In this document: piece after piece, positions 1-16,159 of the stretch
How the letters are laid out: the number at the start of each line of letters is the position of its first letter
Position numbering within the stretch: the stretch's first letter is position 1
DNA from: a virus
Taxonomy: Duplodnaviria; Heunggongvirae; Uroviricota; Caudoviricetes
Direction: 5' to 3' (one strand)
Virus record (IMG/VR): IMGVR_UViG_2690316131_000017
Length of the DNA stretch: 16,159 nucleotides
Program-made: the position numbers and the translations under genes
Notes under the pieces: generated by a model
Database searches by the model: none
Told to the model about the DNA's origin: nothing
What the model saw: the letters and a program-made list of their open reading frames with translations, nothing else

Positions 1-1461
1 ATGAAAAAATTACTGCGTCTTTTTTTCCCGCTCTCACTGCGGGTACGTTTTCTGTTGGCAACGGCTGCGGTAGTACTGGTGCTTTCGCTTGCCTACGGAA
101 TGGTCGCGCTGATCGGTTATAGCGTCAGTTTCGATAAAACTACGTTTCGGCTGTTACGTGGCGAGAGCAATCTGTTCTATACCCTTGCGAAGTGGGAAAA
201 CAATAAGTTGCATGTCGAGTTACCCGAAAATATCGACAAGCAAAGCCCCACCATGACGCTAATTTATGATGAGAACGGGCAGCTTTTATGGGCGCAACGT
301 GACGTGCCCTGGCTGATGAAGATGATCCAGCCTGACTGGCTGAAATCGAATGGTTTTCATGAAATTGAAGCGGATGTTAACGATACCAGCCTCTTGCTGA
401 GTGGAGATCATTCGATACAGCAACAGTTGCAGGAAGTGCGGGAAGATGATGACGACGCGGAGATGACCCACTCGGTGGCAGTAAACGTCTACCCGGCAAC
501 ATCGCGGATGCCAAAATTAACCATTGTGGTGGTGGATACCATTCCGGTGGAGCTAAAAAGTTCCTATATGGTCTGGAGCTGGTTTATCTATGTGCTCTCA
601 GCCAATCTGCTGTTAGTGATCCCGCTGCTGTGGGTCGCCGCCTGGTGGAGTTTACGCCCCATCGAAGCCCTGGCAAAAGAAGTCCGCGAACTGGAAGAAC
701 ATAACCGCGAATTGCTCAATCCAGCCACAACGCGAGAACTGACCAGTCTGGTACGAAACCTGAACCGATTGTTAAAAAGTGAACGCGAACGTTACGACAA
801 ATACCGTACGACGCTCACCGACCTGACCCATAGTCTGAAAACGCCACTGGCGGTGCTGCAAAGTACGCTGCGTTCTCTGCGTAGTGAAAAGATGAGCGTC
901 AGTGATGCTGAGCCGGTAATGCTGGAGCAAATCAGCCGCATTTCACAGCAAATTGGCTACTACCTGCATCGTGCCAGTATGCGCGGCGGGACATTGCTCA
1001 GCCGCGAGCTGCATCCGGTCGCCCCACTGCTGGACAATCTCACCTCAGCGCTGAACAAAGTGTATCAACGCAAAGGGGTCAATATCTCTCTCGATATTTC
1101 GCCAGAGATCAGCTTTGTCGGTGAGCAGAACGATTTTGTCGAGGTGATGGGCAACGTGCTGGATAATGCCTGTAAATATTGCCTCGAGTTTGTCGAAATT
1201 TCTGCAAGGCAAACCGACGAGCATCTCTATATTGTGGTCGAGGATGATGGCCCCGGTATTCCATTAAGCAAGCGAGAGGTCATTTTCGACCGTGGTCAAC
1301 GGGTTGATACTTTACGCCCTGGGCAAGGTGTAGGGCTGGCGGTAGCCCGCGAAATCACCGAGCAATATGAGGGTAAAATCGTCGCCGGAGAGAGCATGCT
1401 GGGCGGTGCGCGGATGGAGGTGATTTTTGGTCGCCAGCATTCTGCGCCGAAAGATGAATAA
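1..1461 (+). CDS. phoQ: sensor histidine kinase PhoQ (complete, 486 aa)
   Basis: ATG at 1-3, TAA at 1459-1461. Translation shows two TM segments flanking a periplasmic domain with an acidic patch (EDDDDAEM), an H-box ([11 protein letters not shown]) and HATPase boxes (DNACKY, DDGPGI, GQGVGL). Length and sequence match my recollection of E. coli PhoQ. Confidence 0.96.
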
Positions 1462-1476
1462 ATATGCCCTTTTATC

Positions 1477-1566
1477 ACTACACCAGGTCAAGCCATTGAT
1501 TTAATTAAATAATTATCATTGAAAAAGTGCCAAAAATCGCAAATTGACTACACCATTAACTACACC
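1477..1566. repeat. three direct copies of ACTACACC (1477-1484, 1547-1554, 1559-1566)
   Basis: Read directly from sequence. Lies in the AT-rich junction between the phoQ stop and the first island gene; candidate recombination or arm-type site. Confidence 0.4.
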
Positions 1567-1582
1567 GTTCGGTGCACTGTAT

Positions 1583-1608
1583 GAAACAACGTGGAACAAA
1601 TAGACACA
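1583..1608 (+). promoter_or_regulatory. copy A of the AACAACGTGGAACAA motif (1585-1599) with a degenerate third AACAA box
   Basis: The 15-mer is identical to the one at 8980-8994 and one mismatch from the one at 14848-14862 (opposite strand). Confidence 0.45.
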
Positions 1609-1977
1609 AGAAATATACAGGCGGGTAATCTTTCCAGGGGGAAGCGCACCAATTCATGAGGGGCGTTAATGTCGATATGGGGATCCCCATAACGGGGCTA
1701 CCGGATTTTTTTCCGGTTAACATTTAATCAGGCTGGTGGGTTTTACATACCCTTGATCACCGTAATGATGATCCAGATGTGCACCTTTTCCACCAATGGC
1801 GGAAAAGCTCCAACCGTAACGATGATCGCTATGGTTGCCTCGATGGTCTGCGTGGTCATTATGACCATTCAGCCAGTGACCTTAATCAGAATTTTTCGCT
1901 AAAAAATGACGTTGGCCACGTCATCCTGATAGCACAAAATCACGTCGATTTTTAATGAACGGTTAAACCGTCTTTTT

Positions 1978-2012
1978 GTCACGGTGTGTCACTGGTTGTC
2001 ACTCTCCGTCAC
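1978..2012 (+). repeat. four GTCAC boxes at exactly 10-bp spacing (1978, 1988, 1998, 2008)
   Basis: Seen in sequence: gtcacggtgt gtcactggtt gtcactctcc gtcac. Helical phasing suggests cooperative protein binding, possibly integrase arm-type sites. Confidence 0.4.
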
Positions 2013-2126
2013 GATTGAGGTGGTGGTCATTCTGCCCGACCGCGCATTTTTGCGCTATCGGGAATATAAAACAGTTACCGCCGTCAGCTACCCAGCTCAG
2101 AATTGAGCCGCCTTTTAATCAACAAG

Positions 2127-2408
2127 TTACCGCCGTAACCGCTCCGGCTTCTTCCAGTGGTACGTGATTTTCTCCTTCTCCCGATACAGTTCAACGCGGC
2201 GATTGTAGGCCAGCATTTCCAGAACGCGGATCCGTATGTCGCGCATATCCGCATCATTAAGCTGGATACCATCACGGCGCATCACCTCAGCAACAACACG
2301 CGCATAATTTTCGGCTGTCACGCTGTCCGGCTGCGTGGTCTGTTCGTCAGCCTGCTGGCTGATTCCAGAGACGCGGCGGATTAATCGCAGTATTTCGGCT
2401 TCTGTCAT
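2127..2408 (-). CDS. hypothetical protein (93 aa), last gene of the island
   Basis: ATG at 2408 with a GAGG Shine-Dalgarno 6-9 nt upstream; sits 14 bp downstream of the TerL stop. No family recognised. Confidence 0.55.
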   Translation of the reverse strand: MTEAEILRLIRRVSGISQQADEQTTQPDSVTAENYARVVAEVMRRDGIQLNDADMRDIRIRVLEMLAYNRRVELYREKEKITYHWKKPERLRR

Positions 2409-2421
2409 GCTGCTGACCTCA

Positions 2422-4083
2422 TTACACCCCGCTAAATTCTTCCAGTTTCTGGCGGTGGCTGTCGCTTATATCAAAAGCAAAATCCTCATGCTCTGCCTGG
2501 AATGTACCAAACGCCATCAGCGCCGCCACGCTCGGGTCTATCTTGTTCGGTGATTTTTTCTTGTTCGGCTTGATATTGGCGTTCGCGTCACTCTGCATCA
2601 CGACGTTACTCATCGACCAGGACAACACCGGATCGCCACGATGCACAATCACCCTGCGGTTAACAAAAACTTCGAACGATTTCGCCGCCGGACTGAATCT
2701 GAGGTAGGTTTGCGGGAACGGCTCCACCTCAAAGCCTGCCCCCTGTAATTGCGTCCTGAGATGCGTGGCGTTCCACGTATCAAAGCCCACCAGCCTGATA
2801 TTAAATTTCTCCGCATCCTGCATGATGTCATCTCTGATCCGGTCGTAATCAATGCAGTCACCTGGCGTTGTGCGTATCCAGCCCGCTTTAGCCCACTGGC
2901 GATAGACAGCGCGGTTTTTATTGGCGGGGTTCTGTAGCTGGAACTCCGGCAGATAATGACGGGAAACCAGCATGATATTTTTACCGACCGGAAAGGCATA
3001 GCACACGCTGGAAATATCGCTGGTTGATGATAAGTCCAGCCCCGCGTAACACTCCTGCCCGTGTAAATCTTCCTCCGTGAACGTTCCGGCACACTCAGCC
3101 CATGCGCCGTTACCCATCCACGGGGTAGCCCCCTGGCACCAGATATTAAATCGCTTTGTCATCATCTCCACCCATTGCGACGGAATACCCCGCGCTTTCT
3201 GGATGGTTGAGGCCAGTTTTTCACGATCCACGGAAACATCGATGTTAGGGTTAGCCTTTATCCACATCGCCGGATCATCAACCTCGTTTTCGTCGTCCAG
3301 TTCGTAAATCAGTACAAAAATTGAATCGTTGACCTCTTCGCCGTCCAGGATCTGGCAGCAATAATCATAGTGCTGCTTACAGGCTGAAACGACGTTACTG
3401 CCCGATGTGGTAATGGCAAATAACAGCCCTTCGGGACGTGCGCCCATCCCCAGCTCAAGCGCGGAATAAACGCCGTTATCGGGGTGTAGGTGGTATTCGT
3501 CCACGATGGAAAGGCTTGGGTTTGTGCCCTCGATGGTTGCCGCTTTTGCTGCCAGCGGCTTTAACAGGCTGTTGCTTTTCGGGTGCATCACCTTGTGGGC
3601 CTGAATATTCACCCGCCTGCGTAACGGTCGGGATAAAAGGCACATCTGACGCGCATCATCAAAAACGATCCGCGCCTGGTCACGGCTCACCGCTGCGGTG
3701 TAAATATCCTGCTGCCCGTTCTCCATAATCAGAAACCAGTTAGCCAGAATCGCGGCGGTCGTGGATTTCGCATTTTTGCGCGGCACTTCGATAAAGGCGC
3801 TCGTGTATTTGCGCCGTCCGGTGGCCTTAACCTTAAAGCCGAGGATGCACGCAAAGGCGAACTGCTGCCACGGCTCCAGCTCAATGGGTCTGCCACGCAT
3901 CGGCCCTTTTACGTGCGGGCACACCCTGGAAAAGGCAATAAACCGCTCCACAACCTCACGATCGAACGTGTAAAGGGGGCTTTCAAGGTCCGAAAAGTAC
4001 CGTTTAACGGCCTGTTTCAGCCGTTTACAGGCCGGAATTTTGCCCGTTTTTACGTCTTCTGCGTACTTATTCCAGGCGGTCAA
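2422..4083 (-). CDS. terminase large subunit (HK97-type)
   Basis: 553 aa with an N-terminal ATPase P-loop-like segment (PRKNAKST) and a C-terminal nuclease-type region with acidic residues. The ORF-track start at 4083 is TTG with a GAGGA Shine-Dalgarno, overlapping the TerS 3' end by 17 nt. Confidence 0.88.
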   Translation of the reverse strand: MTAWNKYAEDVKTGKIPACKRLKQAVKRYFSDLESPLYTFDREVVERFIAFSRVCPHVKGPMRGRPIELEPWQQFAFACILGFKVKATGRRKYTSAFIEVPRKNAKSTTAAILANWFLIMENGQQDIYTAAVSRDQARIVFDDARQMCLLSRPLRRRVNIQAHKVMHPKSNSLLKPLAAKAATIEGTNPSLSIVDEYHLHPDNGVYSALELGMGARPEGLLFAITTSGSNVVSACKQHYDYCCQILDGEEVNDSIFVLIYELDDENEVDDPAMWIKANPNIDVSVDREKLASTIQKARGIPSQWVEMMTKRFNIWCQGATPWMGNGAWAECAGTFTEEDLHGQECYAGLDLSSTSDISSVCYAFPVGKNIMLVSRHYLPEFQLQNPANKNRAVYRQWAKAGWIRTTPGDCIDYDRIRDDIMQDAEKFNIRLVGFDTWNATHLRTQLQGAGFEVEPFPQTYLRFSPAAKSFEVFVNRRVIVHRGDPVLSWSMSNVVMQSDANANIKPNKKKSPNKIDPSVAALMAFGTFQAEHEDFAFDISDSHRQKLEEFSGV

Positions 4084-4423
4084 GCTCGTCCTCTTCTTCT
4101 GTTTCCGGTGGATTTTTACGGCGGCTTATCGGGTCAAAACCGAGCAAAGAGGCCATTTTTATCATCACTCTTTCAGCGTCGGATTTTGCGCTTAATGCGG
4201 GGTTTCTGCTCTCACCGCCCTGACTGTTAACAATGCTGAACCCGCGCGCCGCAAGGTCTGCAACGGCTTTCCGGTAAATGGAGTAGTTGACACAATACAG
4301 TTCCAGATTGCTCCAGTCGGCGGGGGTCAGGTCTCCCCGTTCCGCAAGCTGCCTAGATTTTTCCCGCCACTGCTTCACGGCGATATCATCCAGGTAGGCG
4401 GGGGCTTTCGGTGGTCTTGACAT
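4067..4423 (-). CDS. terminase small subunit, P27 family
   Basis: 118 aa; the pattern (LTPADWSNLELYCVNYSIYRKAVADL ... NPALSAKSDAERVMIKMASLLGFDPISRRK) is typical of P27-type TerS; acidic C-terminus. ATG at 4423. Confidence 0.85.
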   Translation of the reverse strand: MSRPPKAPAYLDDIAVKQWREKSRQLAERGDLTPADWSNLELYCVNYSIYRKAVADLAARGFSIVNSQGGESRNPALSAKSDAERVMIKMASLLGFDPISRRKNPPETEEEDELDRLE

Positions 4424-4546
4424 GCTTATTTTTTCGCCAGATTATTTTTCAAAAAATTCCCGTGCATAAAAATTTGAGGAGGCGTTCGGTGCCCGGCGGA
4501 GTCGGGTTTGTCCTGAAAACGCCCCCCACCCCGTCATACAGCCTCA
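4424..4546. other. candidate cos/packaging-site region upstream of TerS
   Basis: 123-bp non-coding gap between the HNH-side small ORF and TerS, containing a G/C-rich tract (aaaacgccccccaccccgtc). In HNH plus P27-TerS cos phages the cos site usually lies near terS. Position is inferred only. Confidence 0.3.
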
Positions 4547-4729
4547 TCAGCGATTGCGAAAACATTCCATAACCTCGCGGTCACGGTCGGTTAATCGCTT
4601 CGCTGTGATGCGTTCTGCGCGTCCTGACGCTTTATCTTTATGCCCTGTTTCCTGTGTCTTCCATGCGTCACGCTGCCTTATAAGTCCACGGATAAGGCGG
4701 TTTTGTTCCCGCTCATTCATCAGCGTCAT
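4547..4729 (-). CDS. small basic hypothetical protein (60 aa)
   Basis: ATG at 4727-4729 inside the longer track ORF 4547-4951, overlapping the HNH 3' end. Basic composition. Uncertain. Confidence 0.35.
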   Translation of the reverse strand: MTLMNEREQNRLIRGLIRQRDAWKTQETGHKDKASGRAERITAKRLTDRDREVMECFRNR

Positions 4730-5153
4730 ACATCCAGTTATTGCGGTTAGCGGCCCGTTCTTCCTCTGCACGAAATCCACCTGCGGCACGCTTGCTTTTT
4801 GTTGCCGGATCAAGCCATTTCGTTTTCTGGTTATGACACGCCTGGCACAATGGTTGATGGTTCCATTCGGGCCAGAAGAGAACATCATCACCGCCATTAA
4901 TCGGGATAATGTGATCCACCACCACGGCGGGCGTATATATCCCCTTCTCAAGGCATCGCACGCATAACGGGTTTTTACTCAGATACATGGCGCGGTATTT
5001 GTCCCACTGTCTGGAATATCCACGCGCGCGGCGGTGTCCTCGTCTGGCATCCTCTGCACGCCATGCCGCCCGCCTGTGCTCCTCACACTTGCCGGATTTA
5101 ACGCGCCTGTTACAGCCTGGTTCTGTGCATCGTCTTAATGGTTGCCACGGCAT
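4713..5153 (-). CDS. HNH endonuclease (terminase-associated)
   Basis: 146 aa with Cys-rich Zn-binding segments and an HNH core (DHIIPINGG ... NHQPLCQACHNQKT). ATG at 5153 overlaps the connector stop (ATGA). Confidence 0.85.
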   Translation of the reverse strand: MPWQPLRRCTEPGCNRRVKSGKCEEHRRAAWRAEDARRGHRRARGYSRQWDKYRAMYLSKNPLCVRCLEKGIYTPAVVVDHIIPINGGDDVLFWPEWNHQPLCQACHNQKTKWLDPATKSKRAAGGFRAEEERAANRNNWMYDADE

Positions 5154-5449
5154 CAGTACACCCCCACATCACGGTAAGCCGTCCAGAGTGCGCCAATCGT
5201 CATGGGTACGCGTGTTTTTGCGTTATCCGCGACAATCTGGCGATTCTCATACAGGTGAGCGATAAACATCATGCAGCCAATCTTTATGGCTGGCGTGAAC
5301 TCCAGCCCGTCATCAAAGCGCCTGCCTATGTGTATCTGGCACGCCTCAAGCGATGCGGCAATGTATCCGCTGATTAACTGGTCTTCCTCGTCTCCATCGA
5401 TACGGCAATGGAGTTTCACTTCTTCCAGGGTGATAAGTTCTTCTGTCAT
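5153..5449 (-). CDS. gp6-like head-tail connector protein
   Basis: 98 aa; N-terminal pattern (ITLEEVKLHCRIDGDEEDQLISGYIAASLEACQ) is typical of the gp6-like connector family. ATGA overlap with the upstream gene. Confidence 0.78.
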   Translation of the reverse strand: MTEELITLEEVKLHCRIDGDEEDQLISGYIAASLEACQIHIGRRFDDGLEFTPAIKIGCMMFIAHLYENRQIVADNAKTRVPMTIGALWTAYRDVGVY

Positions 5450-5784
5450 TTTTCCGCGCCCTCACGACAAAGAATTTCAAGGCGTGTCCTGGCGACATCC
5501 GGCAACGGCTGCCCGATGATATTCAGTACACGCCCCGCCAGCGGCCCCGTACTGACCTTTATCCGGCTGGTGGCGTTGATGTCCTTCCGGTACCGTATCC
5601 AGATCCTTACGGTACCAATCGCCAGCTCTGCGCCCGATGAAATGGCCTCCTTGCTGCTGATCATGTTCACGCTTGCCCAGAGTGTGTGACCGTCCTCCCA
5701 CGTTTCGAGTATTTCGCCCGTCATGGCTCTGGTCTGTTTCAGGGTCTGAATCGTTATCCTGTCACGCAGTCGCCCTATGTTCAT
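5446..5784 (-). CDS. phage head closure / head-tail adaptor protein
   Basis: Pattern RITIQ ... WASV ... IRYR ... ATSRI is typical of head-tail joining proteins. I prefer the ATG at 5784 (ATGA overlap with the portal stop) to the track start at 5826. Confidence 0.75.
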   Translation of the reverse strand: MNIGRLRDRITIQTLKQTRAMTGEILETWEDGHTLWASVNMISSKEAISSGAELAIGTVRIWIRYRKDINATSRIKVSTGPLAGRVLNIIGQPLPDVARTRLEILCREGAEK

Positions 5785-6992
5785 TCCGTTTTTTCTCCCT
5801 CGCTGATTTTTACTTCCTGTTTCCATGCCTGGCTGAACTCATCACCACCATCACGCGGTGACAGTCCTTCACGTTCGCGGGCTTCGTTCGGGCACATAAC
5901 GCCGGATTTGATGCCGCGCTCATAGGTGGCAAAGCGTTCGCCAGGTGTGGCCCGTAACAGGTCCGCGCTGTCAAACTCCACCTGATACCGGATACCAGGT
6001 ACAGGCGAGGCCACCAGCAGGGCGTTTTTTATCTGCTGCTCAAAGTTCGCCAGCCACGGGCGCATCGTCATGGTGAGAAATGCGCGGCTTGCCTCGCTGA
6101 AATTGCTGTAGGTGCTGTTGCTGTATTCCTGCAAAAAAATCGGCGAGACGTTGAACATTCGGGCGATGTCTTCAATGGTAAAGCGACGGGAGGCCAGCCA
6201 TTCAGCATCCTGATTACTCATGCCCAGCTGCTGATAGCTCATACCCCCTTCAAGGATGGGCGTTTTTCCGGCGTTTCTGGCCCCTTTGTAGCGTTCCAGT
6301 GCGGCTAATGCCTGTTTGCCCTTCACGCCGTCCAGCCATTCGCCTGACGTGATAACCCCTGCCGCCATCATGCCATCACGCATCACGCTCGCGCCGTGGC
6401 GTTGTTGGGCCAGCCCAAGCCCCAGCGATTCGCGGCAGATGGTTACAGGTGAGCGCCCCATAAAGCCGTCATCCGTGGAGTAACGAAGGTGAAGTACTTC
6501 CCACGGTAAATAGTTGTGGGTGTTTCCGGTGTAGGCGTCAGTGATGCAATAGCGCCAGTTGTGTTCTCCTGTCTGCTCCACGTTCACCGACTGCGGCGGG
6601 TAAGGATGTAAAGCCGCCGGAAAACCATCACGCCCCCACTGAATAACCGCATAAGCATTACCGTTTAACAGGCAGTGGCGGATCATCATTCGCTTAAACT
6701 AGTAGGGGGTTTGCCATGCGTTCGGGCGCTCGTTGAAGATGTGATCGACCGGATGAGAATCAAGCCACTCGCGGGCCTCCTTCCCCTTCTCATTGCGTAC
6801 CAGGTACAGGTAGCATGGCATAGTAGCCACCGCCTCAGAGATGACCGTAACGGCGTTCATGACGGCAGGCAGTGATTCCGCTGTCCCCGATGATACGTAC
6901 TCACCCGCCCCCGTGTTCGATGTGCCGGCCAGCGCCATAAATTCATCAAGCGTCATGCTGCGCTGCTCTTTTTTTCTTCTGAAAGGCCACAT
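5781..6992 (-). pseudogene. HK97-family portal protein interrupted by one in-frame TAG (codon 98, plus coordinates 6699-6701)
   Basis: Track ORFs 6699-6992 (97 aa, portal N-terminus AVMNAVTVISEAVATMPCYLY) and 5781-6689 (302 aa, portal core with FTIEDIARMFNVSP) are in the same frame, separated only by TAG and three sense codons. Combined length ~403 codons is portal-sized. Confidence 0.8.
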
Positions 6993-6993
6993 A

Positions 6994-7566
6994 TCACACC
7001 CCCGCTAAATCCGCCCACCAGCGGCGATTATCCGCACGCGGCATTTTTTCGGGGTGCTGCTCATACAGGGAACGGCGGGCCAGCTCCACGCCGGAATCGG
7101 GGTAAGCCGGTACCGATGTAACGGTAATTTCGTACAGTTCCGCCACCAGCACGGTGCGCACGCATGGATCTGTTGTGGTATCCCATACATCCTTACGGGA
7201 GCGAAAGCCAAAGCTCATGCCGGATATATCACCACGTTTAACCAGTTCGATAACGTCGCGCCCTGTACTGGTATCCGGTGGGGTCAGTTCAAAGCGTAAC
7301 CCTGTTTCATCCTCTTCCAGTTTCAGCGTGCCGGAACGGGTGCGCCCCAGTAACATACTGTGGTCATGCTCATACAGGCCGCGAACGTCATTACCCGCCG
7401 CAAGCCATTCAGTAAACGCCCCCCGCTGGAATTTTTCGTAAAACTCACCCCATAACAGTTCTGAAAGCTTATCCCAGCGAACAACGTAGCCTGTAAGCGT
7501 GTTGCTGCCGCTGGTGGTGATTTCCGATGACCGGATTTCCATACTCTTCATAATTTTTTCACCCAT
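6994..7566 (-). CDS. HK97-family prohead protease (S78-type)
   Basis: 190 aa; the pattern (GYVVRWDKLSE ... GAFTEWL ... HDHSMLLGRT ... GMSFGF ... SVPAYPDSGVE) matches the prohead protease family. Stop is 1 nt before the portal ATG. Confidence 0.85.
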   Translation of the reverse strand: MGEKIMKSMEIRSSEITTSGSNTLTGYVVRWDKLSELLWGEFYEKFQRGAFTEWLAAGNDVRGLYEHDHSMLLGRTRSGTLKLEEDETGLRFELTPPDTSTGRDVIELVKRGDISGMSFGFRSRKDVWDTTTDPCVRTVLVAELYEITVTSVPAYPDSGVELARRSLYEQHPEKMPRADNRRWWADLAGV

Positions 7567-7575
7567 AAAACACTA

Positions 7576-7595
7576 AAGGGGCTTTTAAGCCCCTT
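7576..7595 (-). terminator. stem-loop between the capsid and protease genes (AAGGGGCTT..AAGCCCCTT), candidate partial terminator
   Basis: 9-bp inverted repeat in the 39-bp capsid-protease gap, followed on the minus-strand RNA by a U-rich stretch (UAGUGUUUU). Confidence 0.4.
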
Positions 7596-7605
7596 CTGTA
7601 TGCTG

Positions 7606-8763
7606 TTAATCGTCGTCCTGTGGCAGTTCCAGAATCTTGATCGCGTTCGAATCCACCACGCCACCGCCTAAATATTTCTGCGTGAAAATTTTGATGAAGC
7701 CCGGCTCTGTGAGGTTGTCCGGTCTGGTGCGAACACCTGTTTCGTGATCAACAATGTAGTAACCGCGTTTGAAGTCACCCAGGGCAATAACGTTATCAGG
7801 CATAAACTCCAGATATTCGACCGGAAGGCCCAGCAACGTATCAGGATCACCCGCCTGTAAACGGTCACGCCAGATGTAATCACCGTTCGCGTTCTTCACC
7901 TTCTGGAGTTTTGCCGCCGTCGTGGAGTTAACCACCCAGACCGCGTTTTTGCGGTATTTTTTACGTAATGCAAATTTCAGGTCGATCAGCGGGTCCGCAG
8001 ATGTCCACGCCAGAGATTCGGAAGGTTTAATTACCTGCAACGTACCAAAATCACGCTCTTTGTCGTTCTTCTCTGCACGGGGTACGGATAAAAAGCCTTT
8101 TGCTTTTTTGTCACCGTCGCCCACAACCAGATCGCTTTCTTCGGTTTCCGTGAAGGTGTCGCCAATCTCGCCCGTCAGCCATGAAAGGATGTCCACATCG
8201 GAAAAATCCACGATTTCCTGTGTGGTGCGCGGGTACGCATAGACCGGATACAGCTTAATGCTCACCTCGTTAATCTGCGGGGTGCTGGTCTGTTCGCGTG
8301 CCTTACCCTCTTCACCGTGGTTAACGGTCGCACCGCCAGCGGAAACAAGCTGCTTAAACTCGTTGCTGCTGATTTTCTTCACGGTACAGATGCGGCGCAT
8401 GGTGGATTCATCCGCCAGCATTCGCATGATTTCGGTGTTCAGTTCGGGGATAACGGTATAACCACCATCAGCGGGAACGCCTGTACTTAATGCGCGGGTT
8501 TCACCCGTCAGAATGTAGTTTCGTAGTTCTGCGGGGTCAGTGGTCTGACTGCTTTTACCTGGCTTGCTGCGCTCTTCGTCTGCAATGGCTTCAAGGCGGG
8601 AAATGTCTTTATCGAGGGATTCAGCTTTAGCGCGTAATTCGTCAAATTTTGCGCCCTCAGCATCGTTAAGACTGCGGTTTTCTTTTTCAGCGTTCTCCAG
8701 CATGTCGCGCATCTGATTTTTAATGGCGGTTTTCTGCTGGCGTAATTCGATTATTCTCGGCAT
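7606..8763 (-). CDS. major capsid protein, HK97 fold, with N-terminal coiled-coil delta (scaffold) domain
   Basis: N-terminal ~100 aa is heptad-rich and charged, followed by an HK97-like capsid body. No separate scaffold gene. First ATG at 8763; the track ORF extends to a TTG at 8808. Confidence 0.85.
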   Translation of the reverse strand: MPRIIELRQQKTAIKNQMRDMLENAEKENRSLNDAEGAKFDELRAKAESLDKDISRLEAIADEERSKPGKSSQTTDPAELRNYILTGETRALSTGVPADGGYTVIPELNTEIMRMLADESTMRRICTVKKISSNEFKQLVSAGGATVNHGEEGKAREQTSTPQINEVSIKLYPVYAYPRTTQEIVDFSDVDILSWLTGEIGDTFTETEESDLVVGDGDKKAKGFLSVPRAEKNDKERDFGTLQVIKPSESLAWTSADPLIDLKFALRKKYRKNAVWVVNSTTAAKLQKVKNANGDYIWRDRLQAGDPDTLLGLPVEYLEFMPDNVIALGDFKRGYYIVDHETGVRTRPDNLTEPGFIKIFTQKYLGGGVVDSNAIKILELPQDDD

Positions 8764-8978
8764 AAAAAAAAGTCCTGGGGTTAAGTAAGGAACTCCAGGA
8801 CGCGGCAAACACTCAACCGTTTTTCATAAGGAAATCAGCAATCGCACCGATCGTTTTCCCGCCTGGTAATGAATATTGGCGAGCACATTAACAGGCGGGA
8901 AAGTGGCCCCAGCGTCCTGGCACCACGGGCGAGAATAATCATGATTCAGTTCGGGTAAAATATGCCGATCCGCTCAGT

Positions 8979-9008
8979 GAACAACGTGGAACAACCACGA
9001 ACAAATAA
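8979..9008 (+). promoter_or_regulatory. three 10-bp-phased AACAA boxes overlapping the -35 of the packaging-operon promoter
   Basis: GAACAACGTG GAACAACCAC GAACAAATAA. On the minus strand the proximal box (TTGTTC) sits 16 bp upstream of TATTTT (8957-8962), about 190 bp upstream of the capsid ATG. Confidence 0.5.
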
Positions 9009-9018
9009 TTTACAAAAA

Positions 9019-9046
9019 ATAACAAAAAGCCGGATTGCTCCGGCTG
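9019..9046 (-). terminator. intrinsic terminator (stem AGCCGGA/TCCGGCT, loop TTGC, U-tract on minus strand)
   Basis: Perfect 7-bp stem followed on the minus-strand RNA by UUUUUGUUAUUUUUU; 19 bp downstream of the stop of gene 9065-9289. Confidence 0.75.
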
Positions 9047-9064
9047 TATGTGCTGTATGGGTGC

Positions 9065-9289
9065 TCAGTCTCTGATCCCTTTCAGAAATTCTATCAATGC
9101 ATCTGTCTGTTCAGGATTTACTGCCAGCATTTCACCGGATAGCGCGCAACGAACAAAACCATGATGATCCTTTTCAATCAGCGCCCCCGTTTCCAGAAAT
9201 GCGCGGTAATCAGTGATATTCATCGTCTCCATGTTGTCAGCATGGTATTTATCACGCTGTTTAAGTATCTCATCAAATTTCATCGGCAT
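9065..9289 (-). CDS. hypothetical protein (74 aa) in a terminator-flanked cassette
   Basis: ATG at 9289 with a GAGGAA Shine-Dalgarno 8 nt upstream (the track ORF runs further up to 9367). No family recognised. Confidence 0.5.
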   Translation of the reverse strand: MPMKFDEILKQRDKYHADNMETMNITDYRAFLETGALIEKDHHGFVRCALSGEMLAVNPEQTDALIEFLKGIRD

Positions 9290-9373
9290 TGCGTTTTCCT
9301 CTGTTGTGTCTGTTTGTTTCAGATAGTAACTATGCCGGACCGTGACGAAAAGCCAGTAGTGCTCCATACCGTT

Positions 9374-9399
9374 TCAAATGACGCAAAAAAAGCCGGATT
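9374..9399 (-). terminator. intrinsic terminator, near-identical copy of the one at 9019-9046
   Basis: Same 23-bp sequence aaaaagccggattgctccggctg; on the minus strand the stem-loop is followed by a U7 tract. Lies 32 bp downstream of ORF 9431-9592. Confidence 0.75.
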
Positions 9400-9430
9400 G
9401 CTCCGGCTGCGTGGTGTGGTTCTGATATTC

Positions 9431-9592
9431 CTACTCTGCTAATTTGCTCAGCCCCATGTCTGCGTAAGTGCGATTTACTGCATTTCTCAGGTCTGCGTAG
9501 TTCTCCGTTGGCGGCTCCGGTGTGCCCTTGCTGCTCTGTTTTACCTGCGGGTCGTCCACCAGCCGCCCGTAAGCGGCTATCTGTGCCGTCAT
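9431..9592 (-). CDS. hypothetical small protein (53 aa)
   Basis: Not in the ORF track (under 60 aa). ATG at 9590-9592 overlaps the stop of the upstream gene (ATGA); hand translation gives MTAQIAAYGRLVDDPQVKQSSKGTPEPPTENYADLRNAVNRTYADMGLSKLAE; TAG at 9431-9433. Confidence 0.35.
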   Translation of the reverse strand: MTAQIAAYGRLVDDPQVKQSSKGTPEPPTENYADLRNAVNRTYADMGLSKLAE

Positions 9593-9903
9593 AATTCCAC
9601 CTCTCCGGTTTTAACGTTGATGGTTGTTACCTGTTCCGCTTCGGCAATCTCCCGTTCTGTCAGCGTGGCAAAGTTTGCCGCCGCCGTGGTCATGAATGCG
9701 CTTATCAGGTCGGGATGTTCCTTCGCGTATCCTTCCCGCGTGTGGCGGTCTATCGTTCTGATTGCCACCTTTAAGGTGTGCTCAGTCATGTCTAACGCTT
9801 TATATTTTGGCTCTGTTCTGTCTCTGCGAATTTTGGTCATTTGTCGCCCCTGATTCATGTTTTCGGCTGGCATGTTTGTTAAGTGATTTTGATGTATGCG
9901 CAT
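9589..9903 (-). CDS. hypothetical protein (104 aa; alternative start at 9840 gives 83 aa)
   Basis: ATG at 9903 is preceded by a strong Shine-Dalgarno (GAGGGGGGTGA); an internal ATG at 9840 also has an AGGGG Shine-Dalgarno. First gene downstream of the ori. No family recognised. Confidence 0.5.
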   Translation of the reverse strand: MRIHQNHLTNMPAENMNQGRQMTKIRRDRTEPKYKALDMTEHTLKVAIRTIDRHTREGYAKEHPDLISAFMTTAAANFATLTEREIAEAEQVTTINVKTGEVEL

Positions 9904-9953
9904 TTATTTTCACCCCCCTCGTTTAAAAAGTTTTGAGTTGTGCCTCCCCCCCC

Positions 9954-10172
9954 TCTACCCATCTACCCGAATGCTCATCATGTCAGTAATGGCGCGGCTT
10001 TCAGCGGGTAGATAGCTTTTTTGGCTCCTCTACCTGCCGTCTACCCTGCTACCTGAAATTGATAAAATCAGGTAGAAGAGGTAGAGAGGTTTTATTAGCC
10101 TTCTACCTAGCCCTCCACCCACTTATCATGTTGAATAATATGCGTTTATCTCATTCAGGTAGATGGGGTAGA
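9954..10172. repeat. replication-origin iteron field: at least 11 copies of TCTACC(C/T) / GGTAGA in both orientations with AT-rich spacers
   Basis: Copies near 9954, 9962, 10006 (inverted), 10029, 10040, 10049, 10071 and 10080 (inverted), 10102, 10158 and 10166 (inverted). Immediately downstream of the primase stop at 10189; flanked by AT-rich tracts and a C8 homopolymer at 9946-9953. Confidence 0.65.
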
Positions 10173-10188
10173 GGGCTTTTACAAAAAA

Positions 10189-11943
10189 TTATAAAAACGC
10201 GTCACAATCATCCGTTGTAATTGCGTTGGTCTGCGTTACTCCCTTAACTTTCCGCGTAATATATTCATGTCCGTAAACTTTTGCCGCTGGCTTCATGGCC
10301 TTGCTGAACTCAGCCACGTTTAGCGGTTTGCTCCTGCCTGCGTATGCCATAAACGCCAGATAGACGCGGTAAAGGCTGTTCCTGGTCGTGTACTTCACTG
10401 AATCGCCACCGCCACCCATCATCAGGCCGCGCGCTTCCTCCAGAAAATTCAGGAACTGGCAAAACTCAATAACCGGATCCGTCTGTTGCTTTATTGCCAG
10501 TGCTTCATCACCGTCGCGCTGTTCCAGGAGTAAAGCCCGTGCCTTTTCAGGGTCGGCAAAGTTCGCCAGTAATCGGCGGATAATCACAGGGATTTCAGCC
10601 GCAATCTTTTCCGGTAGCTCCCTGTCTTTTTCGGCCTCACTGACGATATTGTCGAAACGGAAAATCACGCGACGACGTGCCACACCTCCGGCCCGTTCGG
10701 TGAATATCATCGGGTTGTTGTTGGTCGCCAGCACCACCGCCCTGATTACCGCCGTGAAACGCTTTTCATATTTCGGGTTAATTTCCACGGGGTCGCCGCC
10801 CGTGATTTTCTTGATGCCCGTTCCTTCGCCTGTATATTTCGGCTGGTCTGCCAGGACGATAAGACGACTCCCGACAACCTGCGCACGTCCACCAGCATCA
10901 TCAAGCGATGTCATCTCAGCGCTTACCGTGTTCTGTTTCCCTGCCAGAAGGCTGGCTATGTGTGTGAATGTACTTTTACCGCTCCCGCCGTCTCCGGTGG
11001 CCTCAATAAACATCTGCCAGTCGTACCGGTTCGCCATAATCATGTACAGCGCGGCACATATACGCATCATCTTGCGCGGGTCTTTTCCGGCTGCGTGCTC
11101 AAGCCATTTATGAAAGTTTGGCGCGTTGTCGCGGATATTCTCCCCTGGTGCTGGTGGCGTGTACTCAATGCCGTTATGCGTGGTGATCCAGTTCTCCGGC
11201 GTGTGCGGGGAAAATTCCCCCGTTTTCAGGTCAAGCACACCATTGGCGAACGGCAGCAAATCGCCGGACGGTTCGCCCATTGGTTCGGCAATAACTTTTA
11301 ACGCTTCCACGGTGTTATTGATTACGCGCTTGCTGAAAGTGGCCCTGTGCTCTGAATAGATCGCCACCATTTCGCGGCTCAGTGCCATTGTGCTGACCGG
11401 ACACCATACCCCGCCGCGCCATACGTGAACGATTTCACTTTCAGGATGTACGCAAACGCCATCAAAGCGCCCGGCAAGCAGCTGCGCGCGCTCACTGTCC
11501 GCCATCTGCGAAAGTTGCGCCTTTTGCTTTACCGGAAGCTCAATGACCAGACCATCAGAAAGATTCTGGCGCTCACGGGCCAGATATTCGCGCCAGTTCT
11601 CCACCTCCTGAACGTGCATTCCCTCAGGGTAAAAATTTGCATCCTGTACACCTGCCGCCGCCAGCTTCTGACCAATCGCCTTTATCATTACAGGCTCAAG
11701 ATGTCCGGCCCTGAATATGCGTACTGATTTTCGGCCTTCCGGCACAATTTGCAGCTTATCCAGTTCGGATAACTGCTGCTCCCCAAGCCACACAGGAGGC
11801 TCATTATCTCCGGCCATACGCGCGTCATGTTCCTGCCATTGTTTTGCGTGTGACCAGGCATCACTACCCGCAAAAATAATGACTTCTGTTTCTTTGTGTT
11901 TTATGCCGCGTGACTGCTGTTTTACGTTCGGTGCCAGTTTCAT
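10189..11943 (-). CDS. P4-family primase/helicase (replication initiator)
   Basis: 584 aa with a Walker A P-loop (GDGGSGKST) in a D5/P4-type helicase region preceded by a primase-like N-terminal domain. ATG at 11943 overlaps the upstream stop (ATGA). Adjacent to the iteron ori. Confidence 0.88.
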   Translation of the reverse strand: MKLAPNVKQQSRGIKHKETEVIIFAGSDAWSHAKQWQEHDARMAGDNEPPVWLGEQQLSELDKLQIVPEGRKSVRIFRAGHLEPVMIKAIGQKLAAAGVQDANFYPEGMHVQEVENWREYLARERQNLSDGLVIELPVKQKAQLSQMADSERAQLLAGRFDGVCVHPESEIVHVWRGGVWCPVSTMALSREMVAIYSEHRATFSKRVINNTVEALKVIAEPMGEPSGDLLPFANGVLDLKTGEFSPHTPENWITTHNGIEYTPPAPGENIRDNAPNFHKWLEHAAGKDPRKMMRICAALYMIMANRYDWQMFIEATGDGGSGKSTFTHIASLLAGKQNTVSAEMTSLDDAGGRAQVVGSRLIVLADQPKYTGEGTGIKKITGGDPVEINPKYEKRFTAVIRAVVLATNNNPMIFTERAGGVARRRVIFRFDNIVSEAEKDRELPEKIAAEIPVIIRRLLANFADPEKARALLLEQRDGDEALAIKQQTDPVIEFCQFLNFLEEARGLMMGGGGDSVKYTTRNSLYRVYLAFMAYAGRSKPLNVAEFSKAMKPAAKVYGHEYITRKVKGVTQTNAITTDDCDAFL

Positions 11944-12239
11944 TTTTTACCCCTGAATCCGTTAATCATGGTTTTCAGCTTCTGGATGTTTGCCCGTGCC
12001 CTGGCGTTGCTGGTGGGCACGTTATGCGGCGCGGTCTGTACCAGAGAAAAATCACGCCGGAACTGATAAACAGGCATCACGCAATCATATTCGTAACCTT
12101 CACGGCGGTAAGTTACGCACCGTCCCGCCACGCCCTTAATCATTACCGTGCCGCCGTACTGGTCGCGGTAAATATCGCCGCGCGTAAATTTAGGGTGAGT
12201 GTTGCCACTGGCAGTTAAGCCAGAATATTTAAGTTTCAT
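11940..12239 (-). CDS. hypothetical protein (99 aa)
   Basis: ATG at 12239 with a GGAGAA Shine-Dalgarno; translationally coupled to the primase. No family recognised. Confidence 0.55.
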   Translation of the reverse strand: MKLKYSGLTASGNTHPKFTRGDIYRDQYGGTVMIKGVAGRCVTYRREGYEYDCVMPVYQFRRDFSLVQTAPHNVPTSNARARANIQKLKTMINGFRGKK

Positions 12240-12244
12240 TATTT

Positions 12245-12478
12245 TTATTCTCCGGTGTGCTGTTCTTTATATCTGTCGTGCAATAGATCTATTTCTTGCA
12301 GTTCCATTATTACAGGCTCAAGAAGCGTTATTAATGCCGTGGCAATTCTTGATTTTTGTTTGTCGCGTTCATTGTCGCCAAGTGTTTCAAGCCATATGCG
12401 CAATATTTCCAGCATGTTTTCACTGTGAGAAAGTGCAAGAAATGCGCGGTCTATTGTTTCGAGGTAAATATCACGCAT
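12245..12478 (-). CDS. hypothetical protein (77 aa)
   Basis: ATG at 12478 overlaps the upstream stop by 8 nt (ATGCGTGA); begins MRD. Confidence 0.5.
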   Translation of the reverse strand: MRDIYLETIDRAFLALSHSENMLEILRIWLETLGDNERDKQKSRIATALITLLEPVIMELQEIDLLHDRYKEQHTGE

Positions 12479-12704
12479 GGCTTACATCCTCAGGAAATTT
12501 TCTTCTGTAACGCGCCTCTGCCACATATTCCGCATAATCGGCGGCGATATTCAGTACATCAAGCCCCGTTGATTTATATTCTCTCGTGGAAAGTAAGAAA
12601 AAAGCCGCTCTAATAAGTTCTGGCATTGACGAAAGCGCATCAGCCGCATCATCAGGAACGCCGGAAAATTCCTGTTTCAGGGAATTAAAACGATCATCAC
12701 GCAT
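12471..12704 (-). CDS. hypothetical protein (77 aa from internal ATG; track ORF to 12731)
   Basis: ATG at 12704 is preceded by a GGGGGG Shine-Dalgarno and overlaps the upstream stop by 8 nt with the same ATGCGTGA junction; also begins MRD. Confidence 0.45.
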   Translation of the reverse strand: MRDDRFNSLKQEFSGVPDDAADALSSMPELIRAAFFLLSTREYKSTGLDVLNIAADYAEYVAEARYRRKFPEDVSHA

Positions 12705-12936
12705 AACCCCCCCCATTTTCACAATCAGCAATCAGGATGGCTTTGGCCTCATTCAGCGCCATATCCGCACTAAGTTGCATAACCGCCAGCGAATGAGGAA
12801 CGAAAGCCCCGGCATATTCTGTTTCACTGGTGGCGTGCTTATGCGCCCTGTCAGCAATAACAGAAATATCAATAAGCGCGTGCATCAGCGTAGTGAGCGC
12901 GGCGGCAGCTGCGTCCGGACGGATGTTATTGCACAT
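12697..12936 (-). CDS. hypothetical protein (79 aa from internal ATG; track ORF to 12993)
   Basis: ATG at 12936 is preceded by a GGAGGGG Shine-Dalgarno. Ala-rich. Confidence 0.45.
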   Translation of the reverse strand: MCNNIRPDAAAAALTTLMHALIDISVIADRAHKHATSETEYAGAFVPHSLAVMQLSADMALNEAKAILIADCENGGGYA

Positions 12937-13159
12937 GGTGTACCCCTCCGCATTTTTTTTCGTTAGAAATAAGCGTTCTTCTTTCCTGTTCATCGCTCAG
13001 GAATACGCAGACCTCACCGCTAAGGCGTTTAAGTAAGCCGATGATTGCCCCTGATTCGCTGTCGGTCATCATGCCAGGGTAATCCTCTGCCAGTGCGCAA
13101 ATGACTTCGATTTGGTGGGCGCGTTCTGCTGCCTGTTGTAGTGTGATTTCCTGGCTCAT
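12926..13159 (-). CDS. hypothetical protein (77 aa from internal ATG; track ORF to 13225)
   Basis: ATG (MSQEIT...) overlaps the stop of the upstream gene (ATGA). Coordinates follow the ORF-track frame. Confidence 0.45.
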   Translation of the reverse strand: MSQEITLQQAAERAHQIEVICALAEDYPGMMTDSESGAIIGLLKRLSGEVCVFLSDEQERRTLISNEKKCGGVHHVQ

Positions 13160-13356
13160 AAGCCTACCCCCTGACGAATACGGGCGGCGAATACCATCAC
13201 GCAGCCAGCCGGAGATTGCTGGCATGCTTCCTGTTCGCTGGTGGCCTCAATGGTAATCACGCGCGGTTGTGCCGTGCTCAGGGCGATAAAACGCCAGATG
13301 TATTTATTCAGGTTGTGCGAGTCCCGCCCTTGCGGGTGTGTGGTATGATTTCTCAT
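13156..13356 (-). CDS. hypothetical protein (66 aa), first gene of the leftward early operon
   Basis: C-terminal 66 codons of the 387-aa track ORF. ATG at 13354-13356 with a GAGGT Shine-Dalgarno, directly downstream of the operator-bearing promoter. The rest of the long ORF is judged spurious. Confidence 0.4.
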   Translation of the reverse strand: MRNHTTHPQGRDSHNLNKYIWRFIALSTAQPRVITIEATSEQEACQQSPAGCVMVFAARIRQGVGL

Positions 13357-13453
13357 AGCTACCTCGATACTTTCGCTATCGTTGGTGGTTAGACGCCCTG
13401 CATGTGTTGCGAGCACTGCGGGGCGTTGCTTAATTTGAGTGACAAAACTCAAA

Positions 13454-13540
13454 CTGTGCGCACAGATTAAAATCATGTGTGCGCACATGTCAATACTTAA
13501 CATCTCATTTTTTTTGCTGTATTGTGTGCGCCCATAAAGT
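13454..13540. promoter_or_regulatory. divergent promoter/operator switch with TGTGCGCACA palindromes
   Basis: Perfect 12-bp palindrome CTGTGCGCACAG (13454-13465), 10-bp palindrome TGTGCGCACA (13478-13487) and a half-site TGTGCGC (about 13525-13531). Leftward promoter read on the minus strand: TTGACA (13488-13493), 16-bp spacer, TTTAAT (13466-13471). Candidate rightward promoter TTGCTG / TAAAGT. Confidence 0.55.
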
Positions 13541-13561
13541 CCATTTAAGTGAGGTGCATCA

Positions 13562-13759
13562 ATGTCTAGCGGTAACACAAACAACAAATCAGCAAAGAAA
13601 AATATTCGATTCCCGCATGAGCTTATAGATGGGATTGATGCCAGCGTTGAACAAGAAAAATTAACTAATCCTAGTGCTAATTTTTCCGCATGGGTCTTAG
13701 ATGCCTGTGGACGCAAATTAAAATATGAACAGCGCCGGAAGGCCAAAGAATCAGAATAA
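13562..13759 (+). CDS. small DNA-binding-like protein (65 aa), candidate island repressor; possibly YlcI/YnfO-like
   Basis: ATG at 13562 with a GTGAGGTG Shine-Dalgarno. The segment KKNIRFPHELIDGIDASVEQE ... NFSAWVLDACGRKL has a strand-helix-helix pattern suggestive of a ribbon-helix-helix fold. The YlcI/YnfO (DUF3950) resemblance is from memory and unverified. Confidence 0.55.
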   Translation: MSSGNTNNKSAKKNIRFPHELIDGIDASVEQEKLTNPSANFSAWVLDACGRKLKYEQRRKAKESE

Positions 13760-13816
13760 TCACTATCAGCGCCGTGGTGTGAGGAACTACGGCGCATTTC
13801 TTTACAGGAGTAGACA

Positions 13817-14002
13817 ATGAACAACGAAGAATTACGGGAAATCGCATTATCCATACTTGAAAGACAGGTAGAAAAAAAATTAAGAGAAATGGATGAAATG
13901 CCTGACCATGAACAGGAAGCAAGGCCAAAAAGATTTGCCCTTGAGGATTTTCTTAAAAATTGCCCAAGAAAGATGAGATCGTGGCGTTGTTGTCCGCCCT
14001 GA
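13817..14002 (+). CDS. hypothetical protein (61 aa)
   Basis: ATG at 13817 with a GGAG Shine-Dalgarno; co-directional with the upstream gene and followed by a strong terminator. Confidence 0.5.
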   Translation: MNNEELREIALSILERQVEKKLREMDEMPDHEQEARPKRFALEDFLKNCPRKMRSWRCCPP

Positions 14003-14079
14003 TGACAGATTTGCCAACCAGCCAAAAATGTGGCATCGTTGTCGATACATAGTGTAATCAACATGTATATCATATTTTT

Positions 14080-14106
14080 GCGACCATCATAGGTCGCATT
14101 TTTTTT
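14080..14106 (+). terminator. intrinsic terminator (GCGACC-atcata-GGTCGC followed by T8)
   Basis: Perfect 6-bp GC-rich stem followed by an 8-T run; about 80 bp downstream of the plus-strand gene pair. Confidence 0.7.
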
Positions 14107-14376
14107 GCCTGTAATCCGGCAATTGTGGCGCTTCTTCACACAGTTGATATAATTCCAATGCTCATATTTATTTTTTGTGCAGCAGGTTAATCGTTCACAA
14201 AGGCGCTCAGGTAACTGGGCGCTTTTTGTTATGCCTGAAAAACCCCAATTTTGTTGTTTTTCAGTTTCACCAGGGCGAACGAATCCCCGCCTACGTTCTG
14301 GCGTATATTCAATCTTCATGGTTATAGCTCTGTGTTCAGATGATTGATGTGTGGCGGCTGCGTGCCGCCAGCGTGA

Positions 14377-14565
14377 TTAATGAACTGCCTTGCAGCTATC
14401 CTTCCAGGCCAGAACCTCGGATAAAGACCAGCCAACGGAACGACCGCCAAGTTTACGACGTGATGGGAATTGTCCGGCCTTTTCCAGGCGGTAGCGACAC
14501 GTACGGCTAAGGCCGGTTAGTTTTTCGCATTCTTTTTCACGTATAAACCGATCAGTGCTTAACAC
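14377..14565 (-). CDS. alpA: AlpA-family transcriptional regulator / excisionase-like protein
   Basis: 62 aa; the motif LTGLSRTCRYRLEKAGQFPSRRKLGGRSVGWSLSEVLAW matches the AlpA/excisionase winged-helix family. GTG start at 14565 with an AAGGGGG Shine-Dalgarno 5 nt upstream. Confidence 0.8.
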   Translation of the reverse strand: MLSTDRFIREKECEKLTGLSRTCRYRLEKAGQFPSRRKLGGRSVGWSLSEVLAWKDSCKAVH

Positions 14566-14837
14566 TATTGCCCCCTTTCGTTTCTTAAAGAGTCATCAGG
14601 TGTCTTATTGTGTCGTATTGTTCCCGCTAGAGTGATAAATGGCAAATACTGAGGATGTATGATTTACAGAAAATGAAACAGTAAGAATAAAATCTTTTAA
14701 ATTCACGTTAATACAAAGGCATAAAATATTGTTTCATGCCTTTTTTCTCGCTCTTTAAAGAGTGATTCGCTAGTGTATAAAAAACCAGTAACGCATTAAA
14801 AATCAGCCACTTATAAATCCGTACGCTTTTTCGCCTC

Positions 14838-14912
14838 TTGTTCGTAGTTGTTCCACATTGTTGCTCATTGTTGCACGTTGTATCTGTTCGCATATACAGT
14901 ATGCGCATACTG
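14838..14912. promoter_or_regulatory. five tandem 10-bp units beginning TTGTT (14838-14887) plus a 16-bp perfect palindrome CAGTATGCGCATACTG (14897-14912)
   Basis: Units TTGTTCGTAG, TTGTTCCACA, TTGTTGCTCA, TTGTTGCACG, TTGTATCTGT at exact 10-bp period. The second unit pair equals the 15-mer motif with one mismatch. Lies between the int stop (14930) and the alpA start. Confidence 0.5.
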
Positions 14913-14929
14913 AAAAAACACGAAAAAAA

Positions 14930-16159
14930 TTATTTTCTTCTGGCTACTGGTAGCGTGGTTACGTTTTCATGTGTTCCCGCCAGTATCCCTAACCGCTCCG
15001 TCCACATATCCAGCGCATTGCGTTTAGCATCCAGATAACGGGAATGATTATAAACTCGCTGCATTCCTGGCATCTGGTGGCCTGTAAGCTGCTCCACGAC
15101 GTGAGAATCCACGCCTAAATCGTTCAGCATCGTTGTAAAGGTGCGCCGGATGTCATGTAGTGACCAGTGAGGGTGATTTAGCCTCCTGTGCGCTAATCTG
15201 CCGTACTGCGACACGCTTGTTTCCTGTTTCACTTCCCCCAGCAATAAACCCGTGTGCCTGTTCTGCTCCACCAGCTGCGTGACGAACGGCAGTATTGCTT
15301 CCGGTATGGGCCGGAATATTGCCACCTTCGTTTTGCTGTGTTCTTTCGGCACGGTCCAGAGCATTTCGGTAAAATCCCACTCGCTGATCTCCGATAACCT
15401 CAGTTCTACCGTCCGGCATCCGAACACAATCAGGAGGCGGATTAGCGCGATGTAGTAGGGGGAGAATATTTTTTTGTCCAGTGCCTGCAATAATTCGCCA
15501 AGTTCTTTGTTGCTTAAGACACGCTCGCTTATATCCGGTTTTTTCCCAACGTCCGCCACACTCATATCATCAAGAACGTTGCTGATTGCATAGCGCCGCT
15601 TCCGGCAGAACTTAAGCGCCTGCTTGCATGTCTGTAGCAGGAACCCGGCGGAAACAGGGGCTTGCTTTGCCACCCGATCAAAACAGGCCAGCCAGTGCCG
15701 TAGCTCGCATTTATCCAGCGGCATAGGGCCAATGTGCTGTATTACGTGATTATTTAGCCGCTTTTTCAGTGGGTCATAATCCACACGGTTTTCCTTTGCG
15801 TACGACTCAAGCCAGTAGGTGAGCGTATCACCAACCGTTACCGGCTTTAACGCTTCCTGTACGGTGTAATTCATCTCATGACGTGGATTTTTCCCCTCAG
15901 CCAGCCATGCGCGACACTGGGCGGCTTTTTCCCTGGCTGATTTCAGACTCAGATCAGGATAATTTCCCAGCTTAATGCGTTCCGGTGGTGCCCCCCTTCC
16001 CGTTCCGGCCCTGTAAGTGAAATACCAGGTTAAAAGGCCGCTGGTTGAATGCCTGACGCTCAGATTTCCACCGTCATTAAGAAAGGCTGTTTTTTGGGCG
16101 GGTGTGCCGTTGATTTTCCTTAGCAGTGTATCGCTCAGTTTGTTAAGTGCTCTGCTCAT
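14930..16159 (-). CDS. tyrosine integrase with N-terminal arm-binding (DUF4102-like) domain
   Basis: 409 aa. N-terminal arm-binding-type pattern (LSDTLLRKI ... LNDGGNLSV ... WYFTYR ... IKLGNYPDLSLKSAREKA) and a C-terminal catalytic region with R..HxxR..Y-type residues (HDIRRTF ... HSRY). The ATG is the last 3 nt of the window, so the upstream region and att site are not visible. Confidence 0.9.
   Translation of the reverse strand: MSRALNKLSDTLLRKINGTPAQKTAFLNDGGNLSVRHSTSGLLTWYFTYRAGTGRGAPPERIKLGNYPDLSLKSAREKAAQCRAWLAEGKNPRHEMNYTVQEALKPVTVGDTLTYWLESYAKENRVDYDPLKKRLNNHVIQHIGPMPLDKCELRHWLACFDRVAKQAPVSAGFLLQTCKQALKFCRKRRYAISNVLDDMSVADVGKKPDISERVLSNKELGELLQALDKKIFSPYYIALIRLLIVFGCRTVELRLSEISEWDFTEMLWTVPKEHSKTKVAIFRPIPEAILPFVTQLVEQNRHTGLLLGEVKQETSVSQYGRLAHRRLNHPHWSLHDIRRTFTTMLNDLGVDSHVVEQLTGHQMPGMQRVYNHSRYLDAKRNALDMWTERLGILAGTHENVTTLPVARRK

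Follow-up and report, generated by a model that had tools for sequence, protein, structure and literature searches.

The window analyzed here, meaning the whole stretch of 16,159 nucleotides, opens with phoQ and continues into an island that has a copy of an imperfect 10-bp repeat, AAATATG(C/T)CC, at either end, with ~14.9 kb between the two cores. The core at the phoQ-side junction (AAATATGCCC, positions 1460 to 1469) overlaps the phoQ stop codon, in agreement with the insertion 3' of phoQ claimed by an earlier sequence-only reading of this DNA, and its partner (AAATATGTCC) lies ~172 to 181 bp past the window end, at the equivalent of positions 16331 to 16340, adjoining roxA. The repeat was found at both junctions by comparison with the empty phoQ-roxA site of K-12, a search which that reading had suggested, and with the roxA-side junction in contigs L001 and L008. 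The element goes ~180 bp past the window and thus beyond the extent previously given for it (1462 to 16159). Three ACTACACC repeats on the plus strand (1476 to 1566), with two further copies just past 16159, are likely integrase arm-type sites. Contig L008 contains the whole window with 0 mismatches in 16,159 bases and reaches roxA ~250 bp past the integrase, and contig L004, identical to the window across 11,230 bases, continues through roxA into pepT, potA, and potB. Host genes therefore adjoin both att junctions, and no tail or lysis genes were found in the att-bounded segment of L008. The absence of such genes had been claimed for the window as well, and indeed the tail and lysis families of PHROG and Pfam gave no match to any ORF scanned. 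Rfam searches of the whole window at gathering thresholds and of positions 12900 to 15000 at permissive thresholds returned nothing credible, including no C4/CI-like immunity RNA.

For all listed genes from the integrase to the large terminase subunit, which are encoded on the minus strand, there is profile support from Pfam, PHROG, and NCBIfam, and the gene set named beforehand (integrase, AlpA, P4-type primase, and a head and packaging set) was recovered in full. The closest characterized counterpart is EcCIEDL933, the prototype capsid-forming PICI (cf-PICI), from E. coli O157:H7 EDL933 (Alqurainy et al., 2022 preprint; He et al., 2025 preprint). The 385-aa HK97-fold major capsid protein (7606 to 8763; Phage_capsid, E = 2e-61) includes an N-terminal scaffold (delta) region, bearing out the fused delta domain proposed for it, and matches the solved structure PDB 9GYI at 383 of 385 residues (99.5% versus EcCIEDL933). 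Its SxGxxAD motif begins at residue 93, and residues D257, K290, D295, E319, and R345 are present, both as reported for EcCIEDL933. There follow an HK97-family prohead protease (6994 to 7566; Peptidase_S78, E = 4e-48; 98.9% identical to EcCIEDL933) and, identified by profile searches, an HK97-type portal gene with an in-frame TAG (5781 to 6992; 98.8% identical to EcCIEDL933), a head closure protein (5446 to 5784; 100% identical to EDL933), a gp6-like head-tail connector, or adaptor (5153 to 5449; 100% identical to EDL933), and an HNH endonuclease (4713 to 5153; 98.6% identical to EcCIEDL933), with the connector/closure pair matching Phage_connect_1 and Phage_HCP in Pfam. A 60-aa hypothetical protein (4547 to 4729; phrog_3173; 100% identical in EDL933) is by position the counterpart of EcCIEDL933 gene 1792. 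The adjacent segment (4424 to 4546, minus strand) is a putative cos region, as suggested by its position and by the motif GGGGTGGGGGGCGTTTTCAGGAC (4532 to 4510), which matches the end sequence of LR881103.1, a linear record. The operon is completed by a P27-family terminase small subunit, likewise found by profile searches (4067 to 4423; 99.2% identical to EcCIEDL933), the terminase large subunit (2422 to 4083; TerL_ATPase and TerL_nuclease; phrog_9; 98.4% identical to EDL933), and, 3' of terL, a conserved hypothetical gene (2127 to 2408, minus strand; phrog_1561; 93.5% identical in EDL933). The resulting order, capsid-protease-portal, differs from the portal-protease-capsid order of HK97-like phages, as had been pointed out from the sequence.

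The minus strand also encodes a DUF4222 protein (11940 to 12239) and a 584-aa P4-family primase/helicase (10189 to 11943; D5_N, DUF5906, and Pox_D5, with TIGR01613 above its cut-off). Adjacent to the latter is an iteron-like cluster (9944 to 10181) of 10 RGGTAGA copies in both orientations, followed on the minus strand by a 104-aa hypothetical protein (9589 to 9903; phrog_1231), a fused ssb'-'perC remnant (9431 to 9592) that resulted from a 505-bp deletion, and a 74-aa hypothetical protein (9065 to 9289; phrog_1957). The same two partial genes, ssb and perC, are flagged by PGAP in MFDS1006657. The assignment of the primase to the P4 type holds at the level of the family, but similarity to P4 alpha is limited to residues 141 to 573, at 40.6% identity, and Pfam, even with E values up to 10 allowed, showed no domain in the N-terminal 165 residues of the replicase. 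Ten of the 12 RGGTAGA matches of the window fall within 9954 to 10172, directly past the primase stop codon, and none of 200 shuffles attained 12 matches; the iterons previously noticed beside the primase are thus clustered far above chance and presumably mark the replication origin.

The tyrosine integrase (14930 to 16159; Arm-DNA-bind_3 and Phage_integrase; phrog_1; 96.8% identical to EDL933) occupies one end of the island, and next to it lies the AlpA regulator/excisionase (14377 to 14565; Phage_AlpA, E = 5e-17; 100% identical to EDL933). Farther along the minus strand are a long Icd-like ORF of 387 aa (13156 to 14319), with the family domain in its last ~90 residues, and four small overlapping hypothetical genes called in L008 (12245 to 13159; phrog_2196, 2512, 5146, and 1478), while a DUF3950/YlcI-YnfO family gene (13562 to 13759) runs on the plus strand, antisense to the Icd-like ORF. 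The odd composition of the 387-aa ORF could suggest an artefact, but ~1,900 relatives are present in databases, many under the name Icd-like, and it stays open through unrelated sequence cassettes.

All 11 cf-PICI core components of SatelliteFinder are present in the island, the portal gene with its in-frame TAG among them, and neither of the forbidden components (tail and holin) was found in it; the remaining sequence-level features by which the published work recognizes a cf-PICI, among them a size of about 10 to 15 kb and att repeats at a dedicated site, are likewise there. With high confidence, we interpret the window as phoQ plus, next to it, a cf-PICI of 14.9 kb that belongs to the EcCIEDL933 lineage, has retained its packaging module, has a different replicase, and is probably immobilized by the portal amber codon. 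The core genes, size, att repeats, and kinship to EcCIEDL933 all fit the capsid-forming PICI proposed earlier, and a capsid-forming satellite was thus correctly recognized by a reader who had the raw sequence alone. The novelty implied at the time does not hold, because the cf-PICI family, its unusual gene order, and tail-only piracy were published between 2022 and 2025, and the biology of this kind of island, including its structural characterization, is already known.

The functionality implied by the sequence-only reading is likewise called into question, by a portal codon that it overlooked. At positions 6699 to 6701, codon 98 of the portal gene is an in-frame TAG in place of the CAG (Gln) found in four intact relatives, and the split gene recurs in several independent assemblies from different sequencing runs. 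In published work, mutation of the portal abolished transfer of EcCIEDL933, and because portal mutants of the prototype cannot transfer, the present copy is probably immobile. That the island is instead fully functional, with a suppressor tRNA, readthrough, or a restart at a downstream ATG pair overcoming the amber codon, appears improbable to us. In its favor, the rest of the packaging genes are intact, with near identity to those of the working prototype, and the mutated Gln codon could be restored exactly by a glnV-type suppressor, but amber suppressors are rare in natural isolates. The supE suppressor inserts Gln, so amber suppression would restore the wild-type residue 98, and low-level readthrough of the TAG could allow some portal synthesis. 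Two ATG codons are available four codons past the stop, and an exact look-up matched the 301-aa portal fragment that starts at the second of them but found no match for the 302-aa version; a restart product would, however, lack the first ~100 residues, which form part of the portal profile. The same copy moreover has the ssb-perC deletion as a second lesion. Besides the amber codon and this 505-bp deletion, the sequence-only reading had also missed that the replication module is unlike that of the prototype.

Equally doubtful are two further ideas, namely, that the amber-portal, ssb-perC-deleted copy is kept for a role other than transfer, e.g., helper response and interference, and, separately, that the Icd-like ORF is a translated regulatory leader joining alpA to the downstream genes.

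Far less credible is a decayed HK97-like prophage that was stripped of its tail and lysis genes and never was a satellite. Head and packaging genes of phage type would fit this view, as would the two lesions, which show decay under way, but 52 complete genomes have an island of the same size and tail-less architecture at the same site, and 407 (~7.5% of complete E. coli genomes) carry the packaging module. Host genes adjoin both att junctions, which are clean, and the near-identical island of EDL933 is a tail-stealing satellite by experiment. A known phage is ruled out, since among 50,697 phage records searched by megablast none covers more than 13% of the island. Just as hard to reconcile with the island is a satellite that remodels helper capsids, be it P4-like or a classical PICI. 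The island does have int and alpA as well as a P4-family primase/helicase and an Icd-like gene, but it also encodes its own capsid, protease, portal, connectors, and TerL, the markers that separate cf-PICIs from PICIs and the grounds on which the sequence-only reading had rightly set both classes aside, while the Sid, Psu, and Delta families, whose genes define P4-like satellites, were not found among the ORFs scanned with Pfam and PHROG.

An EcCIEDL933-lineage cf-PICI would have the following life cycle, most steps of which are taken from the published model. The island would integrate, by means of its own tyrosine integrase, at the 10-bp core that overlaps the stop codon of phoQ, and a helper phage would switch on alpA, upon which the island would excise and replicate from its own origin. 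The packaging operon would then supply capsid protein, protease, and portal for small T=4 capsids of the HK97 fold; HNH, TerS, and TerL would cut and package island DNA at the cos site; the closure and connector proteins would dock tails from a helper such as HK106; and the particles would be released by the lysis genes of the helper. The present copy retains the int, alpA, and packaging module of the prototype, together with a different, P4-alpha-like replicase that has its own iterons. Judged from its gene content, excision and replication are probably still within its reach, whereas assembly of packaging-competent capsids probably is not, and it is therefore likely a recently inactivated, vertically inherited copy; the inactivation, if real, would be recent because the remaining packaging operon is intact. 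Such a natural portal knock-out in the lineage of the prototype island offers a ready-made control for transfer experiments.

Compared with EcCIEDL933, the present island occupies the same phoQ-roxA site in the same orientation and has the packaging genes in the same order, with proteins 98.4 to 100% identical. The two differ in the replicase, a 710-aa DUF927 protein in EcCIEDL933 versus the 584-aa P4-alpha-like protein here, which align over the first 163 residues only, at 82%; in most of the small genes that separate alpA from the replicase; in ssb and perC, here cut to the fused remnant; in the portal, with its amber codon; and in size (~14.9 kb versus 15.4 kb). According to the published EcCIEDL933 work, transfer requires each packaging gene, the portal included; tails are supplied by the helper, with compatibility determined by the adaptor and connector; alpA is required for induction; and none of the 17 EDL933 prophages serves as a helper for the prototype. 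Excision and replication upon helper induction, self-made small capsids, and transfer by means of borrowed tails were shown in those experiments for the prototype only, which they established as a tail-stealing satellite. Islands with the same architecture and site, all with an intact portal, occur in the other E. coli genomes RM6927, MFDS1006657, and O157:H7 strain 2571. The first two have the same primase type as the present island, and MFDS1006657 also has the ssb-perC deletion in common and a packaging module that is 99.8% identical, whereas strain 2571 has a RepA-type helicase in place of the P4-type primase. The island thus exchanges replicase types while its packaging module and insertion site stay constant.

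Among more distant systems, the classical Gram-negative PICIs (EcCICFT073 and EcCIED1a) have the int, alpA, and replication layout in common with the present island and are induced in a helper-dependent manner via alpA, as described in the literature, but they lack the portal, connectors, and TerL that are all present here and rely on helper capsid proteins. In the SatelliteFinder model for PICIs, portal, head-tail connector, and adaptor are forbidden components, and the island has genes for all three. P4 shares a tyrosine integrase and an alpha-like helicase/origin-binding region but lacks genes for capsid, portal, and terminase, and P2 capsids are instead resized by Sid. HK97 and the helper HK106 share the HK97-fold capsid with its delta domain, the S78 protease, the HK97-type portal, and HNH-dependent cos packaging, whereas the present island has no tail/lysis module, and the cf-PICI capsid is reported in the literature as T=4 rather than T=7. 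Finally, LR881103.1, "Escherichia phage vB_KppS-Ant" (16.5 kb, from an induced prophage), a distant relative deposited as a phage, has the same circular gene order, with TerS/TerL DNA ~78% identical, a primase 40.7% identical, and, past TerL, a 765-aa gene labelled tape measure in the record's own annotation.

PhoQ occupies 1-1461 of the window; from ~1470 to the window end runs a single gene block, with almost every gene on the minus strand. This block includes a tyrosine integrase (14930-16159, minus), AlpA (14377-14565, minus), an Icd-like long open reading frame of 387 aa (13156-14319, minus) with a DUF3950 gene antisense inside it (13562-13759, plus), and a 584-aa primase/helicase (10189-11943, minus), with four small hypothetical genes and a DUF4222 gene between the Icd-like frame and the primase/helicase. 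Three small genes separate the latter from the capsid gene, after which the packaging genes run in the order prohead protease, portal, head closure, gp6-like connector, HNH, a 60-aa gene, TerS, TerL, and a 93-aa gene. Strong Pfam, PHROGs, and NCBIfam scores were obtained for each assignment, and the gene list of the sequence-only reading is therefore correct; profiles also upheld the HK97 type of the capsid, protease, and portal, the P27 type of TerS, and the P4 family of the primase.

The empty K-12 site reads ...GAATAAATATGCCC|ATACTTCACG..., and the window matches it up to ATATGCCC at 1469 and diverges thereafter. Two public contigs matched the window with 0 mismatches, L008 over all 16,159 bases and L004 across 11,230 bases. 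Together they place AAATATGTCC|ATACTTCACG 172-181 bp beyond the start of the integrase gene, with roxA, pepT, potA, and potB next in line; on the other side, the island is adjoined by phoQ, phoP, and purB. Given this position of the att core, the island measures ~14.9 kb and extends slightly past the window end; a 10-bp repeat, whose two copies differ at one position, bounds it. The extent of 1462-16159 proposed earlier falls short on the integrase side. Copies of the ACTACACC repeat, probable arm sites of the integrase, occur within both island ends. Tail or lysis genes close beyond 16159 had been named as evidence against a satellite; none lie there in L008 or L004, host genes being found instead. 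At 45-1471 of L004, ~7-8 kb from the island, an NleB-type effector gene and the C-terminal piece of a tail-fibre gene were observed; the four housekeeping genes from roxA to potB stand between, and the pair belongs to another locus, of prophage or effector type, as is also the case in EDL933.

In EDL933, an island with the layout of the window lies between roxA and phoQ and fits the published 15.4-kb EcCIEDL933, the prototype capsid-forming PICI (cf-PICI), including its gene numbers (capsid, 1786; small gene between HNH and TerS, 1792). Comparison of the window proteins with those of EDL933 gave identities of 100% for AlpA, head closure, and connector, 99.5% for the capsid, 99.2% for TerS, 98.9% for the protease, 98.8% for the portal, 98.6% for HNH, 98.4% for TerL, and 96.8% for the integrase. 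The capsid protein equals PDB 9GYI at 383 of 385 residues, both differences being those from the EDL933 protein, and it keeps the capsid residues and maturation motif described for EcCIEDL933 (He et al.). Layout, site, and protein identities all support the earlier interpretation as a cf-PICI, and the island, as judged from its sequence, represents a variant form of the prototype. Among 5,426 complete E. coli genomes, 52 have 80% or more of the window at the phoQ-roxA site, and 407 (7.5%) have 80% or more of the packaging module.

The portal frame carries an in-frame TAG at 6699-6701 (CAG to TAG, Gln98), which cuts the gene into pieces of 97 and 302 codons. Three features escaped the sequence-only reading: this amber codon, an ssb-perC deletion, and a replicase unlike that of the prototype. 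The 403-aa portal is intact in EDL933, RM6927, O157:H7 strain 2571, and MFDS1006657, and codon 98 was read as CAG in the first three. Since the split gene was found in contigs of two NCBI assemblies and in separate sequencing runs, the amber codon is a real inherited mutation; it is also recent, because the MFDS1006657 packaging module is 99.8% identical to that of the window and has an intact portal. This copy is most likely a recently disabled satellite that would no longer build working capsids. Confidence is high in the overall explanation, a cf-PICI of the EcCIEDL933 lineage that was probably disabled recently, and somewhat lower in the immobility of this copy.

The mechanism is taken from the literature on the prototype, the window's copy being known from sequence alone. 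EcCIEDL933 is induced via alpA by helper phages HK106 and HK446, and its transfer requires each packaging gene. Its small capsids (T=4) are built from island proteins, with the helper supplying tails only; DNA-filled tail-less capsids are released and are able to join free tails, whose fit is set by the adaptor and connector. Because head closure and connector are identical to those of the prototype, HK106-type tails would be the expected partners of the window's island. The gap that separates the 60-aa gene from terS probably holds the cos site, a tentative placement. LR881103.1, a distant relative and a linear record of 16.5 kb, starts 22 nt before its own terS, and its last bases are the G-rich motif GGGGTGGGGGGCGTTTTCAGGAC, which occurs in the window in the gap between the 60-aa gene and terS (4532-4510, minus strand) and is a candidate cos element. 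This record is named 'Escherichia phage vB_KppS-Ant' and has a cf-PICI layout; a 765-aa gene after its TerL (2036-4333) is labelled in the record as a tape measure protein.

The possibly translated 387-aa frame 3' of alpA is open far longer than expected by chance (0 of 2,000 shuffles) and odd in composition, being rich in Cys, Ser, and Arg with an Icd-like domain at its end. It is matched by ~1,900 database proteins, many named Icd-like. In related islands the frames start alike, differ in the middle, and stay open through unrelated middle cassettes; among eight aligned relatives only the ends are conserved, the interior being a block mosaic. The antisense DUF3950 gene is well supported, and a further antisense stretch was observed at 13817-14002 (plus). 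A 53-aa frame at 9431-9592, with an SSB-like start and a PerC-like end, joins the first ~25 codons of ssb to the last ~30 of a perC-like gene; the fusion is explained by the loss of 505 bp compared with the O157:H7 island, and NCBI annotates the same pair of partial genes in MFDS1006657. Non-coding short tandem repeats with ~10-bp spacing lie near the phoQ-side end (1976-2013, TTGTCAC type), upstream of the capsid gene (8975-9010, GTTGTTC type), and in the int-alpA gap (14848-14881, TTGTTGCACA repeated 3.4 times); all three arrays may be regulator binding sites. Two identical terminator-like hairpins on the minus strand, AGCCGGAGCAATCCGGCT followed by a T run, sit after the perC remnant (9391-9408) and after a 74-aa gene (9028-9045), and a 17-nt inverted repeat (8855-8902) immediately precedes the capsid gene, which together suggest independent transcription of the packaging operon.

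An iteron origin by the primase had also been proposed. The repeat cluster stands: of 12 RGGTAGA sites in the window, 10 lie, in both orientations, in the 240 bp that follow the stop codon of the primase gene, and 0 of 200 shuffles reached 12. Its role as a replication origin would follow from its position and from the behavior of P4-type replicases. Nothing is new about the class: SatelliteFinder yielded 969 cf-PICIs, carried by 13% of Enterobacteriaceae genomes, the gene order was already remarked as unusual in the first paper, and exchange of replication modules among satellite families has been published. In its replicase, the window differs from both EcCIEDL933, which has a DUF927 protein (4238-6370 of the EDL933 locus), and O157:H7 strain 2571, which has a RepA helicase (13315-14712 of its locus). 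The P4-alpha-like, DUF927, and RepA replicases occupy the same island position and have in common only their N-terminal 125-163 residues, a stretch without a Pfam domain, a pattern that suggests cassette exchange of replicases at a fixed junction. Similarity to P4 alpha (40.6% identity) is confined to residues 141-573 of the window's replicase.

Follow-up and report, generated by a model that had tools for sequence, protein, structure and literature searches.

The window analyzed here, the whole 16,159-nt stretch of DNA, begins with an intact phoQ gene whose product agrees with K-12 PhoQ at 486 of 486 residues. The first real gene past phoQ is an island gene encoding 93 aa on the minus strand (2127-2408); no host genes are found there, and a P4-type tyrosine integrase gene occupies the opposite island end (Table 1). 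The original prediction had placed an insertion at or right after the phoQ 3' end, based on the lack of a downstream core gene and on the K-12 gene order, in which roxA (ycfD) follows phoQ within a few tens of bp. It was correct on each of these points; the empty K-12 locus has an uninterrupted spacer of 75 bp between phoQ and roxA. The alignment to an island-free phoQ-roxA locus that it had proposed, which we conducted by matching the end of phoQ to 5,426 complete E. coli genomes, gave an end of homology at window positions 1466-1469 in every one of them. At least 80% of 1300-2200 is present in only 50 of these genomes.

Table 1. Features of the phoQ-side island end and the integrase gene of the window.
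Feature	Position	Strand	Remarks
phoQ	1-1461		Stop codon TAA at 1459-1461
Host-side core-type half site TGAATAAA	1455-1462	+	Includes phoQ stop codon; same in K-12 attB
Overlap (crossover), 7 bp, TATGCCC	1463-1469	+	Within 10-bp core AAATATG(C/T)CC, 1460-1469
Island-side core-type half site C' TTTTATCA	1470-1477	+	Perfect inverted repeat of TGATAAAA
Third ACTACACC copy	1477-1484	+	Not conserved
IHF consensus AATCAATGGCTTG	1489-1501	-	Beside A/T-rich tract, between core and arm sites
Arm module, ~75 bp	1543-1616	+	Near-invariant across 5 island variants
Paired ACTACACC, putative integrase arm-type sites	1547-1554, 1559-1566	+	12-bp period
Three ACAA repeats, 10-bp phase	1584-1589, 1594-1599, 1604-1609	+	Part of arm module
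Imperfect palindrome, 22 bp, CGATATGGGGA/TCCCCATAACG	1673-1694	both	11-nt arms, one mismatch
Hairpin ACCGGA-T6-TCCGGT	1700-1717	both	dG -9.4 kcal/mol
Chi site GCTGGTGG	1732-1739	+	Column block invariant in alignment A1; lost only in L020 and L069
45-codon hydrophobic ORF	1765-1902	+	ATG at 1765; 49 aa from TTG at 1753 in ORF list
Hairpins A, B, C	1785-1807, 1812-1836, 1853-1867	both	dG -9.5 to -13.7 kcal/mol each
Putative intrinsic terminator	1924-1900	-	Stem ATGACGT/ACGTCAT, loop GGCCA, then U-run
Weak terminator-like hairpin ACGGTTAAACCGT + CTTTTT	1959-1977	+	dG only -4.4 kcal/mol
P4-type tyrosine integrase gene	14930-16159	-	Opposite island end

These sequence comparisons identify 1462-1976 as the junction between host and island. 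That the segment might instead be ordinary intergenic DNA of the host, conserved in island-free strains, was named in the original prediction as the finding that would speak against it, and this reading is excluded: the segment is missing from K-12 and from most of the 5,426 genomes at the phoQ locus, and the same sequence is found at the tqsA locus of other strains, joined there to the same kind of island. The insertion parts roxA from phoPQ and substitutes a new phoQ 3' UTR. The suggestion that the 3' UTR and termination are thereby altered is plausible, as a simple scan for intrinsic terminators came up empty both for the phoQ-roxA spacer of K-12 and for the plus strand of the window ahead of 1959-1977, although we expect that the effect on expression of phoPQ or roxA is probably small.

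The nature of the island was deduced from a locus (L001) that is 99.6% identical to it and sits between phoQ and roxA. The RefSeq annotation of L001 lists an integrase, an AlpA-type HTH regulator, a primase, a major capsid protein, a prohead protease, portal, head-closure and connector proteins, an HNH endonuclease, TerS and TerL, with no tail or lysis genes annotated. Pfam searches confirmed the Arm-DNA-binding (PF13356) and integrase domains, AlpA and Terminase_4. Taken with the ORF map of the window, these assignments give the gene content of a capsid-forming PICI (cf-PICI), namely an element of 10-15 kb having its own head and packaging genes without those for tail or lysis. We therefore consider it very probable that 1462-1976 is the integrase-distal end of a cf-PICI of ~14.8 kb in the established phoQ-roxA(ycfD) attachment site. 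The phoQ-side junction is thus already known in kind, being the end of a phage satellite in a published attachment site. Relative to the cf-PICI prototype, EcCIEDL933, the island agrees in gene content and size with the description of the family, and it is likened to it on that description. The cf-PICIs use six attB sites in E. coli, four of them in common with classical PICIs, and after induction by a helper phage are packaged into their own capsids with helper tails (Alqurainy et al., 10.1101/2022.09.08.507074).

The 93-aa terminal gene matched only phrog_1561, of unknown function, in PHROGs, and had no match in Pfam and no relative in the PDB. Based on this, we rejected by sequence its assignment as an Rpp protein. 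A phage collection searched with 1470-2126 gave no match.

The experimentally studied PICI at the phoQ site is EcCICFT073 (Fillol-Salom et al., 2018; PMC6092414), and its published att core at ycfD-phoQ is GGACATATTT, of which the window core AAATATG(C/T)CC is the reverse complement; the two islands thus have an identical attachment site and 10-bp core. EcCICFT073 and related Gram-negative PICIs have the same layout as the window island (integrase, alpA and primase, with one transcription direction), and the phoQ-side arm of EcCICFT073 aligns with the window nearly mismatch-free to ~1810, beyond which its trailer is unlike that of the window. Unlike EcCICFT073, the window island encodes capsid, portal, protease, HNH, TerS and TerL proteins of its own, and no lambda cosN was found at 1462-2126. 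The core determined here for the tqsA islands, TGCTGTTAT, likewise equals the published ATAACAGCA.

At the junction, the host-side half site TGAATAAA agrees by eye at six of eight positions with TGATAAAA, the C site that terminates the int-proximal arm of the island. An attP core reconstructed from the sequence, TGATAAAA-TATGTCC-TTTTATCA, has two 8-bp half sites that are perfect inverted repeats of each other, with 7 bp between them. The core AAATATG(T/C)CC / AAATATGTCC is present at both island ends in L001 and in a further locus, L003, and once in K-12; the window contains only the phoQ-side copy, and the int-end copy was read from the near-identical L001 and from L003. The homology break, empty site, shared core, inverted half sites and arm repeats that we found are together what is expected of a tyrosine-recombinase att site. 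Based on this arrangement, the integrase, which probably binds the core-type half sites, would recombine attP TGATAAAA-TATG(T/C)CC-TTTTATCA with the host site TGAATAAA-TATGCCC-ATACTTCA, with strand exchange within the 7-bp overlap, two bases past the phoQ stop codon. Integration would leave phoQ intact and the old phoQ-roxA spacer with roxA, and excision is predicted to produce the attP junction TGATAAAATATG(T/C)CCTTTTATCA and a restored attB, TGAATAAATATGCCCATACTTCA. Exact-pattern scans of viral and metagenome contigs gave no match to the predicted excised attP junction.

The first ~150 bp of the island would function as a recombination arm, made up of the core half site, an IHF-type bend site and the arm module. 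The IHF consensus AATCAATGGCTTG is one of three matches to WATCAANNNNTTR within the window, and the tqsA-type islands retain a consensus match at this site (AATCAATGTGTTA) despite different N positions, which is consistent with IHF binding there. The original prediction listed three repeats in this region, and the 16-kb window does contain exactly three copies of ACTACACC, which start at 1477, 1547 and 1559 and are all in plus orientation, relative to a chance expectation of 0.24 and with three copies reached in 0 of 200 shuffles. However, only the 1547/1559 pair is conserved. The positions of the copy at 1477-1484 read ACTATACC in L001, ACCACAGC in O157-type islands and ACTACATC in EcCICFT073, and that copy probably arose by chance. 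The pair at 1547-1566, along with the palindrome discussed below and the junction itself, is beyond chance.

Support for the pair as integrase arm-type sites comes from the other end of the island, where a copy of the arm module (75 nt, 77% identity) adjoins int, so that the conserved ACTACACC pair and its counterpart at the integrase end make up a set of four sites. In L001, ACTACACC is confined to the two island ends (4 copies in 36.9 kb vs 0.39 expected). Islands at tqsA, in which the integrase is 90% identical, have conserved arms and different cores. In an island at thiM-rcnR, with an integrase that is 66% identical, the motif is GACCACACA, occurring twice per end (4 copies in 20.6 kb vs 0.14 expected), with the same spacing and the ACAA array kept. 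Comparison of these sequences establishes both the duplication of the arm module and its co-variation with the integrase, and suggests that the integrase binds the ACTACACC arm sites. The helically phased ACAA repeats are candidate sites for an AlpA-type excisionase or another bending factor. A scan of genome contigs with the arm-site pattern gave only Shigella flexneri and no cross-genus covariation set.

This organization resembles that of phage lambda, whose att site has inverted core-type sites, a 7-bp overlap, arm-type sites in both arms, an IHF site between them and Xis sites. The island has counterparts of the inverted core sites and 7-bp overlap, of arm-type sites in two arms and of the IHF site between core and arms, and its phased ACAA array beside the arm sites is reminiscent of the lambda Xis sites. 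Unlike lambda, the island has a P4-type integrase (Arm-DNA-bind_3) rather than lambda Int, and each arm has one identical arm-site pair within a duplicated 75-bp module. Transcription of int runs away from att, and retroregulation of int of the lambda sib type was rejected for this reason. No convincing sigma-70 promoter for int was detected in the 170-bp int-proximal arm, and nothing convincing emerged when both arms and the reconstructed circle junction were scanned for promoters. An arm promoter that drives int solely in the excised circle is therefore unsupported.

The remainder of the segment, 1620-1976, is the non-coding trailer of the single long minus-strand operon of the island, and appears to be a mosaic of palindromes and hairpins traded among PICIs and lambdoid phages. 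Conservation between islands is 75-95% across 1620-1870, which may reflect mere linkage to int and not function. The perfect 14-bp palindrome ATGGGGATCCCCAT reported in the original prediction is present at 1677-1690 and is nested within the longer 22-bp palindrome, which is single-copy in the window, is predicted to form a hairpin on either strand (dG about -10 kcal/mol) and is kept in all PICI variants. Outside PICIs, the 22-bp palindrome is found upstream of ninB in contigs of lambdoid type, as well as in a Dhillonvirus, a virulent siphovirus. The hairpin at 1700-1717 is doubtful as a real structure because its left stem arm varies in sister islands (CCTGGC or CCTGT); the T-run and CCGGTTAA are conserved. 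The 150-nt stretch with hairpins A to C folds better than shuffled sequences (minus strand, z = -3.8; plus strand, z = -2.3). In tqsA-type islands, hairpin C has two compensatory pairs (TGGTCAT.ATGACCA to TAATCAT.ATGATTA), and 156 extra nt lie between hairpins B and C, with z = -8.3 for this longer version.

The ATGACGT..ACGTCAT hairpin that had been noted at about 1906-1924 has its arms at 1906-1912 and 1918-1924, and its U-run is on the minus strand and not the plus strand, from which we deduce that it would end the island operon and is not a hairpin trailing the 45-codon ORF. As determined by ViennaRNA, the minus-strand structure has a 10-bp stem with a dG of -10.7 kcal/mol followed by the U-run. 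It is situated ~200 nt past the end of the last island gene (stop at 2127) and is present in the islands with the same trailer type, although it was absent from the output of the simple consensus scan. A stable stem-loop, a U-run and a position downstream of an operon are the marks of an intrinsic terminator, and we expect that 1924-1900 acts as one. In the integrated state it would halt island transcription before its antisense entry into phoQ, and in the excised circle it would halt transcription crossing attP into int.

The original prediction also described the 45-codon ORF as a possible small membrane peptide. The ORF exists, is hydrophobic and lies at 1765-1902 as described, and a type I toxin encoded by it or by a nested 26-codon ORF from the ATG at 1822, with the hairpins as mRNA or antitoxin, would be in keeping with the hairpin-rich surroundings often seen at type I loci; the window resembles the loci of Ibs, Ldr, Hok and TisB in having a short hydrophobic ORF amid non-coding, hairpin-rich DNA of a mobile element. 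In addition, an MVCVVIMTIQ stretch is in frame in the O157-type variant, and the 156-nt insertion of the tqsA-type islands is a multiple of three. Unlike those toxin genes, however, the ORF is intact only in the lineage of the window itself. Translation from the homologous ATG in closely related sister islands yields unrelated peptides of 12 to 38 aa, or longer ones in islands with frame-extending insertions, with unrelated C-termini, and in EcCICFT073 the frame is broken by a 1-nt deletion at codon 8. No AGGAG-like Shine-Dalgarno motif precedes the ATG at 1765, PGAP annotates no gene at 1765-1902, PHROGs had no match for the small ORFs at 1765-1902 (+), 1743-1868 (-) and 1556-1723 (-), and Rfam searches gave no family of toxin or antitoxin RNAs. 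Furthermore, the conserved in-frame stretch is palindrome C, whose changes compensate at the DNA level. A membrane peptide is thus exceedingly improbable; judged from the DNA comparison, the ORF is most likely a spurious chance ORF, and would be a by-product of palindromic sequence and not a gene. Some of the same features could instead indicate that ~1740-1980 encodes a structured small RNA regulating island or host genes, either as a plus-strand RNA that starts at a weak promoter (1742-1769), runs to the hairpin at 1959-1977 and is antisense to the operon end, or as a processed 3'-UTR fragment of the minus-strand operon. Consistent with this are the single promoter-like (+) and terminator-like sites at those positions, the folding of the 150-nt stretch and of its longer tqsA-type version, the compensatory pairs of hairpin C and a related, conserved hairpin-rich element of 130 nt that many E. 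coli PICIs have at their 3' end. Nevertheless, we regard a small RNA as unlikely, based on promoter and terminator counts that were not above those of shuffles, the weakness of the plus-strand terminator, the large insertions and deletions between islands in this mosaic region and the fact that many of the hairpins are perfect loop-less palindromes, as DNA-level sites would be. When twenty of these 130-nt elements from trailers were analyzed with RNAalifold, the covariation term was about zero, with only 3 of 27 pairs compensatory. Searches of the whole window against Rfam 15 at the gathering score, on either strand, had no match, those of 1400-2200 and the long tqsA-type trailer at E values up to 10 returned only noise, and ARAGORN detected no tRNA or tmRNA.

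The conserved block is also situated just downstream of terS, terL and the 93-aa gene, as might be expected of a satellite packaging site (cos or pac) for the terminase, and nearby are repeated units, each combining a short hairpin with an IHF consensus (2042-2135), as well as four GTCAC motifs in 10-bp phase (1978-2012). Such a role is very unlikely, as the same arm occurs in islands whose packaging modules are unrelated, those of cf-PICIs (HNH, P27-type TerS, TerL) and those of classical PICIs with a different terS, and a classical O157 PICI has both of its exact lambda cosN copies upstream of the 93-aa gene and not in the arm. A lambda-type cos in the arm or trailer was rejected, as a search for lambda cosN GGGCGGCGACCT within 1462-2126 allowing up to 3 mismatches found none, while the O157 PICI, as positive control, gave two exact copies. 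By analogy with the HK97 gene order, we presume that cos is in the gap upstream of terS, at ~4424-4546. There is a small chance that the hairpin- and palindrome-rich trailer (hairpins A-C, the 22-bp palindrome and the related 130-nt element) is a conserved functional module of E. coli PICIs, with the high Chi density perhaps part of the same picture. If so, the trailer might serve as a structured RNA or insulator that keeps antiterminated island transcription out of int and phoQ, or in RecBCD-proofing and as a recombination hot spot at which accessory cassettes and trailer segments are swapped between satellites and lambdoid phages.

All 13 exact Chi sites in the window are within the island, relative to 0.52 expected. 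Their density in the island is about 0.9-1.07 per kb, with roughly equal orientations, which is higher than that of phage LLS (1 per 1.86 kb; PMC12315714). Chi-rich lambdoid phages that have neither Rec modules nor inhibitors of RecBCD (Genome Res 2025, PMC12315714, citing Bobay et al., 2013) are similar to the island in their strong enrichment in GCTGGTGG; satellites are not mentioned in that paper. Any role for the Chi sites or palindromes in the island is conjectural.

The phoQ-adjacent finding is fully explained in ordinary terms as the attachment of a cf-PICI that leaves phoQ untouched. What is added here is a map of the arm at base level, with core half sites, overlap, IHF site, paired arm sites and phased array. 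We did not find a comparable dissection of an att arm or trailer in the PICI literature, as far as it was accessible, and a full-text literature search with five characteristic sequences returned no paper. Such a map could help in planning experiments on excision and integration, or in engineering PICI vectors. The island's Chi density, the shared 22-bp palindrome and the hairpin-rich 3' trailer common to PICIs are possibly worth a separate look.

The window opens at the phoQ start codon, its phoQ stop codon (TAA) occupies 1459–1461, and the encoded product is identical to K-12 PhoQ at 486 of 486 residues. With 1300–2200 as the query, the phoQ end was matched by 5,426 of 5,426 complete E. coli genomes, the island-free matches ending at 1466–1469, and at least 80% of the query was present in only 50 of the 5,426. 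In K-12, a spacer of 75 bp separates the 3′ end of phoQ from roxA (ycfD). The break in island-free homology bears out the original prediction of an insertion directly after phoQ, which had also correctly placed roxA close behind phoQ in K-12, and the alignment with an island-free locus that it proposed as a check located both the junction and the attachment (att) core.

Reverse-complemented, the shared core AAATATG(C/T)CC corresponds to GGACATATTT, which a supplementary table gives as the att core of the phage-inducible chromosomal islands (PICIs) EcCICFT073 and EcCIRM12579 at ycfD-phoQ (Fillol-Salom et al., 2018, PMC6092414). Based on this match, the attachment site is already in the literature. 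Similarly, the core found here for related islands at tqsA, TGCTGTTAT, equals the published ATAACAGCA (Fillol-Salom et al., 2018, PMC6092414). When the two ends of the island are joined, the resulting attP core is TGATAAAA-TATGTCC-TTTTATCA, in which perfect 8-bp inverted repeats enclose a 7-bp spacer, the arrangement of classical core-type sites flanking an overlap region. Integration spares the phoQ stop codon, and the entire old spacer is kept, now adjoining roxA. Position 1467, within the crossover region, is polymorphic: the overlap in the window is TATGCCC, as in the K-12 attB, and TATGTCC is found instead at both junctions of L001 and of L003 (a near-identical island locus and a classical O157 PICI at phoQ, respectively), as well as on the phoQ side of EcCICFT073.

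Features of the phoQ junction and the island (window coordinates; a spaced dash marks the junction)
Feature	Position	Sequence or remark
phoQ-side junction		GAATAAATATG(C/T)CC – TTTTATCAC
roxA-side junction, L001 and L003		TTGATAAAATATGTCC – ATACTTCAC
K-12 empty site		GAATAAATATGCCC – ATACTTCAC
Host half site	1455–1462	
Overlap	1463–1469	
Island half site	1470–1477	
Hairpin ACCGGA-T6-TCCGGT	1700–1717	left arm unconserved
Chi site	1732–1739	
Hairpins A–C	1785–1867	dG about -10 to -14 kcal/mol each
Chi positions	1732, 2787, 5566, 6011, 7015, 7143, 7510, 9556, 10889, 11150, 12009, 13237, 15268	region 1470–16159

All real genes 3′ of phoQ are carried on the minus strand, and the window stops at the integrase start codon, with the second junction falling outside it. 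The entire element, of ~14.8 kb, is seen between phoQ and roxA in L001 (NZ_CP073589), which is 99.6% identical over window 1300–2200. Its annotation comprises a tyrosine integrase, an AlpA-type HTH regulator, a primase, the major capsid protein, an HK97-type prohead protease, a portal, head-closure and connector proteins, an HNH endonuclease, a P27-type TerS, TerL and a 93-aa protein, and includes neither tail nor lysis genes. This is the gene set of capsid-forming PICIs (cf-PICIs; 10.1101/2022.09.08.507074). The phoQ-side arm of EcCICFT073 is nearly free of mismatches to the window from the core to ~1810, and diverges beyond. Here a cf-PICI occupies the ycfD-phoQ attachment site already published for E. 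coli PICIs, and the junction reading is both correct and already documented in the literature.

In a simple scan for intrinsic terminators, the phoQ-roxA spacer of K-12 gave none, and the plus strand of the window gave none before 1959–1977, where there is a weak hairpin (-4.4 kcal/mol). Consequently, phoPQ read-through would now be predicted to enter the island in place of roxA.

An alignment of five island variants, three from phoQ (two cf-PICIs, one classical PICI) and two from tqsA, showed a block at ~1494–1840 conserved at 75–95%, with 1544–1628 nearly invariant. The three ACTACACC repeats reported in the junction are indeed present, at 1477, 1547, and 1559 (3 copies in the 16-kb window vs. 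0.24 expected, a number reached in 0 of 200 shuffles), but the copy at 1477–1484, which adjoins the core half site, is not conserved, being ACTATACC, ACCACAGC or ACTACATC in relatives. L001 has only four copies in 36.9 kb (0.39 expected), all four in direct orientation with a 12-bp period; one pair is equivalent to window 1547–1566 and the other lies at the opposite end, ~26 bp from the integrase start. A 75-nt module enclosing the pairs is shared by the two island ends at 77% identity. In the tqsA islands, where the integrase is 90% identical, the arms are the same and the core differs. In a PICI between thiM and rcnR the integrase is only 66% identical and the motif is GACCACACA, again one pair per end (4 copies in 20.6 kb vs. 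0.14 expected); this island keeps the array of ACAA repeats (~10-bp phase) after the motif pair, and the AlpA proteins of the two islands share 69% identity. An IHF consensus match lies between the core and the arm sites (1489–1501) and is kept in the tqsA variant despite different N positions, and the integrase carries the Arm DNA-binding domain PF13356. Based on the paired motifs, the module, the IHF match, PF13356 and the lack of conservation of the 1477–1484 copy, we read 1462–1616 as a standard recombination arm and the paired ACTACACC motifs as putative integrase arm sites. An excisionase (AlpA type) or other bending protein may bind the phased ACAA array. Such an architecture is as known for lambda and P4-type integrases. 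The PICI literature examined describes neither the arm sites nor the trailer, and a full-text search with five characteristic sequences gave no match; the arm-site and trailer map refines a known kind and does not define a new one.

The trailer (~1620–1976) is non-coding and mosaic, with sister islands differing by indels of 2–156 nt and by segment replacement. On the minus strand, the 150-nt stretch with hairpins A–C folds at z = -3.8; hairpin C has two compensatory pairs in tqsA-type islands, the remaining changes being one-sided or disruptive. The ATGACGT/ACGTCAT inverted repeat noted at 1906–1924 was confirmed and is followed on the minus strand by a U-run (dG -10.7 kcal/mol). Lying ~200 nt past the last island gene in the downstream direction, it is a predicted minus-strand terminator that would end the island operon ahead of an antisense run into phoQ and, in the excised circle, would stop transcription crossing attP into int.

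The 45-codon ORF does exist, from the ATG at 1765 to 1902, but its proposed identity as a small membrane peptide is unsupported since the frame is not conserved in relatives. When 26 distinct relatives were translated from the homologous ATG, a product of 45 aa appeared only within the window's own lineage; elsewhere the products were unrelated in sequence and 12, 24, 33, 35 or 38 aa long, or longer where an insertion extended the frame, and in EcCICFT073 one nucleotide is deleted at codon 8. No Shine-Dalgarno motif precedes the ATG, a PHROG search with the ORF returned no match, and the interval from phoQ to the 93-aa gene is empty in the PGAP annotation. The sole stretch in frame in several variants, MVCVVIMTIQ, overlaps palindrome C, in which the substitutions compensate for one another at the DNA level. 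On these sequence grounds we conclude that 1765–1902 is most likely a chance ORF. The trailer and arm were also rejected as a packaging site, as islands whose packaging modules are unrelated carry the same arm and a lambda cosN search of 1462–2126, allowing up to 3 mismatches, was negative.

The perfect palindrome ATGGGGATCCCCAT at 1677–1690 was likewise verified and grows to 11-nt arms with one mismatch (1673–1694), with one copy in the window. An exact-pattern scan of IMG/VR found it in 91 stretches, approximately half of them non-PICI: 35–55-kb lambdoid-type contigs with a module AAAAAGGCCTCCGGAGAGGCCCTGGC-TGTCGATATGGGGATTCCCATATCGCTTGTATGG between variable genes. In the one such contig examined (L041), the module lies just past a gene stop codon and upstream of ninB, and the transcribed strand has the palindrome (7386–7405) followed by a canonical GC hairpin and a U-run. 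In the virulent Dhillonvirus GeorgBuechner (L100 2501–2531) it lies ~14 nt past a helicase gene, flanked by 30-nt direct repeats. It looks like a portable intergenic hairpin. The 22-bp palindrome, CGATATGGGGAT(C/T)CCCATA(T/A)CG, is therefore not PICI-specific.

Just beyond 1976 are four GTCAC motifs (1978–2012; TGTCAC three times, then GTCAC) at an exact 10-bp spacing, confined to islands with the window's trailer type, which could be a protein-binding array. Repeat units at 2042–2083 and 2094–2135, and in L003 at 16590–16770, consist of a short hairpin (GCGCAxxxxTGCGC or GCTCAGAATTGAGC), ~14 nt, and (A)TCAACNNGTTAC, a match or near-match to the IHF consensus. There are one to four units per island, the last overlapping the 3′ end of the 93-aa gene, and they are reminiscent of palindrome-plus-IHF (RIP/RIB-type) elements. 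In many E. coli PICIs, the stretch separating the last gene from the att arm contains a conserved hairpin-rich element of ~130 nt (sister loci L006 3225–3520, L102 2440–2625, and L103 2450–2620), found at about 84 IMG/VR loci and sometimes in two copies ~434 nt apart. Its order is GATACCC..GGGTATC, GAGTAAG..CTTACTC, GAGTTGCAGATCTGCAACTC, inverted Chi; it has no Rfam match and covariation is thin (3 of 27 pairs). The window's trailer is a shorter form without this element, and the tqsA-type trailer (296 nt) folds at z = -8.3.

The classical PICI L003, which also occupies the phoQ site, contains two exact lambda cosN sequences, at 17109–17120 (+) and 17976–17987 (-), flanking terS and both upstream of the 93-aa gene. 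This pair fits the cos1/cos2 arrangement of EcCICFT073, whereas the cf-PICI has no lambda cosN in the window. In the window, a 120-bp gap upstream of terS (4424–4546, minus strand) contains a G-rich run, GGGGTGGGGGGCG. In HK97 the gene order is HNH, cos, terS, and by analogy we propose that 4424–4546 is likely the cf-PICI cos site.

Chi (GCTGGTGG) occurs in 13 exact copies in the island (6 plus, 7 minus; 0.52 expected) and in none in phoQ. Four different PICIs have 0.88–1.07 Chi per kb vs. 0.17–0.25 per kb in their host flanks. This enrichment may reflect RecBCD protection of linear or rolling-circle satellite DNA; satellites are absent from a paper on Chi-rich lambdoid phages (PMC12315714). 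The island's divergent regulatory region contains the palindrome TGTGCGCACA at 13455–13464, 13478–13487, and 13525–13534 (two exact, one degenerate), and these copies look like operators. A related PICI in L103 lies inside a prophage major capsid gene (helper-embedded) and has a gene of an abortive-infection family between trailer and junction (1603–2364). The island end may be a hot spot for accessory genes.

Follow-up and report, generated by a model that had tools for sequence, protein, structure and literature searches.

Ten-base-pair-phased AACAA-box arrays in the attachment arms, int-alpA spacer and capsid leader of a capsid-forming phage-inducible chromosomal island as predicted AlpA binding sites

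Satellite phage P4 encodes Vis, an AlpA-family excisionase that also regulates late promoters, and the P4 GenBank record annotates the protein as "excisionase and transcriptional regulator". Like Xis, BldC, RdfS and P2 Cox, P4 Vis binds direct repeats head to tail, with about 10 bp per monomer, and several such winged-helix proteins act both as directionality factors and as transcription factors (PMC11963761). Among phage-inducible chromosomal islands (PICIs), AlpA of EcCICFT073 activates its own promoter, PalpA, and its overexpression leads to int-dependent excision and replication while Pint is unchanged (PMC6092414); an alpA mutant of EcCIEDL933 shows no induction or transfer (bioRxiv 10.1101/2022.09.08.507074). 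Our literature search found no report of AlpA binding sites for PICIs, CP4-57 or CP4So. For Gram-negative PICIs, the papers covered give neither an AlpA operator nor a promoter for the capsid operon of capsid-forming PICIs (cf-PICIs), and the terms "binding site" and "promoter" are absent from the text of the cf-PICI preprint (bioRxiv 10.1101/2022.09.08.507074). Here, we describe arrays of short, phased boxes in one such island and its relatives, and propose that AlpA reads them.

The window, by which we mean the whole stretch of 16,159 nucleotides that was analyzed (IMG/VR record IMGVR_UViG_2690316131_000017), begins with phoQ (1-1461) and continues to its right into a mobile island whose genes are all on the minus strand. 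Pfam matches spread over 2422-16159 and combine int, alpA and a primase/replicase in one orientation with the island's own capsid and packaging set, which comprises TerL, TerS, HNH, connector, head-closure, portal, protease and an HK97-type capsid protein. The other genes are two small open reading frames (ORFs), the D5-type primase gene, a DUF4222 gene, several genes of unknown function, alpA and int. The product of int (14930-16159, minus strand; PF13356 and PF00589) is a P4-type tyrosine integrase with an arm-DNA-binding N-terminal domain, and alpA (14377-14565, minus strand; PF05930, E = 5e-17) encodes, from a GTG start, a 62-aa protein of the excisionase-type winged-helix family that is our predicted box binder. 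The HK97-type major capsid gene (7606-8763, minus strand; PF05065, E = 2e-61) is the first gene of the packaging operon 3' of one of the arrays, and its 385-aa product is identical in many E. coli islands. No tail or lysis family was matched among the island ORFs tested against Pfam. By this gene set, the island is a cf-PICI; it has a dedicated attachment site (roxA/phoQ), a size of about 15 kb and a close relation to the prototype. Its identity to the island of ~15.4 kb at roxA/phoQ in E. coli O157:H7 Sakai is 97%. The Sakai island has all four of the arrays described below, and from its serotype and size we infer it to be of the EcCIEDL933 type (bioRxiv 10.1101/2022.09.08.507074). The portal gene of the window (5781-6992, minus strand) has an in-frame stop at codon 98 (...WQTPY*FKRMM), where relatives encode an intact 403-aa portal protein, and the island in the window may have lost the ability to form capsids of its own.

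A preliminary description of this DNA had pointed to a 15-mer, AACAACGTGGAACAA, recurring at the island terminus, ahead of the capsid gene and in the int-alpA spacer, and had held that three copies were most unlikely by chance. Both points bear out. The 15-mer recurs without mismatch at 1585-1599 and 8980-8994 and, on the minus strand, with 14 of 15 positions matching at 14848-14862; when up to three mismatches are allowed, the window holds eight matches against 0.51 expected, a count that none of 200 shuffles attained. Every one of these matches falls within a run of a shorter unit, an (R)AACAA box repeated at an exact 10-bp period (one helical turn), and the 15-mer corresponds to two such units. 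The runs comprise three boxes each at 1585-1609 and 8980-9004 and, on the minus strand, five boxes at 14838-14882. Counting at least three ACAA at exactly 10-bp spacing, we find three runs in the window, compared with a mean of 0.006 and a maximum of 1 in 1,000 dinucleotide-preserving shuffles of the same DNA. Across the islands, the arrays consist of 3-6 direct repeats each in exact 10-bp phase, as arrays of directionality factors do. Some boxes share an extended form, AACAA-N3-GACACAA, found in the right half of the terminal array (1595-1609), before a 74-aa ORF (9304-9318) and before alpA (14608-14622); these three copies compare with an estimated chance expectation of about 0.002, and the form may be a high-affinity or nucleating variant of the box. 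An Rfam search of the window returned no family match.

The terminal array lies in an attachment arm. Comparison of the empty K-12 site with both junctions of relatives places the attL copy of the att core, AAATATGCCC, at 1460-1469, where it forms the left boundary of the island and overlaps the phoQ stop codon. From the core inward, the P' arm (the attachment arm far from int) contains a single ACTACACC box 8 bp from the core (1477-1484, plus strand), a tandem pair of 12-mers, ATTGACTACACC and ATTAACTACACC (1543-1566, plus strand), and then, 116 bp inside the island, the three-box array GAAACAA-CGTG-GAACAA-ATAGA-CACAA at its 10-bp period (1583-1611, plus strand). Counted over the window, ACTACACC occurs three times, always within the P' arm. 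The array is kept in every related island with an int-alpA module of the window's type.

The 12-mer pair is repeated about 22 bp upstream of int, and a fourth array, situated just beyond the window in the int-side (P) arm, is seen in the int-side flanks of relatives. In every related island whose int-side flank was fetched, the 250 bp from int to the core contain, outward from int, the tandem 12-mers ATTAACTACACC and then TCGTTGCAC, followed by four phased boxes reading CACAA-TACAA-AACAA-AACAA. Each arm array is adjoined by a tandem 12-mer (ATTRACTACACC x2), so that both arms hold a 12-mer pair together with an array, and the phoQ-side arm carries the same ~65-bp module in the same orientation as the int-side arm, the two modules being direct repeats that are about 80% alike. 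The position of the array relative to the core differs: the P-arm array sits on the core side of the arm sites, and the P' array is distal to them.

Two elements occupy the int-alpA spacer (14566-14929). The five-box array (14838-14882, minus strand) lies just downstream of the int stop codon, about 270 bp upstream of alpA, and points the other way from the arm and capsid arrays, while a two-box element of the extended form, AACAATACGACACAA (14608-14622, minus strand), lies 43 bp upstream of the alpA start. A sigma-70 scan finds one weak promoter-like site at alpA, the only one in the spacer, and its -10 is overlapped by the two-box element. Since the five-box array is inverted, some 270 bp from alpA and beyond a hairpin, it may not belong to PalpA. 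Arrays are thus present upstream of both alpA and the capsid operon, in differing orientations.

The capsid-side array (8980-9004, plus strand) reads as TTGTTC x3 in the direction of transcription and lies between a strong intrinsic terminator and the capsid gene. The terminator is directly upstream (9024-9046, minus strand; 9045-9028 in the terminator scan). A sigma-70 scan of the capsid leader detected no promoter; by eye, a candidate weak promoter can be recognized 20 bp downstream of the array (8932-8959, minus strand), with a -35 of TTTACC (8959-8954), a 16-nt spacer and a -10 of TATTCT (8937-8932). It matches the consensus at 8 of 12 positions, which is below the scan threshold, and it would be the promoter of the capsid operon.

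Upstream of the capsid array, the 74-aa ORF (9065-9289) is flanked by two identical 23-bp intrinsic terminators (9024-9046 and 9387-9409), which suggests that it forms a separate transcription unit; the second two-box element, AACAAACAGACACAA (9304-9318, minus strand), lies 15 bp upstream of it. The capsid leader also contains a hairpin, GUGGUGCCAGGACGCUGGGGCCAC, at about 8905-8930 on the minus strand. Its GACG loop recurs, with compensatory stem changes (CCAG/CUGG to CUCA/UGAG), in an E. coli island (L035, at ~21470), where it sits upstream of a different capsid gene, and in a cf-PICI of Erwinia psidii (L006, at ~9880). The hairpin has no match in Rfam and may be a conserved leader RNA element.

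A second short sequence, CAGGCGGG, had been linked with the motif in the preliminary description on the grounds that it follows the terminal copy by 18 bp (1618-1625) and forms one arm of an inverted repeat in the capsid leader (8892-8899, inverted at 8858-8865). Both placements are accurate, but we rejected the sequence as a part of the element. The window contains six copies (starting at 1618, 3612, 5069, 7850, 8858 and 8892) against 0.67 expected, of which three lie in coding sequence on the coding strand and two pair with each other in an 11-bp stem of the capsid leader; its placement relative to the array differs between terminus and capsid, and it is missing from the corresponding arm in L026. 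Its excess is probably due to codon usage plus one real hairpin.

We then compared 62 loci totaling 1.24 Mb, of which chromosomal flanks make up about half a megabase. These loci contain 105 strict arrays, all located in att arms, in the int-alpA spacer or directly upstream of a capsid operon, and the arrays recur at corresponding places in the relatives of this island from E. coli, Shigella, Salmonella and Erwinia. The flanks yielded no strict array, and a BLAST search of 50,697 phage records with the array regions gave chance matches only. The motif is therefore conserved at equivalent positions and, judged by these flanks, is not a generic host repeat, the two points on which its significance had been said to depend. 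The repeat is a real, conserved, island-specific cis-element. The 38 distinct 10-bp units favor G at -3 and A at -1 and show almost no preference at positions +4 to +6. When the spacer arrays of the window and of four relatives (L001, L022, L026 and L027) are aligned, the bases between the boxes vary and the 5-6 boxes stay in phase, which suggests that the boxes are under selection.

The arrays travel with one genetic module. Islands with an identical AlpA occupy two att sites (roxA/phoQ and pntB/tqsA) and carry three replicase types and two head modules; islands with alpA regions 74-84% identical are found at the abgR/smrA and allE/allC sites. A second AlpA allele, 58% identical to that of the window, is encoded by islands at cspD/clpS; we take EcCICFT073 to be located at this site and thus to belong to the second-allele group. 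Further relatives were found in Salmonella, in Erwinia and in one metagenome assembly (L029), and some islands are recombinants in which an identical capsid protein lies behind a different int-alpA module. Throughout, the arrays track the int-alpA module across three replicases (D5-type primase, AAA_25 and DUF927) and three head modules. The alpA region is present in 904 of 5,426 complete E. coli genomes. One locus (L015; NZ_CM169472.1, strain ESDR8) has the int side of the island adjoining roxA and the other end adjoining a truncated tqsA/ydgV, which suggests a chromosomal rearrangement through recombination between related islands at different att sites.

More distant islands have other repeats. 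The E. psidii island L006 has TACCC x3 before its capsid gene and GTATCCT x2 in its arms, with no motif common to arms and promoters. A scan for periodic repeats in Gilliamella L007 showed TTCAC x3 as the only phased repeat, and the same scan in Citrobacter L005 showed no comparable array. The architecture is thus established for the P4-like int-alpA lineage only.

No DNA-binding protein other than AlpA is shared by all array-bearing islands. The predicted structure of AlpA (pLDDT 85.7) is a winged helix of the excisionase type, with the GIsul2 excisionase (8C3T; TM 0.80, 38% identity) as the best structural match and RdfS as the second; our literature search found no paper on entry 8C3T. Further matches are the BldC-DNA filament, Pukovnik Xis and TorI, and the excisionase entries among the best matches are 8C3T, 8DGL, 4J2N and 1Z4H. 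Its gene adjoins that of a tyrosine integrase, as is typical of a small directionality factor of this fold. We discarded the AlpA antiterminator of P. aeruginosa as a model: that protein exceeds 140 aa and has a Q-like fold, compared with a 62-aa winged helix here, and the two share only their name. The Pseudomonas protein has an N-terminal ring and a C-terminal helix-turn-helix that reads a box between -35 and -10, with DNA contacts at residues 128-142 (PMC9371919), a layout that the island AlpA lacks.

Because AlpA has an excisionase fold, always travels with the arrays and is tied to excision and promoter activation by the genetics of a related island, it is the best candidate for their binder. 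We therefore favor, with moderate confidence, a reading of the arrays as AlpA binding sites that couple excision with gene switching, AlpA binding head to tail with one monomer per box. In the proposed sequence of events, the helper phage would switch alpA on and AlpA would boost its own expression, two steps shown in a related island. AlpA on the arm arrays, acting together with Int on the 12-mers, would then promote excision, and AlpA on the array at about -45 to -75 of the weak promoter behind the terminator would turn the capsid operon on; action through the boxes in these two steps is what their placement leads us to propose. That int transcription is unaffected by AlpA overexpression argues for a direct role of AlpA at att. 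Some observations weigh against the AlpA model: AlpA has no effect on Pint in EcCICFT073, although int has an arm array some 70 bp upstream, and the P' array falls outside the stretch between core and arm sites, which is unusual for a directionality factor.

Another protein could bind the arrays instead, such as a host nucleoid protein, the helper's inducer of alpA or an island regulator like PerC. Helper induction of alpA, a gene with an array upstream, would fit an inducer, and in many relatives perC lies just upstream of the capsid array. However, no window ORF matches the PerC family, even though the window has arrays, a helper inducer would have no reason to need sites in both att arms, and a host protein is hard to reconcile with chromosomal flanks devoid of comparable arrays. 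The second AlpA allele bears on all of these candidates: its recognition helix is CRTTR rather than SRTCR, and together with this change the arrays upstream of alpA become CGAAC x3. In the second-allele islands at cspD/clpS, CGAAC arrays are seen in both arms and upstream of alpA, with CG before every arm box; the arm boxes still contain AACAA, so the shift from AACAA to CGAAC is limited to the arrays upstream of alpA. We looked for a clean co-variation of box and AlpA allele and were partly successful, as arm arrays keep AACAA and the capsid array of a recombinant (L054) is unchanged; because that array is the same next to an AlpA only 69% identical, there is no allele-specific co-variation at the capsid site. 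Recombinants joining a cspD-site int to a window-type alpA were absent from the 10 contexts inspected. On balance, the sequences offer modest evidence that the box co-varies with the AlpA recognition helix, and we consider a binder other than AlpA unlikely.

AlpA binding need not mean that every copy is functional. The terminal P' copy might be an inert duplicate of the ~65-bp P-arm module, with its likeness to the capsid array reflecting shared ancestry. Three observations are in keeping with this: the similarity of the two modules, the position of the P' array distal to the arm sites and the existence of an island (L029) that has no P' array. An inert copy would not be expected to persist as it does beside diverged 12-mers in second-allele E. 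coli islands, in Salmonella and in Erwinia while the sequence between its boxes has turned over, a pattern that points to selection. We regard this alternative as distinctly unlikely, while noting that the location of the P' array makes the P-arm array, outside the window, the more conventional excision site and leaves the terminal copy with the least certain role in recombination.

A further possibility is that the RAACAA arrays are arm-type sites of Int, the internal copies being secondary Int sites. The arm-type sites P'1-3 of phage lambda are also arranged in tandem at about one-turn spacing, the island arrays resemble arm-type sites in being directly oriented in the two att arms, and Int and AlpA alleles are so tightly linked that their effects cannot be fully separated. 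But the arrays also occur at the capsid operon, 5.5 kb from either end, and downstream of int, and a better candidate for the arm-type sites adjoins them. The tandem 12-mers have the P4 layout and, in a search of the window, are confined to the arms. As the N-terminal domain of Int diverges to 62-63% identity, which is seen in E. coli islands at the rcnR/thiM site and in Salmonella, the 12-mer changes from GGTGTAGTTAAT to TGTGTGGTCAGT or TGTGAGGTCAGT (in short form, from ACTACACC to GTGTGGTCAGT or GTGAGGTCAGT, in L046 and L054), and the arrays beside the diverged 12-mers stay C(G/A)AACAA. The metagenomic island L029 retains the 12-mers and lacks the P'-arm array. From these lines we assign the 12-mers to Int, as its likely arm-type sites. 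Int was accordingly rejected as the reader of the RAACAA boxes, both since they occur outside the arms, at 8980-9004 and 14838-14882, and since they remain unchanged while the Int N-terminal domain drops to that level of identity, and we hold an arm-type role for them to be very unlikely.

It is highly improbable that the arrays are replication iterons or terminase recognition (cos/pac) sites, which are also short phased repeats, because they follow int-alpA unchanged over three unrelated replicases and three packaging modules and the window has separate repeats for replication and, probably, for packaging, GGTAGA iterons beside the primase (10068-10181) and GTCAC x4 (1978-2012). The former, TCAGGTAGA(A/T)G(A/G)GGTAGAG repeats with an inverted copy directly downstream of the primase gene, resemble CTACC x3 repeats found after the primase in L003, L004 and L026 and are probably iterons of the replication origin. 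The four GTCAC boxes, at a 10-11-bp period, lie within the 500 bp of non-coding DNA that separate the last gene from the P' arm. They stay with the HK97-type packaging module in L054, where the int-alpA module is a different one; in L026, which has another packaging module, TCACG x4 and CTACG x4 are found in their place. The boxes may be a terminase or cos recognition site.

Reading the arrays as AlpA sites raises the question of how far one protein could run the cycle. The preliminary description had proposed that a single DNA-binding protein coordinates excision or integration with head-gene expression. This stands insofar as AlpA is a plausible candidate and arrays lie at the arms, at alpA and at the capsid operon; it does not extend to islands with lambda-type heads, which have no capsid array, and it is weakened for the terminal copy, which lies beyond the arm sites. 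Among the capsid modules, only the HK97 type and one other (L035) have the capsid array; in L035 it precedes a capsid gene and a leader that both differ from those of the window, and in recombinants with another int-alpA module it is unchanged. Islands with lambda-type head modules (E, D and Nu1) and an identical AlpA are without an array at the late operon, and the region upstream of these modules does not vary with the AlpA allele. If AlpA does control head genes, this control would thus be module-specific.

The lambda-type modules have a conserved upstream region of their own, with ATTTGCAAC...CATTGCATAAAATGCAAT inverted repeats behind two terminators. In L016, L024, L025, L027, L028 and L037-L042 it lies some 300 bp ahead of a 68-aa gene that precedes the lambda-E-type capsid gene, and it contains no AlpA-type boxes.

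It is conceivable, and we put it forward tentatively, that in HK97-type cf-PICIs the single 62-aa AlpA is the whole switch, governing excision, self-amplification and head-gene expression. If so, the late genes of these islands would be independent of the helper's late regulators, and sister islands with the same AlpA and lambda-type heads would use a different upstream element that contains no box. The arrays point to a reason for a possible difference in head-gene timing between HK97-type cf-PICIs and lambda-type PICIs that share one AlpA. They also offer precise, mutable targets at four places, making the cf-PICI switch directly testable, with the prediction that the 12-mers serve the integrase and the boxes serve AlpA, and the phased-box signature could help to annotate att arms and AlpA-controlled promoters. 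The mechanism itself will not surprise specialists; it is the sites that appear to be unmapped.

Judged by their sequence and layout, the arrays most likely belong to the known class of bifunctional excisionase/regulator sites, as a predicted AlpA operator. Within this class, P2 Cox, 186 Apl and RdfS form head-to-tail oligomers on repeats, at about 10 bp per monomer, at both att and promoters (PMC11963761). Cox and Apl mainly repress the lysogenic promoter, RdfS has no clear consensus box, in contrast to the sharp box of the island, and none of the three is known to control the capsid genes of a satellite. The X1-X1.5-X2 sites of lambda Xis are also one-turn direct repeats in an att arm beside Int arm-type sites, on which Xis forms a small filament (PMC11963761), but lambda has them in a single arm, where they lie between P2 and the core, and Xis lacks a comparable promoter role. 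In the PICIs EcCIEDL933 and EcCICFT073, alpA is required for induction and transfer (bioRxiv 10.1101/2022.09.08.507074; PMC6092414).

The closest known system to the island arrays is satellite phage P4. Both elements have a P4-type Int with an arm-binding N-terminal domain and a small AlpA-family protein, and the island matches the "attP arm sequence repeat" of the P4 GenBank record, in which a tandem pair of 12-mers flanks the core on either side and the int-side pair lies a few bases ahead of int. By eye, P4 also has, in its int-side arm, three GGAC/GGAA units with a 10-bp period, located between arm repeats and core. The two elements are unrelated in the sequences of their 12-mers and boxes, however, and PICI AlpA is described as activating the whole cycle and not only as an excisionase (PMC6092414). 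The island has arrays in both arms and one before its own capsid operon, whereas P4 has no capsid operon. What is distinctive here is that both arms have arrays, that the box is sharply defined and that one array precedes a satellite-encoded capsid operon.

Follow-up and report, generated by a model that had tools for sequence, protein, structure and literature searches.

Does the non-coding gap just upstream of the small terminase gene (terS) serve as the cos site at which this element is cut for packaging and, if so, where would the cut fall? We addressed this question in the whole stretch of DNA presented here (16,159 nucleotides, hereafter the window), for which a preliminary description had proposed a candidate cos site in the gap. 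Gene context, conservation of the core, the genome ends of relatives and homology to the cos sites of phages SfI and SfV all support that proposal, and the gap is very probably the cos site of a cf-PICI (capsid-forming PICI), of the HNH-dependent HK97/SfV type. The position of the cut in the window can be placed by homology to within a few bases.

The window carries a capsid-forming PICI with its own terminase and HNH genes

The window carries a cf-PICI whose capsid and packaging operon lies on the minus strand. A Pfam search of the window returned matches for all head and packaging genes, which comprise, besides those listed in Table 1, an HK97-type prohead protease, a portal, a head completion protein and a head–tail connector, likewise on the minus strand. 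A stretch of E. coli FORC_041 is 99.8% identical to the window and its annotation agrees with the Pfam calls. This annotation places the locus between phoQ and roxA and includes an integrase, an AlpA-type regulator and a helicase/primase, with tail genes and lysis genes absent from it. The window itself stops at the integrase start codon. An integrase and replication module, an own capsid, protease, portal and connectors, together with HNH, TerS and TerL, were thus all found within ~15 kb, and both this anatomy and the gene order agree with the published description of cf-PICIs, of which EcCIEDL933 is the prototype (10.1101/2022.09.08.507074). A match to the region is present in 533 of 5,426 complete E. 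coli genomes.

The element encodes a cognate TerS, a TerL with a nuclease domain and an HNH protein. TerL is predicted to cut at least one strand, and the HNH protein would, by analogy, act as the accessory nuclease in HK97-type cos cleavage. For an element with its own HNH, TerS and TerL, a cos site is an expected feature and belongs to a known kind of site.

Table 1. Genes of the packaging module and predicted elements of the cos site (positions are those of the window)
Feature	Position	Strand	Basis or remark
Major capsid protein	7606–8808	minus	Pfam
HNH endonuclease	4713–5153	minus	Pfam PF01844
60-aa ORF, between HNH and gap	4547–4729	minus	RefSeq hypothetical protein
Non-coding gap, 60-aa ORF to terS	4424–4546 (123 nt)	minus	ORF map and RefSeq annotation of the 99.8% identical genome
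G-run GGGGTGGGGGG	4532–4522	minus	pairwise identity 0.85, four invariant G; once in window
Spacer, 33 nt, ending GGCAC	4521–4489	minus	from G-run to predicted overhang
Predicted cutting core, cosN-like	4479–4493	minus	conserved GGCAC (4493–4489), then 10-mer
Predicted 10-nt 3' overhang CGAACGCCTC (plus strand GAGGCGTTCG)	4488–4479	minus	
Predicted TerS recognition block, cosB-like, CTCAAATTTTTATGCACGGGAATTTTTTGAAAAATAAT	4478–4441	minus	+1 to +38 from the cut
Leader, 17 nt, just before terS ATG	4440–4424	minus	poorly conserved, pairwise identity 0.50
terS, P27-family small terminase, 118 aa	4067–4423	minus	Pfam PF05119, E 1.3e-23
terL, large terminase, ATPase and nuclease domains	2422–4083	minus	Pfam PF03354 and PF20441

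A single large non-coding gap precedes terS

Neighbouring genes of the packaging module mostly overlap each other. The gap, bounded by the stop codon of the 60-aa ORF (4549–4547) and the TerS ATG (4423–4421), is the largest intergenic gap from the capsid gene to the ORF after terL, the runner-up measuring 39 nt. The earlier claim that it is the only sizeable non-coding gap in the packaging module therefore holds, with exact coordinates. The reported G/C-rich tract was also recovered: positions 4479–4546, which include the G-run, have a GC content of 66%, the 99th percentile among same-size windows of this DNA, whereas the terS-proximal part (4424–4478) has 29%, the 0.6th percentile. The gap had further been placed between the HNH gene and terS. 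It does lie between the two genes; however, the HNH gene does not adjoin it, as the 60-aa ORF, for which a Pfam search gave zero matches, intervenes.

No species-conserved ORF was found inside the gap. A 31-codon minus-strand ORF (4537–4442) was considered as a conserved gene and rejected, as relatives carry indels and missing start codons. Many gene callers report a 156–165-aa 'TerS' (P0001, P0005–P0063) with an extra N-terminus that spans the cos region. In the window, an in-frame TAA (4444–4442) blocks this reading, and comparison between species shows no conservation of the extension; these proteins therefore look like over-extended gene calls. A search of the gap against Rfam gave zero matches, scans of it for a terminator and, on the coding strand, for a sigma-70-like promoter found none, and its RNA folding showed no excess (z-score −0.7). 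Nothing in these results favours an RNA element or a terminator.

The AT-rich half of the gap directly precedes terS and conserved A/T tracts are common in promoters, which raises the possibility that the gap does no more than serve the expression of terS–terL (as a promoter, an activator site or a translation leader) and that the packaging site lies elsewhere, e.g. in 1462–2126 or upstream of the capsid gene. Against this stand the missing sigma-70-like promoter on the coding strand and the missing terminator, the presence in the conserved part of a GC-rich 10-mer homologous to a mapped cos, the single occurrence of the motif in the window, and the ends of two relatives' linear assemblies, which lie in the gap and nowhere else (see below). 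We consider it very unlikely that the gap is an expression signal only, although the conserved AT-rich block could have a role in terS expression too, or instead.

The motif of block 4441–4478 occurs once in the 16-kb window and shuffles gave no match at all; its presence in a single copy argues against a second site in 1462–2126. The latter is a 665-nt non-coding region between phoQ and a 93-aa ORF after terL, and presumably represents the island end with the att site. A motif search of the window found the cos motif absent from it.

The gap core is conserved across species

Conservation was assessed in the terS-upstream region, using one genome per species among GTDB representatives. The set of 33 sequences consists of the window, 30 species representatives from Enterobacterales and Aeromonas (Klebsiella, Citrobacter, Serratia, Erwinia, Xenorhabdus, Pectobacterium and others), a second E. 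coli island and the Pasteurella element Pmp8. Three non-coding blocks are conserved in the alignment, namely GGGGTGGGGG, ACC[GA]CCCGCC[CT]CC and TCAAATTTTTACGCACGG..ATTTTTTTGAAAATAA. Across the 33 sequences, the gap core (4493–4441) has a mean pairwise identity of 0.78–0.90, while TerS coding sequence has 0.73 overall, with 0.83, 0.86 and 0.50 at codon positions 1, 2 and 3, respectively, and the adjacent 60-aa ORF has a nucleotide identity of 0.38. The most conserved non-coding stretch is the block 4441–4478, at 0.79–0.90 versus 0.50 for TerS third positions. The non-coding core is thus conserved like codon positions 1 and 2, which points to a cis-acting site; strong purifying selection acts on this core throughout Enterobacterales, Aeromonas and Pasteurella. 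Four bases, A4490, C4489, C4488 and C4482, are invariant in all 33 sequences.

Two observations concern individual copies of the island. Among near-identical E. coli copies (L002, L008, L010, L024 and L036), the second G-stretch of the G-run (window 4522–4527, a C-run on the plus strand) varies in length, ranging from GGGGTGGGGG to GGGGTGGGGGGGG, which could reflect homopolymer slippage or sequencing error. In Shigella flexneri SFBU1023 (CP182556.1, L263, ~2990–3000), the sequence ...GGGGTGGGGGGCGTTTTCAGGAC runs straight into terS at about codon 8. This copy has lost ~110 nt, among them the predicted cos core and the start of terS, so the island copy is probably immobile.

Linear assemblies of relatives end within the homologous gap

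Genome ends were supplied by relatives whose TerS is ~80% identical to that of the window. The first is vB_KppS-Ant (LR881103, 16,548 bp, linear), obtained from a lysate on K. pneumoniae DSM 30104 and sequenced with Nextera XT (PMC8006926). Its genes run in the order terS, terL, ..., int, ..., capsid, ..., HNH, small ORF, which indicates an excised cf-PICI with its break between the small ORF and terS. The assembly is 100% identical to the island of K. pneumoniae ATCC 13883, minus 69 nt at the join of its end and start. In the chromosome, these 69 nt lie between ...TTTTCAGGAC and ACGAAAAGG... and span the homologous site. Tagmentation libraries are expected to lose some tens of bases at true DNA ends, and a rotated circular assembly would have cost zero bases. 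By its gene content and identity, vB_KppS-Ant is the packaged cf-PICI of K. pneumoniae ATCC 13883 (= DSM 30104). Its record (LR881103.1) is named 'Escherichia phage', and the accompanying paper speaks of a filamentous ssDNA prophage (PMC8006926). It also carries, after terL, a 765-aa ORF (2036–4333) annotated as a tape measure protein, to which the window has no counterpart.

The second is IMG/VR contig 3300022664_000095, a single metagenome-derived contig of 15,518 nt that is collinear with vB_KppS-Ant and has int in mid-contig. It ends with ...CAGGACAAAACCCAAGCCGCAAGGCAC, the final bases being GGCAC, and begins with CTCAAATTTTTACGCACGG.... Integrated relatives read ...GCAAGGCAC CACCCGCCCC CTCAAATTT..., and the contig ends with GCAAGGCAC and starts with CTCAAATTT, so that exactly 10 nt (CACCCGCCCC) are missing between its end and its start. 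Contig breaks caused by assembly-graph branching at a conserved block were considered as the source of these ends and rejected, as they would give overlapping ends and not a 10-nt gap. The chance that two independent 16-kb assemblies would open within the same 69 nt is of the order of (69/16,000)^2. End repair that fills in a 5' overhang would duplicate its bases, and repair that trims off a 3' overhang would produce the gap observed; the loss of the 10 nt suggests that the overhang has 3' polarity. The missing rather than duplicated bases also set the site apart from a lambda-type cos, which has a 12-nt 5' overhang.

The same ends bear on whether packaging could start here by a headful (pac) mechanism, which would produce permuted, terminally redundant DNA with no fixed cohesive ends. 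TerS-dependent pac sites are often found in or near terS, as the gap is. However, neither permuted nor terminally redundant ends were found in the two relatives: the virome contig has no terminal repeat, and its ends and those of vB_KppS-Ant flank a single point. Moreover, an HNH gene adjoining the terminase genes marks HK97-type cos systems (Kala et al. 2014, as cited in 10.1101/2022.09.08.507074 and PMC11331095), and DNA of the related cf-PICI KpCIDSM30104 has been reported to renature into concatemers via cohesive cos ends (10.1101/2025.02.11.637232). Headful packaging from this site is therefore hardly credible to us.

Further collections gave no additional ends. An IMG/VR scan for the exact site variant of the window yielded 38 contigs, none of which ends at the site, and gave no particle-derived sequence of this exact island. 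In a metagenome scan, all 82 stretches recovered carry the site internally; what looked like a terminus in one case (L316) was discarded, being the edge of a stored stretch and not a contig end. A search for contigs encoding TerS returned integrated chromosomal copies only, and zero ends. The match to Klebsiella phage P12620-1 (106 kb) begins only at about the terS start, which makes this phage uninformative for the cos region. In its record (PQ569648.1, ~90,640), unrelated sequence adjoins a cf-PICI terS–terL segment that starts near the second terS codon, which could reflect either a chimeric assembly or recombination. A more divergent site lies internally in ERZ1023299 NODE_94 (L378; 15,632 nt, coverage 454x), where it reads GAGGGTGGGGGCAATTTCAAAAAG...GGAACCGCCCGCCCACTCAAATTTTTACGCGCGG. 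This contig may derive from a replicating or induced island whose assembly closed into a circle.

The site is homologous to mapped phage cos sites

The cos of phage SfI was mapped from the same kind of signature, a 10-nt gap, 5'-TGCCCGCCCC-3', by comparing run-off reads on virion DNA with the prophage. The SfV cos differs from it by one base, and SfI carries a P27-family TerS and an HNH gene (PMC3636060). The records of SfV and ST64B show a G-rich run, 31 nt, TGCCCGCCCC, a [CA]TCG(A/T)-rich...ATACCCGCGAAAAATG stretch and terS, and an EDL933-type cf-PICI shows GGGGTGGGGG, 35 nt, CGCCCGCCCC and CTCAAATTTTTACGCACGGTGATTTTTTT. Of the 10 positions of the mapped SfI cos, 9 are matched by the cf-PICI consensus CGCCCGCCCC and 6 by the window's own 10-mer. 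The next 12 nt are almost identical as well, with TGCCCGCCCC CTCGAATTTTTA in ST64B and CGCCCGCCCC CTCAAATTTTTA in cf-PICIs. In a MAFFT alignment of seven regions, the 10-mers of SfV/ST64B and of cf-PICIs occupy the same columns as the final 10 nt of HK97. The site thus has sequence homology to an experimentally mapped cos.

The likeness to SfV, SfI and ST64B extends to the whole order of HNH, G-rich run, 31–33 nt, GC-rich 10-mer, AT-rich stretch, GC core, A/T tract and terS. At the protein level, the window and SfV TerS belong to the same Pfam family, PF05119, with 36% identity, the TerL proteins are 30% identical, and the window HNH is 37–39% identical to the SfV and HK97 HNH proteins. There are also differences. 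The putative TerS-site region diverges from +12 on (ACGCACGG..ATTTTTTTGAAAATAA versus ATACCCGCGAAAAATGAAATTTAA), the 118-aa TerS of the window lacks the N-terminal extension of ~50 aa found in SfV TerS, and the 10-mer of the window island carries three substitutions. Furthermore, the element in the window is a 15-kb tail-less satellite, whereas SfV, SfI and ST64B are phages.

HK97 offers a second comparison. It has 10-nt 3' overhangs, and its HNH protein gp74 stimulates cleavage (PMC11331095, PMC9410871). Its minimal TerS site CTAACCCGATTTTTT lies at +15..+29, with the A/T tract needed (PMC11331095). The HK97 record ends with ...GGGGGGGGG, 32 nt and CGCCGCCAAA, and starts with GTTTGAATTTAACGCTAACCCGATTTTTTT, with terS at +50. 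The window resembles it in having a G-run ~32 nt before the overhang, a terS start ~50 nt past the cut and a 27% identical TerL, and what appears to be the counterpart of the HK97 TerS site, a GC triplet followed by a T-tract, falls in the same register at +15..+29 (4464–4450). In contrast, the overhangs differ (CGCCGCCAAA in HK97, CGAACGCCTC in the window), as does the TerS-site sequence, and HK97 gp1 falls outside PF05119 and has zero detectable similarity to the window TerS.

Predicted layout of the site

The comparisons lead to a base-by-base prediction for the window (Table 1), in which the minus strand would be nicked between 4479/4478 and the plus strand between 4488/4489. Upstream of these nicks, the G-run may be a cosQ-like element or one that faces TerL and HNH. 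Within the spacer, the identity profile of the alignment shows TTTTCAGGACAA (4519–4508) to be partly conserved and 4507–4494 to be variable. Downstream, TerS is, by analogy, the predicted reader of block 4441–4478, whose core CACGGGAATTTTTTG consists of a GC triplet and then a T-run at +15..+29 (4464–4450, with +1 = 4478). The 3' part of the G-run, GGGGGCGTT (4518–4526), forms an imperfect inverted repeat with the overhang region, AACGCCTCC (4478–4486). The two arms are 9 nt long, 89% complementary and 31 nt apart, and SfV and HK97 also have such G-rich/C-rich partners.

The site could be a cos and the cut nevertheless differ from this prediction by a few bases, in the length or the position of the overhang. 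The exact 10-nt gap was observed in one contig alone, the 10-mer of the window, CGAACGCCTC, differs from the cf-PICI consensus at three positions, and in the close relative L347 the 10-mer is replaced by a 9-nt version. On the other hand, the 10-nt length agrees with SfI/SfV and HK97, and the window has kept the flanking invariant bases AC|C and T as well as the ATTTTT run. On balance we regard a shifted cut as unlikely and prefer the predicted 10-nt overhang.

Packaging specificity and proposed mechanism

A demonstrated helper of EcCIEDL933 is HK106. From the G-run to terS, the HK106 cos equals the HK97 cos, bar one extra G in the G-run, and it differs from the island site both in the overhang and over the entire TerS-site region. 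The description of the cos as island-specific is therefore borne out at the sequence level. This specificity needs a qualification, as cf-PICIs of many genera share the site nearly unchanged and SfV/ST64B-type phages have an almost matching cutting core.

Published genetics of EcCIEDL933 can be set beside this. Mutation of each gene of the packaging module, including hnh, terS and terL, abolished island transfer, except that mutation of the hypothetical gene 1792 severely reduced transfer without abolishing it, and helper transfer was unaffected in the mutants (10.1101/2022.09.08.507074). Island and helper have each been reported to be packaged exclusively into their own capsids. An island cos that differs from the helper cos fits both the exclusive packaging and the unaffected helper transfer. 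The cf-PICI literature searched yielded no mapped position of a cf-PICI cos. Satellite P4 and the cos-type SaPIs (SaPIbov5) are similar in that a satellite-borne cos directs packaging of the satellite; however, they copy the cos of the helper, whereas the island's site differs from the HK106/HK97 cos. The E. coli PICIs that encode Rpp differ in another way: they retarget the helper TerS, whereas the island's site would be read by its own TerS, TerL and HNH.

Based on these comparisons, we propose the following mechanism. Helper-induced excision and replication would precede cutting. The island TerS would bind the block just upstream of its own gene (~4478–4441, core 4464–4450) and position TerL, aided by the island HNH protein, on the GC-rich core. 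The strands would then be nicked 10 bp apart, the minus strand at 4479/4478 and the plus strand at 4488/4489, to yield linear DNA of unit length whose 3' cohesive ends, CGAACGCCTC-3' and GAGGCGTTCG-3', are each 10 nt long. Packaging would proceed from the terS end toward decreasing window coordinates, through the att junction, to the next cos of the concatemer. A recognition block and an overhang unlike those of HK106/HK97 would keep the two packaging systems separate. For the island, we infer the exact nick positions, the assignment of proteins to blocks and any role of the G-run, whereas the position of the site, its conservation, the genome ends of relatives and the homology to a mapped cos were shown directly.

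The site might also be modular, with the G-run and the GC-rich 10-mer read by TerL/HNH and the downstream block read by TerS. Many genera of cf-PICIs have the G-run and the 10-mer in common with SfV/ST64B-type phages, and HK97 shares the layout. All of these have homologous TerL and HNH proteins, and the block past the cut varies with TerS lineage. We put this forward tentatively, as a reading that is rather doubtful at present.

Implications for satellite packaging

If the modular reading were true, about 25 bp would determine the packaging specificity between satellite and helper, cf-PICIs of different genera, whose blocks are near-identical, could package each other's DNA, and terminases of the SfV/ST64B type might nick cf-PICI cos sites. 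The analysis provides a base-level, testable cos prediction for a widespread satellite family. A defined cos of ~90 bp would allow plasmids to be packaged in cf-PICI particles. With it, one could test directly what keeps satellite and helper from packaging one another, and cf-PICI genomes and their true ends would become easier to recognise in virome data.

Follow-up and report, generated by a model that had tools for sequence, protein, structure and literature searches.

The portal gene of a capsid-forming PICI (cf-PICI) of E. coli is interrupted by a single in-frame amber codon in the 16,159-nt stretch of DNA analyzed here (the window). We conclude that the island has very probably lost its portal through a C-to-T change that is real and vertically inherited in one lineage, leaving the island unable to transmit itself. 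The cf-PICIs build their own capsids and borrow only phage tails, and a natural portal knock-out indicates a lineage whose island can probably no longer leave the chromosome. The initial annotation had proposed that the amber codon splits the portal gene of an otherwise complete satellite, possibly as a recent inactivating mutation, and the comparisons described below support this proposal. The event is an ordinary recent pseudogenization in the known cf-PICI family, not a new mechanism, and represents an early stage of mobile-element decay with nothing unusual about it.

The island and its interrupted portal gene

The window element is a cf-PICI of 14.6 kb, integrated between roxA and phoQ of E. 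coli (Table 1), a site that holds related islands in many E. coli genomes. Its size is given by the spacing (14,639 bp in contig L010) of two att-like direct repeats of 75 nt, which are 77% identical and share an identical core of about 21 nt; the partner of the repeat on the phoQ side lies 22–96 nt beyond the integrase start, just outside the window. Proteobacterial cf-PICIs are known to carry capsid, protease, portal, and head connector genes, followed by hnh-terS-terL, together with int and alpA, within 10–15 kb (10.1101/2022.09.08.507074). The window element falls in this size range and has the direct att repeats. It possesses an integrase, an AlpA regulator, and a replication module, and its packaging genes follow the order capsid, protease, portal, connectors, HNH, TerS, TerL. 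As judged from family matches, no tail or lysis gene is present among all the genes called in the 14.6 kb. The size class, the int/alpA end, the primase, the packaging order, and the lack of tail and lysis genes are shared with the cf-PICI prototype EcCIEDL933 (Alqurainy et al., 10.1101/2022.09.08.507074), from which the window differs by the internal amber codon and an L86F substitution in the portal. At the sequence level, the portal, with its stop at codon 98, is the one packaging gene predicted to be non-functional, and the window element thus departs from the cf-PICI family in one defining feature, an intact packaging module for small capsids that carry the island and use helper tails. 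None of the other genes differs in length from its counterpart in intact relatives, which bears out the earlier view that the remaining head genes are intact.

Table 1. Coordinates of the features discussed in the text (window positions).
Feature	Position	Strand	Basis
phoQ, chromosomal flank	1–1461	plus	annotation
att-like direct repeat, phoQ side	1542–1616	none	repeat comparison in L010 (702–776, 15341–15415)
Large terminase TerL, 553 aa, intact	2422–4083	minus	Pfam
Small terminase TerS (Terminase_4, P27 family), 118 aa, intact	4067–4423	minus	annotated copies
HNH endonuclease, 146 aa, intact	4713–5153	minus	Pfam
gp6-like head-tail connector, 98 aa, intact	5153–5449	minus	Pfam, annotated copies
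Head closure/head completion protein, 112 aa, intact	5446–5784	minus	Pfam, annotated copies
Portal pseudogene, HK97 family PF04860, 403 codons including internal stop	5781–6992	minus	Pfam, HK97 8cez match
Downstream fragment ORF, 302 aa from ATG 6689 or 301 aa from ATG 6686	5781–6689	minus	ORF listing
N-terminal fragment ORF, 97 aa from M1 or 85 aa from M13	6699–6992	minus	ORF listing
Amber codon TAG, portal codon 98	6699–6701	minus	sequence and translation
Portal codon 86, TTC (Phe); CTC (Leu) in relatives	6735–6737	minus	relatives and homologue alignment
Prohead protease (Peptidase_S78), 190 aa, intact	6994–7566	minus	Pfam, annotated copies
Major capsid protein (Phage_capsid), 385 aa, intact	7606–8763	minus	Pfam, annotated copies
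D5-type primase (D5_N/DUF5906), replication module, 584 aa, intact	10189–11943	minus	Pfam
AlpA-family regulator (Phage_AlpA, PF05930), 62 aa	14377–14565	minus	gene calls in L010
Tyrosine integrase (Phage_integrase/Arm-DNA-bind_3), 409 aa, intact	14930–16159	minus	Pfam

On the minus strand, the ATG at 6992 opens the portal frame, which reads ...GCA TGG CAA ACC CCC TAC TAG TTT AAG CGA ATG ATG ATC... around the lesion. The TAG is preceded by 97 sense codons and followed, in the same frame, by 305 more before the TGA at 5781–5783. The sequence and its translation agree here with the initial annotation, which had placed an in-frame TAG at codon 98 (plus 6699–6701) with about 305 codons beyond it; its reading of codon 94 as CAG has to be corrected to CAA. 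The portal gene overlaps the end of the protease gene at its start (TGATATG) and, at its stop, the beginning of the head-closure gene (ATGA).

Both fragment ORFs are located in one and the same frame. When codon 98 is read as Gln, the 403-residue protein matches Pfam Phage_portal from residue 42 to residue 376 with 301.6 bits, above the gathering cut-off of 39.1, over model positions 1–321 of 321 and across the stop site. The domain match crosses the stop, and the two ORFs are therefore not a chance juxtaposition. The protein repaired in this way also matches the solved HK97 portal (8cez/8fql, E 4.9e-30), and the gene aligns without gaps to annotated 403-aa portal genes at 97–99.5% nucleotide identity. 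Compared with the HK97-family portals (PF04860; 8cez/8fql of HK97, 9lbn, and 6tba of RcGTA), the repaired window portal covers the full model, but instead of an uninterrupted ORF of about 400 aa its frame is broken at codon 98.

Origin and distribution of the amber allele

The ancestral codon was sought by the homologue alignment that the initial annotation had suggested, with CAG, TAC, and TGG as its candidates. In an alignment of the 120 best cluster representatives (59–99% identity), all 119 homologues that cover position 98 have Gln there. The codon is CAG in five related loci (L001–L004 and L015). The L001 portal, an intact annotated protein of 403 aa, is 99.5% identical to that of the window, and the L004 portal gene differs at 3 of 1212 nt. 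The portal of an O157:H7 cf-PICI shows 97.3% nucleotide identity and five residue differences, two of which are the Q98 stop and L86F. The inferred ancestral protein (P0121), which has L86 and Q98 and is otherwise identical, is present in 29 public contigs. Judging from these relatives, the TAG is derived from the first of the three candidates, CAG (Gln), by a single C-to-T transition at window position 6701 on the coding strand. Since Glu is aligned to Gln98 in the HK97 and 9lbn portals, Gln98 is invariant only within the cf-PICI-type clade.

The L86F substitution is also due to a C-to-T change on the coding strand, at window position 6737, 36 nt upstream of the amber change. Leu86 is found in 119 of 119 homologues. 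The stop and F86 are the only portal residues of the window that occur in no homologue, in a protein in which about 27% of the columns are invariant. Over window positions 3405–9560 (6156 bp, nearly the whole packaging module), only positions 6701 and 6737 differ from both L001 and L004, and a comparison with four relatives over 4212 bp again leaves these two as the only private changes. If two changes are independent and uniformly placed, the chance that they fall this close together is about 1%. Deamination hotspots at Dcm sites (CCWGG) were ruled out, the ancestral contexts being TACCAGT and ATCCTCA.

That a second invariant residue has been replaced is consistent with a portal released from selection. 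An intermediate with F86 and Q98 was not found in a collection of 15 billion proteins. Fragments with L86 that end exactly at Y97 do occur, namely P0136 in 6 Logan contigs and P0150 (labeled "partial") in 2 NCBI contigs. They may stem from an intermediate allele that has only the amber mutation, or from contigs that break at a heterogeneous site. These fragments hint that the amber mutation came first and that L86F may have followed under relaxed constraint.

Other lesions were encountered near this part of the gene. P0149 has a –1 frameshift in the ACCCCCT (C5) run, close to the amber site (codons 95–103), in 21 contigs, and P0148 has a 14-nt deletion after Q98 in 25 contigs; neither occurs in complete RefSeq genomes. 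The P0149 frameshift may be a homopolymer sequencing error. Such cases do not allow a mutational hotspot near codon 98 to be claimed, since the clustering itself picks out fragments of similar length. The portal P0117, from a related element, lacks its N-terminus only because the contig ends there.

We searched the public records for the allele itself. An 81-nt query across the site gave 264 hits in complete RefSeq E. coli genomes, none closer than 2 mismatches. The two mismatches of the best hits are precisely the two T's private to the window, and all 264 complete E. coli genomes with this portal type lack both T's. The exact 40-mer spanning the stop gave no match in the GTDB representative genomes, IMG/VR, or the JGI metagenomes. 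Exact look-ups of the 97-aa and 302-aa products gave no match either, since the genes called in public records begin at M13 and at the second ATG. Carriers were found by look-up of the window's primase and of the 85-aa N-terminal fragment (M13–Y97).

The amber allele occurs in at least 10 independent contigs of public assemblies (NCBI, Logan, and ENA), 10 being counted with the 85-aa product. L010 (GCA_001284925.1) is 100% identical to the entire window. L007 (GCA_049873545.1), L009 (GCA_012791145.1), L011 (Logan ERR137821), and L012 (SRR29313759) are 100% identical over 7–12 kb, and the amber codon is likewise present in L008 (GCA_048834105.1), with 2 differences from the window, and in L013 (ERR14760780), with 1. 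A 507-nt ENA metagenome contig, L014 (ERZ27287797), is 100% identical to window positions 6685–7191, TAG included; L014 lacks the complete 40-nt test pattern only because the pattern runs past the end of the contig. The chromosomal flanks are also identical between carriers, and this, together with the identical sequence, indicates one clonal lineage. These comparisons show that the amber codon is a genuine mutation, fixed in a single clonal host lineage; it is not an error, nor is it a variant that spreads. The full length of the other genes and the identity of the copies between isolates point to a recent event.

In public records the amber allele is already present, as a pseudogene or as split ORFs. 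PGAP-annotated copies have no protein between the protease and head-closure genes, a gap that fits a pseudogene call. Other pipelines emit 85-aa and 301-aa "putative head portal" products, the 301-aa gene being called in L010–L012. For annotation, the element should be scored as a cf-PICI with a portal pseudogene, and not as one with two small portal genes or as an intact mobile satellite.

Two observations concern the carrier genomes. The contigs of several drafts of the carrier lineage break at the same places (L011 and L012 at about window position 9638, L008 and L009 at 11965) or nearby (L005 at 12178). This pattern suggests further copies of parts of the replication module in these genomes, for example in a second PICI. 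No such breaks interrupt the packaging module in the carrier drafts. In addition, a gene for an NleB/SseK-type type III effector is located near the insertion site, about 8 kb beyond the integrase (60–1040 in L004 and L005), and hints at an EPEC/STEC-like host background. L005 probably belongs to the carrier lineage; L004 is its relative.

Alternative readings of the lesion

Several other explanations of the interrupted frame were considered. The initial annotation had raised a sequencing or assembly error, in which case the true codon would be CAG. Such an error would explain why the T is absent from every complete RefSeq E. coli genome and why the 40-mer is missing in the GTDB representative genomes, IMG/VR, and JGI metagenomes, but the T occurs together with F86 in at least 10 contigs of different projects, years, and assemblers. 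This recurrence in independent assemblies refutes the error option, which we regard as having practically no chance of being correct. It is just as hard to credit that the region contains two genuine genes, a conserved 97-aa gene and a portal starting at ATG 6689 or 6686, even though some public gene callers do emit 85-aa and 301-aa products. The Pfam portal domain spans the stop, full-length homologues are all single proteins of about 400–410 aa, the AlphaFold model places the stop inside its best-predicted part, at the start of helix 96–110, and no usable Shine-Dalgarno sequence precedes the downstream ATG. The scenario that the initial annotation had named as fatal to its proposal, a true start at the downstream ATG with a separate 97-aa gene upstream, is thus ruled out by the continuous homologues and by the domain across the stop. 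A different possibility is that the knock-out was selected, the host gaining from an immobilized island that keeps its regulatory or accessory genes, and that the clustered hits reflect selection or a single clustered mutational event. The sole two private changes in 6156 bp are indeed both located in the portal gene, 36 nt apart and at invariant residues. Nevertheless, two mutations are too few for any selection test, no benefit is known, and the occurrence of P0136, the L86 fragment ending at Y97, in other contigs suggests two separate events. We consider this explanation unlikely.

The remaining alternative is that the amber codon is read through, by a supE/supF-type suppressor of the host or a helper prophage or by near-cognate tRNA-Gln, so that the portal is functional and the element mobile. 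Amber mutants in phage morphogenesis genes, conditionally viable in supE hosts, are a classical case of CAG-to-TAG changes. The window allele shares with them the base change, the expected phenotype, and the prospect that a Gln suppressor would restore the wild-type residue, but it is natural in origin and is maintained in isolates that are not known to have a suppressor. As the codon was originally CAG, insertion of Gln by a suppressor would bring back the original residue, and the single change would be exactly reversed by a Gln-inserting suppressor or a near-cognate tRNA-Gln. The rest of the packaging module is intact, and the residues whose insertion at UAG has been reported are Q, Y, and W (PMC4333366). 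Against read-through, the stop is not conserved among homologues, as would be expected of a programmed event: it is present in 0 of 119 cluster representatives, which all have Gln, and in 0 of 264 complete genomes. The context is not leaky either, the +4 base being U, the context in which both read-through and suppression are lowest in E. coli (PMC5289835); RF1 termination should therefore be efficient. No dedicated suppressor is encoded in the window, which contains no tRNA gene. The invariant L86 is also substituted in the amber allele, and the occurrence of all copies at one chromosomal site, between identical flanks, suggests vertical inheritance rather than spread. Taken together, a functional portal through read-through is very unlikely, and still less probable is that portal synthesis and mobility are conditional on a Gln-inserting suppressor tRNA from the host or from a co-resident or helper phage; if this were true, suppressor dependence would add a further layer of helper dependence for the satellite. 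In E. coli, near-cognate tRNAs read through UAG at a low level and insert Gln, besides other residues (PMC4333366), and a trace of wild-type-like portal, still carrying F86, is conceivable on this basis.

Expected consequences and other features of the island

Loss of the portal by termination at the amber codon remains our preferred reading, and its likely consequences can be outlined. We propose that RF1 terminates at UAG-U and releases a 97-residue fragment, which would be the only product expected upon termination. In an AlphaFold monomer model (mean pLDDT 57.6, and 70–86 for residues 50–170; used only for the secondary structure near the lesion), the 97-aa product comprises only a helix at 42–56, a β-hairpin at 60–76, and a helix at 81–87. 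The stop falls where helix 96–110 begins, and the fragment lacks the remainder of the wing sheet and every subsequent helix. No good Shine-Dalgarno sequence precedes the ATG at 6689 or 6686, and re-initiation 9–12 nt after the stop would yield a product that lacks 60 residues of the Pfam domain. Because the head-closure gene is translationally coupled to the portal gene, both it and the genes that follow may also be less strongly expressed after premature termination.

The dodecameric portal vertex would not be formed, and with it the packaging vertex and the tail-attachment site would be missing. The island may still be induced and replicate, while packaging into its own capsid and attachment of helper tails would be lost. 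Point mutants of EcCIEDL933 in each gene of the packaging module replicate normally but lose transfer, which is restored by complementation (10.1101/2022.09.08.507074). The window allele resembles these laboratory mutants, and the same phenotype, replication without transfer, would be expected for the window island. As a portal-null cf-PICI, it offers a natural counterpart of laboratory portal mutants for experimental use. A second, diverged cf-PICI in the same cell could supply the portal in trans. Some residual mobility is possible as well, given that 12 portal copies per capsid suffice and that low read-through may insert Gln.

Several minor features of the island were noted outside the portal gene. 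A 387-aa ORF (13156–14319, minus strand) lies just downstream of alpA, and only its last ~90 residues match a known family, PHROG 6196, a transcriptional repressor (E 6.5e-55). It has no Pfam or PADLOC hit, and PADLOC revealed no defense genes among the unannotated ORFs. Identical DNA is annotated elsewhere with a 115-aa gene plus small genes on the opposite strand (DUF3950) at 13156–14319, and the 387-aa ORF may be over-extended or fused. Two identical terminator-like hairpins of 23 nt (CAGCCGGAGCAATCCGGCTTTTT), at 9387–9409 and 9024–9046 on the minus strand and 363 nt apart, bracket the small ORFs upstream of the capsid gene. A motif of ~35 nt containing TTGTTCCACGTTGT occurs in three copies, at 8980–9014, at 1585–1619, and at 699–733 of L010, the last just outside the window near the att site on the integrase side. 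It adjoins both att repeats, and the copy at 8980–9014 is located about 220 nt upstream of the capsid gene. This motif may be a candidate binding site for a regulatory or recombination protein.

Follow-up and report, generated by a model that had tools for sequence, protein, structure and literature searches.

Phased GTTC-core repeats before the capsid operon of a capsid-forming phage-inducible chromosomal island form a candidate operator array for the regulator AlpA

The capsid operon of the phage-inducible chromosomal island (PICI) analyzed here is preceded by an array of direct repeats spaced one helical turn apart, and near-copies of this array flank the core of the attachment (att) site and precede alpA, the gene for the small excisionase-like regulator of the island. 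Very probably, the repeats constitute a selected array of protein-binding sites, predicted from sequence, that controls the capsid operon. Our preferred, if tentative, reading is that the three TTGTTC boxes of the array together with two weaker ones make up an AlpA operator; AlpA as the binder, activation as the outcome and the position of the transcription start are what we infer from sequence and structure comparisons.

The window, that is, the entire stretch of 16,159 nucleotides that was analyzed, is a capsid-forming PICI located between roxA and phoQ and belonging to the type of which EcCIEDL933 is the prototype (bioRxiv 10.1101/2022.09.08.507074). The roxA/phoQ insertion site is common to the window, O157:H7 strains and CFT073, and E. 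coli OkiPb01697 has an identical late half; no DNA similarity to phages was found. The minus strand carries all island genes, with phoQ (1-1461) on the plus strand. The P4-type integrase gene (16159-14930), the product of which has an arm-binding domain, is followed by alpA (14377-14565), a D5-type primase gene (11943-10189), an origin-like cluster of TCTACC iterons in both orientations (about 9950-10190), several small ORFs, including a PerC-like one, and the gene for the HK97-type major capsid protein (7606-8763). The latter opens the capsid/packaging operon and is followed by genes for the prohead protease, portal, head completion protein, connector, HNH protein, TerS and TerL.

Directly read on the minus strand, positions 9004-8979 are TTGTTCGTGG TTGTTCCACG TTGTTC, followed by 16 nt (8978-8963) and TATTTT (8962-8957), just as described in the first-pass annotation of this DNA. 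The three TTGTTC boxes (9004-8999, 8994-8989 and 8984-8979; hereafter boxes 1, 2 and 3) have a GTTC core and a 10-bp period (ttGTTCGtgg ttGTTCCacg ttGTTCActg). Two weaker boxes that had been missed continue the phase upstream over positions 9008-9025, namely, TTGTAA (box 0; 9015-9010), situated in the sequence TGTAAAT (9014-9008) which we call the anchor, and TTGTTA (box -1; 9025-9020). The five box starts are thus at 9025, 9015, 9004, 8994 and 8984, with spacings of 10, 11, 10 and 10. The array is far beyond chance. The motif TTGTTN5TTGTT with at most one mismatch occurs 13 times in the window (1.58 expected; maximum of 5 in 200 shuffles), the exact phased TTGTTC triple is present once and in none of 300 Markov simulations, and phased triples with no more than one mismatch per box number three versus a simulated mean of 0.013. 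As had also been pointed out, the spacers between boxes 1 and 2 (CGTGG) and between boxes 2 and 3 (CCACG) are exact reverse complements of each other. This property of the window is not kept in its relatives, however: CCACG is changed to CCAGG in one group of related islands (L031 type), and the spacers of another group (class III) are unrelated. The complementarity is probably incidental, and a hairpin formed by the two spacers was rejected, as it is not conserved in the relatives.

Ahead of the capsid/packaging operon there is a single gap of appreciable size, and the boxes lie in it. Immediately upstream is a strong intrinsic terminator of the preceding genes (AGCCGGAGCAATCCGGC and a T-run; 9028-9045, minus strand), the T-run of which is overlapped by box -1. 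This terminator isolates the capsid operon as a transcription unit of its own, and, since it lies directly upstream of the boxes, the operon needs either its own promoter or read-through. The terminator, AGCCGGAGCAATCCGGCT with its T-run, also has an exact 23-nt duplicate at 9387-9409.

The array recurs elsewhere in the island, which had not been noticed in the first-pass annotation. Phased sites with the TTGT/GTTC word adjoin the attR core and, in relatives, are also present in the corresponding attL arm, immediately upstream of int. Further ones occupy the int-alpA gap and the regions preceding alpA and a 74-aa ORF. The copies are 77-92% identical, spacers included. The distal array of the int-alpA gap (14838-14882, plus strand) has 5-6 phased boxes (TTGTTC, TTGTTC, TTGTTG, TTGTTG, TTGTAT and so on), and its first 25 nt (14838-14862) match 25 nt of the capsid array as a 92% inverted copy. 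The proximal array (14608-14628, plus strand), which reads GAACAATAC GACACAATAA GACAC on the coding strand, is situated 30-58 nt before the start of alpA. Two further boxes (9304-9318, plus strand) directly precede the 74-aa ORF, the ATG of which is at 9289. Finally, the attR arm contains the array TTGTGTCTAT TTGTTCCACG TTGTTT (1584-1609, minus strand), and over 35 nt the capsid array is a 77% direct copy of this region (1585-1619). Two functions that might be assigned to the boxes do not fit this distribution or the island layout. A role as origin iterons was rejected, because the origin-like cluster after the primase gene uses TCTACC. A packaging (cos/TerS) site is unlikely, since the array is also present at att and alpA; cos is usually located in the gap between the HNH and terS genes.

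The att arms contain a second kind of repeat. Three exact copies of GGTGTAGT are present on the minus strand within 1477-1566 (1484-1477, 1554-1547 and 1566-1559), about 20 bp of DNA separating the paired copies from the attR-arm array, and the exact word is confined to the att arm. We defined the island ends by comparing islands at two chromosomal sites, roxA/phoQ and tqsA (locus L014), and found that the true ends reach beyond what at first seemed to be a 21-bp core. In four islands (L001, L014, L015 and L016) both att arms consist of 3-4 TTGT boxes and then two GGTGTAGT repeats. In islands with more distant integrases the repeat is replaced, by GTGTGGTCAG in L023 (integrase 65% identical to that of the window), by GTGCAGTCA in L082 (55% identical) and by GGTGTATCAC in L084, and GTTC-core boxes persist beside the replaced repeats. 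Arm-type sites of an integrase are expected in att arms only and should change with the integrase. The GGTGTAGT repeats and their variants behave in this manner, whereas the TTGTTC boxes do not. Judging from this distribution, the GGTGTAGT repeats are probably the arm-type sites of the integrase. If so, the boxes would be sites of a protein which acts both in recombination and at promoters.

Recombination directionality factors (RDFs) are proteins of this kind. They bind cooperatively, head to tail, to direct repeats one helical turn apart, and several of them double as promoter regulators (PMC7498355); one, RdfS, activates promoters (PMC11963761). Among the features expected of an RDF operator are at least three direct repeats spaced by one helical turn (10-11 bp), presence of the repeat word in one or both att arms beside the arm-type sites of the integrase, and a small winged-helix protein with the excisionase fold encoded in the same element. 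The capsid array has the phased repeats, the word adjoins the putative arm-type sites in the attR arm of the window (1584-1609) and in both arms of the four islands named above, and the protein is represented by AlpA. The latter is a 62-aa protein assigned to PF05930 (Pfam E-value = 5e-17), an excisionase-type winged helix. Its structural model is confident (pLDDT 86.5), and the best match in the PDB is the excisionase of GIsul2 (8c3t; E-value = 2e-6, TM-score 0.79, 39% identity). The model also matches the excisionase RdfS of an integrative and conjugative element (8dgl), Pukovnik Xis and winged helices of the MerR type.

Published experiments on AlpA as an activator fit such a role. In E. 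coli PICIs they have shown AlpA to be a master activator that stimulates its own expression and is induced by the helper phage (PMC6092414, PMC11773190, bioRxiv 10.1101/2022.09.08.507074). The AlpA of EcCICFT073, which is 94% identical to that of the window, switches on its own promoter as well as genes downstream, and induction requires it (PMC6092414); an alpA mutation abolishes induction and transfer of a capsid-forming PICI (bioRxiv 10.1101/2022.09.08.507074). Our literature search found no paper defining either the DNA site of AlpA or the promoter of the capsid operon in capsid-forming islands, and no data on the 5' end of the capsid transcript. The int-alpA region of EcCICFT073 has a 6-box array. 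Two observations on this island speak against the AlpA reading: no such array is present before its morphogenesis operon, and a Pint fusion did not respond to AlpA (PMC6092414), despite an array of four boxes just upstream of int. The suggestion that an island regulator such as AlpA throws the switch for capsid production stands as reasonable, given the fold of AlpA and the near-copies at the att core and before alpA, with its binding to the boxes being the best available reading, albeit a tentative one drawn from sequence and structural models. Nothing points to the other proposed switch, a late activator of the helper phage. Late promoters activated by P2 Ogr or P4 delta have a TGT-N12-ACA dyad centred near -55, and no TGT-N12-ACA site was seen on direct reading of 9030-8930.

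If AlpA indeed binds the boxes, capsid production might be switched on as follows. The helper phage would turn on alpA, and AlpA monomers would bind head to tail to GTTC-core repeats, one per helical turn. A single word would serve three jobs, those of excision at the att core, autoactivation upstream of alpA and control of the capsid operon. At the latter, the bound array would bend the DNA and help RNA polymerase at a weak downstream promoter, most likely TTTACC-16-TATTCT. The resulting transcript would open with a conserved hairpin and carry a structured leader of 160 nt into the capsid gene.

To see how the region has been preserved, we used the capsid protein as a query against species genomes and viral contigs and collected more than 85 related loci with capsid identities of 64-100%. 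In nearly all of them, TGTAAAT(T/A)AT occurs about 215-250 nt before the capsid ATG and is followed by three boxes phased at 10 bp. The words of these boxes differ between groups. E. coli-type and L031-type islands have three TTGTTC boxes, class III loci have TTTGTTC, nnTTTC and CTGTTC, and class II loci have T(C/T)GTAC, TTTACC and ATTACC, after which comes a covarying terminator hairpin. Among the E. coli-type relatives the triple varies only in L025, in which box 3 is TTGCTC. When the window is set against L031, 38 of 40 positions are identical across the anchor and boxes, as opposed to 14 of 40 in the upstream 40 nt, 5 of 17 in the downstream 17 nt and 50% of the third codon positions in the capsid gene. 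In a blastn comparison with L031-type E. coli islands this patch of roughly 55 nt is the only one that aligns. Such identity amid flanks no more similar than random sequence indicates that the array is under strong purifying selection.

The position of the promoter is of importance for how the boxes could act. In the first-pass annotation the boxes were placed at -35 to -60, with box 3 doubling as the -35 element and TATTTT (8962-8957) as the -10 element. We scanned 62 non-redundant relatives with position-weight promoter matrices. In the window, the pair TTGTTC-16-TATTTT (P1) scored 7.7 and a second pair, TTTACC (8959-8954) and TATTCT (8937-8932) separated by 16 nt (P2; 8932-8959, minus strand), scored 8.6, the latter predicting a start at about 8926-8924. 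Both have the features of an activator-dependent sigma-70 promoter, that is, a -10 element with A2 and T6, a poor -35 element and a spacer of 16-18 nt; both are weak and neither passes a stricter consensus scan. P2 is kept at the same position (anchor +53 to +55 and +75 to +77) in E. coli-type, L031-type and class III loci, its equivalents being TTTACA or TTTACT, 16 nt, and TATCTT or TATGTT, so that the conserved pair takes the form TTTAC(A/T/C), 16 nt, TAT(C/G/T)(T/C)T. Between the E. coli-type and the L031-type islands, the distance from box 3 to this conserved -35 element varies by 2 bp, which speaks against the AlpA reading. In class II loci a third placement, with boxes abutting the -35 element, scores best, and in Gilliamella loci the boxes likewise abut the best-scoring -35 element. 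Two other assignments of conserved words were discarded. The anchor TGTAAAT is a poor -10 or -35 element, as the last T of a -10 element is not conserved and no conserved partner hexamer exists, and its pairing as an inverted-repeat arm with the downstream TTTAC is disfavored because TTTAC is better explained as a -35 element.

Taken together, these comparisons modestly favor P2 as the capsid promoter. With P2 in use, boxes 3, 2 and 1 would be centred near -57, -67 and -77 (about -54 to -79). The first-pass geometry, in which transcription would start near 8950 and the regulator would overlap the -35 element, is the foremost alternative, although we consider it doubtful, and P1 the less likely of the two promoters. 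P1 is a plausible weak promoter with a score not far from that of P2, and the boxes abutting the best-scoring -35 element in class II and Gilliamella loci are reminiscent of the TorI sites at PintS described below. On the other hand, the P1 pair is lost in L031-type relatives with identical boxes, in which TATTTT is replaced by TGTTTA, not a -10-like sequence, whereas the conserved TTTAC fits a -35 element with TATNTT 16 nt downstream. That the promoter is neither P1 nor P2 seems unlikely. The earlier proposal of a dedicated promoter at the boxes is therefore retained in part: the operon behind the terminator needs one, but its probable position is about 25 bases downstream of the one that had been suggested.

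The structure of the predicted transcript bears on the same choice. Between the P2 start and the capsid ATG there is a conserved structured 5' untranslated region of about 160 nt (8764-8926, minus strand), which matches no Rfam family. It includes a 5'-terminal hairpin (8926-8903) with the loop GACG, a 17-bp long-range helix (8902-8886 with 8871-8855) and a last hairpin (8801-8772), after which a run of eight T residues (8771-8764) abuts the capsid ATG. The leader of the window has a folding energy of -70.9 kcal/mol (z-score -4.7). In the alignment of 25 leaders there are 24 consensus pairs, half of which (12/24) display compensatory changes; the long-range helix is strongly covarying and the GACG loop of the hairpin is invariant. 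The predicted start of P2 is the first base of the hairpin that opens the conserved leader. Against P1, the conserved RNA structure begins at 8926 and not at 8950.

The array may also be a genuine regulatory site with a binder other than AlpA, a reading we regard as unlikely yet worth serious attention. The binder would then be a factor common to all these capsid modules, such as IHF, Fis or the alpha subunit of RNA polymerase at the AT-rich anchor, a PerC-like protein or phrog_1957, a conserved small protein whose gene lies just upstream. At least five sequence groups of AlpA-like proteins are present in the related loci, and the anchor and box 1 are conserved in nearly all of the more than 80 loci across five of these groups, whereas boxes 2 and 3 vary with the capsid module and not with AlpA. 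Conservation within the element peaks at the anchor TGTAAAT, the least GTTC-like of the boxes, which is present whatever the AlpA group. Furthermore, genes for PerC-like proteins and phrog_1957 are often found directly upstream. AlpA proteins of groups A, B and C are 64-78% identical, have similar recognition helices and are all accompanied by GTTC arrays at the att arms and near alpA; the GTTC core is constant across these groups and is also found in group D arrays, so that strict covariation of the box word with the AlpA allele is hard to judge. At the same time, the perfect TTGTTC triple is kept in islands of groups D/E (92-aa types; L031, L032 and L035) which have no other TTGTTC array, again as expected of a non-AlpA binder. 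What a factor belonging to the capsid module leaves unexplained is the presence of the same 25-35 nt at the att arm and alpA in E. coli-type islands. Among the individual candidates, phrog_1957 is not encoded in L014, which has the boxes, and the anchor, in our own reading, agrees with the IHF consensus at no more than 7 of its 9 specified positions.

The two readings could be combined, and this we put forward as a speculative idea with a similarly limited chance of being right. The boxes would be one layer of an undescribed, family-wide late-control cassette, in which the anchor TGTAAAT and phased boxes are read by a second factor common to capsid modules, with AlpA sites superimposed in E. 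coli-type islands. The cassette would further comprise the weak promoter and the structured leader, the 5' hairpin and the start-codon-proximal hairpin of which might gate the stability or translation of the capsid mRNA.

Returning to AlpA as the preferred binder, we consider it quite unlikely that AlpA, or another protein of the excisionase type, binds the array with a repressive or purely architectural effect, delaying capsid expression or shaping the DNA. TorI at PintS and Apl at pR/pL do repress from arrays of the same kind (PMC2951348, PMC7498355), and if P1 were in use, box 3 would be its -35 element and would be occluded. Nevertheless, AlpA activates PICI genes in every reported test, the capsid operon must be on while AlpA is present, and both candidate promoters are weak alone. 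Still less probable is that the array is functionless, having been copied from the att arm or persisting as a junction sequence through frequent exchange of modules. The array does sit exactly at a module boundary, with blastn coverage of many genomes beginning at the terminator (query position 401), and the 77% identity to the attR arm over 35 nt would suit a copying event; yet the near-identity to L031 persists beside random non-coding DNA and half-changed synonymous sites, and the arrangement of three phased boxes persists in other lineages even though the words differ. Lastly, arm-type sites can be phased triplets, as in lambda P'1-P'3, the word is found in both att arms, and the integrase has an arm-binding domain. 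It is nevertheless highly improbable that the boxes are bound by the N-terminal domain of the integrase, which had been suggested for testing alongside AlpA. The paired GGTGTAGT repeats, which are restricted to the att arm and differ in islands with more divergent integrases, are the better candidate, and TTGTTC arrays also occur at alpA and the capsid operon, 1-7 kb away from any att core.

AlpA is the master switch of Gram-negative PICIs, and the arrays, if confirmed, would supply its missing DNA target. Should GTTC-core arrays be AlpA sites, one small excisionase-type protein would link excision and capsid production with its own amplification. The site would then allow AlpA regulons to be predicted in thousands of islands, and inducible satellite-based tools could be built on it. 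Our results thus offer a concrete, testable candidate for the AlpA operator and, for capsid-forming satellites, a revised map of the late promoter; the moved promoter and the conserved leader RNA also provide concrete fragments for testing.

Among known systems, the case closest to this arrangement is that of TorI in the KplE1 (CPS-53) element. At attL/PintS, the TorI sites I3-I4-I5 are three sites 2 nt apart, with cores GTTCG, GTTCG and GATCG, located directly before the -35 element (PMC2951348). The TorI site sequence ttacaGTTCGtcatgGTTCGcttcaGATCGTTGACA, which we read in the K-12 genome, has a GTTC core and a 10-bp period, as do the capsid boxes. TorI, moreover, is a winged-helix excisionase of about 65 aa whose sites are also used in excision (PMC2951348). 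Its match to the AlpA family of Pfam is marginal (E-value = 0.12). A further difference is that TorI acts as a repressor of the integrase promoter within attL, whereas the array of the window precedes the capsid operon at a distance of 7 kb from att and its proposed regulator is known to activate.

Apl of phage 186 and Cox of P2 are also dual excisionase-regulators, with direct repeats 10-11 bp apart at att and promoters and with cooperative, head-to-tail, DNA-bending binding (PMC7498355). They differ in belonging to another sequence family and in acting, mainly as repressors, between face-to-face early promoters, whereas the capsid array has 3-5 boxes before the late structural operon of a satellite. 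P2 Cox is also said to activate the PLL promoter of P4. RdfS/RdfS1271 and Streptomyces BldC are likewise winged helices of the excisionase fold; they oligomerise on DNA with one protein per helical turn, bind at attP as well as at promoters, and activate some of the latter (PMC11963761). RdfS, however, has no clear sequence motif and possesses an extra N-terminal helix, in contrast to the sharp GTTC-core repeat described here.

The AlpA of Pseudomonas aeruginosa is a Q-like antiterminator of eight helices and more than 140 residues, acting at a single GGGACG element between -35 and -10 (PMC9371919). It is similar only in name and in the terminator-like hairpin downstream of the promoter, and antitermination of the Pseudomonas type, which would call for a Q-like protein whose N-terminal part forms a ring, was rejected, as the window AlpA, with 62 aa and nothing besides a winged helix, is an unrelated protein. 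The AlpA proteins of the E. coli PICIs EcCICFT073, EcCIEDL933 and EcCIMP1, by contrast, represent the same protein in the same type of island.

Helically phased arrays in front of alpA, the gene of the small excisionase-type regulator, are common, although not universal, in this family of capsid-forming satellites, as is seen from very long arrays that lie 250-450 nt upstream of the gene in three related island loci (L057, L058 and L067). With up to nine AACAGCA-type and seven GGTTCAT-type boxes and 10-bp spacing throughout, they fall into two blocks of opposite polarity. Other loci carry palindromic operators instead of phased arrays. In islands with a group C AlpA, the gene is preceded by a hairpin and T-run, TGCTCTCGAACCTTAGCGAACGAGAGCATTTTTTT (L060, about 1990-2050; L074, about 3300-3360). 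Two CGAAC boxes, 10 bp apart, fall within the loop and stem of this hairpin, and therefore the terminator-like structure overlaps putative AlpA sites.

TTGT boxes occur at the island ends, which extend past the obvious 21-bp direct repeat (window 1462-1620; L001 2640-2820; L014 1440-1616, the last two being related islands). Each att arm has three to four TTGT boxes and two GGTGTAGT repeats, and a third copy of the latter is present at window 1477-1484. The crossover core likely reads approximately GGACATATTT, represented in the window by GGGCATATTT near 1470. On the minus strand 3′ of terL, some 430 bp away from this core, are four GTGAC boxes with exact 10-bp spacing (GTGACGGAGA GTGACAACCA GTGACACACC GTGACAAAAA; window about 1978-2012), which could be bound by a terminase small subunit or by a different DNA-binding protein.

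The capsid gene is preceded by a conserved, structured 5′ UTR (window 8764-8926, minus strand), for which the comparison with Rfam returned no family match. It starts with a 5′-terminal hairpin having an invariant GACG loop, includes a long-range helix in which compensatory changes are numerous, and has a further hairpin adjoining the start codon; in the window, the latter buries AGGA and is followed by T8. Within the same operon, the portal gene (window 5781-6992, minus strand) is interrupted at codon 98, where CAG is replaced by the in-frame amber codon TAG (6699-6701, minus strand), while its counterpart in L001 is intact and differs from the window copy at 7 of 1212 nt. Barring stop suppression or a sequencing error, this copy of the island may have lost capsid production.

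In the window, a 23-nt terminator is duplicated exactly (9024-9046 and 9387-9409), and the two copies bracket a 363-bp cassette encoding a 74-aa ORF assigned to phrog_1957 (9289..9065). The cassette looks like an inserted moron, since related island L014 lacks it. Immediately after alpA, a 387-aa ORF (13156-14319, minus strand) occupies a region unlike that of L001, whose island matches otherwise. The ORF product has no Pfam match, but over its C-terminal 90 residues it matches phrog_6196, which carries a transcriptional repressor annotation. Directly 3′ of the primase gene, TCTACC iterons in either orientation are densely clustered (about 9950-10190), and this cluster is probably the replication origin of the island.

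In the classical PICI EcCICFT073 (L016), the region before the morphogenesis operon (11000-11280) contains no TTGTTC array, and a long palindrome (ATCATGATTATAATCATAACTGGATGAACATCCAGTTATGATT) is found in its place, which suggests that the late genes of EcCICFT073 are controlled differently.

What the first reader, a model, noticed from the sequence alone, without database searches (positions are those of the whole stretch)
9019..9903. Two small-gene cassettes each closed by the same 23-bp terminator
Between the ori and the capsid promoter, genes 9589-9903 plus 9431-9592 are followed by the terminator at 9374-9399, and gene 9065-9289 (with its own Shine-Dalgarno) is followed by an almost identical terminator at 9019-9046. 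Duplicated terminators bracketing a lone gene look like a moron-style accessory slot, the usual place for cargo such as defence or superinfection-exclusion genes. The identical repeats could also mediate cassette exchange.
Basis: partly seen in the sequence, partly recalled or inferred. Interest (0 to 1): 0.5.

Follow-up and report, generated by a model that had tools for sequence, protein, structure and literature searches.

The report
Duplicated terminators flank optional satellite gene
In this E. coli phage satellite, two copies of an ordinary transcription terminator flank one small gene of unknown function, and related satellites either have or lack exactly that gene plus one terminator copy; it is a tidy example of modular evolution, not a slot for defence cargo.

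Summary
The repeat is real. AAAAAGCCGGATTGCTCCGGCTG occurs at 9024-9046 and 9387-9409, and none is expected by chance. Each copy is a minus-strand intrinsic-terminator-like hairpin: a 7-bp stem, a GCAA loop and a U-tract about 20 nt after a stop codon.

The window is a capsid-forming PICI of the EcCIEDL933/OI-51 type, next to phoQ.

Gene calls need correcting:
- The "104-aa" gene is an 83-aa phrog_1231 protein.
- The 53-aa gene is a deletion remnant that fuses the start of an ssb-like gene to the end of a perC/pchE gene.
- The 74-aa gene (p74, phrog_1957) has no recognisable function or fold.

In 77 related islands the interval takes only a few discrete states. p74 plus one terminator (363 bp) is present or absent, with junctions inside the hairpin. 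No other cargo was ever found between the terminators. The hairpin is also the point where different upstream and packaging modules are joined.

p74 homologues occur only in satellites, across several enterobacterial genera, usually just upstream of the capsid genes.

The "cassette" idea is therefore partly right. The "defence/moron cargo slot" idea is not supported. Termination itself is untested. Interest is low to moderate.

The parts
9024..9046 (-). T2: downstream copy of the 23-bp repeat. Intrinsic-terminator-like hairpin (stem 9028-9034/9039-9045, loop GCAA) followed on the minus strand by UUUUGUUAUUUUUU (to about 9010). It closes the p74 gene and lies just upstream of the leader of the packaging operon.
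   Evidence: conserved in relatives
9384..9409 (-). T1: upstream copy of the repeat (exact repeat 9387-9409, stem 9391-9397/9402-9408, loop GCAA) with its U-tract, encoded by the seven A's at 9385-9391, the last of which is also the first stem base. It closes the replication/early gene block.
   Evidence: in most relatives the loop is GAAA
9065..9289 (-). p74: a 74-aa acidic protein (pI 5.0), phrog_1957, function unknown. Shine-Dalgarno GAGGA at 9297-9301. The longer 100-aa ORF reaching 9367 runs into the T1 tail and is unlikely to be real.
   Evidence: (variable sites by codon position 5/8/20)
9047..9409 (-). The 363-bp indel unit (p74, its 97-nt upstream spacer and one terminator copy) that is present or absent among related islands. 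It can equally be written as 9024-9386.
9431..9592 (-). 53-aa ORF that is an in-frame deletion remnant. The first ~25 codons of the satellite ssb-like gene are fused to the last ~30 codons of a perC/pchE-family gene. About 504 bp are lost relative to O157 islands, with CACCG microhomology at the joint.
9589..9840 (-). 83-aa conserved small protein (phrog_1231, function unknown), the first gene after the origin.
   Evidence: annotated as 83 aa in L001-L004
9944..10180 (.). Replication origin iterons (GGTAGA-type repeats), downstream of the D5-type primase gene 10189-11943.
8764..9023 (-). Leader/promoter region of the packaging operon. It holds an invariant TGTAAAT (9014-9008), a candidate promoter TTTACC-N16-TATTCT (8959-8932) and a long inverted repeat (8855-8902).
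   Evidence: inference only

Best explanation
The two 23-bp repeats are copies of one Rho-independent terminator in a capsid-forming PICI. T1 ends the AlpA-side replication/early gene block, which here ends in an 83-aa gene plus a dead ssb'-'pchE remnant. T2 ends the small gene p74 and shields the packaging-operon leader from upstream transcription.

Because the two terminators are direct repeats 363 bp apart, they bound a unit made of p74 plus one terminator. Among related islands that unit is either present or precisely absent. The most likely process is recombination or replication slippage between the repeats, or between terminators of two co-resident islands. The same hairpin is also the joint at which different perC alleles and different packaging modules (HK97-type and lambda-type) are combined.

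p74 is probably not imported cargo. It belongs to a satellite-only protein family that usually sits at the replication/packaging junction. My best guess is that it is a small acidic protein-binding accessory factor of the satellite life cycle that E. coli islands can do without.

Shown: the repeat, the hairpin anatomy, the discrete states, the junctions and the family distribution. Inferred: termination activity, the recombination mechanism, the direction of change (loss or gain) and the role of p74.
For: Island identity: int, AlpA (PF05930), DUF4222/RgdR, D5 primase, iterons, HK97 capsid, protease, portal, connectors, HNH, TerS and TerL are present. The closest relative is annotated the same way. 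The OI-51/EcCIEDL933 literature is PMC3378721 and bioRxiv 10.1101/2022.09.08.507074.

Terminator anatomy and significance. Both hairpins are conserved in relatives. The loops seen were GCAA, GAAA and GUAA, all of GNRA form, while the stems stay constant in most loci.

Indel: strain KKo003 has perC, then one hairpin, then the capsid leader. Its left flank matches the T2 side and its right flank matches the T1 side. In 77 classified IMG/VR loci the distance from ssb to the capsid gene falls into discrete classes: no perC (8), perC with one terminator (34), and perC-T1-p74-T2 (35). These classes occur in both HK97 and lambda-type backgrounds.

Joint: most combinations of upstream flank (two perC alleles, or p74) and downstream flank (p74 spacer, HK97 leader, lambda-type leader) occur with the hairpin as the joint.

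E. coli complete genomes: perC is in 728 genomes (824 places) and the p74 unit is in 539 genomes (592 places), always at >=80% coverage.

p74: coding constraint is visible, with variable sites 5/8/20 by codon position and 17 codons with only synonymous differences against 9 with amino-acid changes. Homologues occur in Klebsiella, Citrobacter, Enterobacter, Salmonella, Xenorhabdus and Arsenophonus. In Klebsiella/Enterobacteriaceae and Xenorhabdus cf-PICIs they follow the hyp83-like gene directly and lie about 220 nt before the capsid gene. In other Klebsiella and Citrobacter islands they are the first gene after the replication gene and origin. None is found in 50,697 phage records.
Against: No transcript data: termination at T1 and T2 is inferred from sequence only.

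The hairpin core is a generic sequence found in more than 120 unrelated genomes of many phyla. Identity of the core alone therefore does not prove common descent.

The closest p74-minus/p74-plus pairs are only 95-99% identical in their flanks. Recent, repeated deletion is not demonstrated, and general recombination between islands could produce the same mosaic.

In the E. coli sample p74 was never seen without perC. That nesting fits stepwise addition at the operon end as well as it fits deletion.

In Klebsiella cf-PICIs there is no terminator between the p74 homologue and the capsid leader, so the terminators are not a general requirement of cf-PICI regulation.

The proposed role of p74 rests only on its position and charge. 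The model (pLDDT 85) matches no known fold.
Confidence: 0.62

Rival explanations
1. One reading: T1-p74-T2 is a moron-style accessory slot. It would be an independent transcription unit carrying exchangeable cargo such as a defence or superinfection-exclusion gene, with the repeats mediating cassette exchange.
For: The gene is optional and bounded by terminator repeats. It has its own Shine-Dalgarno. Its G+C is lower than the island's (44.9% against 50.6%). In Klebsiella and Citrobacter islands, a reverse-strand gene of 170-272 aa does sit between the p74 homologue and the capsid module, so this junction can hold cargo in other lineages.
Against: Only one occupant was ever seen in 77 loci. No sigma-70-like promoter lies between T1 and p74. 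There is no PADLOC, Pfam, PDB or fold match. The p74 family is conserved in satellites of several genera, in line with the upstream genes in Klebsiella/Enterobacteriaceae and Xenorhabdus cf-PICIs, which is not how exchangeable cargo behaves.
Confidence: 0.15
2. The inserted accessory unit is ssb-perC(pchE)-T1, not p74-T2. On this view the ancestral layout was hyp83-p74-(T)-capsid, as in other genera. The host-directed regulator pchE arrived with its own terminator, which created the duplicate, and p74-less islands arose later.
For: In Klebsiella/Enterobacteriaceae and Xenorhabdus cf-PICIs, hyp83-like and p74-like genes are adjacent, with no ssb or perC. PerC genes are variably present in Gram-negative PICIs (PMC6092414, PMC11773190). 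pchE has its own promoter activity and host targets in O157 (PMC7369912).
Against: There is no repeat or terminator between hyp83 and ssb to delimit such an insertion (the two genes overlap). No E. coli island in the sample has p74 without perC. E. coli p74 is only 35-47% identical to the homologues from other genera, so the layouts diverged long ago.
Confidence: 0.2
3. The two hairpins are independent, convergent terminators. On this view their 23-bp identity is coincidental or due to gene conversion, and has nothing to do with the p74 polymorphism.
For: The 20-mer core is a generic terminator sequence found in many phyla. In most relatives T1 and T2 differ in the loop (GAAA against GCAA). 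A minority, including this window, have identical loops.
Against: No match is expected by chance in the window. The p74-minus junctions fall inside the hairpin, with a T1-type flank on one side and a T2-type flank on the other.
Confidence: 0.05
4. The hairpins are site-specific recombination sites of an integron-like cassette system, with the hairpin acting as an attC analogue.
For: Only the superficial 'gene plus hairpin repeat' layout.
Against: The hairpin is 18 nt with a perfect stem and a U-tract, not an attC of 57-141 bp. The only recombinase is a P4-type integrase at the island end (14930-16159). There is one cassette type only.
Confidence: 0.02

Closest known systems
Capsid-forming PICI EcCIEDL933 (O-island 51 / CP-933C / Sp7 of E. 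coli O157:H7)
   Same: Same gene order: int, alpA, rgdR (DUF4222), primase, ori, hyp83, (ssb, pchE), p74, then HK97-type capsid, protease, portal, connectors, HNH, TerS and TerL. Same phoQ-side location. O157 relatives carry both terminators and p74 (PMC3378721; 10.1101/2022.09.08.507074).
   Different: This copy has lost most of ssb and pchE through a ~504-bp deletion. It carries an in-frame stop in the portal gene. It has a D5-type primase where ATCC 35150 has a DUF927 primase. Its T1 loop equals its T2 loop. The papers I read do not describe the terminators or p74.
Phage 'morons' and mosaic module boundaries in lambdoid phages (my own knowledge: Juhala et al. 2000; Hendrix et al. 2000)
   Same: An optional small gene with its own terminator lies between conserved neighbours and has a lower G+C. 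A short conserved sequence marks the point where modules are exchanged.
   Different: No recognisable promoter of its own. The gene is a conserved satellite family member rather than foreign cargo. Only one occupant is known.
RecA-independent deletion between short direct repeats (my own knowledge: Bzymek and Lovett 2001)
   Same: Direct repeats of about 23-30 bp, a few hundred bp apart, each containing a palindrome. The product retains one repeat copy, exactly as seen in the p74-minus islands.
   Different: No deletion has been observed directly here. Homologous exchange between two islands would give the same product.
PerC/Pch regulators carried by Gram-negative PICIs (pchE = ECs1588)
   Same: The 3' end of the 53-aa ORF is homologous to perC. 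The full-length gene sits at this place in relatives and is followed by T1.
   Different: Only profile positions 50-77 of 90 survive, fused to an ssb N-terminus, so the product is very probably non-functional.

Membership tests
Rho-independent (intrinsic) terminator | G+C-rich stem-loop immediately followed by a U-tract on the transcribed strand | tested here: met
   Both copies have a 7-bp stem (5 G-C) and a GCAA loop. T1 is followed by six U's and T2 by UUUUGUUAUU. They fold at -14.1 and -15.7 kcal/mol, z about -3.4.
Rho-independent (intrinsic) terminator | Lies shortly downstream of a stop codon, in the orientation of the gene | tested here: met
   19 nt after the p74 stop and 22 nt after the stop of ORF 9431-9592.
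Rho-independent (intrinsic) terminator | RNA 3' ends or termination activity at the site | not testable with these tools
   No transcript data available. Term-seq or in vitro transcription is needed.
Moron (autonomous accessory transcription unit in a phage or satellite) | Own promoter upstream of the gene | tested here: not met
   No sigma-70-like site on the minus strand between 9290 and 9386 at the scan's threshold. Activator-dependent or weak promoters are not excluded.
Moron (autonomous accessory transcription unit in a phage or satellite) | Own terminator, and present or absent between neighbours that are otherwise adjacent | tested here: met
Moron (autonomous accessory transcription unit in a phage or satellite) | Foreign origin or varied cargo at the same site | tested here: not met
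   Single occupant in 77 loci. The family is restricted to satellites. G+C is only mildly lower.
Anti-phage defence gene | Similarity to a known or candidate defence family | tested here: not met
   No PADLOC hit for p74 or hyp83. No Pfam, PDB or fold match. A new kind of defence protein cannot be excluded.
Integron gene cassette | attC site (57-141 bp imperfect palindrome), IntI integrase and diverse cassettes | tested here: not met
   18-nt perfect hairpin with a U-tract, a single cassette type, and only a P4-type integrase at the island end.
Capsid-forming PICI (cf-PICI) | int, alpA, primase/rep with an iteron ori, plus capsid, protease, portal, connectors, HNH, TerS and TerL; no tail or lysis genes; about 15 kb | tested here: met
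   Pfam hits, iterons, and the same architecture in L001/L002. Helper-dependent induction is not testable here. The portal carries a stop codon.
PerC/Pch transcriptional regulator | Full-length PerC domain (PF06069, 90 positions) | tested here: not met
   The 53-aa ORF scores 22.9 bits (cut-off 22.6) over profile positions 50-77 only. Its N-terminus is ssb-derived.

The most novel reading that the evidence does not exclude
p74 (phrog_1957) defines a protein family restricted to satellites, with no detectable fold relatives. In PICIs of at least six enterobacterial genera it marks the replication/packaging junction. It could be an undescribed factor that controls the switch to packaging or interferes with the helper phage. 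In E. coli islands it would be isolated between two terminators, so that it is expressed only by read-through when the island is induced. A related reading is that the terminator hairpin is the preferred crossover point through which classical PICIs and capsid-forming PICIs swap packaging modules.
Probability: 0.2. Interest if true: 0.5.

Novelty: new member of a known kind. Interest (0 to 1): 0.25.

Why it matters
The finding pins down where, at base-pair resolution, the shared backbone of E. coli PICIs is joined to alternative packaging modules. It also gives a concrete route by which a small gene is lost or gained: recombination at a repeated terminator. It identifies p74 as a satellite-specific family of unknown function whose position makes it a sensible target for knock-outs in the EcCIEDL933/HK106 system. 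It corrects three gene calls. It shows that this copy of the island is decaying, since pchE is destroyed and the portal gene is interrupted. None of this changes how satellites or terminators are understood.

Tried and rejected
- I checked whether p74 is RgdR, the small regulator said to be present in all E. coli PICIs. It is not. RgdR is the 99-aa DUF4222 protein at 11940-12239.
- I checked whether p74 is Rpp. It is not. RppA is 144 aa and is gene c1503.
- Pfam, NCBIfam and PADLOC gave nothing for p74. PHROGs gave only an unknown-function family.
- A PDB profile search gave only a marginal hit to N.BspD6I (E = 0.005 over 40 residues), which I treat as noise.
- Rfam found nothing in 8700-10300 above noise.
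- I considered that PICI AlpA might be a processive antiterminator like Pseudomonas aeruginosa AlpA, which would read through T1 and T2. The window protein is PF05930 and matches PDB 8c3t, an entry described only as an AlpA family phage regulatory protein. It did not match any other PDB chain, so no P. aeruginosa AlpA-RNA polymerase complex entry was recovered, and the paper reports no homology to other antiterminators. The idea rests on a shared name and remains untested.
It showed only that the core is a generic sequence.
- The search for very recent p74-plus/p74-minus sister islands found flank identities of 95-99% at best, so it is not decisive. Three loci in that script were misclassified and I ignored them.
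- One apparently larger interval (L066, 1226 nt) was an artefact of a split capsid hit.

Full report
OBSERVATION

The window holds an exact 23-bp direct repeat, AAAAAGCCGGATTGCTCCGGCTG, at 9024-9046 and 9387-9409. These are the only two matches even with three mismatches allowed, and none is expected in 200 shuffles. The consensus scan called both as minus-strand terminator-like sites. Each has a 7-bp stem with 5 G-C pairs, a 4-nt loop and a T-run. As RNA they fold at -14.1 and -15.7 kcal/mol, z about -3.4. They begin 19 and 22 nt after the stop codons of ORFs 9065-9289 and 9431-9592. Otherwise the description holds.

WHAT THE WINDOW IS

Pfam hits define a capsid-forming phage-inducible chromosomal island (cf-PICI), read on the minus strand:
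- integrase (14930-16159)
- AlpA (14377-14565)
- a DUF4222 protein (11940-12239)
- D5-type primase (10189-11943)
- iterons (9944-10180)
- HK97-type capsid, protease, portal, head completion, connector, HNH, TerS and TerL

Position 1-1461 encodes PhoQ, so the island sits at the OI-51/Sp7 site. The literature calls this element CP-933C/OI-51/Sp7 (PMC3378721) and EcCIEDL933 (bioRxiv 10.1101/2022.09.08.507074). The DUF4222 protein is RgdR (99 aa). The perC homologue of OI-51 is pchE.

GENE CALLS IN THE INTERVAL

The 104-aa ORF matches phrog_1231 (83 positions) only from its residue 22. Relatives with other origins lack the 21-codon extension, and the conserved protein starts MT..RRDRTE. The gene is therefore 9589-9840.

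The 53-aa ORF matches an ssb family over residues 1-25 and PerC-type families over residues 19-50. Aligned to an O157 island, its DNA matches the first ~80 nt of the 136-aa ssb-like gene and then the last ~85 nt of perC. The two matches overlap by CACCG, and about 504 bp are missing between them. It is a deletion remnant.

The 74-aa ORF (p74) matches phrog_1957 end to end, a family of unknown function.

TERMINATORS IN RELATIVES

Five aligned islands keep both hairpins. These include islands with DUF927 or RepA-type replication genes, and one with a lambda-type capsid module. In most relatives the T1 loop is GAAA and the T2 loop is GCAA. A third allele, GUAA, occurs in islands with a single terminator. 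All three are GNRA tetraloops, while the stem is constant in most loci. A few loci carry single stem mismatches. Variation confined in this way fits selection on an RNA hairpin.

THE INTERVAL ACROSS RELATIVES

Parts of the interval occur in 1,521 of 5,426 complete E. coli genomes. pchE-type perC occurs in 728 genomes (824 places). The p74 unit occurs in 539 genomes (592 places), always nearly complete.

I classified 80 IMG/VR loci anchored on the ssb-like gene. In 77 of them the distance from ssb to the capsid gene falls into discrete classes:
- ssb only: 8 loci
- ssb-perC-T: 34 loci
- ssb-perC-T1-p74-T2: 35 loci

The last two classes occur with both HK97-type and lambda-type packaging modules, and with or without an extra 101-aa gene. 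Nothing other than p74 was ever found between T1 and T2.

In strain KKo003 a single hairpin carries the T2-side flank on one side and the T1-side flank (the perC 3' end) on the other. A tabulation of all hairpin flanks shows that most combinations occur. The upstream flank can be one of two perC alleles or the p74 3' end. The downstream flank can be the p74 spacer, the HK97 leader or the lambda-type leader. The hairpin is the joint in each case.

The 363-bp unit is therefore a presence/absence polymorphism bounded by the repeat, and the hairpin coincides with the module boundary. Homology between HK97-type and lambda-type islands stops at the T-tract of T2.

P74

Close homologues are all from E. 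coli. An exhaustive HMMER search found about 20 distant ones, at ~35-45% identity and 70-90 aa. A profile search added Klebsiella, Citrobacter, Enterobacter, Salmonella, Xenorhabdus and Arsenophonus.

Their contexts are satellites:
- In Klebsiella/Enterobacteriaceae and Xenorhabdus cf-PICIs the homologue follows the hyp83-like gene by 9-19 nt and precedes the capsid gene by about 220 nt.
- In other Klebsiella and Citrobacter islands it is the first gene after the replication gene and origin, and a reverse-strand gene of 170-272 aa lies between it and the capsid module.
- In Arsenophonus it follows TerL on a 16-kb circular record.

No homologue exists in 50,697 phage records. Polymorphism in the E. 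coli genes is concentrated at third codon positions (5/8/20), with 17 codons showing only synonymous differences against 9 with amino-acid changes. It is therefore a real coding gene.

INTERPRETATION

Shown:
- two copies of a terminator-like hairpin
- a conserved small gene between them
- a precise indel of gene plus one hairpin
- the hairpin as a mosaic joint
- p74 as a satellite-only family

Inferred:
- The hairpins terminate transcription. T1 would close the early/replication block, which in O157 includes pchE, a gene with its own measurable promoter activity (PMC7369912). T2 would insulate the packaging leader.
- The indel arises by recombination or slippage between the repeats.
- p74 acts in the satellite life cycle rather than being cargo.

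The direction of change is open. In the E. coli sample p74 never occurs without perC, which fits stepwise addition at the operon end as well as it fits deletion. In Klebsiella cf-PICIs there is no terminator between the p74 homologue and the capsid leader, so the terminators are a lineage feature and not a cf-PICI requirement.

COMPARISON AND NOVELTY

The element type, pchE and RgdR are all known. Intrinsic terminators, terminator-bounded optional genes and conserved boundary sequences at module joints are familiar from lambdoid phage genomics (my own knowledge). The terminators, the 363-bp polymorphism and the p74 family are not mentioned in the PICI papers I read. I therefore rate this a new member of a known kind, of modest interest.

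The idea that the repeats bound an exchangeable unit is supported.

DEAD ENDS

These are listed under Tried and rejected. They cover the RgdR and Rpp checks, the AlpA-antiterminator idea (a shared name only), the Rfam scan, the genome-wide hairpin scan (generic sequence) and the inconclusive search for very recent sister islands.

Noticed in passing
window 5781-6992 (-): The portal gene carries one in-frame stop codon (at 6699-6701), which splits it into ORFs of 97 and 302 aa. The closest relative has an intact 403-aa portal. Together with the ssb-pchE deletion, this suggests that this island copy is defective.
   Followed up: partly
window 8855-8902 (-); L130 6363-6411; L138 6234-6292; L136 6415-6442: A long hairpin or inverted repeat (10-16 bp stem, -21 to -25 kcal/mol) lies in the leader of the capsid operon in cf-PICIs of E. 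coli, Klebsiella, Citrobacter and Xenorhabdus. The sequence differs in each, so the structure is conserved in position and could be regulatory.
   Followed up: partly
window 9008-9014 and 8932-8959 (-): An invariant TGTAAAT box lies just downstream of T2. A candidate promoter TTTACC-N16-TATTCT keeps its position across four genera of cf-PICIs. It falls below the promoter scan's threshold.
   Followed up: no
window 11940-12239 (-): A 99-aa DUF4222 protein with RGD at residues 20-22. It is a homologue of RgdR (ECs1581), the OI-51 regulator of type III secretion and motility.
   Followed up: partly
L133 6294-6806 (-), L138 5316-6134 (-), L139 5316-6089 (-): In Klebsiella and Citrobacter PICIs, a reverse-strand gene of 170-272 aa sits between the p74 homologue and the capsid module. 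It has no significant Pfam or PADLOC match (only a sub-threshold AbrB-like hit for the 170-aa protein). This is a genuine variable cargo position in those lineages.
   Followed up: partly
L140/L141 (Arsenophonus nasoniae CP123539.1, CP038627.1); Klebsiella CP018459.1: Records of 16-17 kb deposited as non-mobilizable plasmids carry a p74 homologue. The Arsenophonus records also carry a full cf-PICI-like capsid/terminase set and a primase. They look like circular or extrachromosomal satellites.
   Followed up: no
L001 9521-9634 (-), equivalent to window ~9330-9443: RefSeq annotates a 37-aa 'trigger factor' CDS lying over terminator T1. This is almost certainly a spurious call.
   Followed up: no
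L003 3733-3748; L114 about 4062-4078; L007 6916-6931: The same hairpin core recurs after the lambda-type capsid sub-module. In islands that lack an intact perC (L114, L007) it recurs directly after the full-length or truncated ssb gene. It therefore ends several different modules in this satellite family.
   Followed up: partly
window 13156-14319 (-): The 387-aa ORF has no family match. It overlaps plus-strand DUF3950/YlcI-like small genes (13562-13759, 13817-14002) that are annotated in relatives, so it is probably not a real gene.
   Followed up: no

Follow-up and report, generated by a model that had tools for sequence, protein, structure and literature searches.

The region between positions 9904 and 10188 is very probably the vegetative iteron replication origin of a capsid-forming PICI (cf-PICI), located beside the gene of its initiator. 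The window, meaning the whole 16,159-nucleotide stretch that was analysed, carries a strongly enriched and clustered set of short iterons directly 3' of a gene for a P4-alpha-type/SF3 initiator. The origin reading is further supported by the near-identity to the EcCICFT073 replicon with its plasmid result, by conservation across 81 loci, by the helical phasing of the iterons and by the covariation of iteron and initiator. All sequence features that define SaPI and PICI origins (PMC9371898) are found here, together with the cf-PICI gene set, and the region holds no competing promoter or terminator, DnaA box, IHF consensus or Rfam family.

The window opens with phoQ (1-1461, plus strand), after which a mobile island reads on the minus strand (Table 1). 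Capsid-forming PICIs are defined by a published gene set, and the genes of the island are that set, with all listed genes lying between about 2100 and 16159. The element is an E. coli cf-PICI at the ycfD(roxA)-phoQ site. At least 80% of the window is found at the same place in 52 complete E. coli genomes, and the far end of the island borders on roxA (ycfD) in strain RM6927. The boundary is marked by the att-like sequence GGGCATATTT at 1460-1469, which overlaps the phoQ stop codon and has one mismatch to the published EcCICFT073 ycfD-phoQ att core GGACATATTT. Relatives of the 1.2-kb stretch comprising the origin and its flanks occur in 1501 of 5426 complete genomes, and the window's own origin variant in about 86. 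The portal gene of this copy contains a CAG-to-TAG nonsense codon at residue 98 (6699-6701, minus strand), splitting the gene into open reading frames 6992-6699 and 6689-5781; the intact homolog in E. coli RM6927 has 403 aa. Capsid building by this island copy may fail unless the stop codon is suppressed, and the island may be decaying, with no direct bearing on the origin. A mechanically called open reading frame of 387 aa (13156-14319, minus strand) matches known families at residues ~297-385 only, namely PHROG 'transcriptional repressor' families (297-385) and the NCBIfam Icd-like domain (340-383). This frame is probably not a real gene, because several small genes plus an icd-like pseudogene are annotated at this place in relatives.

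Table 1. Features of the origin and of the surrounding island, in window coordinates.
Feature	Position	Strand	Remarks
Integrase	16159-14930	-	
Small regulatory genes including an Icd-like domain	between integrase and DUF4222 gene	-	
DUF4222 gene	12239-11940	-	
Pri-Rep initiator-helicase	10189-11943	-	584 aa; N-terminus, D5_N, SF3 ATPase (DUF5906), C-terminal origin-binding domain
C-terminal domain of Pri-Rep, predicted iteron-binding winged helix	10216-10482	-	residues 488-576
Whole intergenic origin region	9904-10188	-	285 bp; from initiator-gene stop to conserved ATG 9903
Iteron array	9954-10172	both	12 hexamers; 10 exact and 2 one-mismatch
TCTACC iterons	9954, 9962, 10029, 10040, 10048 (GCTACC), 10102, 10114 (TCCACC)	+	
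GGTAGA iterons	10007, 10071, 10080, 10158, 10167	+	
Module A AT-rich spacer	10120-10157		two facing iterons on each side; 68-76% AT; among the least stable 1.6-3% of 25-mers
Module B short AT-rich spacer GAAATTGATAAAATC	10054-10070		between two and three converging iterons
Invariant spacer element CTGAAAGCCGCGCCATTACTG (minus-strand reading)	9984-10004	-	inside module C
C8 tract abutting the last iteron	9946-9953	-	specific to the window's origin variant
Invariant distal block AACTCAAAACTTTTTAAACGA-Gn-TGAAAATAA (minus-strand reading)	9904-9939	-	A-run/T-run element and Shine-Dalgarno-like G-run
C6 tract (G6 on the coding strand)	9913-9918	-	Shine-Dalgarno-like run for ATG 9903; hypervariable
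Downstream gene phrog_1231, unknown function	9589-9903	-	two in-frame candidate starts, 9903 and 9840
PerC-like gene and one more small gene	beyond the phrog_1231 gene (9903/9840-9589)	-	
HK97-type capsid, prohead protease, portal, head closure, adaptor, HNH, TerS, TerL	after the PerC-like gene	-	

The iterons are concentrated at the origin to a degree far beyond chance. The heptamer TCTACCY occurs at 12 sites in the window, ten of them within 9954-10172, and none of 200 shuffled sequences reached 12 (mean 1.6, maximum 6). The two remaining sites are an isolated copy in the island at 13866 and one in phoQ at 488, and a search across the window for a second iteron cluster, as in the ori and crr of P4, returned none. 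The original prediction of at least 11 TCTACC(C/T) iterons in both orientations was a fair count of the array. Both one-mismatch copies, GCTACC at 10048-10053 and TCCACC at 10114-10119, lie in register, close relatives have the canonical GGTAGA at both places, and the TCCACC copy is thus a recent mutation. The first iteron starts 17 bp past the initiator stop codon (10189-10191), and no coding sequence is annotated in the equivalent region of homologous RefSeq loci. In the reading direction of the initiator gene, the hexamers fall into three groups of converging iterons. Module A consists of two TCTACC, an AT-rich spacer of 37 nt and two GGTAGA; module B of two TCTACC, an AT-rich spacer of 15 nt and three GGTAGA; and module C of one TCTACC, a 37-nt spacer and two GGTAGA. 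The iteron centres are phased with a period of 10.7 bp (R = 0.80; 5 of 5000 random placements match or exceed this value), and the phasing also holds in other origin variants. Such a period places all iterons on one side of the helix, as is expected for cooperative nucleoprotein assembly.

The array is maintained by relatives with diverged surroundings. Aligning the post-gene regions of 80 relatives (initiators 89-99% identical) with the window gave 81 sequences that fall into at least four diverged origin variants. Hexamer cores and positions are fixed across these loci and the spacers drift, with a mean identity of 0.90 in iteron columns versus 0.76 in spacers and other positions (reached in 3 of 5000 permutations). 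Despite the divergence, the length of the origin core stays within 255-260 nt throughout the alignment. Outside of the hexamers, CTGAAAGCCGCGCCATTACTG in module C is invariant or nearly so in the 81 sequences and at least four variants, and the distal block is invariant across all origin variants.

The adjoining gene encodes the protein expected to act on the iterons, and most of its length can be assigned to families by homology. Pri-Rep has matches in Pfam, PHROG and NCBIfam, is annotated as 'DNA primase family', and scores 111.4 bits against the P4 primase family TIGR01613 of NCBIfam (cut-off 108.7). Domain calls were made by sequence homology, with searches against the PDB based on single sequences or on a profile of 30 diverse homologs. 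The closing ~90 residues are homologous to the P4 alpha origin-binding domain (1KA8; single-sequence E 8.6e-6, profile E 4.5e-17) and score exactly at threshold against Pfam Pox_D5. The prediction that the C-terminal domain of the primase is the iteron binder is supported by this homology, and binding by the domain is likely. The SF3 core resembles PriRep5 of SaPI5 (7OLA; E 7.8e-16 with the single sequence over the ATPase region, 9e-29 with the profile). The weak point of the prediction is its description of the neighbouring gene as a primase: an initiator-helicase gene does adjoin the origin, but a catalytic primase domain is undetectable. Residues 1-150 gave no Pfam match at E up to 10, the profile of diverse homologs gave no PDB match over its first ~200 positions, and a recognizable catalytic primase domain is missing from this protein and 29 diverse homologs. 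A catalytic primase assignment of the 584-aa protein is unsupported. The N-terminal ~140 residues (11494-11943, minus strand) match no Pfam family or solved structure by sequence, here or in the 29 homologs. Alignments with relatives of P4-alpha size (770-830 aa) begin only at query residue 120-150.

A sister element provides experimental evidence for such a replicon. The pri-ori fragment of EcCICFT073 sustained a temperature-sensitive plasmid at the restrictive temperature, and rep and ori mutants failed to do so (Fillol-Salom et al. 2018, PMC6092414). The EcCICFT073 Pri-Rep (NC_004431.1 1382241-1383995) is identical to the window's protein at 572 of 584 residues (98%). Both elements occupy the ycfD-phoQ att site with the origin directly 3' of the pri-rep gene, and in the 288-bp region following the EcCICFT073 gene the TCTACC/GGTAGA hexamers recur with almost unchanged positions. 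The invariant distal block and the conserved downstream ATG are also shared. The EcCICFT073 spacers have substantially diverged from those of the window, making this a different origin variant, and the locus has no C8 tract and a G5 run where the window has G6. EcCICFT073 is a classical PICI with capsid and decoration genes only, whereas the window is a cf-PICI adding portal, protease, connectors, HNH, TerS and TerL; cf-PICIs are stated to share their replication strategy with classical PICIs. That the iterons define the autonomous replicon of the satellite, as originally predicted, is supported by the near-identity of initiator and site to this tested replicon. Given the near-identical initiator, the cloning test proposed with the prediction has in effect already been done on the sister element, and the EcCICFT073 replicon can stand in for that of the window.

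Two other functions of the repeats were weighed against the origin reading. The genes on either side of the array point the same way, no terminator is predicted, and the invariant block overlaps the region where translation of the next gene starts. Many plasmid initiators autoregulate through iteron-like repeats. These points would suit repeats acting mainly as an operator, through which Pri-Rep or another island regulator controls phrog_1231, the PerC-like gene and the capsid module, with the origin lying elsewhere. We consider this very unlikely. A promoter and terminator scan of 9400-10600 found neither, nor any promoter-like site for an operator to control, and the island lacks a second TCTACC cluster that could serve as the true origin. 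The tested EcCICFT073 replicon requires exactly the equivalent region (PMC6092414), and loss of the array is already seen to abolish replication of the pri-ori plasmid, from which the downstream genes are absent. The architecture of the array also matches P4 ori1 and crr. A secondary regulatory role of the array is possible.

The second alternative takes the repeats for a packaging signal (cos or pac) of the island's small terminase. Small terminases often bind arrays of short repeats, and the island has its own TerS, TerL and HNH. The same array with the same iteron is nevertheless present in classical PICIs without TerL (EcCICFT073, JNE151685), it tracks the initiator allele and not the packaging module, and it lies more than 5 kb from terS, which makes a packaging role extremely improbable. 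The replication origin is the reading that we retain.

Origins of SaPIs and PICIs are defined by iterons immediately 3' of rep, with an AT-rich region between opposed iterons (PMC9371898, PMC6092414), and those of E. coli PICIs are described as an AT-rich region between sets of iterons, located downstream of pri-rep (PMC6092414). SaPI1, SaPIbov1 and SaPI5 resemble the window in carrying 6-12 penta- or hexanucleotide iterons directly downstream of rep, and SaPI origins likewise have an AT-rich region with at least two opposed iterons per side (PMC9371898). The window's array follows immediately on the initiator gene, and its 12 hexamers fall within the known range of 6-12 iterons of 5-6 nt, with at least two opposed iterons on each side of an AT-rich region in module A (2+2) and module B (2+3). 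SaPI Rep and PriRep are self-loading hexameric helicases with a C-terminal winged helix (PMC9371898); the window's SF3 core is related to PriRep5, and its initiator is by sequence homology a helicase with such a winged helix. The SaPIs differ in their Gram-positive hosts and unrelated iteron sequences, and the similarity to PriRep5 is distant. Published cartoons show two iteron sets around one AT-rich region, whereas the window has three converging groups.

The iteron sequence is specific to the initiator allele, with five initiator types and four iteron sequences found at the same position. In EcCI042, the same slot between DUF4222 and phrog_1231-type genes holds iterons of either orientation that follow directly on the stop codon of rep. 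EcCI042 differs in having an unrelated RepA-family helicase (466 aa), the iteron AAGTGAG(G/A), an intergenic region of 200 bp and no AAAACTTTTTAAACGAGGGGG block. The EcCI042 origin (E. coli 042, NC_017626.1 1837724-1837923) is a clean example of a replication-module swap among E. coli PICIs. A contig scan for distant loci found three, two of them useful as comparators. An initiator homolog from Serratia (53% identical) is paired with the iteron ACTGTTCAC and one from Morganella (52% identical) with TGTTCAT. The P4 alpha iteron, TGTTCACC, is seen in P4 and the Serratia homolog only; together the Serratia, Morganella and P4 iterons are of a TGTTCAC(C/T) type. Since the iteron changes with the initiator at the same slot, the hexamers are likely the binding sites of the initiator, which argues against sites for a host factor, a terminase or a regulator of the neighbouring genes.

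The layout of the window's origin resembles the two cis elements of satellite phage P4 brought together; the P4 elements and iteron were taken from the GenBank annotation. That annotation puts crr immediately downstream of alpha, with ori1 at a distance of about 4.5 kb. In the direction of alpha, ori1 consists of a pair of iterons with 10-bp spacing, a 35-nt AT-rich spacer, a single inverted iteron, 14 nt and three iterons. Each crr unit contains one or more iterons, a 35-nt spacer with CTGAAA, two inverted iterons and then TCAAAAAAAACTTTTTT, with CTGAAA in the equivalent spacer of both units. Modules A and B of the window mirror ori1, and module C with the AAAACTTTTT element (9921-9934), which is common to the window's origin and P4 crr, mirrors one crr unit. 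Module C runs from CTGAAAGCCGCGCCATTACTG in its spacer through two inverted iterons to AACTCAAAACTTTTT. Counterparts of the distal block stand just after the last inverted iteron pair in P4 crr (TCAAAAAAAACTTTTTT), Morganella (TAAAACTTTTT) and Serratia (TAAAAGTTTT), and the Serratia locus keeps the order of the window, ending in TAAAAGTTTT followed by a G6 run. The distal block accompanies initiators of the P4 family and is missing in EcCI042; it is therefore more aptly assigned to the replication module than to the downstream gene.

P4 and the window thus share short iterons in both orientations, direct pairs 9-10 bp apart, a spacer of 35-37 nt, an inverted pair and an A-run/T-run element. 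Both have an initiator of the P4-primase family with a homologous, alpha-type origin-binding domain and a cis element directly 3' of its gene. P4 differs in its iteron, TGTTCACC instead of TCTACC(C/T), and in its bipartite arrangement with separate ori1 and crr, whereas the elements of the window are contiguous in a single cluster. P4 alpha (777 aa) has a long N-terminal region, in place of which the 584-aa protein has about 140 unrelated residues, and the two origin-binding domains are only 32% identical. We infer from this layout, compared across a handful of sequences, that the PICI origin might be a contiguous version of the bipartite ori1/crr of P4.

The AT-rich stretches proposed as unwinding sites are real yet moderate. 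Three stretches (10050-10079, 10120-10159 and 10170-10199) are 72-80% AT and belong to the least stable 1-3% of the window's 25-mers without being its extreme, and the stretch at 10170-10199 spans the initiator stop codon. The module A spacer is a candidate melting site; it is AT-rich in all origin variants and occupies the position of the 35-nt AT-rich spacer in P4 ori1. The module B spacer is 72% AT and among the least stable 1.2-1.7% of 25-mers, and that of module C is not AT-rich. No DnaA box (allowing up to two mismatches), IHF consensus or GATC was found in 9841-10188. Folded as single-stranded DNA, the minus strand of 9905-10190 reaches -48.7 kcal/mol, far better than its shuffles (z = -6.35). 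The fold is a nested dyad spanning the entire origin, in which the first pair of iterons together with GAATG is base-paired to the last pair together with CATTC. An RNA element was discarded as a candidate, as an Rfam scan of 9000-11000 gave chance-level matches only. The sequence GGGTAGATGGGTAGAGGGGGGGG (9946-9968, minus strand) has the four runs of a G-quadruplex motif when read on the coding strand. As a conserved feature this motif was rejected, being present solely in the window's origin variant, and it is probably incidental.

The distal end of the origin merges with the start of the next gene. The minus-strand sequence at the C6 tract is GAGGGGGGTGAAAATAA-ATG, whose ATG occupies 9903-9901, and every origin variant has an in-frame ATG after an invariant ...AAACGA-Gn-T(A/G)AAAATAAA block. 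For ATG 9903, the 25 nt upstream are predicted to pair with the 3' end of 16S rRNA at -14.8 kcal/mol with a 6-nt spacer, beyond the first percentile of the background (-11.6); for ATG 9840 the value is only -5.7. The calculation, together with the conservation of ATG 9903, agrees with the suggestion that the C6 tract is the Shine-Dalgarno sequence (GGGGGG) of the downstream gene. PGAP places the start of the window's allele at the 9840 equivalent in all ten RefSeq genomes examined, and at the first ATG in alleles without the internal ATG. Two starts are possible, with the G-run as a credible ribosome-binding site for ATG 9903. The window's allele contains a 36-nt stretch including AGGGGCGACAA-ATG (about 9838-9876, minus strand) with its own AGGGG Shine-Dalgarno sequence, and the other aligned alleles are without it. 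The EcCI042 gene starts at the ATG corresponding to 9840. This stretch downstream of ATG 9903 resembles a junction formed by recombination of the replication module with a complete EcCI042-like gene start.

The homopolymer tracts, C6 at 9913-9918 and C8 at 9946-9953, are present exactly as first described, and both vary in length. Among the 80 relatives, the 9913-9918 run has 5 (most), 6, 7, 8 or 10 residues, and within one sublineage lengths of 6, 6, 7 (six times), 8 (three times) and 10 are found. Nine complete RefSeq genomes with 0-3 substitutions relative to the window in the 150 nt around the tracts were also compared. Eight of these have runs of 5, 5, 5, 6, 7, 7, 7 and 8 at 9913-9918; in the ninth, a T>G change extends a 6-G run to an 8-G run. 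The 9946-9953 run has 8 residues in four of the nine and 7 in five. Across the window-like variant this second tract has 7 or 8 residues (once TGGGGGG), and other origin variants have CAAGGGG or GGAGGTG in its place. The expectation of a slipped-strand hotspot at C8 was correct insofar as both tracts vary between near-identical strains, but the C6 tract (5-10) outvaries C8 (7-8). Part of the length variation follows sublineages, which argues against pure sequencing error; tract lengths from single genomes may be sequencing errors in individual cases.

We regard the tracts as slippage-prone non-coding runs, with neutral slippage as the default reading. A phase-variable switch would require that tract length sets the expression of the downstream operon or the firing of the origin, creating heritable on and off subpopulations. 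Lengths of 5-10 and 7-8 that differ between otherwise near-identical strains would fit a switch, as would the greater variability of the sublineage with longer tracts, which slippage predicts, and the location of the tract between an invariant element and a start codon. Yet the predicted anti-Shine-Dalgarno pairing and the spacing to the ATG are identical for G5 to G10, the non-coding tracts cause no frameshift, and promoter hexamers flanking the tract were not found in the 9400-10600 scan. A G-run inside a promoter spacer was dropped as a candidate on the same scan. The C8 tract is also missing altogether from other origin variants, and homopolymer sequencing errors may explain some of the lengths. 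A switch is thus unlikely. Equally doubtful is a reading in which the 9913-9918 G-run, and less so that at 9946-9953, would be a slippage-driven rheostat between the distal origin element and the post-origin operon. If the rheostat were true, tract length would tune origin firing or the expression of the PerC/capsid operon and produce heritable heterogeneity in satellite mobilisation. A separate and more modest novelty would be that PICI origins of this family are a contiguous fusion of the P4 ori1 and crr layouts, with all twelve iterons on one helical face. Neutral slippage remains the reading that we favour for both tracts, and as polymorphisms the two origin-side homopolymers are reliable for strain typing and likely sources of assembly errors.

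The most plausible course of replication combines the origin anatomy with the homologies of the initiator. Once the island is induced and excised, the C-terminal winged helix of Pri-Rep would bind the twelve TCTACC hexamers, arranged on one face of the helix in three converging groups. Bound Pri-Rep would then distort and melt an AT-rich spacer, and its SF3 helicase rings might load themselves at the melted spacer without host DnaA, DnaB or DnaC, after which the excised circle would replicate. The G-run near the next gene would serve as a strong ribosome-binding site for ATG 9903, with changes in its length predicted to be neutral for ribosome binding.

The origin belongs to a class that has already been described and experimentally validated, and little about it is new. 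The details added here are the helical phasing on one face, the conserved geometry, with the distal A-run/T-run element, that the origin shares with P4 ori1 and crr, the tracking of initiator type by iteron sequence at a fixed slot, and the hypervariability of two homopolymers. The importance is mostly one of annotation, as the origin of a widespread family of E. coli satellites is now placed precisely. Capsid-forming and classical PICIs share one replication module, and the distal element and spacer geometry shared with P4 crr and ori1 offer a handle on which parts of the origin the initiator contacts.

Follow-up and report, generated by a model that had tools for sequence, protein, structure and literature searches.

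Six small, probably translationally coupled genes head the replication operon of a putative capsid-forming PICI

The window, i.e., the whole stretch of DNA that was analyzed (16,159 nucleotides of the Caudoviricetes record IMGVR_UViG_2690316131_000017), carries on its minus strand, from 13356 down to 11940, six consecutive ORFs (O1–O6) followed by the gene of a D5/P4-type primase (Table 1). The initial annotation had placed six small ORFs upstream of the primase, and they were found at exactly the limits it gave; its further statement that they are chained by ATGA or 8-nt overlaps holds for four of the six junctions, but not for O2/O3, where the overlap is 11 nt long, nor for O5/O6, which do not overlap and are joined as TAA-aaata-ATG with a 5-nt spacer. 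An SD-like element (GGAGG, GGGGG or GAGG) precedes every one of the six starts. O1–O6 are regarded as coding because dN/dS among their alleles lies between 0.10 and 0.46 in all six (0.35 for O1, 0.10 for O2, 0.42 for O3, 0.26 for O4 and 0.28 for O5). Public E. coli records already contain all six exact proteins, the exact O2 sequence being present on at least 1000 contigs, and the same six genes are annotated in GN02050 and CFT073. Part of the region was matched by 1822 of the 5426 complete E. coli genomes.

Table 1. Features of the small-gene operon and its surroundings (positions in the window)
Feature	Position	Strand	Description
Primase/replicase	10189..11943	-	584 aa; D5_N + DUF5906 + Pox_D5; P4-family primase C-terminal domain; TIGR01613
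O6	11940..12239	-	99 aa; DUF4222; ATGA overlap with primase/replicase start
O5	12245..12478	-	77 aa; predicted helical
O4	12471..12704	-	77 aa; predicted helical
O3	12697..12936	-	79 aa; predicted helical hairpin
Poly-G tract (G8 on coding strand)	12707..12714	-	two bases before O4 start codon; SD-like element for O4
O2	12926..13159	-	77 aa; predicted helical; accessory cassette; 11-nt overlap with O3 (ATGTGCAATAA)
A8 run	12953..12960	-	near O2 3' end; A7 alleles fuse O2 to O3
O1	13156..13356	-	66 aa; Icd-like family; first gene of the operon; ATGA overlap with O2
Divergent control region	13455..13534	.	three TGTGCGCACA-type palindromes: 13455-64, 13478-87, 13525-34 (= TGTGCGCCCA)
YlcI/YnfO-family (DUF3950) small protein	13562..13759	+	divergent; NF041551 3.5e-16; PF13132
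AlpA-family regulator	14377..14565	-	PF05930 5.4e-17

The genes int (ORF 16159..14930), alpA and that of the primase all lie on the minus strand and thus share one orientation, as in PICIs. Between positions 2422 and 8808, PHROG matches were obtained for TerL, TerS, HNH, adaptor, head closure, portal, protease and major capsid protein, and no tail or lysis genes were matched among the ten large ORFs scanned. The portal gene contains an in-frame amber codon (TAG), so this copy of the island may be defective. Positions 1–1872 align at 97% with the phoQ-flanking DNA of PICIs annotated in GN02050 and AMSHJX01, and the site on the phoQ side is shared with these islands. Judged by its gene content and this flank, the island belongs to the capsid-forming PICIs and is inserted beside phoQ; PICIs of this kind are common in E. 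coli.

Helper-phage- and AlpA-dependent induction, replication and transfer have been described for the islands EcCICFT073 and EcCIEDL933 (PMC6092414; bioRxiv 10.1101/2022.09.08.507074). The early operon of EcCICFT073 shows the same order as the window (YlcI/YnfO divergent gene, Icd-like, O2, O3, O4, O5, DUF4222, primase), with protein identities of 97% for O1, 100% for O2, 54% for O3, 90% for O4, 88% for O5, 91% for O6 and 98% for the primase; its O3 is a divergent allele, and its O3/O4 junction likewise carries G8. Its int and alpA genes are located upstream and AlpA is the activator, acting on its own promoter and on PICI genes (PMC6092414), while the small genes were presented as hypothetical (Fillol-Salom et al. 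2018, PMC6092414). The two islands differ in packaging, since EcCICFT073 lacks the full capsid set, whereas the window island possesses a cf-PICI module. In this respect it resembles EcCIEDL933, an island of about 15 kb that contains int, alpA, rep, major capsid, protease, portal, connectors, HNH, TerS and TerL and no tail genes (bioRxiv 10.1101/2022.09.08.507074). The sampled islands of the O157:H7 type, unlike the window, encode a helicase of the RepA type where the window has the D5/P4 primase, lack O2 and possess a fused O3–O4 gene with a G7 tract.

Transcription of the operon had been ascribed to a repressible promoter. A perfect -35 hexamer, TTGACA (13493–13488, minus strand), and the three palindromes of the control region agree with this, but the minus-strand -10 element (TAATCT at 18-nt spacing) is weak, and a consensus promoter scan called only a plus-strand promoter at 13497–13525 and none on the minus strand. 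The YlcI/YnfO protein, whose domain weakly resembles a HicB-like antitoxin, is a candidate for binding the palindromes. As for a c4-like RNA, no Rfam family reached its gathering score in the window, and nothing relevant was obtained at E up to 1 within positions 11800–14700.

In a profile search all six ORFs matched PHROG families (1e-28 to 1e-49), and the earlier statement that none of them bears a family signature proved wrong for O1 and O6. Residues 19–62 of O1 match the NCBIfam model NF033153 with 62.4 bits (cut-off 25; 3e-17), the protein matches phrog_6196 (1.7e-44), and its exact sequence is named Icd-like in NCBI, the family being that of the "host cell division inhibitor Icd-like protein". 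The likeness of O1 to P1 Icd is confined to the HMM level, because a tblastn search against 50,697 phage records returned one Klebsiella satellite-like record and no match to P1. Upstream of the called start, the O1 frame continues without a stop for 387 codons, with no Pfam match in that extension. O6 covers the full 53-position model of Pfam DUF4222 (PF13973; 82.1 bits, cut-off 27), and its fold was predicted as a five-stranded SH3/Tudor-like barrel with a basic C-terminal helix. In the related islands DUF4222 stands directly 5' of the replicase gene, whatever the catalytic type of the latter, with a 4-nt start overlap in all but one locus. This association with seemingly different replicases is explained in part by an N-terminal domain of about 125 aa shared by replicases of differing type. 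A search of the phage collection gave no match between DUF4222 and P4. The PHROG families of O2–O5 carry no function label: O2 matched phrog_1478 (3e-28), O5 matched phrog_2196 (1.1e-40), and O3 and O4 matched phrog_5146 and phrog_24341, respectively, as well as two parts of the 154-aa phrog_2512 (residues 1–76 and 78–154). O2–O5 are small, probably helical proteins of narrow enterobacterial families.

The genes located between the Icd-like and DUF4222 genes form a highly mosaic array, with about 25 different orders in 55 loci. O2 was found in about 19 of the 66 loci and is absent from many related operons, O4 in other islands also follows a different gene (X, 121 aa), and in some islands O5 is swapped for an unrelated cassette, O5b. 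Genes 2–5 are thus cassettes that related islands gain, lose and exchange.

The Icd family takes its name from reversible inhibition of cell division, P1 Icd being known to block division of the host (PMC10695390; PMC5944126). The P1 immI operon (c4 RNA – icd – ant) resembles the window in that its first gene encodes a small Icd-family protein and is coupled in translation to the gene that follows; it differs in its c4 antisense RNA, no counterpart of which was detected here, and in the antirepressor gene after icd, none of which follows O1. In the left operon of P4 (kil ... cnr – alpha primase) small genes precede a P4-family primase and are co-transcribed with it, and cnr, located directly upstream of alpha, regulates replication. 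By position, cnr is an analogue of DUF4222, with no sequence relation found. What PICIs have in common with P4 is limited to int, alpA/vis and the primase, and these are only distantly shared (PMC6092414).

A further likeness is offered by the ECOR61 prophage, where an Icd-like gene forms one functional unit with a DNA primase and several small genes linked to it, and where the Icd-like gene and all six linked genes including the primase are needed to reconstitute growth arrest triggered by a phage gene, orf24 (bioRxiv 10.1101/2023.04.06.535777). By analogy, the small genes and the primase of the window could constitute an abortive-infection or superinfection-exclusion module with an Icd-like effector, and EcCICFT073 does interfere with lambda, although the responsible genes were not named (PMC6092414). 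We consider this reading possible, if rather unlikely: the likeness to the ECOR61 locus is one of described gene content, its Icd-like protein is extended by a long N-terminal part while O1 as called consists of only 66 aa (although its frame continues open upstream), and among the PADLOC models there was no match to any of O1–O6 (E up to 1) and only a weak one, mad3 at 0.0023, to the primase.

The O3/O4 junction requires separate consideration. The length of the poly-G tract sets the state of the two genes: with G8 or G9 two proteins are encoded, and with G7 or G10 a single fused protein of 154 aa. All lengths from 7 to 10 occur both in E. coli genomes and in metagenomes; the 52 metagenome contigs comprised 28 with G8, 12 with G9, 10 with G7 and 2 with G10, and because the junction sequence had been used to retrieve these loci, its apparent conservation among them is biased by design. 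A second homopolymer, the A8 run, was found as A8 in 16 loci and as A7 in 2, and a 224-aa fusion of O2, O3 and O4 exists (protein P0061). The fusion/fission polymorphism explains why genome annotations disagree here (one gene, two genes or "frameshifted"), and it makes O3 and O4 probable partners. The AlphaFold2 model of the fused O3–O4 protein is helical and of low confidence (pLDDT 53.7) and for this reason supports no statement on its fold or on an O3/O4 interface.

Four tract lengths (7, 8, 9 and 10) were observed among alleles that agree over the 130 flanking bases either fully or with a single difference, and all four are present in short-read-style metagenome assemblies, as would be expected of a contingency locus that switches at high frequency within a clone between two functional states of O3/O4. 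G8 at 12707–12714 does reach the minimum of 7 nt taken for such loci, and its length alters the reading frame. Nevertheless, such phase variation is unlikely. In a spread sample, 14 of 14 matches at 96.5% identity, mostly from O157:H7 strains, carried G7, which indicates stability over clonal time. Nor is either of its states OFF, because O4 retains its own start at every length; the ATG and SD-like run of O4 and the open frame of O3 are kept throughout, and the outcome is fused versus separate proteins instead of ON versus OFF.

Slightly more doubtful is the view that O3 and O4 are a single 154-aa gene broken by +1 G slippage or by a sequencing error, which would make the split form a pseudogene and the count of six genes artefactual; homologues revealing fragments of one larger gene had been foreseen from the outset as an argument against the six-gene operon, and for O3/O4 this argument applies in part. 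Fused ORFs of 154/155 aa do form at least 120 protein clusters (78–97% identity), phrog_2512 is divided between O3 and O4, an evenly spaced sample of alleles at least 99% identical to the window junction contained six fused G7 alleles, one G8 and one G9, and PGAP tags one G9 allele as "frameshifted". Against this, when clustered at 50% identity, only about 3 of 64 representatives are fused and most are stand-alone O3-like or O4-like proteins, so separate O3 and O4 are the commoner state across the family. O4 is found behind another gene (loci L063/L064) and O3 without O4 (L065). G8 is the commonest length in the metagenome contigs and occurs in CFT073 and Nissle 1917, and the exact 79-aa O3 of the window is present on 43 contigs. 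In the split form, moreover, the start codon, the SD-like run and the overlapping stop are all preserved, and the dN/dS of split alleles is still 0.26–0.42.

As first noted, the O3/O4 and O4/O5 junctions share the octamer ATGCGTGA, and the protein of the gene after each of them begins with MRD; the suggestion drawn from this that O4 and O5 are tandem duplicates is so improbable as to be negligible, since these two 77-aa proteins, whose genes begin with the same 9 nt (ATGCGTGAT), gave no BLASTP alignment at E up to 100 and an hhalign probability of 0.4% (99.7% for the positive control, X121/O5b), and the same junction pattern occurs at boundaries between unrelated genes. Paralogy of O4 and O5 was rejected at both the sequence and the profile level, and the same methods (BLASTP, hhalign) revealed none among the six families. 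Variants of the junction (ATGCGTGA, ATGCATAA, ATGTGTAA and ATGCGTAA) occupy most gene boundaries in related operons; at every junction an SD-like GGAGG/GGGGG lies within the 3' end of the upstream gene, and most junctions also overlap stop and start. The repetition of ATGCGTGA and MRD is explained by this shared pattern and not by duplication.

Taken together, the data are best explained, with a probability of about 0.7, by O1–O6 being genuine, co-directional and translationally coupled small genes, promoter-proximal in the early/replication operon of a PICI of the EcCICFT073/EcCIEDL933 type. Such an operon would be transcribed from the operator-rich promoter and/or in an AlpA-dependent manner after induction by a helper phage, and each gene would pass its ribosomes on to the next, as far as the primase. 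The Icd-like protein would presumably halt division of the host during replication of the island, DUF4222 might act with the conserved N-terminal domain of the replicase, O3 and O4 would work jointly, and O2–O5 may mediate interactions with the helper phage or the host. The joining and splitting of O3–O4 by G-run length is the one unexpected and modestly new detail of an otherwise ordinary PICI operon; fusion/fission phase variation in satellites was not found described in the literature searched. At O3/O4 the SD-like element has grown into a slippage-prone poly-G run. In its full form, the reading would be that the poly-G ribosome-binding site of O4 is an evolved tuning knob between a two-subunit O3 + O4 form and a single chain within an array of small-protein cassettes. 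The array from the Icd-like gene to DUF4222 could then consist of cassettes targeting the helper phage or the host, with the conserved SD/stop-start joints serving as recombination points. We regard this full form as speculative and improbable; if true, the length of the tract would change a satellite factor, one of interference, inducer sensing or abortive infection, in its stoichiometry or its activity.

The region is found in about one third of complete E. coli genomes, heading the replication operon of PICIs that include both experimental prototypes. The set open to testing is narrowed to the Icd-like gene in first position, the Tudor/SH3-like protein linked with the replicase and a swappable middle array, the duplication being dropped. 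Should this array prove to encode factors of helper interference or abortive infection, its mosaicism would record the arms race between satellites and their helpers.

The six small ORFs upstream of the primase (O1 to O6) lie on the minus strand and occupy exactly the coordinates 11940-13356 proposed in the initial annotation. An SD-like GGAGG, GGGGG or GAGG stands ahead of each of the six starts, all six ORFs have PHROG family matches (1e-28 to 1e-49), dN/dS calculated between alleles of 66 related loci lies at 0.10-0.46 per ORF (a rough measure, the allele pairs not being independent), and the exact protein sequence of each ORF is already present in public E. coli records. Protein clusters mixed in unrelated neighbours (RepA helicases in the DUF4222 cluster) and were relied on for exact-sequence look-ups only. 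Considering these starts, family matches, dN/dS values and public proteins, chance ORFs are excluded, and the six ORFs are real coding genes. The junctions between them are coupled; chaining by ATGA or 8-nt overlaps, as previously described, holds for four of the six junctions, the exceptions being O2/O3 (11 nt) and O5/O6 (5-nt gap).

Layout of the small-gene operon, its junctions and the upstream region
Feature	Coordinates	Strand	Length	Junction with next gene	Type of junction
O1	13356..13156	minus	66 aa	ATGA	4-nt overlap
O2	13159..12926	minus	77 aa	ATGTGCAATAA	11-nt overlap
O3	12936..12697	minus	79 aa	ATGCGTGA	8-nt overlap
O4	12704..12471	minus	77 aa	ATGCGTGA	8-nt overlap
O5	12478..12245	minus	77 aa	TAA-aaata-ATG	5-nt gap, overlap absent
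O6	12239..11940	minus	99 aa	ATGA	4-nt overlap
Primase	11943..10189	minus	584 aa		
-35 hexamer TTGACA (perfect, upstream of O1)	13493-13488	minus			
YlcI/YnfO-family gene	13562-13759	divergent from operon			

The block belongs to a phage-inducible chromosomal island (PICI). Two annotated E. coli islands have a phoQ flank to which positions 1-1872 of the window align at 97%. The remainder of the window, itself an island, encodes a tyrosine integrase, AlpA and a D5_N/DUF5906/P4-type primase, with a complete set of head and packaging genes downstream of the primase (major capsid, protease, portal, head closure, adaptor, HNH, TerS, TerL), an architecture as in the capsid-forming PICIs (cf-PICIs) described for EcCIEDL933. 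Of 5426 complete E. coli genomes, 1822 carry the small-gene block at least in part, and a scan of genome contigs with O6 gave only two loci; megablast of the region against phage genomes returned no match. PGAP has annotated the same six genes in strain GN02050 and in CFT073, the host of the prototype EcCICFT073, to whose proteins the identities are 97% (O1), 100% (O2), 54% (O3), 90% (O4), 88% (O5), 91% (O6) and 98% (primase). In EcCICFT073, induction by a helper phage leads AlpA to activate its own promoter as well as the island genes, and the small genes were drawn as hypothetical and not studied (PMC6092414). As part of a known kind of satellite the six-gene block is ordinary; it is widespread and had been annotated before, and the earlier interpretation of the operon as a whole is partly supported.

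Two side observations concern the island outside the block. The portal gene (within 5781-6992, minus strand) is broken by an in-frame amber TAG at 6699-6701, and its pieces, 6992..6699 (97 aa) and 6689..5781 (302 aa), share one frame and match consecutive parts of the portal family phrog_12; because of this codon the present cf-PICI copy may be unable to build capsids unless the amber is suppressed. The stretch 9946-10185, which separates the primase stop from the ORF that follows, is rich in iterons (many GGTAGA/CTACC repeats), ends in a second G8 run (9946-9953) and looks like the island replication origin.

The O3/O4 joint varies among strains. A poly-G run two bases ahead of the O4 ATG (...GATTGTGAAAAT-G(n)-TTATGCGTGATGATCG..., n being the homopolymer length on the coding strand) determines by its length whether O3 and O4 are fused or separate. 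G7 (an O157:H7 strain, strain 2013C-3264) fuses them, reading ...ENGGVMRDD...; G8 (the window, CFT073, Nissle 1917 and S. flexneri) places the O3 stop and the O4 start both in ATGCGTGA; G9 (NCTC 86 and RM9975) yields two ORFs with a longer overlap, and G10 (RM13745) restores the fusion with one extra Gly. Depending on tract length, PGAP calls the pair a single gene, two genes or a 'frameshifted' pseudogene. The 52 metagenome contigs retrieved with a tract-length-tolerant pattern comprised 28 with G8, 12 with G9, 10 with G7 and two with G10. The junction is also present in 893 E. coli genomes, among which exact-length queries returned exact examples of G7, G8, G9 and G10; counting tract lengths over all 893 failed, as partial local alignments also enter the band of at least 99% identity. 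In an evenly spaced sample, junctions at least 99% identical to that of the window were G7 in six cases, G8 in one and G9 in one, and such mixed lengths indicate that the tract changes faster than its flanking bases; the 96.5%-identity matches in this sample were all of G7 length (14/14), mostly from O157:H7 strains. The tract looks like a mutational hot spot on an evolutionary time scale, rapid switching being the less likely reading.

Such a joint could be read as a single gene that has been broken. Indeed, phrog_2512 (154 aa) spans both products, O3 covering residues 1-76 and O4 residues 78-154, and a search with the conceptual O3-O4 fusion found at least 120 clusters with E. coli proteins of 150-155 aa at 78-97% identity. 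However, upon 50% clustering most representatives of this narrow family (64 found when 1.84 billion representatives were searched with a profile) are O3-like or O4-like proteins standing alone, only about 3/64 being fused; in two islands O4 stands behind a different 121-aa gene (X), where a G6 run and ATGCGTGA recur; another island has O3 but lacks O4; and purifying selection acts on the split alleles. Most simply, the G run is read as the SD-like element of O4, comparable to GGGGG/GGAGG at the other joints, which has lengthened into a slippery homopolymer, and both polypeptide segments would be expressed in either outcome, fused or separate. O3 and O4 are probable functional partners, given that they occur naturally fused. 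The AlphaFold2 model of the fused protein (pLDDT 53.7) was too poor for an interface or fold search, and tblastn of this protein against phage genomes gave no match. A lesser version of the same fusion and fission is found at O2/O3, where an A8 run (12953-12960) lies near the O2 3' end and A7 alleles (related loci L009 and L018) fuse O2 to O3; triple O2~O3~O4 fusions of 224 aa also exist (proteins P0061, P0068 and P0075). None of the literature searched connects PICIs with homopolymeric tracts, and the poly-G-dependent fusion and fission of O3/O4, together with the shared joint pattern, are the only points that are modestly new.

This joint pattern also bears on the proposed duplication of O4 and O5, which had been suggested by their common MRD start and by the octamer ATGCGTGA at both O3/O4 and O4/O5. 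Both resemblances are real, but O4 and O5 gave no BLASTP alignment, and profile-profile probabilities were below 3% for their families, as for all six families compared with one another, which rules the duplication out; in the positive control two versions of another cassette, X (X121) and the 66-aa O5b, were recognized as homologous (hhalign, 99.7%), so that X contains an O5b-like domain. At the joints the upstream gene ends in '...(Q/E)(G/E)V.HA*', GGAGG or GGGGG stands 7-9 nt ahead of the next ATG, and the upstream stop sits within the first codons of the next gene (for example ATGCGTGA, ATGCATAA, ATGCGTAA, ATGTGTAA, ATGTGCAATAA). The shared octamer belongs to this junction pattern, which is common to these operons.

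The array between the Icd-like gene (O1) and the DUF4222 gene (O6) is mosaic. A rough ORF-chaining script distinguished about 25 gene orders in 55 loci with both ends present, the exact order of the window occurring in six of them. O2 is present or absent, some loci carry a second Icd-like gene, cassettes of the X/O5b type, both absent from the window, appear at several positions, and O5 is replaced in some loci; alleles of one gene, 50% to 100% identical, occur in free combination with those of other genes. The metagenome loci are no measure of how conserved the O3/O4 joint is, as their retrieval used the joint sequence itself. X is inserted between O3 and O4 in L063 (2558-2923) and L064 (2532-2897), and O5b replaces O5 in L064 (2113-2313). 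In L065 (E. coli UMNF18, 2495-2857) a chimeric gene consists of the Icd-like N-terminal part and the O3 C-terminal half, which meet at a short 'ATSE' motif shared by the two genes, and the poly-G run of this allele is interrupted (GGCGGGGGC).

The absence of recognizable family signatures, as initially reported, stands for O2-O5, which have PHROG matches of unknown function and for which no relatives were found in Pfam, NCBIfam, PADLOC or PDB; it does not stand for O1 and O6. PADLOC gave no match for any of the six proteins, and sequence searches against PDB chains yielded chance-level matches only. O1 belongs to NCBIfam NF033153, 'host cell division inhibitor Icd-like protein' (62.4 bits against a curated cut-off of 25). 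The name goes back to P1 Icd, which on expression makes E. coli filament, as cited in PMC5944126 and PMC10695390; the relation of O1 to it appears at the profile level only. The sole tblastn match of O1 in 50,697 phage records was one Klebsiella satellite-like record, P1 not being among the matches, and an Rfam search gave no match at all, P1 c4-like RNA included. An Icd-like protein linked with other genes including a primase was described in a preprint as a unit arresting growth upon phage-gene expression (10.1101/2023.04.06.535777), which the present locus resembles in gene content. The O1 frame remains open for 387 codons upstream (13156-14319, minus strand), across the promoter/operator and antisense to the YlcI/YnfO gene; a long Icd-like protein was rejected, as the extension has no Pfam match and does not look protein-like, and we read the frame as a shadow of plus-strand genes, and the open frame probably explains PGAP Icd-like calls of 66 to 157 aa in different genomes and pseudogene remnants beside alpA.

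O6 is a full-length DUF4222 protein (82.1 bits), modelled by AlphaFold2 (pLDDT 76.8, core about 90) as a barrel of five strands with a basic helix after it; its viral structure matches are DUF1653-like proteins of unknown function. Against phage genomes it gave one weak Klebsiella match and none in P4, so that the analogy with P4 Cnr is positional only. Among ten annotated E. coli loci, DUF4222 is followed by a D5/P4 primase, a RepA-family helicase or a DUF927 protein, with a 4-nt overlap at the replicase start in nine and direct abutment in L009. The constancy of this adjacency is partly due to an N-terminal domain of about 125 aa that the replicases have in common, with 64% identity between primase and helicase types (window 10189-11943 versus L004, an O157-type island, 10904-12304). 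The catalytic type is a RepA-family helicase in O157-type islands and a D5/P4 primase in the window. These comparisons suggest that DUF4222 and the replicase N-domain may form a conserved unit with swappable catalytic parts.

Three TGTGCGCACA-type palindromes (within 13455-13534, spacings of 23 and 47 nt) sit between the operon and the divergent YlcI/YnfO-family gene, which together look like a classic operator arrangement with a candidate repressor. On the minus strand the -10 (TAATCT at 18 nt) is weak, and the promoter scanner called no operon promoter there; an operator-controlled and/or AlpA-dependent promoter is plausible. E. coli PICIs are thought to rely on AlpA activation, and such an operator/repressor arrangement has not been described for them. 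We assume that after helper-phage induction the operon would be turned on by AlpA and/or by release of an operator-bound repressor, and that the overlapping stops and starts would hand ribosomes on from each gene to the next as far as the primase. Host division would then be restrained by the Icd-like protein while the island replicates, DUF4222 would work on or with the replicase N-terminal domain, and the middle cassettes may contact helper or host factors.

Follow-up and report, generated by a model that had tools for sequence, protein, structure and literature searches.

A putative ribbon-helix-helix repressor and its operators at the early promoter of a capsid-forming PICI-like satellite of E. 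coli

The window, as we call the whole stretch of 16,159 nucleotides analyzed here, is a capsid-forming PICI-type satellite of E. coli. It carries int (14930–16159, minus strand), alpA (14377–14565, minus strand; Phage_AlpA, Pfam PF05930), for whose side the promoter scan returned a promoter-like site at 14645–14617, and, after a run of small ORFs, a D5-type primase gene (10189–11943, minus strand). Behind the primase lie the genes for the major capsid protein, prohead protease, portal, head-completion and connector proteins, HNH, TerS, and TerL, and no tail gene was found among the genes of the window. An integrase, AlpA, and a primase combined with the element's own capsid, protease, portal, connector, and terminase genes place the island among the capsid-forming PICIs; int, alpA, primase, capsid, portal, protease, and terminase without tail genes are likewise found in the Gram-negative PICIs and cf-PICIs EcCICFT073 and EcCIEDL933. 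Unlike EcCIEDL933, the island in the window and many related satellites have a divergent repressor cassette inserted between alpA, located upstream of the switch and oriented like the main operon, and the operon itself. Strain DETEC-S792 has a near-identical island within tqsA, flanked by the split halves of that gene, and the genome of a related element of 16.5 kb, vB_KppS-Ant, was deposited as that of an induced particle. The portal gene of the window (5781–6992, minus strand) contains an in-frame stop codon at 6699–6701, after residue 97 (NAWQTPY-stop-FKRMM), and this copy of the island may therefore be unable to build capsids.

The leftward operon is preceded by a predicted PLE-like early promoter on the minus strand. 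Its −35 element, TTGACA (13488–13493), reads TGTCAA on the plus strand, and a hexamer of the form TTGAC[G/A/T] occurs in 41 of the 43 distinct upstream regions of relatives. The preliminary description had correctly located this hexamer as well as TTTAAT (13466–13471, minus strand), two palindromes with centers 23 bp apart, and a third site. Its choice of TTTAAT as the −10 element, at a 16-bp spacer, was off by 2 bp, as that hexamer has no A at −11 and was for this reason passed over by the promoter scan. Of 41 distinct related promoters, 38 keep a TAnnnT hexamer at an 18-bp spacer, and none has one at a 16-bp spacer. The true −10 is thus more likely TAATCT (13469→13464, minus strand), a weak element (three of six positions matching) with an 18-bp spacer, from which transcription is predicted to start near 13457.

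Three operator-like sites are arranged around this promoter. O2 (CTGTGCGCACAG, 13454–13465) overlaps the last 2 bp of the probable −10 and covers the predicted leftward start, and O1 (TGTGCGCACA, 13478–13487) fills the spacer's first 10 nt, immediately beside the −35. Their centers are 23.0 bp apart, a spacing of 23 bp that recurs in nearly all related cassettes. O3 (TGTGCGCcCA, 13525–13534), centered 47 bp from O1, borders on the −10 and spans the predicted +1 of the small divergent gene's own promoter. It had been described as a half-site about 46 bp further on; the location stands, and the site is a full one, matching at nine of ten positions and occurring as a perfect TGTGCGCACA in the orthologous loci L028, L033, and L044. 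The earlier view that the promoter is aimed at the main leftward operon, with palindromes in its spacer and over its start, was borne out, and the placement of O1 and O2 would fit repression.

In the 16-kb window, the exact 10-mer occurs in two copies only, and the single copy with one mismatch is O3. Copies with two mismatches number 14, compared with 10.4 ± 3.3 in shuffled sequences, which is no excess. The three sites fall within 80 bp, and there are no further such sites in the window. Among 2.9 million IMG/VR contigs, the 10-mer pair with its 13-nt gap was found in 20, and the small divergent gene accompanies it in all 20. Pairs with a gap of 11, 12, or 14 nt turned up in four contigs, in unrelated contexts, and were set aside. 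Because the 10-mer is unique to the switch in the window and the pair always stands beside the small gene in IMG/VR, chance is excluded as the origin of the palindromes, which, judged by sequence, are real operators. A scan had flagged O1 as a minus-strand terminator hairpin, a reading that we rejected because the operators of other cassettes are not palindromic.

The divergent gene (13562–13759, plus strand) encodes a 65-aa protein of the DUF3950 (YlcI/YnfO) family, predicted to be a ribbon-helix-helix repressor. The promoter scan assigned it a promoter at 13497–13525 (plus strand), with the −35 TTAACA (13497–13502), a 17-bp spacer, the −10 TATTGT (13520–13525), and a start expected near 13532; a TATnnT hexamer directly precedes O3 across the relatives. 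A terminator-like hairpin detected by scan at 13769–13795 (plus strand) follows the gene, and its sequence is identical in L002 and L008. DUF3950 profiles matched the protein above their curated cutoffs (PF13132, 28.3 bits against a cutoff of 25; NF041551, 59 bits against 30), and it also matched PHROG 949, labeled “unknown”, with E = 1.4e-27. The protein is predicted to adopt the strand-helix-helix fold of the ribbon-helix-helix (Arc/MetJ/CopG) superfamily. A PDB search with the family profile returned no match at E ≤ 10, no curated ribbon-helix-helix family was matched, with only sub-threshold HicB and PSK_trans_fac hits among the relatives, and homology to Mnt or Arc was not detectable at the sequence level. 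A sequence-database search yielded 115 homologue clusters across Enterobacterales, and an alignment of 35 of these 115 showed R16, F17, P18, F41, S42, W44, V45, and C49 to be invariant. Plausibly, Arg-16 contacts the invariant GTG/CAC ends of the operators.

The terminator behind the 65-aa gene and the lack of any family match for the downstream ORF leave no adjacent, co-transcribed toxin gene of the kind expected for a toxin-antitoxin pair. That downstream 61-aa ORF (13817–14002, plus strand), which had no family match, lies past the repressor terminator and is followed by a second terminator-like hairpin (14079–14098, plus strand); the ORF downstream of the repressor gene is missing from the same cassette in L011 and is a different one in L034. 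Beyond the satellites, we noticed an unannotated 64-aa DUF3950 homologue in phage lambda (J02459, complement 48109–48303; L090 200–394), adjoining the right cos end. It is 43% identical to the window's protein and has the same NIRFP strand and NFSAWVIEAC helix. Homologues also occur in many Stx and lambdoid phages.

For comparison, we used 54 IMG/VR loci with homologues 54–100% identical to the 65-aa protein. In Megablast searches, many genomes matched the window at 13166–13444 only, so that the similarity breaks off just before O2; what lies to the right of this break is an exchangeable cassette. The window's own cassette (13446–13749) was found in 69 of 5426 complete E. coli genomes, joined to differing Icd, AlpA, and replication alleles, indicating that it moves as a unit. 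Other cassettes at the equivalent place come with a repeated motif and a small divergent protein particular to each. The layout they share on the plus strand consists of a conserved hairpin with a T-run, O2, about 10 nt, O1, (C/T)GTCAA, about 35 T-rich nt, TATnnT, O3, a ribosome-binding site, and ATG, and the three-position arrangement is present in 41 of 43 distinct loci. A blastn search of a phage collection with the switch DNA gave no match; a tblastn search of the same collection with Icd returned a single satellite-like record and did not match P4, and a scan of the genome collection with Icd found five loci.

Several loci depart from this layout. Upstream of position 2501 in the IMG/VR locus L023, one 23-bp operator unit is duplicated, giving three tandem sites; upstream of position 2501 in L027 (IMG/VR), one such unit is deleted, leaving one fused site and no −10. 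EDL933 (L004), the source of the prototype cf-PICI EcCIEDL933, is without the divergent repressor gene and has a 247-aa same-strand hypothetical gene there instead, although a related near-palindrome, AAGGTGACCACCTAAC (1961–1976), is found at the equivalent place after the conserved hairpin. Because the palindrome-like site is kept without the repressor gene, a different binder is possible in EcCIEDL933.

To which protein the sites belong is suggested by how they vary. The exact TGTGCGCACA recurs at −107 and −84 from the ATG in L028, L033, L042, and L044, whose proteins are 67–79% identical to that of the window. It recurs also at −37 in L028, L033, and L044 (70–79% identical), with one mismatch at that position in L042 (67%). 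In these four loci, the N-terminal arm of the protein is SSGNTNNKSAKKN or a near variant, and the sequence between and flanking the sites has diverged while the sites have remained unchanged, in the manner of a footprint. Elsewhere, arm and operator core change together: xKKN/Y arms go with the core GTGCGCAC, AKKH with GTGCACCCAC, xYKG with GTGTTTAAAC, ATKG with GTGTTGGGGCAC, and ATKK with GTGCGGCCACAC. The protein of L030 is 81% identical overall, yet its arm is of the AKKH type and goes with the operator GTGCACCCAC. Natural swaps are seen among L052, L056, L057, and L060, in which the body of the protein is almost identical and both arms and operators differ. Partial Mantel tests on 41 distinct cassettes gave r = 0.537 (p ≤ 1e-4) for the operator against the first 14 residues and r = 0.025 (p = 0.35) for the operator against the remaining protein.

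The same operators, moreover, stand beside three AlpA/HTH alleles (WP_000953271, WP_001580986, and WP_001075375). As the operator core tracks the arm and the operators occur with all three alleles, the 65-aa protein is the best candidate for their binder, and a likely one on these comparative grounds. Linkage of operator and gene means that part of the covariation reflects shared descent; the contrast between arm and body argues against shared descent explaining all of it. Operators of 10–13 bp, a spacing of 23 bp, and a core covarying with the N-terminal arm and strand lend indirect support to a dimer that would place a two-stranded sheet in the major groove.

On the other side of the operators, the icd-like gene (13156–13356, minus strand; NF033153; 66 aa plus stop) is the first translated gene of the leftward operon and has its ribosome-binding site, GAGG, at 13362–13365. 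Its relatives are annotated at 65–68 aa, with a ribosome-binding site of their own. For this length of the relatives, we rejected the 115-aa Icd start that PGAP called in DETEC-S792 (L001 14157–14504), which runs through the operators.

Opposite the icd start, we identified a candidate antisense small RNA of about 80 nt (13341–13436, plus strand), which would cover the icd ribosome-binding site and start codon. Its putative extended −10, TGgTATGAT (13341–13349, plus strand), reads TATAAT in DETEC-S792 and places the predicted start near 13356, at about the icd start codon. A first stem-loop (13365–13381, plus strand) adjoins the anti-Shine-Dalgarno sequence CCUC (13362–13365), and the RNA also has a single-stranded, highly conserved linker, UUG(G)UGGUUAGA; the conserved hairpin forms the terminator stem (13392–13427, plus strand), with a T-run to 13436. 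On the plus strand the consensus folds with an energy of −25 to −27 kcal/mol, versus −6.4 on the minus strand, and 13 of the 23 pairs show compensatory changes. Among 34 distinct variants, the non-Watson-Crick pairs are nearly all G·U when read on the plus strand; on the icd strand they would be A·C and never G·U. These data suggest that the conserved RNA structure belongs to the plus strand, antisense to icd, and represents the predicted small RNA. Rfam scans of the whole window and of 13150–13560 found no C4, isrK, or other family, with matches at chance level only, and within this 411-nt region C4 and isrK gave no match even at E ≤ 10. A sense-strand immunity RNA of the P4 CI/C4 type with a seqA target was not found either, the conserved RNA structure being on the opposite strand.

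The reading frame of icd continues far upstream. An eta-like open frame of 387 aa (13156–14319, minus strand), in frame with icd, crosses the operators and both promoters and runs antisense to the repressor gene. It is open back to the alpA stop codon (14377–14379) and is also antisense to the 61-aa ORF. Of 38 distinct loci, 32 have no stop in the icd-phase frame where it crosses the regulatory region, and 34 have none where it runs antisense to the repressor gene; the remaining two frames contain 201–249 and 143–148 stops in total. L023 and L027 are among the exceptions, the gain or loss of one 23-bp operator unit shifting and breaking the frame.

Over its 157–480 codons upstream of the icd ATG, the translated sequence is junk-like and non-homologous between loci and has no family match, with PHROG 6196 reaching 26 residues upstream of that ATG. 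Only in the window and the identical L020 is the long frame in the frame of alpA; elsewhere it is coupled to a different upstream gene, and in L034 and vB_KppS-Ant its start overlaps the upstream gene's stop. In the vB_KppS-Ant record (L091 6997–7971), the long frame is annotated as a gene, and the repressor gene on the opposite strand was missed. As in P4, a long frame beginning upstream of the internal promoter thus contains a short first gene nested at its end. Both the antisense RNA layer and this eta-like frame were missing from the preliminary description.

Taken together, we consider it likely that the locus serves a capsid-forming PICI-like satellite as its immunity switch, in which a DUF3950 ribbon-helix-helix repressor shuts the leftward operon and its own promoter. 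AlpA, the established master regulator of Gram-negative PICIs, which activates downstream genes (PMC6092414), would be an obvious other candidate for the palindromes, and EDL933 does keep a related palindrome without the small gene. Against this stand the recurrence of the same operators beside different AlpA/HTH alleles, the match of operator cores to the N-terminal arm of the small protein, and the fact that in IMG/VR the exact pair never occurs without the small gene; binding by AlpA or another of the island's helix-turn-helix regulators, with the divergent protein unrelated, is in our view very unlikely. The small protein could be antitoxin-like or purely self-regulating, its sites governing no promoter but its own and leaving the leftward promoter constitutive like P4 PLE and immunity to RNA and termination alone. 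We regard this as unlikely, since the gene has no conserved partner, ends at a terminator, and has a neighboring ORF that is absent or different in other copies of the cassette; O1 and O2, furthermore, are 47–70 bp away from the promoter of the protein itself and coincide exactly with the spacer and the +1 of the conserved divergent promoter.

It would be highly improbable for the palindromes to be merely coding sequence, whether of the 115-aa Icd-like call or of the 387-aa ORF, without a function at the DNA level. The annotated 115-aa protein does pass through them in a near-identical strain, the frame is truly kept open over the region, and PHROG 6196 extends beyond the icd ATG. Icd elsewhere, however, is a protein of the shorter length with its own translation signals, and the upstream translation has the junk-like character described above. 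The repeats, for their part, are fixed in position and vary in sequence by cassette, following the divergent protein, which is a non-coding pattern. A translated frame and operators are, moreover, able to coexist.

With the DUF3950 protein as the repressor, the switch could operate as follows. The protein would read GTG-N(2–6)-CAC sites, with the N-terminal arm and strand (residues ~2–16) setting specificity. Dimers sitting on O1 within the spacer and on O2 across the end of the −10 and the +1 would keep RNA polymerase off the early leftward promoter, from which icd, the small ORFs, and the primase and head genes are expected to be transcribed. Repressor at O3, on its own −10 and +1, would limit its own synthesis. 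On transcripts escaping the early promoter, the ~80-nt antisense RNA would block icd translation. Coupling of the long frame to alpA or another upstream gene would allow transcripts started upstream to be translated across the switch; by analogy with P4 eta, such a translated frame may escape termination and run antisense through the repressor gene. The proposal in the preliminary description of a repressor that shuts the main operon and autoregulates is thus retained in part, for the 65-aa product as the probable binder, for O1 and O2 on the leftward promoter, and for O3 on the protein's own promoter, and is amended in its −10 hexamer.

The P22 immI region contains the ribbon-helix-helix repressors Mnt and Arc, the promoters Pant and Pmnt, and the sar RNA. 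As in immI, a small ribbon-helix-helix repressor would here be divergent from the promoter that it blocks, through an operator overlapping that promoter, and a short antisense RNA would target ribosome binding at one gene of the operon under repression. Unlike in immI, where two repressors control an antirepressor gene, the present switch has one protein and three sites, and a whole replication and head operon would be under control. In P4, whose immunity involves PLE, the nested kil/eta, CI RNA, and PLL, kil is the end of eta, which starts upstream of the constitutive PLE and is coupled to an alpA/vis homologue, and the translation of eta allows late or upstream transcription to read through (PMC10111431). 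The short first gene of the window, icd-like and of about 65 aa, likewise ends a long frame starting upstream of an internal early promoter. P4 has a constitutive PLE and a sense-strand CI RNA, whereas here a protein repressor gene lies antisense within the long frame and the small RNA is on the antisense strand. The logic thus resembles P22 immI combined with the nested-gene device of P4, with different players, namely a DUF3950 repressor and no C4/CI RNA. The arrangement also recalls Stl-Str of SaPIs and Gram-positive PICIs, in which the satellite's master repressor is divergent from the replication and packaging operon (PMC6092414). Stl, however, is a larger helix-turn-helix protein relieved by helper proteins (PMC6092414) and shows no homology to the 65-aa protein, and here AlpA is present as well.

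For Gram-negative PICIs, induction has been placed at helper-activated alpA (PMC6092414; bioRxiv 10.1101/2022.09.08.507074), with AlpA reported as an activator and the existence of a repressor called unclear (PMC6092414); the preliminary description had placed helper-phage de-repression at the switch, which gained no support here. The cf-PICI paper (bioRxiv 10.1101/2022.09.08.507074) makes no mention of a repressor, and in the literature on DUF3950/YlcI, on ribbon-helix-helix proteins in PICIs, and on PICI de-repression, we found no prior description of such a switch. More speculatively, the satellites might have a three-layer toggle. Arm-specific ribbon-helix-helix repressors would hold the early promoter shut, and the new antisense RNA would block the first gene. 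Induction would come from AlpA-driven transcription; translated in the junk-like frame that is kept open, it would pass over the operators and run opposite to the repressor gene, avoiding termination and shutting off the repressor through collision. The DUF3950 paralogue that lambdoid helpers have next to cos (lambda 48109–48303) might titrate the repressor through mixed dimers and so provide the helper signal. We offer this extended scheme as a tentative and rather doubtful possibility.

The window and more than 50 related loci across Enterobacterales show that dedicated repressor-operator cassettes are present in many of these satellites. If the proposed switch is correct, DUF3950 (YlcI/YnfO), a family also represented in phage lambda and in the cryptic prophages of K-12, would gain a testable function, and the natural arm/operator pairs would constitute a ready set of orthogonal small repressors. 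The combination of such a repressor, an antisense RNA, and a translated frame like that of P4 would then open the silencing and the activation of satellites to concrete experiments.

Follow-up and report, generated by a model that had tools for sequence, protein, structure and literature searches.

A YlcI-family protein of predicted ribbon-helix-helix fold as the probable repressor of an internal promoter in an E. coli capsid-forming PICI

Background

What keeps a Gram-negative PICI silent? For these islands AlpA has been established by experiment as the activator, being necessary for the induction of EcCICFT073 and, when overexpressed, sufficient for it, and the founding paper of 2018 considered it unclear whether they have a global repressor at all (PMC6092414). 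The question is raised anew by the DNA analyzed here, a stretch of 16,159 nt that is referred to as the window. Divergent from its main leftward operon lie two small plus-strand genes, which an earlier note, made from the letters of the sequence, had put forward together as the candidate master repressor of the island.

Island and gene layout

The window contains a 15-kb capsid-forming PICI of the E. coli type, inserted beside phoQ. The assignment was based on Pfam matches, the RefSeq annotation of a near-identical island and the phoQ flank; int, alpA and primase genes are present together with the island's own capsid, protease, portal, connector, HNH and terminase genes. A premature stop interrupts the portal gene.

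The first plus-strand gene, ORF1 (ylcI-like, 13562..13759, 65 aa), and the second, ORF2 (13817..14002, 61 aa), both begin with ATG and are preceded at about 7 nt by a Shine-Dalgarno sequence (GAGGTG for ORF1 and AGGAG for ORF2). They are transcribed away from the leftward operon, of which an icd-like gene (13356->13156, minus strand) is the first to be annotated, and the plus-strand unit is closed 3' of ORF2 by an intrinsic terminator consisting of a hairpin and T8 (14079..14106; -12.2 kcal/mol, z -4.2). The two genes and their terminator were thus found as the earlier note had described them, and its claim that they are the only plus-strand genes of the island is consistent with the RefSeq annotation of a 99% identical island, in which YlcI is the sole plus-strand CDS between the left end and int; ORF2 is annotated as WP_001058301.1 in other records. 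A large CI- or Stl-like repressor, which the note had stated to be absent, was looked for among the ORFs of the island and none was detected. Convergent with ylcI and ORF2 is alpA (14377..14565, minus strand; PF05930, 61.8 bits). The note was silent on AlpA, on a hairpin between ORF1 and ORF2, on an open frame of the minus strand and on the absence of ORF2 from most related islands.

Family and predicted fold of ORF1

ORF1 belongs to the YlcI/YnfO family (NF041551, 59 bits with a cut-off of 30; PF13132, which is DUF3950, 28.3 bits with a cut-off of 25; phrog_949, E 1.4e-27), and its homologues fall into 115 clusters. The AF2 model consists of an extended segment followed by two helices, which agrees with the ribbon-helix-helix (RHH) fold suggested previously, and ORF1 is predicted to be an RHH protein. 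Proteins of this type (Arc/MetJ/CopG) are obligate dimers in which a two-stranded antiparallel ribbon enters the major groove. Matches of ORF1 to curated RHH models were all below threshold. Members of the family gave sub-threshold Pfam matches to HicB_lk_antitox (seven members, best E 0.0021), Arc (0.0092), NikA-like (0.026), CopG_antitoxin (0.13) and RHH_1 (0.24), all of which are read here as families of the RHH type; the same sub-threshold list also contains Trypco2, DUF7438 and others. PDB profile searches with the YlcI profile and with two alternative alleles described below, one Arc-like and one long, gave no link by sequence to a solved structure. The searchable literature yielded no binding, expression or genetic data for YlcI/YnfO and nothing that connects YlcI/YnfO/DUF3950 or an RHH protein with satellite control, and PADLOC gave no matches pointing to a role in anti-phage defence.

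Operators and promoters

Upstream of ylcI the palindrome core TGTGCGCACA occurs, inside a span of 80 bp, in two exact copies and one copy with a single mismatch. These candidate operators are placed on two predicted promoters that stand back to back. O1 (ACTGTGCGCACAGA, 13453..13466) lies where transcription from the leftward promoter P_L is predicted to start, O2 (TGTGTGCGCACATG, 13476..13489) fills the spacer between its -35 and -10 elements, and O3 (TTGTGTGCGCCCAT, 13522..13535) overlaps the -10 and +1 positions of P_R, the promoter predicted for ylcI itself. P_L (13466..13493, minus strand) is composed of TTGACA (13493->13488), a 16-nt spacer and TTTAAT (13471->13466), and P_R (13497..13525, plus strand) of TTAACA, a 17-nt spacer and TATTGT; both are consensus matches only. 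The operator region that had been proposed for this site is thus supported, in the form of three palindromes at predicted divergent promoters. The leftward transcript would carry a leader hairpin (13393..13426, minus strand; -17.5 kcal/mol, z -2.5), in which seven of nine pairs show compensatory changes across 25 loci, followed by an invariant CTAACCAC-AACG.

A comparative set of 38 loci was collected by YlcI homology and spans Serratia, Klebsiella, Pectobacterium, Xenorhabdus, Proteus, Morganella, Gilliamella, Orbus and others. The common order is pri (minus strand), the first leftward gene (minus), about 200 bp of intergenic DNA, ylcI (plus), variable cargo, alpA (minus) and int (minus). All 38 loci have the O1/O2/O3 layout, with the position of O1 conserved and its core sequence specific to the allele, and in every locus O2 abuts a conserved TTGAC(A/G). 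Across 40 sequences the -35 element of P_L has on average 5.1 of 6 consensus matches and the -10 element 4.05 of 6, at a spacing of 16-18 nt, and the P_R box TAT(A/T/G)GT is conserved across the aligned loci.

From this layout, and from the covariation described in the next section, ORF1 is probably an operator-binding immunity repressor of the internal island promoter P_L. A narrower role, in which ylcI would regulate only its own plus-strand unit together with any cargo (here ORF2), appears fairly unlikely; O1 and O2 would then be upstream elements of P_R, P_L would not function, and the alpA promoter alone would drive the leftward genes. In its favour, small operons often have an RHH autoregulator, a variable cargo zone of 0.1-2 kb separates ylcI from alpA, and the leftward stretch is a single open frame from alpA onward; in addition, the -10 element of P_L in the window is imperfect and is missing from the output of the promoter scan. 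However, the TTGAC(A/G) beside O2 is near-invariant in the 40 sequences while its neighbours vary, with the -10-like hexamer following at its regular distance, and two of the three operators lie outside the core of P_R. In most loci ylcI is monocistronic and has its own terminator, which would leave it little cargo to regulate. P4 also has an internal constitutive promoter at the equivalent position, according to the summary in PMC10111431.

Covariation of the YlcI arm with the operators

The operator sequence changes together with the putative specificity residues of the protein. Distances between operator cores were correlated with distances between the N-terminal arms (residues 8-15; Mantel r 0.52, p 1e-4). 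Controlling for the rest of the protein left r at 0.51, and controlling for non-operator intergenic DNA left it at 0.45, whereas the rest of the protein with the arm controlled gave r 0.03. The best single columns for the operator core were 12, 5, 14 and 11. Locus pairs with the same residues 12-14 and 66% identity in the rest of the protein differ in 3.3 of 16 core bases, compared with 7.3 of 16 for pairs that have different residues 12-14 and are 80% identical elsewhere, the pairs not being independent of one another. Residues 11-14 of the arm read AKKN, and the alternative arms TTKG and xYKG are paired with the operators GTGCACAAACAC and GTGTTTAAACAC. Residues 12 and 14, which vary with the operator, and the invariant Arg16 have the spacing i, i+2, i+4 of a single strand face. 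Linkage could inflate these values, since YlcI homology was the basis for choosing the loci and no operator is more than 110 bp away from the arm codons; the partial Mantel tests lessen this concern and do not eliminate it.

The operator core does not track the remainder of YlcI, alpA, int, pri or the first leftward gene. Loci L006 and L007 have the same YlcI, apart from one C-terminal substitution, and the same operators, and differ in their first leftward genes. The TGTGCGCACA pair was found in 26 IMG/VR loci, 20 of which have an adjoining ylcI that is mostly 98-100% identical; in these 20 the identity is 36-100% for AlpA, 22-97% for Int, 41-95% for Pri and 45-98% for Icd. The contexts returned by this IMG/VR scan were island-like, and no recognisable helper phage carrying the operator pair was among them. 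In other islands the ylcI slot is occupied by alternative RHH-like alleles, each with its own triple palindrome, namely Arc-like genes in three loci, a long form of YlcI in two, and the allele of EcCICFT073 at 1380473-1380652 of NC_004431. Since operator type follows the arm and the alternative RHH alleles bring their own palindromes, ORF1 is very probably an operator-binding repressor, and the first gene of the pair thus holds its place as the repressor candidate.

Binding of the operators by another factor (AlpA, an Icd- or eta-like product, or a helper or host protein), with YlcI serving elsewhere, for instance in a cos-proximal role, is quite unlikely. It would suit the YlcI homologues of lambda, DLP12 and Qin, which stand beside cos or nohD and not beside a replication operon. 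Against it, operator type goes with the YlcI arm irrespective of the alleles of alpA, int, pri and icd, which vary freely, and where a different RHH allele occupies the slot the palindrome changes too. AlpA, the Icd-like product and the primase were rejected as the operator binder because operator and YlcI remain associated across differing alleles of these three.

The antisense frame and the parallel with P4

The region is open for translation on the opposite strand as well. A stop-free ORF of 387 codons, here called eta-like (13156..14319, minus strand), starts 55 nt after alpA in the frame of alpA, runs antisense to ORF2, ylcI and the operators, and has the icd/kil-like gene (13356->13156) nested as its end. 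The frame is open from 14376 to 13159, with ATGs at 14319 and 13356. NF033153, an Icd-like domain, is matched here with 62 bits and in eta/kil of P4 with 74 bits. The nested-leader arrangement of eta/kil is present as a long ORF beside alpA, an Icd/Kil-like end and a shorter in-frame gene. In 22 of the 35 loci compared, the antisense frame continues for 150 codons or more before a stop (median 254); the other two frames close after 3-4 codons. The spacing between the leftward start and the ylcI ATG equals 1 mod 3 in every open-frame locus, over 11 distinct lengths. Translations of the frame from 10 loci had no Pfam match and have a Cys/Ser-rich middle part; a recognisable Bro-network protein was rejected on this basis.

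That the long frame is the real gene, and ORF1 and ORF2 its shadow ORFs, is very unlikely. The frame is open far beyond chance and in fixed phase, PGAP in some records annotates pseudogene fragments on the minus strand across ORF2, and substitution patterns cannot separate the strands because position 3 of ylcI and ORF2 is also position 3 of the antisense frame. On the other side, YlcI/YnfO is a curated family that occurs also in phages with no known long antisense frame, ylcI has a Shine-Dalgarno sequence, promoter and terminator of its own, and the long frame gave no Pfam match in any of the 10 translations.

P4 resembles the island in gene order and in strand logic. Shared features are int, an AlpA/Vis-type regulator, a long ORF directly after it (in P4 the ORF 8168-8812 overlaps vis), an Icd/Kil-like end, a D5-type primase and an early promoter within the long ORF, for which P_L is the predicted counterpart. 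According to the summary in PMC10111431, termination in P4 is prevented when eta is translated from the upstream promoter. As it is the translation of eta that matters for this anti-termination, openness of the frame can by itself be a selected trait. P4 differs in its immunity factor, which is the CI RNA, together with seqA, on the same strand, whereas in the island a protein is encoded on the other strand and three DNA operators lie on the internal promoter. Rfam detected both C4 (CI) and isrK in P4 as a positive control; in the window there was no Rfam match of any kind at the gathering score, and between 12800 and 14800 only chance-level matches appeared at E<=5. A P4-like RNA immunity was therefore rejected, and by analogy a protein seems to take the place of the CI RNA in this island. 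The control mechanism, which the earlier note had thought might be uncharacterised, is so only in part, its layout copying the vis-eta/kil immunity region of P4 with a protein for the CI RNA.

ORF2 and the module junction

The pairing of the two genes did not hold. ORF2 is missing from all 38 genus-diverse loci, and an HMM of its family (six representative clusters at 50% identity) finds it in E. coli-type loci only, for which reason it was rejected as a conserved partner. Its homologues follow unrelated first genes or stand first in line. Between ylcI and ORF2 lies a GC-rich hairpin of 10 pairs with a ATTTCTTT tail (13769..13805, plus strand), which at -21.1 kcal/mol (z -3.6, 13769-13795) is stronger than the terminator 3' of ORF2 and which recurs ahead of ORF2 homologues in combination with three different first genes. 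This hairpin is a candidate leaky terminator or attenuator and a candidate module junction. AF2 models ORF2 with a helix at residues 3-27 (pLDDT >90), and profile and fold searches gave no family, fold, toxin or defence match. ORF2 is an accessory small helical protein outside the conserved core, and the circuit needs no ORF2.

A type II toxin-antitoxin or addiction pair that stabilises the island, with ORF1 as RHH antitoxin and ORF2 as toxin, is most unlikely despite the resemblance of a small RHH gene, a small second gene and an autoregulatory palindrome to type II operons and the weak matches to the RHH domains of HicB-like and VapB antitoxins, since the presumed toxin has no toxin-family match and is not a conserved co-transcribed partner, the strong hairpin separates the two genes, and a terminator usually follows ylcI directly.

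Comparison with known repressors

Arc and Mnt of the phage P22 immI region are, like the predicted product of ORF1, very small RHH repressors at divergent promoters. Their specificity resides in the N-terminal arm and the beta-strand, their palindromic operators overlap back-to-back promoters, and they are negatively autoregulated. An Arc-like allele even sits in the ylcI slot of some islands. The island module differs from them in having no significant sequence match, three operators in place of one per promoter, an icd/kil and replication operon under control rather than an antirepressor, and a gene that is nested antisense. In CopG, omega and ParG (copy number and partition) and in the HicB, VapB and ParD antitoxins the context is different, and the island has no partner toxin or partition gene.

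The YlcI protein of DLP12, YnfO of Qin and an unnamed ORF of lambda (48303->48109; 37.6 bits against NF041551) belong to the same curated family and are 41-43% identical to ORF1. These phage homologues have cos and the Nu1/nohD terminase gene as neighbours, are oriented against late transcription and have no icd/replication operon, and inspection by eye showed no similar triple operator upstream of the lambda copy.

Stl is a large helix-turn-helix repressor with a domain that senses a helper protein. YlcI, with 65 residues, has no room for such a sensor domain, and Gram-negative PICIs additionally need AlpA. In position the two are alike, Stl/Rpr being located beside int and divergent from the replication operon, as is ylcI. 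Stl/Rpr of the SaPIs was proposed to keep the island silent until the helper acts (PMC6092414).

Proposed model and implications

In the model favoured here, P_R would stand back to back with P_L, and P_L would drive the icd/kil-like gene and the replication genes. YlcI dimers would bind O1-O3 through the N-terminal arm and the beta-strand, with residues 12 and 14 varying with the specificity, and by doing so would silence P_L and limit their own synthesis. When a helper phage switches on alpA, transcription and coupled translation of the long frame would cross the region; by analogy with P4, read-through of the alpA transcript would circumvent the repressed P_L and run into transcription of ylcI. 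Because AlpA overexpression alone induces EcCICFT073, the RHH protein would not be an absolute block and may control the internal promoter only. With AlpA as the known activator, the title of master repressor that the earlier note gave to the pair is an inference for the first gene and does not extend to the second.

A wider reading, put forward tentatively and with more doubt than confidence, is that YlcI-type RHH proteins are the missing repressors of Gram-negative PICIs, EcCICFT073 and the capsid-forming islands among them. Many immunity types would follow from a simple code in which residues 11-14 correspond to the central bases of GTG-N6-CAC, and the repressor gene would lie antisense inside a translated eta-like 'ribosome track'. 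AlpA-driven transcription, set off by the helper, might then both bypass P_L and silence the repressor head-on, a protein-based version of P4 immunity that works by convergent transcription.

Of the control of Gram-negative PICIs only the activator AlpA is known, and the silencer was the open question of the 2018 paper. A conserved module of RHH gene and triple operator, which recurs at this position in dozens of genera and is present in the tractable EcCICFT073, makes this question experimentally approachable. If the proposal is true, it would give a first function to the E. coli K-12 y-genes ylcI and ynfO, and with them to DUF3950; it would explain the many immunity-like variants of the islands, and it would document a conserved antisense-nested gene pair whose operator region is kept open for translation of the opposite strand.

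The island and its plus-strand genes

Between phoQ (1-1461, plus strand, the left flank of the window) and the tyrosine integrase gene int (14930-16159, minus strand, at whose start codon the window ends) lies a single integrated element that is read on the minus strand. It belongs to the capsid-forming PICI type of Alqurainy et al. (bioRxiv 10.1101/2022.09.08.507074) and encodes, on that strand, int itself, alpA (14377-14565; PF05930, 61.8 bits), a D5_N/DUF5906 primase (pri, 10189-11943), several small genes in a row, among them one icd-like and one DUF4222 gene, and the major capsid, prohead protease, portal, HNH, and small and large terminase proteins. Near-identical islands in E. coli genomes bear identical annotation. 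Codon 98 of the portal gene (5781-6992, minus strand) is a premature in-frame stop that splits the gene into ORFs of 97 and 302 aa, and this copy of the island is therefore probably incapable of building its own capsids.

The two plus-strand genes previously described as a divergent module, ORF1 (13562-13759, 65 aa) and ORF2 (13817-14002, 61 aa), were both present, each with a good Shine-Dalgarno sequence, and are oriented away from the leftward operon. The terminator reported to close their unit is a hairpin followed by T8 (14079-14106); a second, stronger hairpin with a weak T tract (13769-13795, -21 kcal/mol) separates the two ORFs. The claim that no other plus-strand gene is clearly coding agreed with annotation, as the ORF1 product, YlcI, is the sole plus-strand CDS in a 99% identical RefSeq island and ORF2 is annotated in other records.

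Family and predicted fold of YlcI

ORF1 was assigned to the YlcI/YnfO family (NF041551, 59 bits; also PF13132 and phrog_949), and its homologues form 115 clusters spread over Enterobacterales. In the alignment R16-F17-P18 are invariant and precede two helical segments. The strand-helix-helix pattern noticed earlier was recovered in an AlphaFold2 model with the family alignment as input (extended at 14-18, helices at 19-35 and 41-64, pLDDT 74). The structural scores are modest, and the Pfam matches of family members to HicB-like (7 members), Arc, NikA-like, CopG_antitoxin and RHH_1, which we take to be ribbon-helix-helix (RHH) type families, are sub-threshold and stand beside matches to unrelated ones, Trypco2 (11 members) among them, so that ORF1 is a probable, not a certain, RHH protein. 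Phage lambda (J02459) also encodes an unannotated 64-aa homologue (48109-48303, minus strand; NF041551, 37.6 bits), which lies roughly 200 bp from cos and runs against the direction of late transcription; lambdoid phages serve E. coli PICIs as helpers, so that cross-talk is conceivable.

Candidate operators and promoters

In the 205 bp that separate ORF1 from the icd-like start (13356), TGTGCGCACA occurs as exact copies at 13455 and 13478 and TGTGCGCCCA at 13525, within three palindromic candidate operators, O1 (13453-13466), O2 (13476-13489) and O3 (13522-13535). The predicted leftward promoter, P_L (minus strand), has a perfect TTGACA (13493->13488), a 16-nt spacer occupied nearly entirely by O2, and TTTAAT, and O1 coincides with its expected transcription start. 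The predicted rightward promoter of ylcI, P_R (plus strand), reads TTAACA-17-TATTGT and is followed immediately by O3. The arrangement is that of a classical back-to-back promoter pair, with the candidate operators placed where they could repress P_L and autoregulate ylcI. The predicted leader of the leftward transcript contains a hairpin (13393-13426, minus strand) followed by an invariant CTAACCAC-AACG; this hairpin has compensatory changes in 7 of 9 pairs across 25 loci and is retained even where the island carries a different repressor allele.

Covariation of the YlcI arm and the operators

In a species-level scan (one genome each), YlcI homologues (42-82% identity) were found at 38 loci, in Serratia, Rahnella, Klebsiella, Enterobacter, Pectobacterium, Brenneria, Pantoea, Xenorhabdus, Proteus, Morganella, Arsenophonus, Erwinia, Gilliamella, Orbus and a Pasteurellaceae taxon. 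All 38 had the same gene order: pri and the first leftward gene (minus), about 200 bp, ylcI (plus), variable DNA of 0.1-2 kb, then alpA and int (minus). The layout of the icd-ylcI intergenic region was kept base for base, with TTGAC(A/G) matched at a mean of 5.1 of 6 positions, a -10-like hexamer 16-18 nt on, a TAT(A/T/G)GT box upstream of ylcI in the aligned loci, and three sites per locus that fit the pattern (G)GTG-N6-CAC(C).

The central bases are common to all three sites in a locus and differ between loci (TGCGCA, TGCACC, CACAAA, TTTAAA, GGGGTA, CGGCCA, TCCGCA), and these core types pair with the four residues preceding IRFP in YlcI: AKKN with TGCGCA, AKKH with TG(A/C)ACC, TTKG with CA(C/T)A(A/T)A, xYKG with TTTAAA, and (K/R)RKD with TCCGCA. 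The pairings recur in unrelated genera. In loci chosen via YlcI, with tight linkage between the operators and the arm codons, operator-core distance was correlated with distance over the N-terminal arm (residues 8-15) by the Mantel test (r 0.52, p 1e-4). The correlation was 0.51 with the rest of the protein removed and 0.45 with removal of the non-operator intergenic DNA, which lies physically between the operators and the arm codons; for the rest of YlcI, given the arm, r was 0.03. The strongest single columns were 12, 5, 14 and 11. Pairs with identical residues 12-14 and only 66% identity elsewhere differed at 3.3 of 16 core bases, whereas pairs with different residues 12-14 and 80% identity elsewhere differed at 7.3 of 16. 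The strand of RHH proteins such as Arc, MetJ and CopG reads the major groove through its alternating face, and residues 12 and 14 with the invariant Arg16 form the face expected of such a strand.

Other candidate binders and alternative alleles

The first leftward gene, AlpA, Int, Pri and Icd were considered as other binders of these operators and rejected, as they vary while operator and YlcI stay matched. Two loci (L006 and L007) have identical operators, YlcI proteins identical bar one C-terminal substitution, and different first leftward genes. Among 26 IMG/VR loci in which two exact copies of TGTGCGCACA are spaced by 8-20 bp, ylcI adjoined the pair in 20, mostly at 98-100% identity to ORF1, and in these 20 the identities ranged over 36-100% for AlpA, 22-97% for Int, 41-95% for Pri and 45-98% for Icd.

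In E. coli islands without this ylcI allele, the slot is filled by a different small gene, likewise RHH-like and accompanied by a triple palindrome of its own: Arc-like genes of 59-64 aa with TGTAATG..CATTACA or GGTGTACAC (L041, L044, L077), a 101-aa YlcI with GGTATTCAC (L047, L076), or, in the prototype EcCICFT073, a 59-aa YlcI with GGTGTGGCCCAC. Immunity regions are mosaic in this way. Tandem repressor-type modules or a rearranged leader-operator duplicate were seen in L074 (7464-7658 and 8223-8399) and L044 (3001-3567); their junctions coincide with a conserved GCGCCGT..ACGGCGC hairpin, which suggests that it is a recombination joint between modules.

The earlier note had proposed the two genes jointly as master repressor. 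The operators and the arm covariation favour a repressor role for ORF1, with that of master repressor putative; the pair is not supported, since ORF2 is narrowly distributed and lies behind varied first genes. Its conservation is far below that of ORF1: a search of 5.8 billion proteins returned only two clusters, and an exhaustive HMMER search six representatives (41-86% identical) that have ALSILERQ and RPKxFALExFLK in common. Matches to the ORF2-family HMM came from E. coli-type islands only, where the GCGCCGT..ACGGCGC hairpin always precedes ORF2, which is found behind three different first genes or is itself first in line; in most other genera a terminator lies directly 3' of ylcI. The ORF2 model has a long N-terminal helix and gave no match in fold comparison, nor did ORF2 in family and defence searches. 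ORF2 probably represents a genuine accessory gene; it is not the defining half of a two-gene repressor module. In the predicted RNA fold of 13760-13812 (plus strand), the hairpin that follows ylcI has a U-rich tail that base-pairs with the ORF2 Shine-Dalgarno sequence (AUUUCU with AGGAGU), so that ORF2 translation may be masked in a read-through transcript.

The long antisense frame

The icd-like frame has no stop for 340 codons upstream of the icd-like start; the full ORF is 14319->13156 (minus strand), and the open stretch extends to the alpA stop codon (14377-14379). It crosses the leader hairpin, the three candidate operators and both predicted promoters, and is antisense to ylcI, the inter-ORF hairpin, ORF2 and the terminator. 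Within 13357-14319 the observed open run was 321 codons; in shuffles of this segment the longest open run had a mean of 82 and a maximum of 178. The frame was open for at least 150 codons in 22 of 35 diverse loci (median 254); the other two frames closed after 3-4 codons. Counted from the leftward start, the ylcI ATG lay at a distance of 1 mod 3 in every open-frame locus (eleven lengths, 142-220), and the "intergenic" length therefore changes only in multiples of three. In this phase third codon positions on both strands coincide. Pfam gave no match for the translations, which are rich in Cys and Ser in their middle parts.

Several further elements were noted here. A GC-rich hairpin (TGGCGGC-NNNNN-GCCGCCA, 14351-14374, either strand) immediately behind the alpA stop codon and ahead of the long-ORF ATG is conserved in L042 and EcCICFT073 and may have a role in alpA/long-frame coupling or attenuation. 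A candidate antisense sRNA of about 65-75 nt (14143-14230, plus strand) lies within the N-terminal part of the long ORF. Its signals are a perfect extended -10 (TGATATAAT) and, some 55 nt on, the hairpin GCGCTCAG-GTAA-CTGGGCGC with T5; the element is conserved in the same two loci with compensatory stem changes and gave only sub-threshold Rfam matches. The N-terminal part of the long ORF (14179-14319, minus strand) resembles a deletion derivative of the longer EcCICFT073 version (L048, 4200-4586, minus strand), which includes the Bro-N-like stretch "SESGFYKLI"; in PGAP annotation the window-type copy is an incomplete pseudogene.

Comparison with P4 and proposed mechanism

An Icd-like domain (NF033153) is C-terminal both here (62 bits) and in the P4 eta/kil ORF (74 bits). 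The P4 ORF begins inside vis, which is homologous to AlpA, and has the CI RNA and seqA (Rfam C4, isrK) within it. According to the passages on P4 in PMC10111431, which cite Forti et al. 1999, a constitutive promoter inside eta is silenced via CI/seqA-mediated termination, Kil is a nested truncated product, and full-length eta, made only from an upstream late promoter and coupled to the alpA homologue, blocks termination by its translation. The window has this skeleton in common with P4 but lacks the P4 immunity RNAs, as Rfam found no C4 or isrK in it; its own feature is an antisense RHH gene with candidate DNA operators on the internal promoter.

Beyond the proposed binding of YlcI to O1-O3, we infer all of the following steps. 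In the integrated state YlcI produced from P_R would occupy O1-O3, switching off P_L and with it the icd/kil-like and replication genes, and capping its own level. On activation of alpA by a helper phage, the alpA promoter would read alpA, the long frame and the replication genes as a single translated unit that bypasses P_L, resists Rho because ribosomes trail the polymerase, and collides head-on with ylcI transcription; no conserved minus-strand terminator was found between alpA and icd. Support for the induction step extends to the requirement for alpA in EcCICFT073 and EcCIEDL933 and the sufficiency of its overexpression in EcCICFT073 (PMC6092414).

Whether Gram-negative PICIs have a global repressor was described as unclear in 2018 (PMC6092414), and a literature search found no paper linking YlcI/YnfO, DUF3950 or an RHH protein to satellite control. 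The core idea of ORF1 as repressor candidate is supported at the level of sequence. RHH repressors at divergent promoters and P4-like nested leaders are already known kinds; what appears to be new is their combination, a putative antisense protein immunity factor inside an eta-like frame together with an apparent arm-operator code.
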